Part shown: in pieces, positions 1 to 64,000 of the stretch
Position numbering within the stretch: the first letter of the stretch is position 1
Layout: each line of letters opens with the position of its first letter
NCBI RefSeq assembly: GCF_036365525.1
Contig: NW_027140922.1
Span: 1 to 64,000, forward strand
Length of the DNA: 64,000 nt
From: Heterodontus francisci
Taxonomy: Eukaryota
Reading direction: 5' to 3'
Notes under the pieces: generated by a model
What the model was told of the DNA's origin: nothing
Database searches by the model: none
Seen by the model: the letters and a program-made list of their open reading frames with translations, nothing else
Translations under genes and position numbers: made by a program

Positions 1-1286
1 CTGCTCATCAAGTCTGAATGATTCTATTTTTTAAAATTACCTCCTGTTTCACTATGGCCTGGGTAACATCTTCTTCCTTGGTAGCAACAGGTGCAAAGTA
101 TTTATTTAATACCTCAGCTATTCTCCCTTCCTCCATGTTTGAAACCCCTTTCTACGGCCCTACTCCTCTTTTTACCAACCGTTTACTATTTATATGCTTT
201 TGGAAGACTTTGGAATTCCCTTTTGTGTTAGCTTCCAGTCTCTTTTCATACTCCATTCTTGCTTCTCCATTTTATTTTTCACTTCCCCTCTGAGCCTTCC
301 ATATTCAGCCTGGTTCTCCATTGTGTTATCTGCCTGACATCCATCAGAAGCACGCTTTTTCTTCTTCATCGTCATCTCTATCACTTTCGTCACCCAGAGA
401 GCTCTCGATTTTTTTACCGTATCGATCCCCTTCGAGGGAACATACCTTGACTGTGCCCGAACTATCTCTTCTTGGAAAGTAGCTAATTGTTCAGCAACTG
501 GTTTTCCTGCCAACCTTTGATTCCAGTTTATTTGCCCCAGCTTCATGCTTATCGAATTTAAGTTGTCTTCCCCCTAGTAATTAGTTTCAGTCTAGATTGT
601 TCTTTGTCCTTTTCCACAGCCAAACTAAACATGATGAAACAATGATCTCTGTCCCCTAAATGTTGTCCTACTGATATTTGATCTACTTGGTCCACCTCAT
701 TCCCAAGAACCAGGTCCAGCAGTGCCTCGCCGGTCCTTGGACTGGAAACATAGTGTTGAAGAACATTTTCCAGAGCACACTCCAGGAACTCTTGCCCCTC
801 ACTGCCTTTTATGCGACTATTGTCCCAGCCAATATTCCAGATAATGAAAGTCCCCCATGATAACTATTCGATAATCCTTGAACCTCTCTGCAATTTCCTT
901 GAAAATTAGTTCCTTTCCACTAATTGGTAGCCCATACACTACACTGAGCAACGTAATTGCACCTTTTTTTGTTCTGTACCTCTAGCCAAATAGATTCTGT
1001 CCTTGACCCTTTGAGACATCCTCTCTCTCCAACACCGCAATACTCTCCTTAATCAATACTGCCACTCCTGCCCCTTTTCTTCATCTCATATCTATCTTCA
1101 ACACCTTGTACCCAGGAATATTTAACATTTAGTTCTGTCCTCTTAGAGCCAGGACTCTGTTACAGCTACAGCATCATATTTCCACAAGTCAGACTGCGCC
1201 TGTAACATGCCAATCTTATTAACCACATTCTGTGCATTCACATACAGTCAAATTAACACTGATTTAGACTTTGTTACTTTCTCCCT
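1..1286 (-). mobile_element. Degenerate CR1-clade LINE, ORF2 endonuclease/linker part (host of the RTE insertion)
   Basis: Minus-strand ORF 190-546 (INWNQRLAGKPVAEQLATFQEEIVRAQSRYVP) resembles the CR1 ORF2 linker. The minus strand near 1247 reads LYVNAQNVVNKIGMLQAQ, a CR1 APE-domain start. Stops and frameshifts are present. Confidence 0.8.
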
Positions 1287-4200
1287 TAACCCCACTGCCT
1301 TGTGGGCGTCTCGGGAGAGACCAAGGCTAAGGGAGTAAACCCTAACAGAAAATCCGGAGTGGAACCCCATAGGCGGTCATGTGTCACCTTTGGCATGTTT
1401 CCGGCAGTTCCTGCAGCCATACTGGTGCCAAACGTCGTGTCCTGCACTCCTTTGGACCCCACCAGAAAGGCCGAGAGGGGGGTTTTGACGACTGGGCAAC
1501 TCTCAACCTCCATAAATTTGCCCAGGCATGCGCCATGGAGAGGTCACTCCATAGTTGCCTCACAGCGACTGAAACAACACGGAAGGCAGCAGTTACGGGT
1601 TATAAGTCCAGATAAATTGGCGTAGAAACTGGGCGCCACGGGTTGCCTTTGTCGGTGGGAGAGGTCATTGCACCTCACTGGACAGCTACCGCCCGCCTCA
1701 AACCGGGCAGCCCCCGGTCAATAAGGTTCTGTCCCGCCACAGTCTGCCCGCTTCAATGGGTGCTTGGAGCTCAGGGTCATTGCCCGAAAGGTGGACTGAT
1801 ACACCGCACCAAACAACATGAAAAAAGGAAAGAAGGTACCAGCCCTTCGCTTTGCAAGCTGGAACGTCAGAACTATGTGTCCTGGTCTGTCGGAAGACCT
1901 TACACAAATCAACGATTCTCGGAAGACCGCCATCATTAACAACGAGCTCAGTAGACTCAATGTGGACATTGCAGCACTTCAGGAGACTCGCCTCCCTGCG
2001 AGTGGCTCTCTAGCAGAGCAAGACTACACCTTCTTCTGGCAGGGCAGGGATCCTGAAGAACCAAGACAGCATGGAGTGGGCTTCGCCATCAGAAACTCCT
2101 TGCTCAGCATGATAGAGCCTCCCTCAAATGGCTCGGAACGCATACTGTCCATCCGACTGCTCACCACCTCTGGTCCAGTACACCTACTCAGCATCTATGC
2201 TCCAAGACTCTGTTCCGCACCTGAAACTAAAGACCAGTTCTATAAACAACTCCATAACATCATTAGCAGCATCCCCAACACCGAACACCTATTCCTGCTG
2301 GGGGACTTTAATGCCAGGGTTGGGGCCGACCATGACTCATGGCCCTCCTGCCTTGGGCGCTATGGCGTTGGAAGGATGAATGAGAACGGGCAGAGACTGC
2401 TTGAGTTGTGTACCTATCATAACCTCTGCATCACCAACTCGTTCTTTCACACTAAACCCTGTCACCAGGTTTCATGGAGGCACCCAAGATCACGTCGTTG
2501 GCACCAGCTAGACCTCATTGTCACAAGGCGAGCCGCCTTAAACAGTGTTCAAATCACACGCAGCTTCCACAGTGCGGACTGCGACACCGACCACTCCCTG
2601 GTGTGCAGCAAGGTTAGACTCAGACCAAAGAAGTTGCATCATTCCAAGCAGAAGGGCCACCCGCGCATCAACACGAGCAGAATTTCTCACCCACAGCTGT
2701 TACAAAAATTTCTAAATTCACTTGTAACAGCCCTTCAAAACACTCCCACAGGGGATGCTGAGACCAAGTGGGCCCACATCAGAGACGCCATCTATGAGTC
2801 AGCTTTGACCACCTACGGCAAAAGTGCGAAGAGAAATGCAGACTGGTTTCAAACTCATAATGAAGAGCTGGAACCTGTCATAGCCGCTAAGCGCATTGCA
2901 CTTTTGAACTACAAGAAAGCCCCCAGCGATTTAACATCTGCAGCACTTAAAGCAGCCAGAAGTACTGCACAAAGAACAGCTAGGCGTTGCGCAAACGACT
3001 ACTGGCAACACCTATGCAGTCATATTCAGCTGGCCTCAGACACCGGAAACATCAGAGGAATGTATGATGGCATGAAGAGAGCTCTTGGGCCAACCATCAA
3101 GAAGATCACCCCCCTCAAATCTAAATCGGGGGACATAATCACTGACCAACGCAAACAGATGGACCGCTGGGTTGAGCACTACCTAGAACTGTACTCCAGG
3201 GAGAATGCTGTCACTGAGACTGCCCTCAATGCAGCCCAGCCTCTACCAGTCATGGATGAGCTGGACATACAGCCAACCAAATTGGAACTCAGTGATGCCA
3301 TTGATTCCCTAGCCAGCGGAAAAGCCCCTGGGAAGGACAGCATTACCCCTGAAATAATCAAGAGTGCCAAGCCTGCTATACTCTCAGCACTACATGAACT
3401 GCTATGCCTGTGCTGGGACGAGGGAGCAGTACCCCAGGATATGCGCGATGCCAACATCATCACCCTCTATAAAAACAAAGGTGACCGCGGTGACTGCAAC
3501 AACTACCGTGGAATCTCCCTGCTCAGCATAGTGGGGAAAGTCTTTGCTCGAGTCGCTCTGAACAGGCTCCAGAAGCTGGCCGAGCGCGTCTACCCTGAGG
3601 CACAGTGTGGCTTTCGTGCAGAGAGATCGACTATTGACATGCTGTTCTCCCTTCGTCAGATACAGGAGAAATGCCGTGAACAACAGATGCCCCTCTACAT
3701 TGCTTTCATTGATCTCACCAAAGCCTTTGACCTCGTCAGCAGACGTGGTTTCTTCAGACTACTAGAAAAGATCGGATGTCCACCAAAGCTACTAAGTATC
3801 ATCACCTCATTCCATGACAATATGAAAGGCACAATTCAACATGGTGGCTCCTCATCAGAGCCCTTTCCTATCCTGAGTGGTGTGAAACAGGGCTGTGTTC
3901 TCGCACCCACACTTTTTGGGATTTTCTTCTCCCTGCTGCTTTCACATGCGTTCAAATCCTCTGAAGAAGGAATTTTCCTCCACACAAGATCAGGGGGCAG
4001 GTTGTTCAACCTTGCCCGCCTAAGAGCGAAGTCCAAAGTACGGAAAGTCCTCATCAGAGAACTCCTCTTTGCTGACGATGCTGCTTTAACATCTCACACT
4101 GAAGAATGCCTGCAGAGTCTCATCGACAGGTTTGCGTCTGCCTGCAATGAATTTGGCCTAACCATCAGCCTCAAGAAAACGAACATCATGGGGCAGGATG

Positions 4201-5068
4201 TCAGAAATGCTCCATCCATCAATATTGGCGACCACGCTCTGGAAGTGGTTCAAGAGTTCACCTACCTAGGCTCAACTATCACCAGTAACCTGTCTCTAGA
4301 TGCAGAAATCAACAAGCGCATGGGTAAGGCTTCCACTGCTATGTTCAGACTGGCCAAGAGAGTGTGGGAAAATGGCGCACTGACACGGAACACAAAAGTC
4401 CGAGTGTATCAGGCCTGTGTCCTCAGTACCTTGCTCTACGGCAGCGAGGCCTGGACAACGTATGCCAGCCAAGAGCGACGTCTCAATTCATTCCATCTTC
4501 GCTGCCTTCGGAGAATACTTGGCATCAGGTGGCAGGACTATATCTCCAACACAGAAGTCCTAGAAGCGGCCAACATCCCCAGCTTATACACACTACTGAG
4601 TCAGCGGCGCTTGAGATGGCTTGGCCATGTGAGCCGCATGGAAGATGGCAGGATCCCCAAAGACACATTGTACAGCGAGCTCGCCACTGGTATCAGACCC
4701 ACCGGCCGTCCATGTCTCCGTTATAAAGACGTCTGCAAACGCGACATGAAATCGTGTGACATTGATCACAAGTCGTGGGAGTCAGTTGCCAGCATTCGCC
4801 AGAGCTGGCGGGCAGCCATAAAGACAGGGCTAAATTGTGGCGAGTCGAAGAGACTTAGTAGTTGGCAGGAAAAAAGACAGAGGCGCAAGGGGAGAGCCAA
4901 CTGTGCAACAGCCCCAACAAACAAATTTCTCTGCAGCACCTGTGGAAGAGCCTGTCACTCCAGAATTGGCCTTTATAGCCACTCCAGGCGCTGCTTCACA
5001 AACCACTGACCACCTCCAGGCGCGTATCCATTGTCTCTCGAGATAAGGAGGCCCAAAAGAAGAAAGAA
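1287..5068 (+). mobile_element. Full-length RTE-clade non-LTR retrotransposon with 11-bp TSD
   Basis: Direct repeat ACTTTCTCCCT at 1276-1286 and 5069-5079; ~530-bp 5'UTR; single long ORF; short 3'UTR ending in an AAGA-type tail. Confidence 0.93.
1818..5009 (+). CDS. RTE ORF: APE endonuclease + reverse transcriptase + C-terminal zinc-finger-like motif (1063 aa, uninterrupted)
   Basis: Endonuclease motifs SWNVRT, ALQETR, GDFNA, DTDH; RT motifs QCGFR, FIDLTKAFD, GVKQGCVLAP, LFADD, YLGS; RLRWLGHV; terminal CSTCGRACHSRIGLYSHSRRC. Confidence 0.95.
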   Translation: MKKGKKVPALRFASWNVRTMCPGLSEDLTQINDSRKTAIINNELSRLNVDIAALQETRLPASGSLAEQDYTFFWQGRDPEEPRQHGVGFAIRNSLLSMIEPPSNGSERILSIRLLTTSGPVHLLSIYAPRLCSAPETKDQFYKQLHNIISSIPNTEHLFLLGDFNARVGADHDSWPSCLGRYGVGRMNENGQRLLELCTYHNLCITNSFFHTKPCHQVSWRHPRSRRWHQLDLIVTRRAALNSVQITRSFHSADCDTDHSLVCSKVRLRPKKLHHSKQKGHPRINTSRISHPQLLQKFLNSLVTALQNTPTGDAETKWAHIRDAIYESALTTYGKSAKRNADWFQTHNEELEPVIAAKRIALLNYKKAPSDLTSAALKAARSTAQRTARRCANDYWQHLCSHIQLASDTGNIRGMYDGMKRALGPTIKKITPLKSKSGDIITDQRKQMDRWVEHYLELYSRENAVTETALNAAQPLPVMDELDIQPTKLELSDAIDSLASGKAPGKDSITPEIIKSAKPAILSALHELLCLCWDEGAVPQDMRDANIITLYKNKGDRGDCNNYRGISLLSIVGKVFARVALNRLQKLAERVYPEAQCGFRAERSTIDMLFSLRQIQEKCREQQMPLYIAFIDLTKAFDLVSRRGFFRLLEKIGCPPKLLSIITSFHDNMKGTIQHGGSSSEPFPILSGVKQGCVLAPTLFGIFFSLLLSHAFKSSEEGIFLHTRSGGRLFNLARLRAKSKVRKVLIRELLFADDAALTSHTEECLQSLIDRFASACNEFGLTISLKKTNIMGQDVRNAPSINIGDHALEVVQEFTYLGSTITSNLSLDAEINKRMGKASTAMFRLAKRVWENGALTRNTKVRVYQACVLSTLLYGSEAWTTYASQERRLNSFHLRCLRRILGIRWQDYISNTEVLEAANIPSLYTLLSQRRLRWLGHVSRMEDGRIPKDTLYSELATGIRPTGRPCLRYKDVCKRDMKSCDIDHKSWESVASIRQSWRAAIKTGLNCGESKRLSSWQEKRQRRKGRANCATAPTNKFLCSTCGRACHSRIGLYSHSRRCFTNH

Positions 5069-5079
5069 ACTTTCTCCCT

Positions 5080-5900
5080 CACTCTGACCCCACCTAATAA
5101 CTAACTATTCCCTACTCTATGGCTATATATCTCTCTCAGTATTCTGTGCACTGTGGTATTCCTCTCTGATAATTCCTCCTGGTTCCCATACCCCTGCCAA
5201 GCGAGTTTAAACCGTCCCCGATAGCACGAGCAAATCGGCCTGCAAGGAAATCAGTCCCAGCTCTATTTAGGTGCAATTCATACCTGCTGTACACTTCCCA
5301 TCTCCCCCAGAGCAGGTCCCAGTGTCTAGGGATCTAAAGCCCTCCATCCTGCACCATCTTTCCAGCCAGACATTCATCTGCACTATCCTCCTATTTCTAA
5401 ACTCACTTGTGTACGGTACTGGGAGTAATCAAGAGATGACTAATTTTGAGGTCCTTCTCGCTCATATCCTACCCAGCTCCCTGAATATTGACTGCAAGAC
5501 CACATCCCACTTCCTAGCTATTTCATTGGTGCCAATGCAGACCACGACTGCTAGCTGTTCACCCTTCCCTCTCAGGGGGCTCTGTCACCGCTCAGTGACA
5601 TCTTTGACCCTGGCACCAGGAAGATAAAACAACATCCTGGATTCACACCTGCAGCCGAAATGCTTGCCTATTCCCCCAACGATGGCATCTCCTATCACTG
5701 TTGCTCTTCCAGTCTTCGCTGTAATCCCGAAACAGCTGGGTCACACGTGGAGCCATGGCCTTGGGTCTGGCTGCACTCCCCACGTCACTCATTTCTCTCA
5801 TCAGTAATCGGACCTTATTGACTGCCACTCTTTCTGAGTGAATCCTCACCCGCCCCGCTCTGTTTTTAAGCCCCGCTCTACTCTTGTTGTTTACCACCCT
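5080..5900 (-). mobile_element. Remainder of the host CR1 (degenerate ORF1 esterase region)
   Basis: The minus strand near 5695 reads IGDAIVGGIGKHFGCR, similar to the GDS(L) block of CR1 ORF1 SGNH esterases. It is collinear with the ORF2 part left of the RTE. The 5' boundary is approximate. Confidence 0.65.
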
Positions 5901-6350
5901 TCTCAGAGTTACCTTTTAAATCTGTACCACCCTTGAACAAGATTTGTATCACACTTCTTCTGCCCGGAGCACTCAGTCTCAGTACAATCGATGCTCCTCC
6001 AGGGCTGGTCCAGGACTGTGTGATTTACACACGGGTCAGTGTTTGCGGAGTCTGTGACTGAGTGACAGAAAGATGTTGAAAGTTAATAAAAAGTACAGGT
6101 AATGTTACACAGCGGCTTGTACCCAACCAAAATACCAATAAACTCAGTTTCACACTCCTACCCTGACAGAAAATCTCCCAGATTAAAGCTGGAAAATTTC
6201 CAACTTCTCTAAACCAGGTTCCCAGCTCAACCTCCCCCCTCCACTCACTGCTCAAAGACAGTCCTCTCTATTCTAGCTTAACCATAAGCTCTCAGGTAAC
6301 AGGAAGCAGCAAATATCTCAGTTTAACTTCATCCCAGCAGCAAAGCTGCA

Positions 6351-6570
6351 TAGAAAAGCAAAACACTGCGGATGCTGGAAATCTGAAACAAAAACAAGAA
6401 ATGCTGGATTCACTCAGCAGGTCTGGCAGCATCTGTGGAAAGAGAAGCAGAGTTAACGTTTCGGGTCAGTGACCCGAAGAAGGGTCACTGACCCGAAACG
6501 TTAACTCTGCTTCTCTTTCCACAGATGCTGCCAGACCTGCTGAGTGAATCCAGCATTTCTTGTTTTTGTT
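6351..6570. mobile_element. 220-bp hairpin insertion, probably a Penelope-like element terminal remnant
   Basis: Perfect 89-bp inverted arms 6387-6475 and 6482-6570 with loop GAAGAA; flanking direct repeat GCAAAGCTGCA at 6340-6350 and 6571-6581; centre GAAGAAGGGTCACTGACCCGAAACGTT resembles a minimal hammerhead core. Confidence 0.7.
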
Positions 6571-9500
6571 GCAAAGCTGCAAATGTTCAGTGTGAGATAA
6601 CATGTGGTACCTCAATTCCCGGGTGAACACTGAGTAGAGACAGTGAGAGACACTCGATGGTCAGTGTGAGATATCAGGGGTATCTCAGTCCCCAGGTGAA
6701 CACTGAGCACAGACAGTGAGAGACACTCGATGGTCAGTGTGAGATATCAGGGGTATCTCAGTCCCCAGGTGAACACTGAGTACAAACAGTGAGAGACACT
6801 CGATGGTCAGTGTGAGATATCCTGTGGTATCTCAGTGCCTGGGTGAACACTGAGTACAGACAGTGAGAGACAGTCGATGGTCAGTGTGAGATATCATGGG
6901 GTATCTCAGTCTCCAGGTGAAGAATGAGTACTGGCAGTGAGAGACAGTCTATGGTCAGAGTGAGATATCATGGGGTATCTGAGTCCCCGGGTGAACACTG
7001 AGTACTGACAGTGAGAGACACTCGAAGGTCAGTGTGAGATATCACGGGGTATCTCAGTCCCCGTGTGAACACAGAGTACAGAGAGTGAGAGGCACTCGAT
7101 GGTCAGTGTGAAATATCTGGGGTATCTCAGTCCCCAGGTGAACACTGAGCACAGACATTGAGAGATAATCGATGGTCAGCGTGAGATATCATGGGGTCTC
7201 TCAGTCCCCAGGTGAGCACTGATTACAGACAGTGAGAGACACTCAATGGTCAGTGTGAGATATCATGGGGTATCAGCGACTCCGAGTGAACACTGAGTAT
7301 AGACAGTGAGGGACACTCGATGGTCAGTGTGAGATATTATGGAGTATCTCAGTCGCAGGAGAACACTGAGTACAGACAGTGAGAGGCACTCGTTGGGCTG
7401 TGTGAGATATCATGGGGGATCCCAGTCCACGGGTGAACACTGAGTACAGACAGTGAGAGACACTGTGGGCAGTGTGAGAAATCATTTGCGATCTCAGTGT
7501 CCGGGTGAACACTGAGTATGGACAGTGGACGATGTTGGATGGTCATTGTGAGATATCAGGGGTATCTCAGTCCCAAGGTGAACACTGAGCACAGACAGTG
7601 AGAGATAATCGATTGTCAGCGTGAGATATCATGAAGTCTCTCAGTCCCCAGGTGAACTCTGATTACAGACAGTGAGAGACACTCGAAGGTCAGTGTGAGA
7701 TATCATGGTTTATCTGAGTCTCTGAGTGAACACTGAGTACAGACAGTGAGAGACACTCGATGGTCAGTGTGAGATATCATGGGGTATCTCAGTCCCCGGG
7801 TGAACACTGAGTACAGACAGCGAGAGACACTCGATGGTCAGTGTGAGATATCATGGGGTATCTCAGTCCCAGGTGAACACTGAGTACAGACAGCGAGAGA
7901 CACTCGATGGTCAGTGTGAGATATCATGGGGTATCTCAGTCCCAGGTGAACACTGATTACAGACAGTGAGCGGCACTCATTGGGCAGTGTCAGACATCAT
8001 GGGGTACCTCATTCCCCAGGTGAACACTGAGTACAGTGAGTGAGAAATGTTCGAATGTCAGTGTAAGATATCACGCGGTATCTCAGTCCCCAAGACAACA
8101 CAGAGTACAGACATTGAGATATATTCGATGGGCAGTGTGAGATATCATAGGGTATCTCATTCCCCAGTTTAACACTGAGTACAGACACTGAGAGGCAATC
8201 TATGGTCAGTGAGAGATATCAAGGGTTATCTCAGTGGACAAGAGAACACTGACTACAGACAGTGAGAGACACTCGATGGGCAGTGTCAGACATCATGGGG
8301 TACCTCAATCCCCAGGTGAACACTGAATACAGACAGTGAGAGACACTCGATGGTCAGTGTGAGATATCATGGTGTATCTCAGTTATCGTGTAAGCACTGA
8401 GTACAGACAGTGAGAGATGTTCGATGGTCAGTGTGAGACATCATGGGCATCTCAGTCCCCAGGTGAACACTGAGTACAGACAGTGAGAGACACTCGATGG
8501 TCAGTGTGTGATATCATGGGGTATCTCAGTCCACGGGTGAACACTCAGTAAAGACTTTGAGAGACACTCGATGGTCAGTGTGAGATATCACGGGGTATCT
8601 CAGTCCCCAAGAGAACACTGAGTACAGACATTGAGAGACACTCGATGGTCAGTCTGAGATATCATGGGGTATCACAGTCCCCGGGTGAACACTGAGTACA
8701 GACAGTGGTAGATGTTCAATGGTCAGTGTGAGATATCATGGGGTATCTCAGTCCACTGGTAAACACTGAGTACAGACAGTGAGAGACAATCGATGGTCAG
8801 TCTGAGATATCATGGGGTAGCTCAGTCCCCAGGGGAACTCTGTGTACAGACAGTGAGATATGTTCGATGGTCTGTCCGAGATATCAAGGGGAATCGCAGT
8901 CCACAAGAGAACACTGAGTTCAGACAGTGAGAGACACTCGATGGTCAGCGTGAGATATCATGGGTATTTCAGTCCCCGGTGAACACTGAGTACAGACAGT
9001 GAGAGACACTCGATGGTCAATGTGAGATAGCAGGGGTATCTCAGACCCCAGGTTAACACCGATTGCAGACTGTGAGTGACACTCGATGGACAACGTGAAA
9101 TATCATGGGGACTCTCAGTCCCCAGGTGAACACTGATTACAGACAGTGAGAGACAGTCGATGGTCTGTGTGAGATATCACGGGGATCTCAGTCCACAAGG
9201 CAACACTGAGTACAGACAGTGAGAGACAGTCGATGGTCAGTGTGAGATATCATGGTGTATCTCAGTCTCCAGGTTAACACTGAGTACAGACAGTGAGAGG
9301 CATTCTATGGTCAGAGTGAGATATCATGGGGTATCTCAGTCCGCAGGTGAACACTGATTACAGACAGTGCGATATGTTCGATGATCTGTGTGCGATATCA
9401 TGGGGTATCTCAGTCCCCGGGTGAAAACTGAGTACTGACAGTGAGAGACACTCGATGGTCAGTGTGAGATATCATGGGGTATCTCAGTCCACGGCTGAAC

Positions 9501-12500
9501 ACGAAGTAAAGACAGTGAGAGTCACTCGATTGTATGTGAGAGATATCATGGGGTATTTCAGTCCGCAGGTGAACTCTGAGTACAGACAGTGAGAGACATT
9601 CGATGGTCATTGTGAGATATCATGCGGTATCTCAGTCCACGGCTGAACACGAAGTAAAGACAGTGAGAGTCACTCGATGGTCAGTGTGAGATATCATGGG
9701 GCATCTCAGTCCCAGGTGAACACTGATTACAGGCAGTGAGAGGCACTCGTTGGGTATTTTGAGATATCATGGGTTATCTCAGTTCCGAGGGGAACACTGA
9801 GTACGGAGAGTGAGAGACACTCGATGGTCAGTGTGAGATATCACGGAGTATCTCAGTCACCAGGTGAACACTGAGTACAGACAGTGAGAGACACTCGATG
9901 GTCAGTGTGAGATATCAGGGGTATCTCAGTCCCCAGGTGAACACTGATTACAGACAGTGAGAGACACTCGATGGACAGTGTGAGATATCACGGAGTATCT
10001 CAGTCACCAGGTGAACACTGAGCACAGACAGTGAGAGACACACGATTGTCAATGTGAGATATCATGTGGTATCTCATTCCCTGGTGAACACTGAGTACAG
10101 ACAATGAGAGACACTCGACGGTCAGTGTGAGATATCAGGGGTATCTCAGTCCCCAGGTGAACACTGATTACAGACAGTGAGAAATGTTCGATGGTCTGCG
10201 TTGCATATCAAGGTGTATCTCAGTCTACAAGGGAACACTGAGTACGGAGAGTGAGAGAAGTTCGAATGTCAGTGTGAGATATCACGGAGTATCTCAGTCA
10301 CCAGGTGAACACTGAGCACAGACAGTGAGAGACACACGATTGTCAATGTGAGATATCATGTGGTATCTCATTCCCTGGTGAACACTGATTACAGACAGTG
10401 AGAAATGTTCAATGGTCAATGTGAGATATCATGGGGTATCTCAATCCACTGGTGAACACTGTGCACAAACAGTGAGAGACAGTCGATGGTCAGTATGAGA
10501 TATCATGGGGTATCTCAGTCCCCAGGTGCACACAGTGCACAGACAGTGAGAAATGTTCGATGGTCTGCGTTGCATATCAAGCTGTATCTCAGTCTACAAG
10601 GGAACACTGAGTACAGAAAGTGAGAGACACTCGATGGTCAGTGTGAGATATCAGGGGGTATCTCATTCCCCGCGTGAACACTGAGTACTGACAGTGAGAG
10701 ACACTCGAAGGTCGGTGTGAGATATCACTGGGTGTCTCAGTCCCAGGTTGACACTGAGTACAGACAGTGAGACACACTCGATGGTCAGTGTGAGATATCA
10801 GGGGTATCTCAGTCACCAGGTGAACACTGAGCACAGGCAGTGAGAGACACACGATGGTCAAAGTGGGATATCAGGGGTATCTCATTCCCCAGGTTAACAC
10901 TGATTGCAGACAGTGAGGGACACTCGATGGACGACGTGAGATATCATGAGGACGCTCAGTCCCCAGGTGAACACTGAGTACAGACAGTGAGAGACACTCG
11001 ATAGTCAGTATGAGATCTCATGGGGAATCTCAGTCTAGAGGTGAACACTGAGTACAGACATTGAGAAACACTCGATTTTCAATGTGATATATTAGGGGTA
11101 TCTCAGTCCCCAGGTGATCACTGAGGACAGTCAGTGAGAGACACACGATTGTCAATGTGAGATATCATGTGGTATCTCATTCCCAGGTGAACGCTGAGTA
11201 CAGACAGTGAGAGACAGTCGATGCTCAGTGTGAGTTATCACGGGGTATCTCAGTCCACGGGTGAACCTTGAATGCAGATAATGAGAGACACTGGATGGGC
11301 AGTGAGAGAGATCATGGGCGATTTCAGTCTCCAGGTGTACACTGAGTACAGACAGAGAGAGACAGTCCATGGTCAATGTGAGATATCATGGGGTATCTCA
11401 GTCCCCAGGTGAACACTGAGTGCAGACAGTGAGAGAAAGTTGATGGTCAGCGCCAGATATCATGGGGTCTATCAGTCCCCAAGTGAACACTGAGCACAGA
11501 CAGTGAGAGGAACTCGATGGTCAGTATGAGATATCATGAGGTACCTCTGTCCCCAGGTGAACACTGAGTACAGACAGTGAGAGGAACTCGATGGTCAGTG
11601 TGAGGTATCGTGGGGTATCTCAGTCCACGGGTGAACACTGAATACAGATAATGAGAGACACTCGATGGGCAGTCTGAGAGATCATGGGGCATCTCAGTCC
11701 CCAGGTGAACACTGAGTACAGACAATGAGAGGCACTCGATGGTCAGTGTGAGATATCAGGGGGTATCTCAGTCTCCAGGGAAACACTGAGTACAGACAGT
11801 GAGAGATGTTCACTGGTCAGTGTGAGATATCATGCGGTATCTCAGTCCACTGGTGAACACTGAGTACAGACAGTGAGACACAGTCGATGGTCAGTGTGGG
11901 ATAATATGGGGAATCTCAGTCCCCAGGTGAACACTGTATACAGAAAGCGAGATATGTTCGATGGTCTGAGTGAGATATCAAAGGGTATCTCAGTCTACAA
12001 GAGAACACTGAGTACAGACAGTGAGAGACACTCGATGGTCAGTGTGAGATATAATGGGGCATCTCATTCCCCAGGTGAACACTGAGTACAGACAGTGAGA
12101 GACACTCGATGGTCAGTGTGAGATATCATTTGCTATCTCAGTCCCAAGGTGAACACTGCCTACGGACAGTAGACGATGTTGGATGGTCAGTGTGAGATAT
12201 CACAGGGTATCTCAGTCACCGTGTGAACACTGAGTACAGACTGTGAGAGACACTCGATTTTCAAACTGATATATCAGGGGTATCTCAGTCCCCAGATGAA
12301 CACTGAGCACAGACGGTGAGAGACACACGATGGTCAATATGAGATATCATGAGGTATCTCAGTCCCAAGGTGAACACTGATTGCAGACAGTGAGTGACAC
12401 TCGATGAACAGCGTGAGATATCATGGGCACTCTCAGTCCCCAGGTGAACACTGATTACAGACAGTGAGAGACAGTCGATGGCCAGTGTGAGATATCATGG

Positions 12501-13975
12501 GGTATTTCAGTCTCCAGGAGAACAATGAGTACAGACAGTGATTAGCACTCTATGGTCAGTGAGAGATATCATGGGGTATCTCAGTCCACTGGTGAACACT
12601 GAGTGCAGACATTAAGAGACACTCGATGGGCACTGTGAGATATCATGGGGTATCTCAGATCCCAGTTTAACACTCAGTGCAGACAGAGAGAGACAGTCGA
12701 TGGTCAGCATGAGATATCATGGGGTCTCTAAGTCCCCAAGTGAACACTGAGTACAGATAGTGAGAGAAACTCGTTGGTCAGTGTGAGCTATTAAGGGGTA
12801 TCTCAGTCCACGGGTGAACATTGAATACAGATAATGAGAGACACTCGATGGGCTGTCTGAGAGATCATGGGCTATCTCAGTCTTCAGGTGAACACTGAGT
12901 ACAGACAGTGAGAGATGTTCGATGGTCAGTGTGAGATATCATGGGCTGTCTGAGTCCCCAGGTTAACACTGAGTACAGACAGTGTGGGACATTCGATGGT
13001 CAGTGTGAGAGATCATGGGGTATTTCATTCCCGGGTGAACACTGAAAACAGATAATGAGAGACACTCGATGGTCAGTGTGAGAGATCATGGGGTATCTCA
13101 GTCTCCAGTTGAACACTGAGTACAGACAGTGAGGGACACTCGATGGTCAGTGTGAGATATCATGGGGTATCTCAGTCCCCTGGTGAACAATGAGTACAGA
13201 CAGTGAGAGACACTCGATGGTCAGTGTGTGATATCATGGGGTATCTCAGTCCACTGGTGAACACTGAGTACAGACATTAAGAGACAGTCGATGGTCAGTG
13301 TGAGGTATCATGGGGTGTCTCAGACCCCAGGTTAACACTGAGTACAGACATTAAGAGACAGTCGATTGTCAGTGTGAGATGTCATGGTGTCTCTCAGACC
13401 CCAGGTTAACACTGATTACAGACAGTGAGAGACACTCGATGGTCAGTGTGAGATATCAGGTGTTTCTCAGACCCCTGTTTAACACTCAGTGCAGACTGAG
13501 AGAGAGACACACGATGGTCAATGTGAGATATCATGAGGTATCTCAGTCCCAGGTGAACACTGAGGACAGACAGTGAGAGACACTCGATGGTCAATGTGAG
13601 ATATCAGGGGTATCTTATACCCCAGGTTAACACTGATTGCAGACAGTGAGTGACACTCGATGGACAGCGTGAGATATCATGGCGACTTTCAGTTCCCAGG
13701 TGAACACTGATGACAGACAGTGAGAGACAGTCGATGGTCAGTGTGAGATATCATGGGGTATCTCAGTCCCCAGGTGAACACTGAGCACAGACAGTGAGAG
13801 ACACTCGATGGTCAATGTGAGATATCATGGGGTATCTCAGTCCACGGGTGAACACTGAATACAGATAATGAGAGACACTCGACGGGCAGTGTGAGAGGTC
13901 ATGGGCTATCACAGTCTCCTGGTGAACTCTCAGTCCAGACAGTGAGAGATGTTCGATGGTCTGTGTGAGATATCG

Positions 13976-15440
13976 TAAGAACATAGAACATAGAACAGTA
14001 CAGCACAGTACAGGCCCTTAGGCCCACGTTGTTGTGCCGAACATTTAACCTACTCTAAGATCAAACTAACTGCCCACTCTTCATTCTACTATCATCGATG
14101 TACCTATCCAAGAGTCGCTTAAATGCCCCTAATGTATCTGCTTCTACTACCACCGCTGGCAGTGCATTCCACGCACCCACCACTATCTGTGTAAAGATCC
14201 CACCTCTGACATCTACAAAACCTCCTCCAATGACCTTAAAATTATGCCCCCTGGTGATAGCCCTTTCCACCCTGGGAAAATGTATTTGACTATCCGTCTA
14301 TCTATGCCTCGCATCATCTTCTACCCCTCTATCAAGTCAACTCTCATCCTTCTTCGCTCCAACGAGAAAAGCCCTAGATCCCTCAATCTTTCTTCGTAGG
14401 ACATGCCCTCCAGTCCAGGCAGCATCCTGGTAAATCTCCTCTGCACCCTCTCTAAAGCATCCACATCCTTCCTCTAATGAGGCAACCAGAACGGAATACA
14501 ATTTTCCAAGTGTGGTCGAACCAGGGCCTTATATAGCTGCAGCATAACCTCGTGGCTCTTAAACTCAATCCCCCTGTTAATGAAAGCCAACACACCATAC
14601 GCCTTCTTAACAACTACATCAACTTGGGTGGCAACTTTGAGCTATCTATGGACATGGACACCAAGATCCCTCTGTTCCTCCACACTACCAAGCATCCTGT
14701 CTTTAAGCCTGTATTCTGCATTCTAATTCGAGCTTCCAAAATGAATCACTTCACACTTTTCCATGTTGAACTCCATCTGCCACTTCTCAGCCCAGCTCTG
14801 CATCCTGTCAATGTCCCGTTGCAACCTACAACAGCCTTCCACACTATCCACAACTCCAGCAACCTTCGTGTCATCGGCAAACTTGCTAACCCAGCCTTCC
14901 ACTTCCTCATCCAAGTCATTTATAAAAATCACAAAGAGCAGAGGTCCCAGAACAGATCCTTGTGGAACACCACTGGTCAGCGAGCTCCATGCTGAATACT
15001 TTCCATCTACTACTACACTCTGACTTCGATGGGCCAGCCAATTTTGTATCCAGAGAGCCAACATTCCCTGAATCCCATACCTCCTTACTTTCCGAATGAG
15101 CCTCCCATGGGAAACCTTAACAAACGCCTTGCTAAAATCCATATACACCACATCCACTACTCTTCCTTCATCAGTGTGTTTTGTCACATCTTCAAAGAGT
15201 TCAATAAGGCTGGTGAGGCATGACCTGCCCCTCACAAAGCCATGCTGACTGTCTCTAATCAAACCATGCTTTTCCAAATAATCATAAATCCTGTCTCTCA
15301 GAATCCTCTCCAATGATTGTCCATGACCGATGGAAGACTGACTGGTCAATAATTCCCAGGGTTATCCCTATTCCCTTTCTTGAACAAGGGAACAACATTT
15401 GCCACCCTCCAATCATCCGGTACTCCTCCAGTGGACAGTG
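13976..15440 (-). mobile_element. 5'-truncated CR1 LINE (RT region + 3' tail), copy 1 in satellite
   Basis: Minus ORF 14723-15349 has [22 protein letters not shown] and KFADD; the (TTCTATG)n tail reads as AGAACATAGAACATAGAAC on +. Confidence 0.92.
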
Positions 15441-18400
15441 GATCACGGGATATTTCAGTCCCCAGATGAACACTGAGAACAGACAGTGAGAGACATTCGA
15501 TGGTCAGTGTGAGATATCATGGGGTATCTCAGTCCCCAGATAAGCAGTGAGCAAAGACAGTGAGAGACACTCGATGGTCAGTGCGATATATCATGGGGTA
15601 TCTCAGTCCCCGGGTGAACACTGAGTACAGATAGTGAGAGACACTCAATTGTCAGTGTGTGAAATCAGGGATATCTCAGTCCCCAGGTGAACACTGAGTA
15701 CAGAGAGTGAGGGACACTCGATGGTCAGTGTGAGATATCATGGGGTATATCAGTCCACTGGTGAACACTGGTTACAGACAGTGGGAGGCACTCGATGGTC
15801 AGTGTGGGATATCATGGGGTAACTCAATCTCCAGGTTAGCACTGAGTACAGACAGTGAGAGATGTTCGATGGTCAGTGTGAGAAATCCTATGGTATCTCA
15901 GTCCCCAGGTGAACACTGAGTACAGACAGTGAGAGACATTCGATGGTCAGTGTGAGATATCATGGGGTAACTCAATCTCCAGGCGAACACTAAGTACAGA
16001 CAATGAGAGACATTCGATGGCCAGTGTGAGAGTTCACGGGGTATCTCAGTCCCCAGATGAACACTGAATAAAGACAGTGAGCGGCACTCAATGGGCAGTG
16101 TGAGATATCATGGGGTATCTCACTCCCCAGGTGGACACTGATTAAACGCAGTCAGAGACACTTGATGGTCAGTGTGAGGTGTCATGGGGTATCTCAATCT
16201 CCAGGTGAACACTGAGTACAGACAGTGAGAGACACACGATTGTCAGTGTGAGATATCATGGGGTGTCTCTGTCCCCTGGTTAAAACTGAGTTCAGGCAGT
16301 GAGAGACACTCGATGGGCATTGTGATATGTCATGGGGTATCTCAATCTCCAGGTGAACACTGAGTACAGACAGTGAGAGACACTCGATGGTCAGTGTGAG
16401 AAATCAGGACTATCTGAGTCCCCAGGTGAACGCTGACTGCAGACAGTGAGAGACACTCGATGGTCAGTGTGAGATATCGGGTGTATCTCAGTCCCCTGGT
16501 GTACACTGAGTACAGACAGTGAGAGGCGCTCGATCGTCAGTGTGAGATATCACGGGGTATCTCAGTCGCCAGGTGAACACTGAGTACAGACAGTGAGAGA
16601 CACTCGGTGGTCAGTGCGATATATCATGGGGTATCTCAGTCCCCGGGTGAACACTGAGTACAGATAGTGAGAGACACTCAATTGTCAGTGTGTGAAATCA
16701 GGGATATCTCAGTCCCCAGGTGAACACTGAGTACAGAGAGTGAGGGACACTCGATGGTCAGTGTGAGATATCATGGGGTATATCAGTCCACTGGTGAACA
16801 CTGGTTACAGACAGTGGGAGGCACTCGATGGTCAGTGTGGGATATCATGGGGTAACTCAATCTCCAGGTTAGCACTGAGTACAGACAGTGAGAGATGTTC
16901 GATGGTCAGTGTGAGAAATCCTATGGTATCTCAGTCCCCAGGTGAACACTGAGTACAGACAGTGAGAGACATTCGATGGTCAGTGTGAGATATCATGGGG
17001 TAACTCAATCTCCAGGCGAACACTAAGTACAGACAATGAGAGACATTCGATGGTCAGTGTGAGAGTTCACGGGGTATCTCAGTCCCCAGATGAACACTGA
17101 ATAAAGACAGTGAGCGGCACTCAATGGGCAGTGTGAGATATCATGGGGTATCTCACTCCCCTGGTGGACACTGATTAAACGCAGTCAGAGACACTTGATG
17201 GTCAGTGTGAGGTGTCATGGGGTATCTCAATCTCCAGGTGAACACTGAGTACAGACAGTGAGAGACACACGATTGTCAGTGTGAGATATCATGGGGTGTC
17301 TCTGTCCCCTGGTTAAAACTGAGTTCAGGCAGTGAGAGACACTCGATGGGCATTGTGATATGTCATGGGGTATCTCAATCTCCAGGTGAACACTGAGTAC
17401 AGACAGTGAGAGACACTCGATGGTCAGTGTGAGAAATCAGGACTATCTGAGTCCCCAGGTGAACGCTGACTGCAGACAGTGAGAGACACTCGATGGTCAG
17501 TGTGAGATATCGGGTGTATCTCAGTCCCCTGGTGTACACTGAGTACAGACAGTGAGAGGCGCTCGATCGTCAGTGTGAGATATCACGGGGTATCTCAGTC
17601 GCCAGGTGAACACTGAGTACAGACAGTGAGAGACACTCGGTGGTCAGTGTGAGATATCATGGGGTATTTCAGTCCCCAGGTGAACACTGATTAAAGACAG
17701 TGAGAGACACTCGATGAACAGCGTGAGATATCATGGGCACTCTCAGTCCCCAGGTGAACACTGATTACAGACAGTGAGAGACAGTCGATGGCCAGTGTGA
17801 GATATCATGGGGTATTTCAGTCTCCAGGAGAACAATGAGTACAGACAGTGATTAGCACTCTATGGTCAGTGAGAGATATCATGGGGTATCTCAGTCCACT
17901 GGTGAACACTGAGTGCAGACATTAAGAGACACTCGATGGGCACTGTGAGATATCATGGGGTATCTCAGATCCCAGTTTAACACTCAGTGCAGACAGAGAG
18001 AGACAGTCGATGGTCAGCATGAGATATCATGGGGTCTCTAAGTCCCCAAGTGAACACTGAGTACAGATAGTGAGAGAAACTCGTTGGTCAGTGTGAGCTA
18101 TTAAGGGGTATCTCAGTCCACGGGTGAACATTGAATACAGATAATGAGAGACACTCGATGGGCTGTCTGAGAGATCATGGGCTATCTCAGTCTTCAGGTG
18201 AACACTGAGTACAGACAGTGAGAGATGTTCGATGGTCAGTGTGAGATATCATGGGCTGTCTCAGTCCCCAGGTTAACACTGAGTACAGACAGTGTGGGAC
18301 ATTCGATGGTCAGTGTGAGAGATCATGGGGTATTTCATTCCCGGGTGAACACTGAAAACAGATAATGAGAGACACTCGATGGTCAGTGTGAGAGATCATG

Positions 18401-19285
18401 GGGTATCTCAGTCTCCAGTTGAACACTGAGTACAGACAGTGAGGGACACTCGATGGTCAGTGTGAGATATCATGGGGTATCTCAGTCCCCTGGTGAACAA
18501 TGAGTACAGACAGTGAGAGACACTCGATGGTCAGTGTGTGATATCATGGGGTATCTCAGTCCACTGGTGAACACTGAGTACAGACATTAAGAGACAGTCG
18601 ATGGTCAGTGTGAGGTATCATGGGGTGTCTCAGACCCCAGGTTAACACTGAGTACAGACATTAAGAGACAGTCGATTGTCAGTGTGAGATGTCATGGTGT
18701 CTCTCAGACCCCAGGTTAACACTGATTACAGACAGTGAGAGACACTCGATGGTCAGTGTGAGATATCAGGTGTTTCTCAGACCCCTGTTTAACACTCAGT
18801 GCAGACTGAGAGAGAGACACACGATGGTCAATGTGAGATATCATGAGGTATCTCAGTCCCAGGTGAACACTGAGGACAGACAGTGAGAGACACTCGATGG
18901 TCAATGTGAGATATCAGGGGTATCTTATACCCCAGGTTAACACTGATTGCAGACAGTGAGTGACACTCGATGGACAGCGTGAGATATCATGGCGACTTTC
19001 AGTTCCCAGGTGAACACTGATGACAGACAGTGAGAGACAGTCGATGGTCAGTGTGAGATATCATGGGGTATCTCAGTCCCCAGGTGAACACTGAGCACAG
19101 ACAGTGAGAGACACTCGATGGTCAATGTGAGATATCATGGGGTATCTCAGTCCACGGGTGAACACTGAATACAGATAATGAGAGACACTCGACGGGCAGT
19201 GTGAGAGGTCATGGGCTATCACAGTCTCCTGGTGAACTCTCAGTCCAGACAGTGAGAGATGTTCGATGGTCTGTGTGAGATATCG

Positions 19286-20750
19286 TAAGAACATAGAACA
19301 TAGAACAGTACAGCACAGTACAGGCCCTTAGGCCCACGTTGTTGTGCCGAACATTTAACCTACTCTAAGATCAAACTAACTGCCCACTCTTCATTCTACT
19401 ATCATCGATGTACCTATCCAAGAGTCGCTTAAATGCCCCTAATGTATCTGCTTCTACTACCACCGCTGGCAGTGCATTCCACGCACCCACCACTATCTGT
19501 GTAAAGATCCCACCTCTGACATCTACAAAACCTCCTCCAATGACCTTAAAATTATGCCCCCTGGTGATAGCCCTTTCCACCCTGGGAAAATGTATTTGAC
19601 TATCCGTCTATCTATGCCTCGCATCATCTTCTACCCCTCTATCAAGTCAACTCTCATCCTTCTTCGCTCCAACGAGAAAAGCCCTAGATCCCTCAATCTT
19701 TCTTCGTAGGACATGCCCTCCAGTCCAGGCAGCATCCTGGTAAATCTCCTCTGCACCCTCTCTAAAGCATCCACATCCTTCCTCTAATGAGGCAACCAGA
19801 ACGGAATACAATTTTCCAAGTGTGGTCGAACCAGGGCCTTATATAGCTGCAGCATAACCTCGTGGCTCTTAAACTCAATCCCCCTGTTAATGAAAGCCAA
19901 CACACCATACGCCTTCTTAACAACTACATCAACTTGGGTGGCAACTTTGAGCTATCTATGGACATGGACACCAAGATCCCTCTGTTCCTCCACACTACCA
20001 AGCATCCTGTCTTTAAGCCTGTATTCTGCATTCTAATTCGAGCTTCCAAAATGAATCACTTCACACTTTTCCATGTTGAACTCCATCTGCCACTTCTCAG
20101 CCCAGCTCTGCATCCTGTCAATGTCCCGTTGCAACCTACAACAGCCTTCCACACTATCCACAACTCCAGCAACCTTCGTGTCATCGGCAAACTTGCTAAC
20201 CCAGCCTTCCACTTCCTCATCCAAGTCATTTATAAAAATCACAAAGAGCAGAGGTCCCAGAACAGATCCTTGTGGAACACCACTGGTCAGCGAGCTCCAT
20301 GCTGAATACTTTCCATCTACTACTACACTCTGACTTCGATGGGCCAGCCAATTTTGTATCCAGAGAGCCAACATTCCCTGAATCCCATACCTCCTTACTT
20401 TCCGAATGAGCCTCCCATGGGAAACCTTAACAAACGCCTTGCTAAAATCCATATACACCACATCCACTACTCTTCCTTCATCAGTGTGTTTTGTCACATC
20501 TTCAAAGAGTTCAATAAGGCTGGTGAGGCATGACCTGCCCCTCACAAAGCCATGCTGACTGTCTCTAATCAAACCATGCTTTTCCAAATAATCATAAATC
20601 CTGTCTCTCAGAATCCTCTCCAATGATTGTCCATGACCGATGGAAGACTGACTGGTCAATAATTCCCAGGGTTATCCCTATTCCCTTTCTTGAACAAGGG
20701 AACAACATTTGCCACCCTCCAATCATCCGGTACTCCTCCAGTGGACAGTG
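19286..20750 (-). mobile_element. 5'-truncated CR1 LINE, copy 2 in satellite
   Basis: Same sequence and junctions as copy 1 at +5310. Confidence 0.92.
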
Positions 20751-23700
20751 GATCACGGGATATTTCAGTCCCCAGATGAACACTGAGAACAGACAGTGAG
20801 AGACATTCGATGGTCAGTGTGAGATATCATGGGGTATCTCAGTCCCCAGATAAGCAGTGAGCAAAGACAGTGAGAGACACTCGATGGTCAGTGCGATATA
20901 TCATGGGGTATCTCAGTCCCCGGGTGAACACTGAGTACAGATAGTGAGAGACACTCAATTGTCAGTGTGTGAAATCAGGGATATCTCAGTCCCCAGGTGA
21001 ACACTGAGTACAGAGAGTGAGGGACACTCGATGGTCAGTGTGAGATATCATGGGGTATATCAGTCCACTGGTGAACACTGGTTACAGACAGTGGGAGGCA
21101 CTCGATGGTCAGTGTGGGATATCATGGGGTAACTCAATCTCCAGGTTAGCACTGAGTACAGACAGTGAGAGATGTTCGATGGTCAGTGTGAGAAATCCTA
21201 TGGTATCTCAGTCCCCAGGTGAACACTGAGTACAGACAGTGAGAGACATTCGATGGTCAGTGTGAGATATCATGGGGTAACTCAATCTCCAGGCGAACAC
21301 TAAGTACAGACAATGAGAGACATTCGATGGCCAGTGTGAGAGTTCACGGGGTATCTCAGTCCCCAGATGAACACTGAATAAAGACAGTGAGCGGCACTCA
21401 ATGGGCAGTGTGAGATATCATGGGGTATCTCACTCCCCAGGTGGACACTGATTAAACGCAGTCAGAGACACTTGATGGTCAGTGTGAGGTGTCATGGGGT
21501 ATCTCAATCTCCAGGTGAACACTGAGTACAGACAGTGAGAGACACACGATTGTCAGTGTGAGATATCATGGGGTGTCTCTGTCCCCTGGTTAAAACTGAG
21601 TTCAGGCAGTGAGAGACACTCGATGGGCATTGTGATATGTCATGGGGTATCTCAATCTCCAGGTGAACACTGAGTACAGACAGTGAGAGACACTCGATGG
21701 TCAGTGTGAGAAATCAGGACTATCTGAGTCCCCAGGTGAACGCTGACTGCAGACAGTGAGAGACACTCGATGGTCAGTGTGAGATATCGGGTGTATCTCA
21801 GTCCCCTGGTGTACACTGAGTACAGACAGTGAGAGGCGCTCGATCGTCAGTGTGAGATATCACGGGGTATCTCAGTCGCCAGGTGAACACTGAGTACAGA
21901 CAGTGAGAGACACTCGGTGGTCAGTGCGATATATCATGGGGTATCTCAGTCCCCGGGTGAACACTGAGTACAGATAGTGAGAGACACTCAATTGTCAGTG
22001 TGTGAAATCAGGGATATCTCAGTCCCCAGGTGAACACTGAGTACAGAGAGTGAGGGACACTCGATGGTCAGTGTGAGATATCATGGGGTATATCAGTCCA
22101 CTGGTGAACACTGGTTACAGACAGTGGGAGGCACTCGATGGTCAGTGTGGGATATCATGGGGTAACTCAATCTCCAGGTTAGCACTGAGTACAGACAGTG
22201 AGAGATGTTCGATGGTCAGTGTGAGAAATCCTATGGTATCTCAGTCCCCAGGTGAACACTGAGTACAGACAGTGAGAGACATTCGATGGTCAGTGTGAGA
22301 TATCATGGGGTAACTCAATCTCCAGGCGAACACTAAGTACAGACAATGAGAGACATTCGATGGTCAGTGTGAGAGTTCACGGGGTATCTCAGTCCCCAGA
22401 TGAACACTGAATAAAGACAGTGAGCGGCACTCAATGGGCAGTGTGAGATATCATGGGGTATCTCACTCCCCTGGTGGACACTGATTAAACGCAGTCAGAG
22501 ACACTTGATGGTCAGTGTGAGGTGTCATGGGGTATCTCAATCTCCAGGTGAACACTGAGTACAGACAGTGAGAGACACACGATTGTCAGTGTGAGATATC
22601 ATGGGGTGTCTCTGTCCCCTGGTTAAAACTGAGTTCAGGCAGTGAGAGACACTCGATGGGCATTGTGATATGTCATGGGGTATCTCAATCTCCAGGTGAA
22701 CACTGAGTACAGACAGTGAGAGACACTCGATGGTCAGTGTGAGAAATCAGGACTATCTGAGTCCCCAGGTGAACGCTGACTGCAGACAGTGAGAGACACT
22801 CGATGGTCAGTGTGAGATATCGGGTGTATCTCAGTCCCCTGGTGTACACTGAGTACAGACAGTGAGAGGCGCTCGATCGTCAGTGTGAGATATCACGGGG
22901 TATCTCAGTCGCCAGGTGAACACTGAGTACAGACAGTGAGAGACACTCGGTGGTCAGTGTGAGATATCATGGGGTATTTCAGTCCCCAGGTGAACACTGA
23001 TTAAAGACAGTGAGAGACACTCGATGAACAGCGTGAGATATCATGGGCACTCTCAGTCCCCAGGTGAACACTGATTACAGACAGTGAGAGACAGTCGATG
23101 GCCAGTGTGAGATATCATGGGGTATTTCAGTCTCCAGGAGAACAATGAGTACAGACAGTGATTAGCACTCTATGGTCAGTGAGAGATATCATGGGGTATC
23201 TCAGTCCACTGGTGAACACTGAGTGCAGACATTAAGAGACACTCGATGGGCACTGTGAGATATCATGGGGTATCTCAGATCCCAGTTTAACACTCAGTGC
23301 AGACAGAGAGAGACAGTCGATGGTCAGCATGAGATATCATGGGGTCTCTAAGTCCCCAAGTGAACACTGAGTACAGATAGTGAGAGAAACTCGTTGGTCA
23401 GTGTGAGCTATTAAGGGGTATCTCAGTCCACGGGTGAACATTGAATACAGATAATGAGAGACACTCGATGGGCTGTCTGAGAGATCATGGGCTATCTCAG
23501 TCTTCAGGTGAACACTGAGTACAGACAGTGAGAGATGTTCGATGGTCAGTGTGAGATATCATGGGCTGTCTCAGTCCCCAGGTTAACACTGAGTACAGAC
23601 AGTGTGGGACATTCGATGGTCAGTGTGAGAGATCATGGGGTATTTCATTCCCGGGTGAACACTGAAAACAGATAATGAGAGACACTCGATGGTCAGTGTG

Positions 23701-24521
23701 AGAGATCATGGGGTATCTCAGTCTCCAGTTGAACACTGAGTACAGACAGTGAGGGACACTCGATGGTCAGTGTGAGATATCATGGGGTATCTCAGTCCCC
23801 TGGTGAACAATGAGTACAGACAGTGAGAGACACTCGATGGTCAGTGTGTGATATCATGGGGTATCTCAGTCCACTGGTGAACACTGAGTACAGACATTAA
23901 GAGACAGTCGATGGTCAGTGTGAGATGTCATGGTGTCTCTCAGACCCCAGGTTAACACTGATTACAGACAGTGAGAGATACTCGATGGTCAGTGTGAGAT
24001 ATCAGGTGTTTCTCAGACCCCTGTTTAACACTCAGTGCAGACTGAGAGAGAGACACACGATGGTCAATGTGAGATATCATGAGGTATCTCAGTCCCAGGT
24101 GAACACTGAGTACAGACAGTGAGAGACACTCGATGGTCAATGTGAGATATCAGGGGTATCTTATACCCCAGGTTAACACTGATTGCAGACAGTGAGTGAC
24201 ACTCGATGGACAGCGTGAGATATCATGGCGACTTTCAGTTCCCAGGTGAACACTGATGACAGACAGTGAGAGACAGTCGATGGTCAGTGTGAGATATCAT
24301 GGGGTATCTCAGTCCCCAGGTGAACACTGAGCACAGACAGTGAGAGACACTCGATGGTCAATGTGAGATATCATGGGGTATCTCAGTCCACGGGTGAACA
24401 CTGAATACAGATAATGAGAGACACTCGACGGGCAGTGTGAGAGGTCATGGGCTATCACAGTCTCCTGGTGAACTCTCAGTCCAGACAGTGAGAGATGTTC
24501 GATGGTCTGTGTGAGATATCG

Positions 24522-25986
24522 TAAGAACATAGAACATAGAACAGTACAGCACAGTACAGGCCCTTAGGCCCACGTTGTTGTGCCGAACATTTAACCTACT
24601 CTAAGATCAAACTAACTGCCCACTCTTCATTCTACTATCATCGATGTACCTATCCAAGAGTCGCTTAAATGCCCCTAATGTATCTGCTTCTACTACCACC
24701 GCTGGCAGTGCATTCCACGCACCCACCACTATCTGTGTAAAGATCCCACCTCTGACATCTACAAAACCTCCTCCAATGACCTTAAAATTATGCCCCCTGG
24801 TGATAGCCCTTTCCACCCTGGGAGAATGTCTTTGACTATCCGTCTATCTATGCCTCGCAGCATCTTCTACCCCTCTATCAAGTCAACTCTCATCCTTCTT
24901 CGCTCCAACGAGAAAAGCCCTAGATCCCTCAATCTTTCTTCGTAGGACATGCCCTCCAGTCCAGGCAGCATCCTGGTAAATCTCCTCTGCACCCTCTCTA
25001 AAGCATCCACATCCTTCCTCTAATGAGGCAACCAGAACGGAATACAATTTTCCAAGTGTGGTCGAACCAGGGCCTTATATAGCTGCAGCATAACCTCGTG
25101 GCTCTTAAACTCAATCCCCCTGTTAATGAAAGCCAACACACCATACGCCTTCTTAACAACTACATCAACTTGGGTGGCAACTTTGAGCTATCTATGGACA
25201 TGGACACCAAGATCCCTCTGTTCCTCCACACTACCAAGCATCCTGTCTTTAAGCCTGTATTCTGCATTCAAATTCGAGCTTCCAAAATGAATCACTTCAC
25301 ACTTTTCCATGTTGAACTCCATCTGCCACTTCTCAGCCCAGCTCTGCATCCTGTCAATGTCCCGTTGCAACCTACAACAGCCTTCCACACTATCCACAAC
25401 TCCAGCAACCTTCGTGTCATCGGCAAACTTGCTAACCCAGCCTTCCACTTCCTCATCCAAGTCATTTATAAAAATCACAAAGAGCAGAGGTCCCAGAACA
25501 GATCCTTGTGGAACACCACTGGTCAGCGAGCTCCATGCTGAATACTTTCCATCTACTACTACACTCTGACTTCGATGGGCCAGCCAATTTTGTATCCAGA
25601 GAGCCAACATTCCCTGAATCCCATACCTCCTTACTTTCCGAATGAGCCTCCCATGGGAAACCTTAACAAACGCCTTGCTAAAATCCATATACACCACATC
25701 CACTACTCTTCCTTCATCAGTGTGTTTTGTCACATCTTCAAAGAGTTCAATAAGGCTGGTGAGGCATGACCTGCCCCTCACAAAGCCATGCTGACTGTCT
25801 CTAATCAAACCATGCTTTTCCAAATAATCATAAATCCTGTCTCTCAGAATCCTCTCCAATGATTGTCCATGACCGATGGAAGACTGACTGGTCAATAATT
25901 CCCAGGGTTATCCCTATTCCCTTTCTTGAACAAGGGAACAACATTTGCCACCCTCCAATCATCCGGTACTCCTCCAGTGGACAGTG
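24522..25986 (-). mobile_element. 5'-truncated CR1 LINE, copy 3 in satellite
   Basis: Same junctions as copies 1 and 2; a few substitutions, including loss of a stop so that ORF 25188-25895 is longer. Confidence 0.92.
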
Positions 25987-27589
25987 GATCACGGGATATT
26001 TCAGTCCCCAGATGAACACTGAGAACAGACAGTGAGAGACATTCGATGGTCAGTGTGAGATATCATGGGGTATCTCAGTCCCCAGATAAGCAGTGAGCAA
26101 AGACAGTGAGAGACACTCGATGGTCAGTGCGATATATCATGGGGTATCTCAGTCCCCGGGTGAACACTGAGTACAGATAGTGAGAGACACTCAATTGTCA
26201 GTGTGTGAAATCAGGGATATCTCAGTCCCCAGGTGAACACTGAGTACAGAGAGTGAGGGACACTCGATGGTCAGTGTGAGATATCATGGGGTATATCAGT
26301 CCACTGGTGAACACTGGTTACAGACAGTGGGAGGCACTCGATGGTCAGTGTGGGATATCATGGGGTAACTCAATCTCCAGGTTAGCACTGAGTACAGACA
26401 GTGAGAGATGTTCGATGGTCAGTGTGAGAAATCCTATGGTATCTCAGTCCCCAGGTGAACACTGAGTACAGACAGTGAGAGACATTCGATGGTCAGTGTG
26501 AGAGTTCACGGGGTATCTCAGTCCCCAGATGAACACTGAATAAAGACAGTGAGCGGCACTCAATGGGCAGTGTGAGATATCATGGGATATCTCACTCCCC
26601 AGGTGGACACTGATTAAACGCAGTCAGAGACACTTGATGGTCAGTGTGAGGTGTCATGGGGTATCTCAATCTCCAGGTGAACACTGAGTACAGACAGTGA
26701 GAGACACACGATTGTCAGTGTGAGATATCATGGGGTGTCTCTGTCCCCTGGTTAAAACTGAGTTCAGGCAGTGAGAGACACTCGATGGGCATTGTGATAT
26801 GTCATGGGGTATCTCAATCTCCAGGTGAACACTGAGTACAGACAGTGAGAGACACTCGATGGTCAGTGTGAGAAATCAGGACTATCTGAGTCCCCAGGTG
26901 AACGCTGACTGCAGACAGTGAGAGACACTCGATGGTCAGTGTGAGATATCGGGTGTATCTCAGTCCCCTGGTGTACACTGAGTACAGACAGTGAGAGGCG
27001 CTCGATCGTCAGTGTGAGATATCACGGGGTATCTCAGTCGCCAGGTGAACACTGAGTACAGACAGTGAGAGACACTCGGTGGTCAGTGTGAGATATCATG
27101 GGGTATTTCAGTCCCCAGGTGAACACTGATTAAAGACAGTGAGAGACACTCAATGGTCAGTGCGAGATATCATGAGGTATCTCACTCCCCAGGTGAATAC
27201 TGAATACTGACAGTGGGAGATGTTCGTTGCTCAGTGAGAGATTTCATGTTTTTTTGCCAATATGACAGACTTCTCGAGGACTTGAGCAGCCGTTATAATG
27301 GTTCAGCAAAGGACAGATGGAGCTTCGTGCAGATCAGTGTGAAGTGATGCATTTTGGAAGGAATGAGGAGGAGAGTTAATTGAAATGAAGTTGTATCATT
27401 TTAAAGAGATTTCAGGATGAAAGAGACCTGGGGTGGAATGGACACAGGTCACTGAATTGGCAGGAGAAAGTGAGAACCTTATTAAAAAGCAAACAGGATC
27501 CTTGATTTTAAGTAACAGAGGAGTGGAATACAAAAGCAAGGAAGTTATGCTGAACCTTTATAATTCACTGGTTAGCCCTCAGCTGGAGT

Positions 27590-28830
27590 CATGGAATCAT
27601 AGAGTTATACCACACGAAAACATGCCCTTCGGCCCACCGTGTGCATGCCGGCCATCAATCACCTATTTATTCTGATCGCATTCTCCAGCACTTGGCCCGT
27701 AGTCTTGTATGCTATGGCGTTTCCAGGGCTCATCTAAATACTTCTTAAATGTTTTGAGGGTTCCTGCTCTACCACCTCTTCAGGCAGTGCGTTCCAGATT
27801 CCACCCACCCTCAGGGTGAAAAAGTCTTTGCTCACATCCCCTCGAAACTTCCTGCCCCTCACCATAAATCTGTGCCCCCTGGTTATTGACCCCTCCACGA
27901 AGGGAAAAAGTTTCTTCCTATCTAACCTATCAATGCCCTCATTAGTTTATGTATCTCAATCATGTTCCCCCTTCGCCTTCTCTCCTCCAAGGGAAACAAC
28001 CCTAGCCTTTTCAGTCTCTCTTCATAGCTGAAATGCTCCAGCCCAGGCAACATCCTGGTAAATCTCCTCTGCACCCTCTCCAGTACAATCACATCCTTCC
28101 TGTAGTGTGGTGACCAGAACTGTACACAGTACTCCAGCTGTGGCTGAACTAGCGTTTTATACAGCTTCCATCATAACCTCCCTGCTCTTATAGTCTGTGC
28201 GTTGGATAATAAAGGCAAGTATCCCATACGCCTTCCTAACCACCTTAGCTACCTGTGCTGCTGCCTTCAGTGATCTATGGACAAGTACACAAAGATCCCT
28301 CTGACACCCTGTCCGTCCTAGGGTCCTACCATCCATTGTATATTCCCTTGCCTTGTTAGTCCTCCCAAAATGCATCACCTCACACTTCTCAGGATTAAAT
28401 TCCATTTGCCACTGCTCTGCCCATCTTACCAGCCCATTTATATCATCCTGTAATCTGAGGCTTTCCTTCTCACTATTTACGACACCAACAATTTTCGTGT
28501 CATCTGCCAACTTACTGATCATACCTCCTATATTCACCTCTGAATCAGTAAAGTACACTACAAACAGTAAGGGTCCCAGCACCGATCCCTGCAGTACACC
28601 ACTGGTCACAGGCTTCCAATTTCAAAAACAACCCTCGACCATTACCCTCTGCCTCCTGCCACTAAGCCAATTTTTGATCCAATTTGCCAAATTGCCCTGG
28701 ATCCCATGGGCTCTTATCTTCTTGACCAATCTCTCCTGCGGGACCTTATAAAAAACCTTACTGAAGTCCATGTAGACTACATCAACTGTTTTACCCTCAT
28801 CTACACATCTAGTCATCTTCTCAAAAAATG
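27590..28830 (-). mobile_element. 5'-truncated CR1 LINE nested in an older + strand CR1 remnant (~27260-29130)
   Basis: Minus ORFs 28157-28609 (GVLQGSVLGP, KLADD, WAEQWQMEFNPEKC) and 28622-28858 (YMDFSK). Confidence 0.85.
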
Positions 28831-29144
28831 GAATATTGCGTCCAATTCTGTGCACCACACTTTCAGAAAGATATCCATGATCTAGAGAGGGAGGGTTGGA
28901 GATGGACTGGTTTGGAATTCGGGATGTGGGAATTCAGGGATGTGGATGGACGACAGAGGTTGGGGTCAGAACAGGGAAGTTGAAGTGGGGGCCTGTTGGA
29001 GGCGATCAATATTATGAGGAGTTTTGATAGAGTCGTTGGGGAGAAATTGTTTCCAATGCATAAGGTTTAAGGGGATTGACAAACGAACCAGAGAGTACAA
29101 ACTATTTTGTGCAGAGAGTTGACACGGTCTGGAAAAAATGGAGA

Positions 29145-29542
29145 TGGGGGCATTGCAGTGATATCACTGAACTAGTAATCCAGAGGCTCAGGCTAATGCC
29201 CTGGGGACACGAGTTCAAACGCTACCACGGCAGCTTCTGGAATTTAAATTCAATTGCTTCATAAAAAAATCGGGAATTGAAAGCTTGTCTCGGTAATGGT
29301 GCCATGCAACCATCATCGATTGCCGTAAAAACCCATCTGGTTCCCTAATGCCCTTTAGGGAAGGAAATCTGCCATCCTTACCCGGTCTGGCCTACATGTG
29401 ACTCCAGACCCACAGCAATGTGATCGCCTTAACTGCCCTCTGAAATCGCCTAGCAAGACATTCAGCCATCAAGGGCAATTGGGGATGGGCAGCAAATGAT
29501 GGCCTGATCAGTGATGCCCACATCCCATGAAAGAATAAAAGA
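29145..29542 (+). mobile_element. tRNA-derived SINE (DeuSINE/SacSINE-like) with LINE-related 3' tail
   Basis: tRNA-like head with B-box-like GAGTTCAAA; its 3' end AAGGGCAATTGGGGATGGGC...CATCCCATGAAAGAATAAAA is shared with LINE tails at 36050, 37230 and 42910. Confidence 0.65.
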
Positions 29543-30329
29543 AATACTGTTTGAAGCAGATGTCGCAGTAACTTTGAAAATGGAATTGGATAGATATTTG
29601 AAAAGGAAACATCTGCGGGGCTATGGAAAAACAGCTGGAGCTATTGGGAACAATTGGGCAGCTCTTTGTCAGAGCCAGTACAGGCACGAAGGGCCGAATG
29701 GCCTCTTTATGTCCTGTACGATTCTACGATCTCAGTTCCCAAGTGGAATTCGATCAAGAATAACGTTCTGCTTATGGTGTTCATTGAACAAACCATTCAA
29801 TGATATATTCATGAATAATGAACATTTTAATATTGAGCCGATAAACAAGTTGGAGGCTGAATTAAAATAGCATTTAATACCACATTTTATAAACACGATG
29901 ATAAGAATACTGAGAGTATGTACAAGAAATATAAACATTAAGGAATAAAGAACTTAATTGAATCATAATTAAATTAAAACAAGAAATCGAAGCTAAAAAT
30001 TGAATGAAACCTAAATGTATAAATCTATAAAAGTAAATATTAAATTTATCGAGCAAACACATTTCGCTAAATATTGGAGAGAAATATATAAATATAACTG
30101 GAATATATACAGTATTATCAGCTTATTTGTGTAAATAAAGAACAATAATTTCAGGGCATCCCAAGGATTACAATCTACCTCAATTCTCTTGAGGTGAAAA
30201 TAGATTCCAAAAATAGGAAAAGTAATAATATTAATTACTAATGCAAATATTGAAGATTGATTAGAAAGGCAGACATTTGAAATGATCAAAAGTATAAACG
30301 ATAGGAATTGAAGCACTTAAATGTAAATT

Positions 30330-31310
30330 CCATTTTGAAGCTTTTCAAGCTGGTTTCCACCCCTGTCACAGCTCCTGAAAAAATCCTGATAAAAGAGGCA
30401 AATGATATCCTCTGTGTCCGTGGTCTGTTCCTGATCATCCTTCTCGAACTGTCAACAGTCTTTGACACAGTCCAATACATTACCCTCCGCCAACACCTCT
30501 CCTTCCTTGTCCAGCTGGGTAGGACTCCTCTCGCCTGCTTCCACTCAACGCAATCCTGTCTCAGCCAGAGAATCTCCTGCAGTGTCTTCCCGACCCACAC
30601 GAGGGTATCCCAAGGATCTATCCGTGTCCCCCTCTTATTTCTCATCAGCACACGGCCCTGCTGCTGACTGAGTCCAGCTTCCTTCCCTGTAGCCTCTTCA
30701 CCACAAAGGCTGTCAATTTCACCTTCCTTAATATCCACCATCACTGATTTTGCCTCAGCCAATCTTCTACCTAAAACCCTCAACCTTCTAGAGAATCAAA
30801 TCTTCTAATCCTCTCCTGGCCAGCCTCCCAGCTTCCACTTTCCAGAAGTCAGGACTCCCCCAACACTGTATGTTATGTATGTTATGCTGCTGTATGTTAT
30901 CTTGCTGAAAGTTGAAGTCACATATCACCCCTATGCTCTCTGACCCACATTGTTTCACAGCTGCAAATGCCTTTGGCCTACAATTTTCATCTTCTTGTTC
31001 AAATTCTTTCATGACCTCTCCCGACATCTACCAGCTCATTTCTGTAATCTTCACCAACTCTCTGTGTCTCTGACCCGAGCCTCCTGTATAACTTCCCTCC
31101 ACTCCCTTTCCTCCAACATTGCCTGATGTGGCTTCAAGATGTCCAGCCTCCTAAACCTTTCTGCCTCTCCACCTCTGTCTGTTCTTTTAAACTAACAGTC
31201 AGCCCTCCAATCATCTCCTTCCCTGCCCTGTCAGACATTTCTTCAATCAGATTACTGTGGAACATCTTGGGAGATTATTCTGTGTAATGGTTTGAATAAA
31301 CACAGCTTGT
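30330..31310 (+). mobile_element. Highly degraded L2-like LINE remnant
   Basis: ORF 30308-30667 retains ILLELSTVFDTV and VSQGS, degenerate RT motifs; pyrimidine-rich L2-like 3' region. Confidence 0.55.
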
Positions 31311-31350
31311 TCTGGTTGTACTGGGGGTGAACTTTATGAAAGTTACTCAC

Positions 31351-31399
31351 CCAGGTAACTCAGAATGATCAGCAGAGTCCACATCTTACTGGTGAGATT
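31351..31399 (-). other. Candidate signal-peptide exon (MWTLLIILSYL-G) of an unidentified gene
   Basis: Minus strand: TGTTTCCCTTTCCAG acceptor, ATG at 31384, 34 coding nt, phase-1 GTGAGT donor. Confidence 0.4.
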
Positions 31400-32889
31400 C
31401 TGGAAAGGGAAACACAAGACAAACATTTGAGAGAGATTACCGAGTAGGGAATTGGAGGGAATATTAAATAGGGAGTTGCCGAGGAGTTCGTCAGTATATC
31501 TGTTTTAGATAGGTGAGCTCCATCTAATTATCTCTCTCTCACTGGGGCTCTGACAGACAGAGGTGAGCTCAGCTACATGTTCTTGTTAAACATCAGGAAC
31601 TTGACTCCAATCCTTCACCCTTTCCACTCTCCAAAGCTTTTATGAATAAACCACATGTGTTCCTGACTCTCTCCTCCAAGGTCTGTCTCCTGCATCCCTG
31701 AAACAAACCTCTTTGAATTTCTGACAAAGGTTATGACTGAAGATGGTGTTGTTTCAGGAGAAGCAGGACACACACCCCCTGGGTCAACACCTAGCAAGTG
31801 ACAAACTCCTGTGCTTTTTCGAGCAGTCCTCCCACACCCGACTGCTTACCAAAGTCTCCAAAGTAGATGTCGCTGGGTGGGAGATGTTGTCGGTTCAGTT
31901 CCAGCTGCTTGCTCCTCAGTCTCGGGTCCACTCTGCTGTGAACAGTGTCAGTCTCAGTGTCAGCTCCAACCCCTATATACACCACGACGGATTGACTGCA
32001 GTGCTGGTTGGCTGAAATATTAACATTTAGTAATGATGAATGACATGACATAATCTATGCAAACGAAGGCCTTTTGGTGAAACTATCTGCCATAATAAAC
32101 CAAATTAATATTTCTCCTGGGCCCATGCTAACCCACGGGGCTTTGCTGTTGCAACATAACTTGTCTTCAGTTACCCAACAGGGAGGGTGTAGGGAGATTG
32201 GAGCCTGGGGCTGGGACTCTGAATATTAAAGTTAGTATTTGCCAGTTGGCTGTGTATATTTGATCTTTCATAGGCACTAAGTATTAGGGAGAGAATATTC
32301 ACAGGAGACATGCCTCTCTTATCAGTAGTGGGTCATTATTGGGGGGATGATGAGAGGGGGCAGAGAAACAAGATGTTCCAGAGAGACAAATGATCAGACA
32401 TCCATTTTCCTCCCTGAGGTCGTTGGGGTTAAAGTAAATGATTCTGTTTTTCAGAATATAGTCACAGAATGAGAACAATGAAATCCTCACATCAGCGACA
32501 GTGATACAATCTCCTAAATAGCACAGATACAGCGTTCGTAACACATACAAACCAGAATGAGGAGAACATAAATTTCTCAGTGAGAGAGTGTTTGAGTATT
32601 CAGGACATGGGATATTGTGAGGGGTCCCTGACCAGATGTTAATGTCTCAGTCACTGACTGCTCCTCAACTGCTAACATTGAGATAGCAGTGGGCTTCAGG
32701 TATAAACTTCAATACAAGAACCACCCAGGATGTTGTTTTTTGGAAGGAAAAGTGTTGCATGTAAACTTTATGGAGTTACTGGCAGACCATTGTCCATGAC
32801 TGACCGAATAATAATAAGCAGGTAATTTGTCCCAGATATGGGTGGGATTAGTCTTTGATATGTTTGATTTTGACTGCGAGAATGAGGAG

Positions 32890-33560
32890 AGATGAAACAA
32901 TACAATTTGTGAAGTGGTGCAAGAACAGAGAGACCTGGGGGATGTTTGTGCAGGAATATTTAAAGGTGACAGGGTAGGTTGAGAAAGCGATTAATAAAAC
33001 ATATTGGAGTCTGGGCTTTGTAAATAGAGAGGTCGAGTACAAAAGTCCGGGAGTCATGCCAAACCTGTATAAACCACCAGTTCGGTCCCTGTTGGAACAT
33101 TGTGCCCAATTCAGGGCACCACACTTTCGGAAAGACCTGCAGGCTTTGGAGAGGGTGCAGAAGAGATTTGCTCGGATGGTTCAGTTGGTGAGGAATTTCA
33201 GTCAAGTAAAAAGACTGGGCTAGAAAGGGACGTTCTCCTTAGAGCAGAGAAGGTTAAGGGGAGATTCGATAGATCACCAGAGGGAACAGCTTTAATGTGA
33301 TGGGCAAAGGTACCAGAGGTGACATGAGGATAAATGTTTTTTAATATCATGAGTGGTTTGGATTTGGAGGGCAATGTCTGATAGGGTGGTGGAAATTCAA
33401 TGGTATTATTCAAAAAGGGAATTGGCTCAATACTTGAAGGGGAATTAATTGAGGCAAATGGTGAAAGAGAGGGGAGTTGGATTAACTGGGTTGATTTTCG
33501 AAAGAGATGACAAACCCTCGATGGGCCGAATGGCCTCCCTCTGTTGTACTATTCTAGGAT
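32890..33560 (+). mobile_element. Degenerate CR1 3' fragment
   Basis: Typical CR1 ORF2 C-terminal sequence and GATGGGCCGAATGGCCTCC 3' tail. Confidence 0.7.
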
Positions 33561-34409
33561 TTGTTTCTGATGGGGTGGGATTCGTCTGTCCCCACATTTC
33601 TCTGTTAGATCATTAGCACATTGGGCAGTGCAGTCAGTCCAGGGCTCTAGATAATATTCCTGTGACAGAATCACAATGTCACTGTCCCCTCAGTAATCAC
33701 AATCACCTTGCAGCACATTGTTACTCAATGTTACACTGCCTGTGAAAAGGGGCGTCTGAATGTGCATCTCAGTCCCAACCAGCCCATGTCCAATGCCTAG
33801 TCCCTGATAGTTTCCACAGTCTCCATTCTCACTGGATTGCTGATTCTGTCAATGCCCCTGTGTCCATGCCAGGTTGTCAGATATTCATTCAGTCCCACAA
33901 TGGACTCATTAACACTTCTGAGCCGGCTTTGATATTTGCATTCCCTGGGACTAACAGATTTGAATGTTGTGCCGTGTGTCAACTAGGATAATGTCAACTT
34001 TTACAAAGCAGGAAGCTATTGTGTTTGTCAAGGACTGAGAACAATAGACTCTTCATATCAGAGGCACAGATAAGATCAGCTGAAGGACAAAGATGCACAA
34101 CTAACAACATAGTCAAACAAACTGAGGAGAGAGAGGGGGTGGGAGAGAGAGTTGGGAGTGTGTGTGTGGTGTATGCGTGCATCCAGTCATGCATTATGGA
34201 ACGTGTGATTAATGGAAGAAGCTACAATACAAAGGGTTTGGAGGTAATGCCACAGTTGTAGGAGGCTCTGGTTCGACTACATCTGGAATATTGCACACAG
34301 TCTGGGCACCTTCCTCAACAAGCAGCTGTTTGCCTTAGACCAGATACAGCTGAGATTCACCAGAATGATACTGGGGTTAACACTGAGTACACTCGATGAA
34401 CAGTGACAA

Positions 34410-34765
34410 TTATCCCTGTCTCTGTAACCTCCTCCAGCCCCTACAACCCTCCCTATCTCTGTAACCTCCTCCAGCTCCTCCAATCCTCCCTATGTCTGTA
34501 TCCTGCTTAAGGTAATGCAACCCTCCCTATCTCCGTAACCCCCTCCAGCCCCCGACAAGCTTCCCTATTTCTGTAACCTCCTCCAGCCCCGACAATCCTC
34601 TCTATCTCTGAAACTTCCTCGAGCCCTACATCCCTCCCTCTCTCTGTCACTTCCTCCAGCCCCTACAATACTCCCTATCACTGTAACCTCCTCCAGCCCC
34701 TACAATACTCCCTATCACTGTAACCTCCTCCAGCCCAACAACCCTCCTTATCTCTGTAACCTCCT
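34410..34765 (+). repeat. 37-bp minisatellite (~9 copies)
   Basis: Unit CTCTGTAACCTCCTCCAGCCCCTACAACCCTCCCTAT; period 37 (34421 to 34458). Confidence 0.9.
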
Positions 34766-35179
34766 CTGGGCAATACAACAAATGCAACAAAAACCTCAGC
34801 ACGAAAAGCATCAACAAATGCAACAACAGCCTCAGCGAGGGAAAACACCAACAAATTCAGAAGCAACGTTGGCAAAAAAAAGCTCACCAACCAATGTCAG
34901 GAGGAGAAAAAAACACCAACAGAATTCAAGAAGTGCGTCAGGAGGAGAAAAGCAACAAAGACAACTTCAGCAGGTGAAACACAGCAGCAGATGCAACAAC
35001 ATGTTGAATCTGCACGGTCCTCCTTACCAACATTTCGGGCCTTGTAACAAGGTTGGGAGAGCTGTCAAGCAACAACCTGACATAGTCATACTCAGGGAAT
35101 CATGCCTTACAGACAATGTCACAGAGCTCGCTATCGCCATCCCCGGGTACGTCCTGTTCCACCATCTCCAACTGCTTCA

Positions 35180-36070
35180 TAAATGAAATTCCCTTCAATC
35201 ATAAGGTCAGAGTGGGGATGTTCACTGATGATTTCACAATGTTCAGCATCATTCGTGACAGCTCAGATTCTGAAGCAGCCTGTTTCCAGATGTAGCAAGA
35301 CCTGGACAACATCCAGGCTTGGGCTGATAAGTGGCAAGTAACATTCGCGCCACACAAGTGCCAGGCATTGACCATCTACAACAAGAGAGAATATAACCAT
35401 CTCCCTTTGACATTCAATGGCATTACCATCGCTGAATCCCCCACTGTCAACATCCTGGGTATTGCCATTGAACAGAATCTGAACTGGAGTAGCCGTATAA
35501 ATACTGTGGCTACAAGAGCAGGTCAGAGGCTAGGAATCCTGCAGCGAGTAACTCACCTCCTGACTCCCCAAAGCCTGTTAACCATCTACAAGGCACAAAT
35601 CAGGAGTGTGATGGAATACTGTCCATTTGCCTGGATGGGTGCAGCTCCAACAACACTCAAGAAGCTCGACACCGTCCAGGACAAAGCAGCCCGCTTGATT
35701 GGCACCCCATCTACAAACATTCACTCCCTCAACCACTGATGCATAGTGTCAGCAGTGTGTACCATCTACAAGATCGACTGCAGCAATGCACCAAGGCTCC
35801 CTCCGTCAACACCTTCCAAACCCGCAACCTCTACCACCTAGAAGGACAAGGGCAGCAGATGCATGGGAACACCACCACTTGCAGGTTCCCCTCCAAGTCA
35901 CACACCATCCTGACTTGGAACTATATCGGCTGTTCCTTCACTAACTGTGGGTCAAAATCCTGGAACTCCCTTCCTAACAGCACTGTGGGTGTACCCACCC
36001 CACATGGACTGCAGCGGTTCAAGAAGGCAGCTCACCACCACCTTCTCAAGGGGCAATTAGGGATGGACAA
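35180..36070 (+). mobile_element. LINE 3' fragment (RT C-terminus and tail); shorter relatives at 36895-37300, 42580-42980 and 52695-53225
   Basis: FTDD motif and ORF 35368-35739 (LLTIYKAQIRSVMEYC, KLDTVQDKAARLI); the same 3' tail recurs in the listed copies. Confidence 0.75.
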
Positions 36071-36407
36071 TAATTGTTCCTTGATCTGAACAGCAGTTAG
36101 GATTCTTTTAACAGAGTATCATCCTTAAACATTACCAATTTTCCTCTTTCTCAGATGCAGACTGAGCTGGTTTGTGTTCATCCTTCCGGGTTTGGCGCAT
36201 TTATAGTTTTATCAATGTAATAAATCTGATTTATAATTGGGCTTAACCTGTCGAGCAAATAGAAGTGTGAAGGCAGCAGCGTGACTGGAGGAAATTATTT
36301 TGTCTCCTTCTTAATCCCTTTCTTCTGCTTTTGCCTCTGTCCCTCCCTGTAACCCTCTATCGTTCTCTCCCCATTGATCTGCCATCCTGTATGAAGAATC
36401 TTGTTAG

Positions 36408-36690
36408 ATGTTAGATGGTTCTCCAGTCCCCGGCGGCCAACGCCCTGGTTCCCGGGGAGGAAACCACGCTCCACAGCAGTATTGGGCAGGGCAACATGAC
36501 TGGTATGGACTGGTACTTGCAGATTGGTGACTGCCTGGAATGGATTAGATAGAGTGTACTTTCTGCATCTAAATGCAGGAAAAGGATTGAAACCCAGCAC
36601 GAGACTCAAGCCAACACTTTGACTCTGTCCTTGAAAAGCTCCCGTGCACAAGACAACATCACTTACTACTGCGCGGCTCACAAGTACACA
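36408..36690 (+). pseudogene. TRBV: TCR V pseudogene 1 (same family as the V at 45380)
   Basis: VLQSPAANALVPGEETTLHSSIGQGNMTGMDWYLQIGDCLEWIR*...QDNITYYCAA: first Cys lost, in-frame TAG; followed by a 23-RSS. Confidence 0.8.
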
Positions 36691-36729
36691 CACAGTGTAA
36701 CTAGAATGCAAGGAAACACGGCATAAACT
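36691..36729 (+). other. 23-RSS
   Basis: CACAGTG + 23 bp + GCATAAACT. Confidence 0.85.
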
Positions 36730-37756
36730 CGGGAATGATGTAATACACCTTCCCCCAGTCTTTGGGGGTATGGTAGTATAGCTGTTATGTTACTGGGACT
36801 AGTAATCCAGAGGCCTCGACTGAATAATCCAGAGCACAGGAGTTCAAATCCCACCACAGCTTCTGGGGGAATCTAACTAAACAAACATCACCTTAAATGT
36901 TCACTCCCACCACCACCGACGCACAGTGGAAGCAGTATGTACCAGCTGCAAAAAGCACTGCAGTAATGCACCAAGGCTCCTTCGACAGCACCTTCCAAAC
37001 CCGCGGCCTCTACCAACTAGATGGACAAGGGCAGCAGAATCATGGGGACACCACCGCCTGCAAGGTCCCCTCCAAGTCACACACCATCGTGACTTGGAAC
37101 TATATCACCGTTCCTTCATTGTCGCTGGGTCAAAATCCTGAAACTCCCTTCCTAACAGCACTGTGGGAGTACCTACACTACATGGACTGCAGTGGTTCAC
37201 GAAGGCAGCTCACCACCACCTTCTCAAGGGGCAATTAGGGATGGACAATAAATGCTGACCTCAACCAGCATCGCCCAAAATCCCATGAATGAATTAAAAA
37301 ATAGAAAATAACCGCACCAAAAATACATCAACAACCTCAACATGCAAAAACCAAATTGAACAACAATTTAAACAGGGAAGAAAACAACAAGTACAACAAA
37401 AACCTCAGCAGGGAAAACACCAACCAACACAACAACTACCTCAGCAGGAGAACAAGGCCAACAAATTCAACAACAGATCAGCAGGAGATTCAAACACCAA
37501 CAAATTCAACAACCTCAGTCGGAGAAAAACACCAGCAAATACAACAACAACCTCAGCAGTAGAATGATACCAATAAATGCCACAGCAACTACTGGCAGCC
37601 AATGGTAGAGAGAGGGGCGTGGGTTCCCCATCAGGGAGGGAGGTGTTGTGCAAACCTGAATCACTTGCTTGAGTCTACATGTGGCTCCTCACAAGACTCA
37701 ACTGTCTTCTTTCCACTGATTTCCCAATTGCAGGATAAGCTTCCAGTGGAAGATGT

Positions 37757-38242
37757 ATGTTATTGAGTCTCATGGTCTTATTTCAAAGTAAAGGATCTTT
37801 CTCACCACCACCCCACACCCCCATTGTTTTTATTAACAGCTCTCTTTCTTATTTTCTTTCTCTCTATCTTTCTCTTCTTCCTTCATTCTTCACATCCCAG
37901 ATTGTCCATGTTCACTGACTTTCTTCTCTCCCGGTCTCTTCCCCCAGGCGCAATCTCCGCGAGGGTCCGCCAGACTCCCACCGCCGTCTCCAGATTTCCT
38001 GGGGAGGGAGTGAGACTGGAGTGCCGTGTGGAGGATGAGAGTAGCGGTTACATGTTCTGGTACAGACAGGACCGGGGAAGGAGCCGCGGCTGATGTTTTA
38101 CTCCACAGCTACACCAGGTGTGAACTCAGAGGGGACGGTGGAGGGTTTCAACGCCAAACGACCGACTGGCTCCCAGTTCAACCTGGAGTCCACCAGCCTG
38201 CAGGAGAATCACTCGGCCCTGTATTTCTGTGCCTGGAGTCAG
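37757..38242 (+). pseudogene. TRBV: TCR V segment 2 (CAWS type), leader 37757-37787, V exon 37948-38242, single-base frameshift in FR2
   Basis: Leader MLLSLMVLFQ with phase-1 GT; V exon RVRQTP...LECRV...YMFWYRQDRG, then a frameshift in a G run, then LMFYS...NHSALYFCAWS. Confidence 0.85.
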
Positions 38243-38281
38243 CACAGTGACTCAGAGAGACGGAGCAGTTCAACAAAACAC
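38243..38281 (+). other. 23-RSS
   Basis: CACAGTG + 23 bp + ACAAAACAC. Confidence 0.85.
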
Positions 38282-38907
38282 CAAGAGAAACACCTGTTTC
38301 AGATAAAAGCCTGCAGCTCTGTATCCTGTTGGGTTTACCTGTTGCAGTGTGAACATGTCTTTGACATGATGAAGACACAGGTTGCATTGAACGTCGGGGA
38401 AAAGTTGCACGGAAATATCTTCAAGGATGATAGGAGAACTGGGATGATATAATGATCAGAAAAAGACTGAACAGATTGGGCTCTTATCGCTTGAAAAGAG
38501 AAGGCTCAGGAGTGCCCTGATAGAGCTCTTTAAGATTATGAAAGGGTTTTTGATCAGATAAATGTAGAGAAGTTTTTTTTCATTTGCGGGTGAGACCAGA
38601 AAAAGGGGTGGGGCATCAATATAAGACAGTCAGCCATAAATCCAATTGGGAATTCGGGAGAAACATCTTCACCCAGAGAGTGGGGAGAATGTGGAACTCA
38701 TTATCACAGGCTGAGGGGAATAGGGAAGATATATTTAAGCTGAGGGGATGCTGGATAGGACATGAGGGAGAGAGGAACAGAAGGATATGTGGCTGGGGGC
38801 GCGATGAAGAGGGCGTGGAACAACGTTCGTGTGGACCAAAAAGACCAGCATGGATGTATCGGGACGAATGGCCTGTTGCTGTGCTGTAAATTCCCTGCAG
38901 CTGGAGC

Positions 38908-39410
38908 GAGGAGCAGGAGCACAAACAATGTGGGACTAGTCAGTGGAGCTGGGGGACTGACTCCTGGGTGAGTAGCAGGAACACCAACACTGTGGGACTT
39001 GTCAGTGGAGCTGGGGGACTGACTCCTGGGTGAGGAGCAGGAACACCAACACTGTGGGACCAGTCAGTGGAGCTGTGGGACTGACTCCTGGGTGAGTAGC
39101 AGGAACACCAACACTGTGGGACTAGTCAGTGGAGCTGGGGGACTGACTCCTGGGTGAGGAGCAGGAACACCAACACTGTGGGACTAGTCAGTGGAGCTGA
39201 GGGACTGACGCCTGGGTGAGTAGCAGGAACACCAACACTGTGGGACTAGTCAGTGGAGCTGGGGGACTGACTCCTGGGTGAGTAGCAGGAACACCAACAC
39301 TGTGGGACTAGTCAGTGGAGCTGGGGGACTGACTCCTGGGTGAGTAGCAGGAACACCAACACTGTGGGACCAGTCAGTGGAGCTGGGGGACTGACTCCTG
39401 GGTGAGTAGC
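38908..39410 (+). repeat. 62-bp minisatellite (~8 near-identical copies)
   Basis: Unit GAGTAGCAGGAACACCAACACTGTGGGACTAGTCAGTGGAGCTGGGGGACTGACTCCTGGGT; CACTGTG at 38988, 39050, 39112, 39174, 39236, 39298 and 39360. Confidence 0.95.
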
Positions 39411-39411
39411 A

Positions 39412-39730
39412 GCTTTTCTTTGTGATCTTTATCTAAACCTGTCACAATCTTGTACACCTCTATCAGGTCTCCACGCAATCTCAGTTTCTCCAGGGAGAAT
39501 AACACCAGTTTCTCCAACGTAACCTTGTAACTAAAATCCTCCATTCCTGGAACTATTCTGGTAAATCTCCTCTGCACCCACTCTATGACCCTCACCTCCT
39601 TCATAAAATGTGATGACCAGAACTGGAAGCAATTCTCCAGTTGTGGCCTAACTAGAGCATTATAAAGGTTCAGCATAACTTCCCAGTTTTTGTAGGCTGT
39701 GCGTCTATTTATGAATCCCAAGATCTCGCA
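39412..39730 (-). mobile_element. CR1 3' ORF2 fragment
   Basis: ORF 39374-39742: LYNALVRPQLENCFQFWS...RLRGDLIEVYKI. Confidence 0.85.
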
Positions 39731-39856
39731 TTTTTTGCTCATCTCATAGGTTTTTCTATTCCCATATTCTTTGCTACTGTTTCGAAGTACGGCCCCTGAT
39801 GTAATGTAGGAAGAGTGGAAGCCAGTTTCTACAAGGCAAGATCCCAGGAACAGACA

Positions 39857-40700
39857 ACCTGCTGAAGTTGTTGTTGAGTTTGTTGGTGTTTTTCCTGTTG
39901 AGGTGGTTGTTGAATTTGTTGGTGTTTTTCCTGCTGAGGTTGTTGTTCAATTTTATTGGTGTTTTTCTCCTGCTGAAGTTGTTGCTAACTTTGTTGATGT
40001 TTTTCTCCTGCTAAAGCTGTTGTTGGCATTGTTGGTGTTTTTCCTGTTGAAAGCGTTGTTGAATTTGATGGTGTTTTTCCTGTTGAAGTTGTTGTTGAAT
40101 TTGCTGGTGTTTTTATCCTGCTGCAGTTGTTGTTGAATTTGTTGGTGTTTTTCTCCTGCTGAAGTTGTTTTTGTATTTGTTGGTGTTATGTCCTGTTGAA
40201 GTTGTTGTTGAATTTGTTGATGTTTTTCCTGTAATAAGTTGTTGTTGAACTTGTTGGTGTTTTTCCTGTTGAAGTTGTTTCGTTCAGAGTTTAGTTTAGA
40301 GATACAGCACTGAAACAGGCCCTTCGGCCTACCATGTCTGTGCCAACCACCAACCACCAATTTATACTAATCCAACACTAATTCCATATTCCTACCACAT
40401 CCCAACCTGTCCCTGTATTTCCCTGCCACCTACCTTTACCACGGGCAATGTATAATGGCATGTGGGAGGAAACCGGAGCACCCACAGGAAACCCACGCAG
40501 ACACAGGGAGAACTTGCAAACTCCACACAGGCAGAATTGAACCCGGGTCGCTGGAGCTATGAGGCTGCGGTGCTAACAACTGGGCCACTGTGCCGCCCTT
40601 TTCATTGGTGCTTTTATTTTTCCTGTTGAAGTTATTGTTGAATTTGTTAGTGTTTTTTCCTGCTGCAGTTATTTTTGTATTTTTGGGGTGTTTTCTCCTC
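39857..40700 (-). repeat. ~38-bp CAA-rich minisatellite in reverse orientation, split by a SINE
   Basis: Reverse complement of the unit CAGGAGAAAAACACCAACAAATTCAACAACAACTTCAG. Confidence 0.85.
40283..40598 (-). mobile_element. HE1/V-SINE-like tRNA-derived SINE
   Basis: Minus strand starts GGGCGGCACAGTGGCCCAGTTGTTAGCAC...GGGTTCAATT (A/B boxes), has the V-domain-like GTGTCTGCGTGGGTTTCC...GTGCTCCGGTTTCCTCCCACA, and a CR1-type tail. Confidence 0.85.
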
Positions 40701-42086
40701 CAGGGGGACAGCAGAGGGCGAGCAAGCACCAGGAAACACATCAGACTTCACCAATATTGATTAAAAAAATCATCGTTTACATTGTTCTGTAAAATTGATT
40801 CCTTTCTCTCTCTCTTCATGCCTGTTTCTCTGTCTCTGTTGCTCTTGTTATTTTTCCTCTCTCAAACACACTCACTCTCATTCTCTTTCTTTATCCCTGT
40901 CTCTCTTTCCTTCTCTCATTTCCTCTCAGCTCTGTTGCTTTTTCTGTCTCTCACACACACACCCATTCTCATTCTCTCTCTTTATCTCACTCTCTTCTTT
41001 CCTTCCCCTCTCTTTCTCGCCTCTCATTTCCACACTTTCTCTTGCTGTCTGTCTCTATTTCTCTCTCACACGCACTCAGTCTCATTCTGTCTCTCTGTCT
41101 CTAATTAATTCTGCCTATCTCCTCTCATTTCCTGTCTCTGTGTTGCTCTGTCTCTGTCTCTCCCTGTCTGTCTCTGCACCTCCTATTGCCTCATTCTCTC
41201 TATCTGTCACTCGTTCTCTCAATCTCTCTCTCTCTCTCTCTTTCGAACTAATTTTGCCTGAATCATTCCATCTCTCAGTGGCTTTGTTAATCAGTCTGTC
41301 TCTCTCTCTCTGTCTTTGCCTCAGTCTACCTCTCCCTTGCTCTCTCTCAGTTGTTCTCTCTCTCTCATTCTCTCTTTATTTCTCCCTATGTGGGGTTCCC
41401 CGGGATGGCCTCTGCCTGTCCGGCTCTGTTCCCCTCTAAGGTTTTGTTGGTATGATGTGGTCAGAGGGTGCTCTGCAAGGAATACAACGCCAGTGACACT
41501 GGTTATTTGACCTATCTGCAGTTTCCACAGCAGCAGGGGCGGTTTGATCACACTGCTTATAACGAGCCTCCACCTCTGAAAAGAATCTCAAAGTAGTTTG
41601 AGATCTGCTTTCCATATTCCTGCTTTCCAGCTTTAAGACAGGAAACACCACTGTCCCCATTTGGTCCCATTGTTGATGAAGTTAATGTTCGTAATAGTTA
41701 CTTTATGCATTGCTAGACATAATCTCCTCGTCAACCAAATTGAAATAATTTACTGTTCCTTGATGTGAACAGCAGTTAGGATTATTCTGACAGAGTATCA
41801 TCATTAAACATTACCAATTTTCTTTTTTCTCAGATGCAGACTGAATTGGTGTGTGTTCATCCTTCCGAGTTTGGTGCATTTATAGTTTTATCAATGTAAT
41901 AAATCTGATTTATAATTGGGCTTAACTTGTGGAGCAAATATAAGTGTGAATGTAGCAGCGTGACTCTAGAAGAATAATTTGTCTCCTTCTTATTCCCTCT
42001 CTTCTGCTTTTGCCTCTGTCCCTCCCTGTGGCCCACTGTCGTTCTCTCCCCATTGATCTGCCATACTGTGTGAAGAATCTTGTTAG

Positions 42087-42375
42087 ATGTTAGATGGTTC
42101 TCCAGTCCCCAGTGGTCAATGCCCTGGTTCCCGTGGAGGAACCCACGTTCCACAGAAGCATTGGGCAGGGCAACATGACTGAGTGTTGCTTGGACTGGTA
42201 ATTGCAGATTGGTGACTGCCTGGAATGGATCAGATAGAGTGTACTTTCTGCATTGAACTACAGGAAAAGGATTGAAACCCAGCACGAGACTCAGGCAAAC
42301 ATTTTCACTCTGTCATTGAAAAGCTCCCGGGTCCAAGACAACAGCACTTACTACTGCGGGGCTCGCAAGGATACA
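42087..42375 (+). pseudogene. TRBV: TCR V pseudogene 3 (duplicate of pseudogene 1)
   Basis: Paralogous to 36408-36690; first Cys lost, TAA after the FR2 Trp plus the shared TAG; ends QDNSTYYCGAR. Confidence 0.8.
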
Positions 42376-42414
42376 CACAGTGTAACTAGAATGCAAGGAA
42401 ACACGGCAAAAACT
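42376..42414 (+). other. 23-RSS
   Basis: CACAGTG + 23 bp + GCAAAAACT. Confidence 0.88.
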
Positions 42415-43309
42415 TGGGAATTGTGAAATACACCTTACCCCAGTCTCTGGGGGTACGGTAGCATTGCTGTTATGTTACTGGGACTACTAATCCTGAGGCT
42501 TCGACCGAATGATCCAGAGCACAAGAGTTCAAATCCCACCACAGCAGCTGGGGGAATCTAACTAAGCAAACACCACCTTAAATATTCACTCCCTCCGCCA
42601 CCGACGCACAGTGGAAGCAGTGTGTACCAGCTACACAATGCACTGCAGTAACGCACCAAGGCTCCTTCGACAGCACCTTCCACACCCGCGACCTCAATCG
42701 CGAAGGACAAGTGCAGCAAACGCATGGGAACACCACCACCTGCAAGTTCCCCTCCAAGCCACACACCATCCTGACTTGGAACTGTATCGGCCGTTCCTTC
42801 ACTGTCGCTGGGTCAAAATCCTGGAACTCCCTTCCTAACAGCACTGTGGGTGTACCCACCTCACATGGACTGCAGTGGTTCAAGAAGGCAGCTCACCACC
42901 ACCTTCCCAAGGGCGATTAGGGATGGGCAATAATTGCTGGCCTGGCCAGTGATTCCCACATCCAATGAAATAATAAAAGAATGTTTGCAGATGTCACTAA
43001 AATCTGTGCACGGGTTAAGACAGTAGAGGGGTCCTGTGGAATCCAAAGTGATTTCCCTGTGGCAGGGGATTAGGCCACACAATGGCAACTGGCTTTAAAT
43101 TTAGGCAAATGTTGTGTTATGTACGTTGATGGGGCCTGAAATGAATCCAAGTATCACTTGCAGGGAAGACACTGAAAAAGGTCAGCAGAGAATTATTCTG
43201 GTCAGATCAGTGAAGGGTGAACACTGATGTAAAGAGCCTGCAGTTAAAGTTAACGGGTTTTTAGATTGTGTTAATGGAATCATCATGAATCAAATGACTA
43301 GATTTTAGA

Positions 43310-44760
43310 ATAACATGAGAAATCGGAGCAGGAGTAGACCATTCGGCCCGTCGATCCTGCTCTGTCATTCAATTCCATCATGACTGATCCTCTAACTCAA
43401 CTCCACTTTTCCACCCGCTCCCCATATCCCTTCAGTCCATCAGTGACCACATATCTGTCTATCACAACCTGAAATATATTCAATGATGGAGCATCCACCA
43501 CCCCCGGGAGTAGAGAATTCCAAAGATTAACCACCCTTTGAGTGAAGAAACCTCTCCTTATCTCAGTCCCAAATGCTTGACCCCTTAACCTGAGGCTGTA
43601 CTAGATTCCCCAGCCAGGGGAAACAACTTCTCAGTGTCTACCCAGTCAAGCACCTTCAGAATCTTGCATGTTTCACTGAGATCACCTTTCATTCTTCTAA
43701 ACTCCATAGACTATAGGCTCTCTCATCATAGGACAAACCTTTCATCCCAGGAACCAATGGAGTGACCCTTCGTTGTACTGCCACCAAGGCAAGTGTAGCC
43801 TTCCGCGGATCTGGAAACCAAAACTGCGTACAGTAAAGCAGGTGTGATCTTACCAAAGCGCTGGCCAATTGTAACAAGACTTCCTTATTCCTGTACTCCA
43901 ATCCCACTTGCAATAAAGGCCAACAGGCCATTTGCCTTGCTAATTTCTTGCTGCACCTGCATGTGAACTTACTGAGTCTCATGTACGGGGACACCCAAGC
44001 CTCTCTGAACATCAACATCGAGAAGATTCACGCCTTGTAAAAAATTATATTCTTACAACCAAAGTGAACAACCTCATTCTTCCCCACATTATACTCCATC
44101 TGCCAATCACTTATTTTGAAATTATGCTGCCTAGTTCTAGATTCGCCCACCAGGGGGAAACATCCTCTCGGCTTCCAAGCTGTCAATCCCCCTTAAAATA
44201 TTACATGTCTCGGTAAGATCACCTCTCATTCTTCTAAACTCCAGTGGGTATCGGCTCAAACTGCTCAACATTTCCTCATAAGACAACCCCTTCATCCCAG
44301 GTATCAGCCGAGTGAACCTTCTCTGAACTAATTCCAATGCATTTATGTCCTTTCTTAATTACGTAGACCAATACTTTACTCAGTACTCCAGATGTGGTCT
44401 AACTAAGGCCCTGTACAGCTGTAGCAACACTTCCCTACTTTTATATTCTATTCCCTTTGCAATAAACAACAACATTTCATTTGCCGCCCTAATCACTTGC
44501 TGTACCTACATGTTGACTTTTTGTGATTCACGGACCAGGACACGCAGATCCCTCTGTACTGTCGAGACCTGCAGTCTCTCTCTATTTAAATAATATTCTG
44601 AATTCCCATTCTTCCTGCCAAAGTGGGCAAGCTCACATTTGCCCACAGTATACTCCATCTGCCATTTTTTGCCCACTTACTTAACCTATCTATAACCCTC
44701 TGCAGACTCTTTGTGCCCTCCTCACAATTTGTTTTCCAACCTATCTTTCGCATGGTCAGC
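43310..44760 (-). mobile_element. Two adjacent degenerate CR1 3' fragments
   Basis: ORFs 43689-44018 and 44137-44337 (VQRRFTRLIPGMKGLSYEE, RRMRGDL). Confidence 0.8.
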
Positions 44761-45051
44761 ACATTCCTGACCAATCAAAAAATAAGGCAATATTCCATGG
44801 AAGGAAAGGTGGGAATGTTGGGAAGGGAAGAGAGAAAGTCGGGCTAAGGGGCTTGCAGGAATCTGCAAAAATAACAGCAATGCTGCCGAGGGAAGTGCTC
44901 CTCATTTGTTCACTCTGCTGACAGGCGTGGTCGAGGTACAGGATGGGCGGCCAATCGTTCCACTCTTTTCATCACAACCGGTGGCATTTCCATTTACCAG
45001 GCGCTGGCTTGTTGCTCAGTAAGGGCTGCCTCTCTGCTTCTGAGAAGGGCG

Positions 45052-45677
45052 ATGGCACTCTTAGCTAAAAACGTCTCAATCTTGGTTATCTTATTGCTTG
45101 GACATTGGATTTTTTGTAAGTGCTATCCCTTCAGCAGGTGGAAGTAGATTCAATAGTAATCTCCCAAATGGCTATTGGATCAGTGCTTGGAGCGGGGAAA
45201 TTGGGAGGGCAATGGGGTAGGATCAGGGGCAAGTGAGACTAACTCGATAGCTCTTTCAAACAGCCAGCGCAGATACGATGGGCAGAACGGCCTCTTTCTA
45301 TTCTGTTAGATTTTCTGATTTATGCTACCATTTTCCTTCCATGAGTCTGAATTACTTTCTTTTATGGAATGTGATCCAGGGGTTCAGTCTGCACCCACTG
45401 TGGTCCAGACTCCAGCTGCGGCTTCTATACGACCGGGGAAGCCCCTCGCCCTCGGCTGCAGCTTGGAGGGAGCCAGCATGGGCAGCTACACCATGCACTG
45501 GTACAGGCAGGAGGGGAAGGCAGTAAAGTGGATGTGCAATGAGCACGGCAGCTGTGGGCCAGGCTTTGAGAAGCGGTTCACTGTGCAACACGACGCTGCA
45601 AGCAACCGATTCTCCCTGCAGCTGGGCGACCCCCAGCCGACAGACACTGCGACCTACTACTGTGCAGCGAGTATGGG
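45052..45677 (+). CDS. TRBV: TCR V segment 4, apparently functional; leader 45052-45115, V exon 45380-45677
   Basis: Spliced product MALLAKNVSILVILLLGHWIFWVQSAPTVVQTP...LGCSLEGASMGSYTMHWYRQ...DTATYYCAAS; GTAAGT donor, CAG acceptor, phase 1; conserved Cys-Trp-Cys. Confidence 0.85.
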
Positions 45678-45716
45678 CACAGTGATACAACCCTGCTGCA
45701 GAGTGAGACAAAAACT
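45678..45716 (+). other. 23-RSS
   Basis: CACAGTG + 23 bp + ACAAAAACT. Confidence 0.93.
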
Positions 45717-46904
45717 TCCTCACCCTCCCAACCTGCCCCTAAAACACCCAGCTGTGAGCAGCATCATCGTGAAAGCTCAGCAAACCAACGAGCCCCTGTG
45801 TATCCCTATTGGTGACCTTTGCAACACCATTTCATCTGAAAACACTTTACAGCCAGTTAGCCAGAAAGTCATACAGCCTGTATGGTACAGAAGGAGGCCA
45901 TTCTGCCCATCGAGTCCATGCAATCCAGTCAGTCCCATTCTACCTCTCTGTCCCTGCGGCCCAGCAAGATTATCTCCTTCAAGTGTCCAATCAATTTCCT
46001 TTTGAAATCATTCATTGTCTCCACTTCCACCACCCTGGTAGGCAGTGAATTCCCTGTTGTTACCACTCACTGTGTATAGAGGTTCTTCCTCAAATACCCC
46101 AGTATCTATTGTCCATAATCATCAATCTTTGACCAATAGTCCTTGCACCATCCACTAATGGGAGCAGGTTTACTCTGTCTACCTTAACTAACACTGTCAC
46201 AATCTTGTTTCCTCTATCAGATCTCCCCTCAATTGCCTTTGCACCAAGGTAAACAACCCCAGATTCTCCAAAATAACCATGTAACATCCCTGGAACCATT
46301 CTGGTAAAATCTCCTTTGCACCCTGTCATGGACACTCACATCCTTCCTAAAGTGTGGTGACCAGAACTGAACGCAAACTTCCAGTTACAGCCTAACCAGA
46401 GCTTTGGAAATGTTCATCATAGCTTCCCAGCGCTTGTGCTCCATGCCTCCATTTATAAAGCCCAAGAACCCGAGTGCTTTACTAATCCCATATTCGTTGC
46501 TAGTACTTCTTCGAAGTGCAGCCACTGCTGCAAGATAGGAACAGTGGCAGCCAGTTTCTACAAAGCAAGATCCATCGAACAGGCAATAATGTCCAGATCA
46601 TCTGTGGTTATTGTCGGTGCAATTTTGATTGGAGGATAATCATTGCTGAGGATTGCCCCCTCTGACTGTGCAGTTCTGCCCTTCTGGACATCAGAGGTTG
46701 TCCTCTGCACAGTCCCAGGATGTCACCAAAACAAAACCCAATACTAGCCAATGAAATGTTTCTCATTTGTTCAACACATTGACCTGTGTAGTCTAAGCAC
46801 ATGCTTTGTTGTTGGATCATTATGCATAGTTCCTTACATCCGGTGGCATCTGTGCCGAGGAGGACAATATTATTGGTAGCAAATTGGCCCCCTCTAACAC
46901 TGCA

Positions 46905-47640
46905 TCGCAGGAGTAAAACAGCAACAAATTCAAGAAAAACACAAACAAATTCAACAACAACTTCAACAGGTGAAAAGCACCAACAAATTCAACAACTTCA
47001 GCAGGAAAAAAAAATCAACGATTACAACAACAACTTCAGCAGGAGAAAAACACACAAATTCAACAACAAAGTCAGCAGGGATTAAAGAACACCAACAAGT
47101 TCAACAACAACTACAGCAGGGAAAAAAAATATCAATGAATACAACAACAACTTCAGCAGGAGAAAAACACCAAAAAATTCAACAACAAAGTCAGCAGGCA
47201 GTAAAGAACACCAACAGATTCAACAACAACATCAGCAGGAAAAAACATCAACGAATACAACAACAACTTCAGCAACAGTTAAAAAGCCCCACAATTCAAC
47301 AACAACTTCAGCAGTAGAAAAACACCAACAAATTCAACAATAACTTCAGCAGGAGAAAACACCAACAAATACAACAACAACTTCAGCTGCAGTAAAACAA
47401 AACCCAACAAATCCAACAATAACTTCAGCAGGAGAGAAAAACACCAAAAATCCAACAACAACTTCAGTCGGAAGAAAGCACCAACAAATTCAACAACAAC
47501 TTCAGTCAGAAGAAGGCACCAACTAATCCAACAACAACTTCAGTCAGAAGAAGGCACCAAGAAGTTCACCAACAACTTCAGTCGGAAGAAGACACCAACA
47601 AATTCAACAACATCTTCAGCAGGAGAACAACACCAACATT
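46905..47640 (+). repeat. ~38-bp CAA-rich minisatellite (related blocks at 34770-35000 and 37310-37590)
   Basis: Repeating CAGGAGAAAAACACCAACAAATTCAACAACAACTTCAG with divergence. Confidence 0.88.
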
Positions 47641-49922
47641 TAGGGGTGTTGAAAGGGATTGGTGAAGTAGGTGGAAATAACACAGCCGGCACATGAGCAT
47701 TTTGTGGGAGTTTAGGATGGAGGGTTGCTGGGGAGTGTTAATGAGGGTTGCTGGATGGGAGCTCAGCCAAGTAACTGTGCATGTATCGCTTGCATGGAGG
47801 AGGCTGGGGTTAGCTACAGAGCAGTGAGGGGAAAGATTGAAACAGACCAGATGATGTGTCTGGGGGTGAGGACAGGCCATGCAGTGTACACACACCCGTG
47901 TTGAGGTCTCTATTCAATTATATTTCTCAATCTCTCTATCTGCTTTCATTCACAGGATGTGGTTGTGACACTGTTATGCAGAATTCAGTGCCCACCACCT
48001 CACCGTCCTTGAGAAGATGGCGATGAGCCAACCCCCATTGCTGTCTGTTCCCGTCACAGCTTTTGTACGACCGACTGTCTTGCCCGGCCAATGCAGAGGG
48101 CCTTTTAAGAATCAACCATATTGTTGTGGGACTGGAGTCACCTCTTAGGCCAGACCGGATAAGGATGGCAGGTTTCTTTATCTCAGTGACGATGAGTTTT
48201 TTGTCCAATACTGTAGGTTAATGTTCACCATGACTGAGAGCAGCTTTTCATCAATTCCAGCTTTATCTAATGAAGGGAATTGAAATAATCCAGCATGCTG
48301 GGATTTGAATTCACATCTCCAGGTTATTAGCCCAGGCCTTTACATTAATAGCCCAGGAACATAACACTTTGCTACCTTACCCTTTAACCTACTGTTTTGC
48401 CTCAGGCCTAGGAGTGGAAAAATACAAATGTGTGCAGGGCAAACCCACAGAACAGGCTGTTTTTTTTTCTTGCTGCATCCGTGAACATGTTGAAACATTT
48501 ACAGCTGCACTCTGATAACCACACATCCTGACGGTGCCTTTCCTGTCTCTGTGTCTCTCTGTACAATGCGATTCTGTTGCTGTGTTGTGCTGACAAAGTC
48601 CTTCCACATGAGTATGCGAAGGAAACAGCGCAGAGGAATTTGCAGGTGGTTATGGCGACAAATTGAATTGACAGGAGAGATAGGAGGAGTTGCACTAGCT
48701 GGGTTGATCTTGCAGAGAGCTCGCATGGACTCGATGGGATGAATGGCCTCCTTCTGTACTGTAACCAGTCTCTGATTCTATGATCGATTCCCTGTGGTCG
48801 GAGAATCTGAAAATATCTTTGATCAGTTAATCAAGTGTGAAGGAAATGCAGCACCCAACATGTTTACATTGCTTGTTCTTTATTCCCTCGGGTAGAGAAG
48901 ATTAAATGGTGATTTGACTGAGGTGTTTAAAATGATTGAATGGGTTGATCGGCGAGATGGAGATAAACTGCTTCCTCTTGTTGGGGGCGGGGCACGGGGG
49001 TAGAACAAGGTGGTCTAAACCCAAAATTCGAGCCAGGCTATTCAGGAGTGAAGTCAGGAAGTACTTCTTCACACAAAGGGGAGTGGACATCTGTATCCCG
49101 TGCGCAGATTAGTGCTTGGAAGGTAAATAAAATGTATTCATTTTGTACAAATGGTGTGATAGTGAATCCTTCAGAACAACAGTACTTTATTTTTAAGACT
49201 GGCAGCTAAACTATAAAAGCACGTGTTAGAGTGATATTTACCCCATACATGACAGTATTGTTGTTCATTACACCTCTGGATTTATCAGAATGTCTATTGC
49301 ACCATCTATCTCTCTGTATCTCCCTTTCTCTGGATCTATCTATCTATGAATCTGCATATCTATCTTCATATCTATCTATCTCTCCGTCCATTTATCTGTC
49401 TCTCGATGCATCACTGTATCTATCTGTCTATCTATGTTATCCAATTATCTGTATATCTGCCTATTTCATTACCTATCTATATAGAATCTCTATCTATCAA
49501 TATTTATTTACATATCTCTTTCTCTCTGTCTAACGATATATGTACCTCTATGTCTGTCCCTCCCACTCTCCCTTTCTCTCTGTCTCTCTTTCTCTCTCTC
49601 CCTGTCCTCTGAGCTCCTTCACGTCTGTTGTCCATGTATAGATTGTTGCTGTTTTTCTCCCTCTGTCTGTGTGCTTCCCTCTCTCTCTTACTCTCTCTCT
49701 CTGTCTCTGCTTCTCTCCTTTTTTCTCACTCTATATCATTCTATGTCTTTCTCTGAGTCTCTCTCTCTCTCTCTGTGCATCTCTCCCTCTCCCACCTCTC
49801 CCTTTTTACAATGAAACACGGGACATTTCGGGCACACGGGAGATCGTTCGGCCCATCGTGCCTGTCCCCTCATCGTGGCCGATGTCCAATTTAAATCTTG
49901 TCCCTGGGGGTATCTCTATCTT

Positions 49923-49954
<32 letters not shown>

Positions 49955-49956
49955 AG

Positions 49957-50255
49957 ATGTAGGGGCCGTGCTGAACCAACAGTCTCCCGCTTCCATATCC
50001 CATTCCCCAGGCTGTCCAGTCAATATCCAGTGTATTTACACAGAAGCAGTAGCTGGCTCCGCATTCTACCGGTACTGGTGGTATCTGGACCATAAGCCCG
50101 AGAACCTTTTCTATTCCACCTCTGCCGGAACGGTCATTCCCTCCGGTGAGGTGGACGGTTTCACCGCCAGGAGACCCGACAACACCCATTTTCACCTGGA
50201 GTCCTCCAGCCTGTGGGCGAATCAATCAGCCGTGTATTACTGTGCCTGGAGTCAG
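49957..50255 (+). CDS. TRBV: TCR V segment 5 (CAWS type), open frame but canonical Trp41 replaced by Arg; leader uncertain
   Basis: TTTTACAG acceptor; VGAVLNQQSP...IQCIY...FYRYWW...NQSAVYYCAWS; close paralogue of the V at 58358, which has FYWYRW. Confidence 0.78.
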
Positions 50256-50294
50256 CACAGTGACTCAGAAAGGCGCCGGAGTTCAGCAAAAACT
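50256..50294 (+). other. 23-RSS
   Basis: CACAGTG + 23 bp + GCAAAAACT. Confidence 0.9.
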
Positions 50295-50329
50295 CTAAAG
50301 GAGGAGGAAAGCACTTGTGGGAGATAAAC

Positions 50330-50720
50330 CTGTCTGTCTATCTCAGTGTCTTTCTGTCTCTCGGACTATCTGCGAGTTTCTGTGTCTCTTTGTGCGTCTC
50401 TGCATCTATCTATCTGTCTATCTGTCTATCGATCTGTATCTATCTATGTCTATCTATCTTTCTATCTATCTATGTGTCTATCAATCTATCTATAAATCTA
50501 TCTGTGTCTATCTATCTTTGTGTTTGCCTGTCTGTCTGTCTGTCTCTCTGTCTCTATCTATCTATCTGTATCTATCAATCCATCTGTATCTATCTATCTA
50601 TCTATCTATCTATCCATCTGTATCTATCTATTTATCGATCTAGCTGTCCATTTATGGTTATTTGCACCATTTATCTATCTATTTATCTCGATCATATATA
50701 TATATTTGTCATCTCTGTCT
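50330..50720 (+). repeat. Imperfect (TCTA/TCTG)n microsatellite; other CT-rich tracts at 40800-41390, 49300-49950 and 57955-58280
   Basis: Directly visible simple repeats. Confidence 0.9.
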
Positions 50721-51484
50721 CTCACAGTTTCATCTTCTTGCTCTCCTTCGACACAGAGTACAACAATACATTATGAATTATTAAAAATGCTGCAGCAATG
50801 TGCTCAGATCCTTCTCGTTAAGGCAGCCTCTACCTGTAAAAAACAGATTCCGAGGTGGGGTAAGTGGGTTCATGGTCCTGTTGAATGAGCTGTCGGTGGT
50901 TTATGACAAGAGTTACACATAGCTCCCTGTTGTACATGTCCCCAATGATTCATGCAATGCAAAAGTGAGACACCTCCCCAGATAGGTCTCTCACTGGAAC
51001 ACCTGTCTCCTGACGGCGGTTTGAGCATCTGGTTAAAACAGTTAACCCACTTCTTCATGACATTGTCGCTTTTCAAAGTATCTAAGATTTCACCCCAATG
51101 TAAAACATAACCCTTGAATTGTCGTTTAGCCCAGGGGAAATAAATCTTTATCTGCCTAATACAAAGAAGCAACTTGATGTGTCTTATATATTTATAAAAT
51201 CATACAGCAGAGCCGAGGCCATTCAGCCCATCGAGCCTGGCCCAGCTGTTCGAAAGAGCTACCCTATACAACACCAATCAGACACAAGCAACGAGAGCCA
51301 GATACAAACGGGAAGCATTTCCTTATTCAAGCTCCTTCCGACCAGTGGGTGTTATTATTCTGTCATACCCAGAAGTGAGGGGTCAGAAGGAAACCCTGCT
51401 TCCAGAGCTGTCATTTCCGCTCTCTGCTTTATCTTCAGCCGCCTGATATTGATTCATGAACAGATTCAGCCCCCAGTCTGCAGG

Positions 51485-52300
51485 ATGCAGTTAGTCAAAC
51501 TCTTCCTAATCGTCTGTTCTCTTCTTCCATGTAGGTATTCATTGTTCATAAAGATACCTCTGCTAAAATACATGCTGTGTTTTCATTCACTACTAACTTC
51601 TATCAAACTAGATTGATAAAACATCATTGCAGTCGATTTTCTGTCATTTCTTAAACTACATACTTTACTTTCACTGTAAATAATATTTACTTAATGAAAT
51701 TGTTGACTGAATGAAAGTTACTTATATATTCGTGACGCTACTACAGCTATCTTTAACCGATAAGTTTGCCCTCATTCTGGGTTAATTTGTCTCTCTCATA
51801 TCACTTGCTCCATTATTTTTCAGTCACGATATCTATCTGTTTATTATCTATATATCTACAAATATATCATTTAACTATTTATTGTCTGCCTATATAGTTA
51901 TCTAGTATTATCTACTTATCTGTTTGGATAGTTATAGTTGGTTATCATATGTCACAATATGTTCCAAACTTTTTTAACTATTCTCCTTATTTCTCAAGGC
52001 AAAACTTTAGCAGAGGTGATACACCAGTGGCCAACTCTGGTGGCAGTGAAGGGAGGCGAACCAGCAGAATTAAACTGTTACCAGAATGACAGTAGTAAGA
52101 GCATTATGATGTGGTATCGGCAGTATGCCGGGCAGGAGCTCACCCTAATGGGCTATTCTTACACTGGAAGCTCACCCACGTACGAAGGAAAATTTGAAGA
52201 GGAGGTGAAGATTTTAAGGCCCGAGGACAAACGATGCAGCCTGAGGGTCCTCAAGGTTAAGGCTGCGGATGCGGCCGTGTATTACTGTGCAGCCAGTGAG
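51485..52300 (+). CDS. TRBV: TCR V segment 6, apparently functional; leader 51485-51530, V exon 51999-52300
   Basis: MQLVKLFLIVCSLLPCKTLAEVIHQWP...LNCYQNDSSKSIMMWYRQYAGQELTLMGYSY...DAAVYYCAAS; phase-1 splice sites. Confidence 0.9.
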
Positions 52301-52339
52301 CACAGCGCTGCAGACTGCCTTAGTGCCAGTACAAAAACC
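52301..52339 (+). other. 23-RSS
   Basis: CACAGCG + 23 bp + consensus ACAAAAACC. Confidence 0.93.
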
Positions 52340-53519
52340 AACAGGGTGAACAAAACAACTGACTGACATACAGGAGCAGTGACAATGGTTAATGTCTCTC
52401 CCTGCCTCACCGGCCGTTTTCCAAGCTGGTGATTCCCGGATTCCAGAACCTTCATCAAGGGCTGAATGACAGGGAATGACAGAAGGTATGAGGAAGAGAG
52501 AGAAGGAAAGAAAGAGATGTGCCTCAGATCCCCTGCAAAATTTCAAAGTCCTCGTCTACACTGTTTAATTTCTGGCACTGAGTATGTTAAAACTGAGTCA
52601 CAGTCACTTCCTATACTTGATTAATTAGAAGTTTAATTAATGATCTAAATAAGACAGATAGTTTACATCGCCATTGTGAAGTGATGGATAGAGTATCAAT
52701 CATCTACAAGGCACAAGGTAGGAGTGTGATGGAATACTGTCCACCTGCCTGGATGGATGCAGCTCCAACAACACTCAGGAAGCTCAACACCATCCAGGAC
52801 AAAGCAGCCCGGTTGTTCAGTACCCCATCTACCACCTTCAACACTCACTCCCTTCACCACAGTGGCAGCAGTGTGTTCCATCTCCAAGATGCACTACAGC
52901 AACGCATCGAGTGTCCTTAGACAGCACCTTCCAAGCCCACCAACTCTACCACCAGATGGACAAGGGCAGTAGACTCATGGGAACACCACCACCTGCAAGT
53001 TCCCCTCCAAGCAACACACCATCCTGACTTGGAACTATATCGCCGTTTCTTCACTGTCACTGGGTAAAAATCATGGAACTCCCTTCCTAACAGCACTGTG
53101 GGTGTACCTACCCTACATGGACTGCAGTGTTTCAAGAAAGCAGCTCATCACCACCTTCTCAAGGGCAAACAATTGCTGGTCTTGCGAAAGAAATTCACGT
53201 CCCATGAACGAATAAGAAAAAACAATTATATCAGGTCTTCCAGGACTTCAAGACGCCCCAAAACAGTTAACAGCCAATTAAGAACTGGAAAATGATAGTC
53301 AGATCCTCTGCAACTTCTTCTCTTGCTTTGATTTTTTAAAATTCATTCTGGGGAGCTGGGTCCCTCTGAGAAGGCCAGTAGTTATTCAACATCACTCATT
53401 GCCCTGGAGAAGGTGTGTGTTGCCTTGTAGATAACTGAAGGGTTTGCTAGGTAATTTCAGATAGCAGTGTACTTAAAACACGGAAGCCAACTGGTGTACA
53501 GTACCATGCCATAGGCAGC

Positions 53520-53563
53520 ATAGACAGGCAGATAGATAGCTAGGAAGGCAGACAGGCAGACAT

Positions 53564-53634
<71 letters not shown>

Positions 53635-53950
53635 TCAGGCAGATAGATAGATAGAAATACAGATGTGTAGACAGATTGATAGATAGACAGACAGATAGGT
53701 AGACAGATAGATGGACAAATAGTCAAATAGATTGTTAGACAGACAGATATGCAGATAGGTCGATATGAAGACAGACAGACAAAAGATAGGTAGATATGAA
53801 GACAGACAGATGGATTCATACAGATAGAAAGACAAATTGACACAGATAGACAGACAGACACACAGCCATGCAGCTGGATAGATAGAGATAAAGATAGACA
53901 GATAGCTACAGAGATAGATAGATAGCTATATAGATAAACAGACAGAGATC
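53520..53950 (+). repeat. (GATA/GACA)n microsatellite with a pure AGAT core near 53565-53622
   Basis: Directly visible. Confidence 0.93.
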
Positions 53951-54092
53951 TTTTTCTCCCTTTCTCCATCTATCTCTATCACTGCCTCTCTTTTACTCTA
54001 TCTGTTTTTCACCATATCATCCTCTCTGATTCTGTCTCGCACTATGTCTCTCGCTCATTCCTTGGCACTTTCACACACACTCTATCACTCCA

Positions 54093-55690
54093 ATAGAATC
54101 ATAGAAAGTTTAAGGAACAGCAAGAGGCCACTTGGCCCATCGTGTCGGTGGCGGCCGAAAAACAATCCACCTATTCATATCACACCTTCCAGCATTTGGT
54201 CCATAGCCCTGCAGATTACGGCACTTGAGGTGCATATCCAGACTCCTTTGAATGAGTTGAGAGTGTCTGCCTCAACTACCCTTTCAGGCTTTGAGTACCT
54301 GACACCCACTACCCTCTAAGGCTTTCCTTATCTCCCCTCTAATTCTTCTACCAATCACATTATATCTCTTCCCCCTCGTCACTGATCTCTCTGCCAAGAT
54401 GAATAGACCCTTCACCTCCACTCTATCCAGGCCCCTTCAATATTTTGCACATTTCAAACAGACCTCCCCTCAGCTTTCTCTGTTCCAAGGAGAACAACCC
54501 CAGCCTATCCAATCTTTCCGCATAGCTCCATTTTCCAGTTCTGGCAACATCCTCGTAAATCCCCTCTGTACCCTCTCTAGTGCAATTACATTCTTTCTGC
54601 AATGAGGTGACCAGAACTGCACACAGTACTCAAGTTGTGGCCCAACCAATGAGTGATACAGTTCCAGCATAACCTCCCTGCTCTTGTATTCTGTACCTCA
54701 GCTAATAAAGGAACGGATTCCATATGCCTTCTTAACCACCTTATCGACCTGTCCTGCTACCTTCAGTGATCTGTAGACATTCACTCCAAGGTCCCTCACT
54801 TCCTCTGCACTTCTCAGTATTTTCCCATTAATCGTGTATTCCTTTGCCTTGTTTGACCACCCCAAATGCATCACCTCACACCTCTCCAAGTTGGATTCCA
54901 TTTGCCACTCTTCTGCCCATCTGACAAGACCATCAATATCTTCCTGCAGCCTACACCAATCCTCCATGCGATCTACCACACGGCTAATCCTTGTGTTGTC
55001 TACATACATTTGGATTATGCCCCCCTACATTTACATCCAAATCGTTAATAAATACCACAAAAAGCAGGGAACCCAATACTGAGCCCTGTGCAACGCCACT
55101 GCAAACAGCCCTCCAGTCGCTAAAACAACCATCAACAATTACCCTTTGTTTCCTGCCACTGAGCCAATTTTGTATCCACCTTGCTGCATTTCCCTGGATC
55201 CCATGGGATTTTGTTTTTTTTAACCAGTCTGCCATGTGCAGCCTTTTCAAAAGCCTTGCTAAAATCCAGGTAGACCACGTCAACTGCACTACCCTCATCT
55301 ATCTTCCTTGTTACTTCTTCAAAAAATTCGATCGAATTGATCAAACAAGTTCATCCCTTAACAAATCTATGCTGACTATCCTGGATTAATCTGTGCCTTT
55401 CTAAGTGACAGTTTATCCTGTCTCCCAGAATAGATTGCAATAATTTGCTCACTACTGAGGTCAGACTGACTGGCCTGTAATTAGTCAGTCTATCCTTCTC
55501 TCCCTTTTTAGACGGAGACACAACGTTAACAATTCTCCAATCCTCCGGCACCACACCTGTAATCAGTGAGGACTGCAAAAAGATGGTCAGATCCTCTGCT
55601 ATATCTTCTCTTGCTTCTTTTTGCAGCCTAGGATTCATTTCATCCTGCCCTGGTGATTTATCAACTTTCATGGATGCTAATCCCATTAAT
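54093..55690 (-). mobile_element. Degenerate CR1 LINE (RT region to 3' tail)
   Basis: ORFs 55351-55830 (KSPGQD, VPEDWR, NYRPVSLTS), 54984-55298 (GVAQGSVLG) and 54698-55009. Confidence 0.88.
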
Positions 55691-55694
55691 GATT

Positions 55695-56100
55695 CCTCCC
55701 TCAGCTTCGCTCCCTTAAATCCAGAGCAACCAGCAGAAAGTGTCTTAGATCCGCCGCAAACATGCCATTCAATTTCATCGACGTTTACTATTTTCCTTCT
55801 GTCGCTGAGTATGTTTAAATTCTGGCACAATTACTGTTTTACATTTGATCAACTGCTTAATGAGCTCAACAAGACTGTGCGGCGGTGACTTGTGAAATCA
55901 GCAATCAATTATTGAATATAAGATAGTGAACTCATTAATCTGTTCAACCTTTTTTGGCAACAAAATTGTGAAGAATATACTGTTAACCATATAATATCTA
56001 CACCCACTTCTACTCATGTAGATTTCACTATTCTGCTTTACATCTGTACAGATACTGGAAGGAAATTAGGACAAAGACTGAATTTGTATCGTTAATTCTG
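55695..56100 (+). pseudogene. Orphan V promoter/leader/intron copy A (leader 55762-55808, 1-nt frameshift, no V exon)
   Basis: Aligns by eye to 59430-59830; the leader is 47 nt versus 46 nt in the intact copy. Confidence 0.75.
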
Positions 56101-56539
56101 CGGGTAATAATCCTCTGCAGGAGAGGATGAAACACTGAGAAGGAGGATGAATTTCGGGAAGTGACTTGAAGAAGCCCACAGCATGGGTTTCACTGGGAAA
56201 GTAACAAACACAGTTTGTTGCAGTTGCGCCATGCTGCCACTGGTCGGCGCAGTGGCTCCACTATATTTCGCGCCACCACAGGCTTTGGCGCCGCTGATCA
56301 ATGAGTCAATTCCTCTGCTTCTGCAATCTTTTCACTTTAAAGGCTAAACGCAGTTCGATTTCCACTTTACAGTGATGTTATATGAGCCGCCTCCGAGGCC
56401 ATCGAACTATCCACCTTCTTTTCCTCCACTACTGATTTTAATTTGCAAAAGGATGTGAATAATCGCCTGTTCTGCACCATAACCTCTGGAGTCACCCAAA
56501 GCAGCTATCGTTGCACCGCCCCTTGTTTTTTTCACCTAC

Positions 56540-57160
56540 CCTCTCCAACACCTCGCTACCTTCAGAATTCCCCTCGCCTCGGCATGAAAGCAAGCTCACA
56601 AAGGCTTGTGAAGATATTTGCAGCAGAGTAGAAAGTGGGGTGCAAGGGGCGGGGGGGGGGGGGAATGGAGAGAAGAAACAAGTGGAAAGGGGCGGAAGGA
56701 AGCAAACAAAAGAATGGGGGACAACTTAAAAAGTAGGGGCGGGGACCATCTCAATGACGTTCTGCACTAGGGGAACTACAACTGCCTCTCACCCTTAAAC
56801 CAGAGTAACCAGCAGAAAGTGTCTCAGATCTGCACCAAACATCCCTTTCAACTTCACCACCTTTGCTATTTTCCTTCTGGCGCTGAGTAGGTTAAAATTG
56901 TGTCCCAATCACACTTCTACATTTGATCAACTGATTAATGATCTCAATAAAACTGTGAAATCAGCAATCAATCATTTGATAGAAGATAGTGAAGTCTTTA
57001 ACCTGTTCCCTAGTTTGGGTGCCCAAGTGTTACTAATATGATGTTAACACTTTAATAATTCCACCCACTTGCAAGCATGTAGATTCCATTAGTTTATTTC
57101 ACAGTTTTATAGATCCAGGTTCTCGTAGGAAATTCGGTCAAAGACCCAATTTCCTAAATT
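56540..57160 (+). pseudogene. Orphan V promoter/leader/intron copy B (leader 56841-56886, ATG changed to ATC, no V exon)
   Basis: Aligns by eye to 59170-59820, including the GC box, TGACG and CCTTAAA. Confidence 0.75.
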
Positions 57161-57769
57161 TCCTAAAACAAAAACCCTCACAACAGGCTGGGCTCAGACT
57201 GGGCTAATGTGACAGGGGGAAGCAGAGAGACACACTGAGAATACTATAAGATGGTGGAACTGATTGATAGGGTAGATTTACAGAGGAAGTTTCCACAAAG
57301 TCAATCCCATCACATACCGATTCGATACAGCATTAAGCCTATCACGCATTGATTAGGTACAGAGGCAAACCCATCACCGAGCAATAAGGTGCAGAGTAAA
57401 ATCTCCCATTCACTGGTTAGATCAGGATGACAGACAAACAGTGTAACTCCCCTTTCCTCCCCTCACATCACTGCTATCTCAGAGGGATCCTCTGAGTTGC
57501 AGCAGTGTTAAAGTAACTCCAGACCCCGCCATCAATGGGAGGACACAGCCCGGCCGATTACTCAGGTCCTGGTTTAACCCCGCCCCAGATAAGTTCAGTC
57601 CCCTTGTGGGAGACAATGAACAAGTACAAAGAGATTTGCTCCTCCCATACGACCATTTAACAGTGGGGAGGAGGGGACAGTAAATCCCACTCAGAACATT
57701 GAGAGATTCCGCAATAAAACAGCTCAGTGATTTCACACAATGAACACATGGATCTGTCTCCCTCCAGAG

Positions 57770-58656
57770 ATGACTGTGTCTCACCTCTGGGTTGTGTTGC
57801 TGGTGTTAAGGGGTAAGGTGGAACTGAACTGGGAGATGTCAGTGATCCTCACTGATCCTTCCCCGAATGTCCCCTTTGGGGTTTAACCCCCTTCGAGGTT
57901 TATTAACACCGTTTGGCTGTGTAGATTCTCTCTGCATCGGTTTATATATCATTCGGTCTATCTCTCTCTTTTTCTTCCTCTCTTTGTCACACTTTCTCTC
58001 TCCCCATCCTCTTTTTTCTTTCTTTTTCTAGTCTGACTCTCCTTTTGTCCGTTTCTCACTCTCTCTGTCCTTGTCTGCTTTCTTCTCTCTCTCTCTCTCT
58101 TTCTCTCACTCTTTACCTTTCTTTGTCCTATCGATTACCCTTGGTTTTACTTTTAACTTTCTGTCATGCTCTCTCTCTCTCTTTCTGCATGTCTCATTTT
58201 CTCTCACTCACTCTTTCTCCCTCTCTATTTTTCTGTCTTTATAACACGAATCTCTCTCTCTCTGTCTCTCTCTCACACATACTCCCACCTCTCCATTCCT
58301 TTGCCCCTTCATGGTGTATCATTCTTAACACCTCTCTTCTCACTTTGTGTTTTACAGATGTAGGAGCCGTGCTGATCCAACAGATTCCCCCTTCTATATC
58401 CCATTCCCCAGGATCTCCAGTCAGCATCGAGTGCATTTGCACTGAAGCAGCAGCTAACTCGTATTTCTACTGGTACCGATGGCACCCTGACAGTGAGCCT
58501 CAGGACCTTTTCTATTCTGACTACATCGACATGGTCACCCCCTCCGGTGAGGTGGACGGTTTCACCGCCAGGAGACCTGACAGCACTCACTTTTACCTGG
58601 AGTCCTCCGGCCTGTGGGAGAATCACTCAGCCGTGTATTACTGTGCCTGGAGTTTA
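57770..58656 (+). CDS. TRBV: TCR V segment 7 (CAWS type), apparently functional; leader 57770-57812, V exon 58358-58656
   Basis: MTVSHLWVVLLVLRDVGAVLIQQIP...IECIC...YFYWYRW...NHSAVYYCAWS; GTAAGG donor, TTTTACAG acceptor. Confidence 0.88.
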
Positions 58657-58695
58657 CACAGTGACTCAGAGAAATACAGCAGTTCAACAAAAACC
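58657..58695 (+). other. 23-RSS (full consensus)
   Basis: CACAGTG + 23 bp + ACAAAAACC. Confidence 0.95.
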
Positions 58696-59354
58696 CCAAA
58701 GGAGACAGGAATTAACTGTGGCAGAGTGATCTGTCTCTCTGTCTGCCTATGAGTCTGTCTGTCTCCTTGCATGTCTCTTTATCAATCTGTCTATCTAAAC
58801 ACACAACTGTCTGTCTGCATCTGTACATACATTTCACTCATCCACCTGTCTGCAACCTGTCTATCGATCTATCATCCACTAACCTCCCTGCCTCTATTCT
58901 TTACTTCATGACGTTAAATAAATGACATACCATTCACATCGATTAGTCGACCTACTCTCTGTAAATGTAGAAGAGTTCAACTCATTTTGAGTTATCAATA
59001 ATGCCATGTCAATGATTGTCTCGCCTCTCTCTTCACTGCTGCCTCTATAAATTAACAAGTGCATGAGAAGAGGGGTGAAAAGGGGGTTTAAAGGGCAGAG
59101 CTGAAAGGGTGGAAGGAGGAGTGTGGGGAGCCGTTATGCTGTCTGAGGGAAAGGATTGGGACAAATCCCCTTCTCCAACACCTCGATACCTTCAGAGATC
59201 ACCTGGCTTCGGTGTGAAAGCAAGCTCACAAAGAGATAGGAATGAGGATATTTACAGCGGAGCAGAAAGTGACGAGGGGGGAGGCAAGGGGAGAGAATAA
59301 AGAGGGAAACGGTGGCATAAAGAAGCAAGCAAAAGAATGGGGGACAACTTCAAG

Positions 59355-59442
59355 GTAGGGGCGGGGATCATTGCCTTGAGATAACTTCCTCTTATGACGA
59401 TCCGCTCTGCCAACACCTCATCTCTCTCCCTCCCTTAAAACC
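59355..59442 (+). promoter_or_regulatory. Putative V promoter (GC box, CRE half-site, TATA-like)
   Basis: GGGGCGGGG, TGACG and CCTTAAAA upstream of the leader ATG at 59483; the same order is kept in the paralogous copy at 56736-56800. TCR V-beta promoters are known to carry CRE-like decamers. Confidence 0.5.
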
Positions 59443-59482
59443 CAGAGTAACCTGCAGAAAGTCTCTCAGATCCACAGCAAAC

Positions 59483-60215
59483 ATGCCTTTCAGTTTCATC
59501 CTCTTTGCTATTTCCATTCTGGCGCTGAGTAGGTGAAAATTCTGTCCCAATCACTCTTCTACATTTGATAATTGAAAGGGATGATTAATGATCTCAATAT
59601 AACTGAGCGGAGGTGACTTGTTAAATCAGTAATCGATTATTTCATATCAGACAGTGAACTCATTAATCTGTCCCCGAGTTTGGGAAGACAAGTGTTATTA
59701 ATATGATGTTAACACTTTAATGATTGCACCCACTTGCAAACTTGTCGATTCCACAATTCTATTTTACAGTTGTAAAGATCCAGGTGCTTGCAGGAAATTA
59801 GGACACAGACTGAATTTCCGTCGTTAATTCGGTGCAACACCGACGTCCGTCGTCGCAATAGTAACTCCATCGATACCAGTTCATTCCCTCTAATTTCTCT
59901 TTCTAGGTGTTTGCCGGGGTGATGTGATACATCAATGGCCTCAGTCACTGGCTGTTAAACAACCAGGACCCGTGGAAATGAACTGTCTGCAGAAAGGAAA
60001 GATTCGCGACTACATGTACTGGTATCGTCAGTCCCCCAGCAGAGGATTCCTCTCAATGGGCTCTGTTTACCTAGGCAGTGAACCTCAGTATGAAGATGGC
60101 TTTAAGAGCGGGTTTGTTATTACCAGCACTCTGGACAATAAGAAATCCACTCTGACGATCGAGAGTGTGAACGCCACGGACGAGGCGGTGTATTTCTGTG
60201 CAGCTGCTGATGGGA
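59483..60215 (+). CDS. TRBV: TCR V segment 8, apparently functional; leader 59483-59528, V exon 59907-60215
   Basis: MPFSFILFAISILALSVCRGDVIHQWP...MNCLQKGKIRDYMYWYRQSPSRG...DEAVYFCAA; phase-1 splice sites. Confidence 0.9.
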
Positions 60216-60254
60216 CACAGCGGTTCAGAGTCATTGGCCGCCTTGACAAAAACC
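60216..60254 (+). other. 23-RSS
   Basis: CACAGCG + 23 bp + ACAAAAACC. Confidence 0.93.
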
Positions 60255-60539
60255 CTCACACGTCTCCCTTCAAACGGGTGCATTTAACCCAGCATTCGGT
60301 GAAGAGCAGCCCTGGCTGATCGGATGCGGATCTGCATCTGTTCAGTGCCCGTTCGAGTGGCAGAACGCCCATGTTCTAACTCCCCACAACCTCCAGACAG
60401 ACAACACACACTGTCTGTGCCCACACCTGTATAATGGTTCATCGAACAGCTCTTCAACCCGTACCTCGGTTACACCACACCTGGAGCACTGTGCACAATT
60501 CTCAGCTCTATATACTTTGTTTAGACGACACCTGAAGTG

Positions 60540-61700
60540 CTGAGGACAATGCTGAGGGTGACCTGATAGAGGTGTTCAAGATTATGAAGGAATATGATAG
60601 GGTAGAGGAATAGAAGATGTCTGCACTTGTAGGGAAGGTCATTAATACATCATACTCACTAATAACTCCAAGAAATGAATTTACACAGAGTGGTGAGAAT
60701 GTGGAATTCACTAGCACACAGAAATAAATGATGTGTATAACCATATATATGTAAATGGATGCTGGATAAAAACATTAGGGAGCAGGAAATAGCACCTCAT
60801 ACTGATAGGGCTGGGTGAAGACATTGTTTATGTTCTTTCATCGGATGTTGGAATAAAATTTGCGAATAAGCTAACCAGCAATATAAAAACAGATGGTGGG
60901 AGCTTTTACATAAAAAGTAAGAGAGTAGCTAAAGTTGATGTTGGCCCCTTAGAGGTAAAGACAGGAGAAATTATCATGGGGAATAGGGGAATTGAAAAAA
61001 TATTTTGTGTCTGTCTTCACAGTAGAAGACATGCTTTGAAATTGCTCCGTCTTCCCATTTTTTATCCATTGCTTCGGCTGGTGACGCTGGTGACATCGAA
61101 TTAGATAGAAGATGCAGCATGGATTCAGGCTATTCGGCCCCATACCAGAAATAGGAAGTTATCTGGGGGCTAAAAAGAGTGAGGCAATTAAGGATTTTCA
61201 TATCAATTGAGAAAAAGTCTTCGAGAAATTTGAGGGATTAAAATGCGACAAGTCCCCTGGAGCAGATGGATTACATCCCAGGGTTCTAAAAGAGATAGCT
61301 GCAGAGATAGTGGAGGCACTGGCTATGATTTTCCAGAATTCCTTAGATTCAGGAATGGTGCCATCGGATTGAACGCTGACAAATGTTACACGGCTTTTCA
61401 AAAAAGGAGGTAATGAGAAATCTCAGGACAGGGGATCAATCATTCCGAACTGAGATGAGGAGAAATTGCTTCACTCAAAGCGTTGTGAATCTTTGGAATT
61501 CTCTACCCTAGAGTGTTGTGGATGCTCCTTCATTGAATACATTTAAGGCTGGGATTTCTGATCCCTCAGGAAATCAAGGGATATGGGGAGTAGGCAGGAA
61601 AGTGGAATTGAAGCCCAAGATCAGCCATGATTGTATTGAATGACGGAGCAAGCTCGATGGGATATATGGTCTACACCTGCTCCTATTTCTTGTGTTCTGT
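60540..61700 (+). mobile_element. Patchwork of degenerate CR1 fragments
   Basis: KSPGADGLHPRVLKE-encoding sequence near 61250 and a CR1 3' tail near 61620-61700. Confidence 0.75.
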
Positions 61701-62604
61701 GGGTCTGGAGTCACATGTAGACCAGACCAGGTAAGGAAGGCGGATTCCCTTCCCTAAAAGACATGAGTGAGCCAGCTGGGTGACAGGGCCCCTTAACTGA
61801 GACTAGCTTTCAATTGCAGATTTTCTGATGAAATAATTATATTTATTCATTAATTGAATTTAAATTCCACCATCTGACCTGGTGGGATTCGAACGCATGT
61901 CCCCTGGAGATTAGCCCCATTCTCTGGATTACCAGCTCAGTGACATGACAAGTACACCACCATCTGCCCCAGGCTAGTCTGGAACATGGTCCCATCGGGC
62001 CGAATAGCCTGAATCCATGCTGCATCTTCTATCTAATTCGATGTCACCAGCGTCACCAGCCGAAGCAATGGATAAAAAATGGGAAGACGGAGCAATTTCA
62101 AAGCATGTCTTCATAATGCCTATTTTATCAATTGCACTTTGCAAATCTCAGGTACCTGTAGTTACACATGACAGCCACGAGGTGGGGATGGAGCTCCACC
62201 GCAGCCTGAGTCCAACTTGCTTCTGTCAAGACTGACTGAGCAATGCAGCAGTGACTTGACCCATCTACCTAATAGTCAATTCCACTAACTCTGAAACAGA
62301 TTAAAATCATAACCATTCCACACAAAATAGACAACTGGATTTCCCCAAGTCTGCTCGTTCATAGTCACTGGTTTGACCAACACTTGTGATATACAAAAAC
62401 AGATGATCTGAAGGAAGTAAAGAGGGGAAGCAAAGTGAGAAAACAGTGAAAGAAAAATGAAGAAGGAGACATTTTATATAAAAACACATATTCAGGGATG
62501 CGCACATCACTGACAAGGCAAGAATTCATTACCTATGCTGAATTTCCCTTAACTGAATGACTTGCTAGTCCATTTCAGAGGCAGTTAACAGTGAACTACA
62601 TTGC

Positions 62605-63565
62605 TATCAGGTGATGCATTTTGGCAGAAGGGAGACAGAGAGGAAATACTGACTTAATGACACAGGCCTGAAGAGTGTTCAAGGACAGAGGGACCTGGGG
62701 CTTAATGTGCATAGATCTTTGAAGTTGGCAGGACATATTGAGAGAGAGGTTCGCAAAGCGTATGGGATCTTGGGATTCATGAATAGAGGTATAAAGTACA
62801 AAAGCAGGGAGGGTATGCTCAACATATATGAGGTTCTGGTTGGGCCCCAACTTGTGTACTGAGCCCGGTTCTGGTCACCACACTTGAGGAAGGATGTAGG
62901 GTCCTTGAGAGGGTGCAGAGGAGATTTACTGGAATGGTTCCAGGGATGAGAGAGTTTAGCTGCATGGTTAGGTTGGTGAAGCTGGGGTTGTTCTCCTTGG
63001 AGCAAAGGAGATTGAGGGGAGATTTGATAGAAGTGTACAAAATGAAGAGAGGTTTAGATAAAGTAGACAAAGAAAAACTGTTCCCATTAGCTGATTGTAC
63101 AAAGACTAGGGGACGAAGTGGATAGGAATAAAACAGAGAATAAAAGCTGCGATAAACTGAAATCTGGTAGGGAATTCACGAGAATTCTTTACCCAAAATA
63201 CAGAATTCACTGTCAGCAGAAACTGCTGAGACAAAGACAGGGAAAGGAAGAGGCCATTCAGCCCCTCAAATCTGTACCACCATTCAATGAGATCATGGCT
63301 GATCTGTGATCTAACTCCATATTCCCGCCTTTGCCCCATATCCCTGAATATATTTTGGATCACAAAAACCTATTCATCTCCGATTTCAAATTAACAATTG
63401 ATTCAGCATCAATTTCTGTGAGCAGAAGAGAGTTCAAACCTCTCCACCCATTGTGTGTAAAAGTGTTTCCTAATTTCACTCCTGAAAAGTCTGGCTCTAA
63501 TTTTTAGTCTAGGCCTCTTAGTCCTAGATTCCCAAACCAGCGGAAATAGTTTCTCTCTATCTACT
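62605..63565. mobile_element. CR1 fragments (+ strand 62605-63120; - strand tail 63240-63565)
   Basis: ORF 62913-63125 (QRRFTGMVPGM...RRLRGDLIEVYK); the reverse CR1 tail abuts the truncated V. Confidence 0.8.
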
Positions 63566-63588
63566 CCCAAAGACTAAATAAATACGAC

Positions 63589-63654
63589 TTCAAACTGGAG
63601 ACCTCCAGCCTGCGGGAGAATCACTCGGCCGTGTATTTCTGTGCCTGGAGAGAT
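63589..63654 (+). pseudogene. TRBV: 5'-truncated TCR V fragment 9 (CAW type, FR3 only)
   Basis: FKLETSSLRENHSAVYFCAWR, homologous to the end of V2; upstream sequence is CR1. Confidence 0.85.
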
Positions 63655-63693
63655 CACAGTGACTCAGAGAGATGGAGCAGTTCAACAAAAACA
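63655..63693 (+). other. 23-RSS
   Basis: CACAGTG + 23 bp + ACAAAAACA. Confidence 0.92.
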
Positions 63694-64000
63694 TCAAAGG
63701 CAGCAGGAAACACCTGTTTCAGATAAAATTGCTCGGTACCTTGACCTACCGTTCCCTTATGCAGAGTGACAGTGTTTATAGCAATAAAAAGAGTTGAGTT
63801 ATGATTGTAGTGACACACTAGATTTACAGGTACTGCTGAGGGTGCAGAGAACGATTAATAAGGATGTCACGAGATTTCAGAATGTAACTATCAGGAATCA
63901 ATGACAATAATCTGGGTATTCATACACTGACCCTGTGTTGACCTTCTCCACAGGGACAGCAGAGGGGGATCCAGGACCATAGACCGGACAATGGCTTTGA

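Follow-up and report, generated by a model that had tools for sequence, protein, structure and literature searches.

Nine TCR-beta V segments of the horn shark Heterodontus francisci in a probable complex of repeated TRB units

Reviews describe the T-cell receptor (TCR) genes of sharks as single translocons, the TCR genes of cartilaginous fish being stated to be in a translocon arrangement (PMC6795676), and the highest C-beta counts that we found in the literature are five or six. A 64,000-nucleotide stretch of the 6.0-Gb assembly of Heterodontus francisci (the window, G000:C876:1-64000, the first bases of the 289-kb contig C876) contains an array of V segments, and raises the question of which receptor chain these segments serve and how many loci of that kind a single shark carries. 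Literature searches found no genomic account of TRB in this species. Several TCR-beta constant genes in the horn shark were reportedly described by Rast and Litman 1994 and by Hawke et al. 1996; the multiplicity of C-beta in this animal may partly be in print already.

The array consists of nine V segments, all on the plus strand, each followed by a recombination signal of the form CACAG(T/C)G, 23-bp spacer and nonamer; a Y[YF]C codon run precedes every one of the nine, and the RSS scan returned no such signal on the minus strand of the window. Under a strict definition the window holds nine signals against a mean of 0.49 and a maximum of 4 in 200 shuffles, and with the YxC run required as well the nine remain whilst all 200 shuffles give none, so that the nine V segments with 23-RSSs listed in the initial annotation are borne out in full. 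A looser scan was dropped in favour of the strict one, as shuffles matched its count (nine in the window, mean 4.95 and maximum 10 in 60 shuffles).

Of the nine V exons, five have an open frame and three are defective, the ninth being a 3' fragment. V1 (36408-36729) is a pseudogene of a lineage with a short CDR2 that has an in-frame stop, has lost its first Cys and ends in an RSS at 36691-36729; V3 (42090-42414, its exon beginning at about 42090) is a pseudogene paralog of V1 at 76% amino acid identity, with stops and an RSS at 42376-42414, and no splice acceptor was found for either. V2 (37948-38281), a member of the CAWS family, has a frameshift near 38085 and an RSS at 38243-38281. The intact V of the short-CDR2 type is V4 (45052-45716), with a leader at 45052-45115, an exon at 45380-45677 and an RSS at 45678-45716. 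V5 (49957-50294) is an open CAWS-family exon starting at 49957, with an RSS at 50256-50294 and an uncertain candidate leader at 48566-48611. Three further segments are intact: V6 (51485-52339), which ends in CAAS (leader 51485-51530, exon 51999-52300, RSS 52301-52339), V7 (57770-58695) of the CAWS type (leader 57770-57812, exon 58358-58656, consensus RSS 58657-58695) and V8 (59483-60254), which ends in CAAA (leader 59483-59528, exon 59907-60215, RSS 60216-60254). V9 (63578-63693, V sequence from about 63580) is a CAWS-family 3' fragment in which other DNA replaces the 5' part, with an RSS at 63655-63693, and its truncation recurs identically at G000:C407:289027. Phase-1 leaders had been claimed for five of the segments; those of V4, V6, V7 and V8 join in frame, and that of V5 is plausible only, because it was joined through an acceptor one base off, although the V5 exon does read open from 49957. 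At least four families can be told apart, with 24-41% identity between them, where at least three had been claimed, and tblastn with six of the window V found no V-like match in bases 1-36400, in agreement with the earlier remark that no V lies to the left.

The array had been taken as probable TCR-beta of a shark or ray, in part on the CAWS and CAAS ends. These ends alone leave the chain undecided, because antibodies made up most of the PDB matches to a CAWS V; multi-domain antibody constructs crowd the PDB results for V domains in general, and these did not classify the V segments. The nearest named proteins to the window V are from H. francisci itself, at 74-96% identity, and are gene models, as were all proteins returned by homolog searches with full-length chains (4, 4 and 1 proteins). 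Primer peptides used for nurse-shark V-beta, AVYYCAC and AVYFCA, match V ends on C876 (PMC5931798).

Linkage and putative transcripts say more. Paralogs of the ordered window block end 10 kb before D1 on two contigs, C779 and C2233, and it is by way of these paralogs that the D-beta, J-beta and C-beta expected downstream are present; the one D on the window's own contig is a divergent D at C876:274521. Contigs from four runs of one sample, putatively RNA and none of them recorded as RNA (the run contigs), contain the V6 leader splice 51530-51999 with GT..AG ends, as well as two V-D-J tails that run on beyond the V end of the V6 family, each with a D core and a J. In a genome search neither of these junctions is present as germline, one of them having been searched as such and found absent. 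Splicing of the V6 family to its leader and its joining to D-beta and J-beta are therefore seen in these putative-RNA contigs; the joins are seen at the level of the family, and the contigs tie them neither to a particular unit nor to the V6 copy in the window. Several V6-family variants appear in the run contigs, and the family also gives a read-through contig.

The D sequence was taken from the run contigs, a guessed D pattern having matched nothing. D1 (GGGACAACAGGGA) and D2 (GGGACAGGGGGGA) both have RSSs, and at all eight loci read a G-rich D is flanked by a 5' 12-RSS and a 3' 23-RSS. The J motif of the joins has eight germline occurrences, always 543 bases past a D that carries 12- and 23-RSS, and downstream of this D1-J pair lie more J, a second D in six of the eight, and then a C exon and a transmembrane (TM) exon. 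FGxG J motifs with donors were found, and a 12-bp spacer could be recognised by eye at some J, the scan having overlooked the degenerate signals of the first three. The best single-domain PDB matches of the C exon are TCR beta chains (E 3e-18), and a TM exon with a lysine motif accompanies 20 of the 21 C-beta copies. A conserved D core and a TM lysine are typical of beta chains.

That the V segments belong instead to a TRA/D, TRG or Ig locus is extremely improbable, and is largely refuted already. V4 does match antibody VH in the PDB, and it is the V4 family that gives the best matches in this genome to alpha/delta-type V of gar and bowfin, but the linkage to D-beta, J and C-beta and the observed joins contradict such an origin. 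Furthermore, no window V falls among the VH, VL or alpha/delta V of this genome in a tree of 73 rows and 97 columns in which many forks are open, and no alpha or delta constant gene is linked to the window V, the TRA/D-type C (basking-shark query) being found at two places only, both on the large contig C34. The TCR-beta assignment is supported by the nearest H. francisci proteins, the D-beta, J and C-beta adjoining the block paralogs and the V-D-J joins, and the nine segments are ordinary TRBV segments.

Several other loci were met with in the same genome. The two TRA/D-type constant exons, at G000:C34:3303665 and 3460189, face in opposite directions, are 40-45% identical to the basking-shark query and lie beside VH-like V with 23-RSS. 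L142 (G000:C42:8305801-8307800), on a large contig that is neither C34 nor one of the TRB contigs, is a V bearing a 23-RSS; it has a long branch and no close group in the tree, and may mark TRG or an extra locus. L123 and L124 (G000:C13:120.35 Mb and C650) are non-rearranging domains of joined VJ type without RSS, kin to multi-domain membrane proteins of other sharks.

Within the genome, V6 matches in both orientations, all 150 among the matches listed, fall on seven contigs. C876 itself has 21 V by the RSS scan and two more by tblastn, all on the plus strand, and includes a V-free stretch of 163 kb (C876:93000-256000) that is repeat-rich and in a k-mer profile consists mostly of TC-rich simple repeats; long ORFs on this contig look retroelement-like on reading. 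The initial annotation had taken the window as a possible 5' edge of the locus, a suggestion that is not supported, as the window is simply the start of a contig, two sites within the TRB contig C2233 carry 97% copies of its left flank, and paralogs of its V block sit mid-contig, flanked on either side by more V and C. The V-free, repeat-rich left flank (6583-34766) lies within the duplicated unit and has 92-99% copies on C2233. Because of this repetition the window is not shown to be a locus edge; what begins in it is a single V block, of which it is the 5' edge.

In sequence the window is mosaic, 93-99% identical to four paralogs by turns. As far as about 60.4 kb it matches D-proximal paralogs, beyond which it continues into a CAWS array as two other paralogs do; at the junction (60390-60550) similarity ends to two paralogs that reach D1 in the next 13 kb. 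The 13.6 kb around V5-V8 are 99.3% identical to C407. The end of C876 has no overlap with C1675 or C1317 among the matches listed, and a working D-J-C is absent from its 289 kb, the V of the contig pointing instead to a broken second unit 210 kb from the window V and in the same direction (274521-284909, with D at 274521, J at 274.5 kb and C at 284.6 kb).

The layout of the units is seen at C407:270-516 kb, where a head-to-head pair of units runs outward from nine V in the middle, and past one of the two C lies a V array in inverted orientation. The two units mapped have 15 and 20 J; there are several V per unit, and in most units two D. The second unit, consisting of a divergent D, one J, and a C and TM exon, faces C-beta from 16-20 kb downstream. 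It has 24 copies (L148-L171), and 23 of 23 script-anchored copies are broken, the remaining one not having been read. A second unit faces 18 of the 21 C-beta, and the other three C-beta are no more than 11 kb from the end of a contig. An older TRB with two isotypes in sharks is what the broken second unit points to.

Seven contigs, 8.5 Mb in total, hold 21 open C-beta exons, 23 D-J units and the 24 second-unit copies; they are small (0.3-2 Mb) and not joined to each other. The C exon has its 21 copies on six of these contigs, six of them on C407, with 98-100% amino acid identity between copies and the next matches at 57% or less. The D pattern finds 39 D, which group into 23 units (the reversed control gave 0), two D-J units at the ends of C761 having no C on that contig. 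Every one of the 21 C exons is open and 14 differ in DNA; nine of the 12 variable sites are silent and three are replacements (P 1.3e-4). Over 5.8 kb the C regions have a median identity of 97.5%, with 7 of 210 pairs at 99.5% or above, one of these pairs 100% identical throughout, and 16 regions distinct after collapsing. The eight D-J-C regions read are 92-99% alike by block, with large indels.

It would seem likely, then, that this shark carries many repeated beta loci rather than the one to six reported in other vertebrates, and six C-beta on C407 are a floor for the copy number if that contig is assembled right. These are assembly counts without read depth, and some inflation is possible because of the 100% C-region pair, the 99.3% V5-V8 stretch and the unjoined contigs; some copies may be alleles or assembly duplicates. 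Counted in this manner, the window belongs to a set of about 16 to 23 repeated TRB units that have a dead second isotype in common; the copy number, and not the nine V themselves, is the unusual part.

Could the numbers mislead? We consider it distinctly unlikely that the V array is TCR-beta whilst the copy number is mostly an artefact of assembly (both haplotypes, duplicated contigs) that hides a true ~5 to 10 units. Small, fragmented contigs and three groups of C regions that are 99.8-100% alike are what such an artefact would leave, but six C-beta lie on one contig, 201 of the 210 C-region pairs are below 99%, two of the near-identical groups are threesomes, which a pair of haplotypes does not yield, and one 99.9% pair differs by the loss of D2. 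The window, as a mosaic of four paralogs, is no duplicate of any of them, and the TRA/D-type C has two places only, both on one large contig. The open state of all C exons and their silent excess, next to a second C that is broken in all copies read, together with the several V6-family variants in the run contigs, argue against a different suggestion: that the units are real, that one or a few of them rearrange, and that the rest, C876 included, are silent passengers of recent duplication. This we hold to be rather unlikely, although C876 is without a working D-J-C and its V point to a broken unit, four of the nine window V are defective, and homogenisation alone is able to keep copies open.

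The reading we prefer, and regard as probable, is that the window is a V block of a TCR-beta complex that takes in the seven contigs with their 23 D-J units and 21 open C-beta exons, and that likely arose by repeated segmental duplication of a two-unit ancestral locus. The pieces of its working that can be observed directly are V with 23-RSS, D with 12/23-RSS, and, for one V family, leader splicing and non-germline junctions with D1 and a J. RAG would first bring D and J together and add V to the DJ afterwards, in a single unit or across adjacent ones, by deletion or inversion. We place the partner of the C876 V beyond the contig end because these V point to the broken unit; by analogy with other units, they would likely use an opposite-facing D-J-C-beta there by inversion. 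Unequal crossover or gene conversion may keep the units mosaic and alike, whilst selection would keep C-beta intact, and a T cell would likely keep to one beta chain because units are activated rarely and by chance, a mechanism that has been proposed for the IgH miniloci of sharks. In its fullest form, to which we give about an even chance, the proposal is that a haplotype has ~20 working TCR-beta loci, that each T cell picks one of some 40 D-J-C units, and that every unit keeps a fossil second C-beta isotype that was dead before the expansion.

Other TRB loci provide points of comparison. The bamboo shark (Chiloscyllium punctatum) is listed with two C, two D and 14 J (PMC10322711 supplementary file 16), and its locus resembles C407:270-516 kb in having a head-to-head D-J-C pair with few V between and inverted V arrays outside (PMC10322711). 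The bamboo shark table, however, shows this module once, against a total of 21 C and 39 D here, with 15-20 J in either of the two mapped units, and has no entry for the broken second C unit (PMC10322711). In the nurse shark TCR-beta is among the single-copy genes, with 9 BAC clones at 11-fold cover (PMC1513397 Table 2), and one C-beta contrasts with the 21 open C-beta exons of the present assembly (PMC1513397). The portion of PMC1845163 consulted holds nothing on TRB.

Several complete D-J-C-beta units per haplotype are also found in bichir, with five V-D-J-C units and five C-beta (PMC10322711), in axolotl, with five tandem D-J-C units in the text and six TRBC in the table (PMC12529555), and in salmonids, with up to four head-to-head loci and the question of allelic exclusion raised (PMC10464911); these have four to five times fewer units, whereas here the orientations are mixed and the C exons 98-100% alike. 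Shark Ig miniclusters share with the units described here the presence of many repeated rearranging units per genome, but each has one V and one J, whereas the TRB units have many V and J (PMC6795676, PMC12227049); in place of the one V, D, one J and C of a minicluster, the two mapped TRB units have their 15 and 20 J and several V. The squamate TRE, like the second unit, is a divergent TRB-derived D-J-C unit tied to inverted V, but the second unit sits within the TRB complex and all its copies that were read are broken, the likeness being one of layout (PMC11754216). If some 20 units with unit-specific J and C variants do exist, TCR-beta locus exclusion becomes directly testable, the boundary between Ig clusters and TCR translocons in sharks would not be fixed, and an MHC-restricted receptor chain would have gained antibody-like multiplicity.

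V4 has relations outside this species. Besides its short CDR2 it has an ortholog in catshark, 67% identical, and is related to gene models of gar, bowfin, paddlefish, songbirds and teleosts, one V4-related model being read, on its sequence, as ending in an apparent beta constant region. In the tree V4 groups with V of sole, tarpon, eel, anchovy and paddlefish at a support of 88/86, which is below the starred level, no salmonid sequence being among the 73 rows. The family has 21 genome copies, spread nearly as C-beta is (V4/C per contig 6/6, 4/4, 4/4, 3/3, 2/2, 1/2 and 1/0). On the published description V4 likely corresponds to salmonid TRBV6, which likewise has a short CDR2, as do teleost short-CDR2 V-beta, and about one copy per locus, whereas the shark V4 exon has no introns inside (PMC10464911). 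One run contig contains a V4 paralog that is transcribed and spliced yet unrearranged, and no other form of V4 transcript was seen in the run contigs, where a missing V4 join does not count as a sign that V4 does not rearrange. The idea of an antibody VH or VL moved into TRB was ruled out by the tree. A non-rearranging single-domain gene, suggested by a 228-codon open frame and the read-through transcript, was not adopted, because V4 has a good RSS and the V6 family is also read through.

Some smaller features of the window may be recorded. A second leader-like exon with an in-frame stop lies 5' of the true V4 leader (44880-44936) and is skipped in a run contig, and at 47957-48030 a splice acceptor leads into a few bases that resemble a V exon's beginning before they break off. 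The V8 leader exon, together with the DNA upstream of it, is nearly duplicated at 55763-55810 and again at 56840-56890, with no V exon after these copies and in one case no ATG. In the left flank a 1069-codon open frame at 1800-5006 encodes what we take to be the endonuclease and reverse transcriptase of a retroelement, and a tandem repeat of ~5.3 kb with retroelement fragments (11000-27500) is present on C2233 too.
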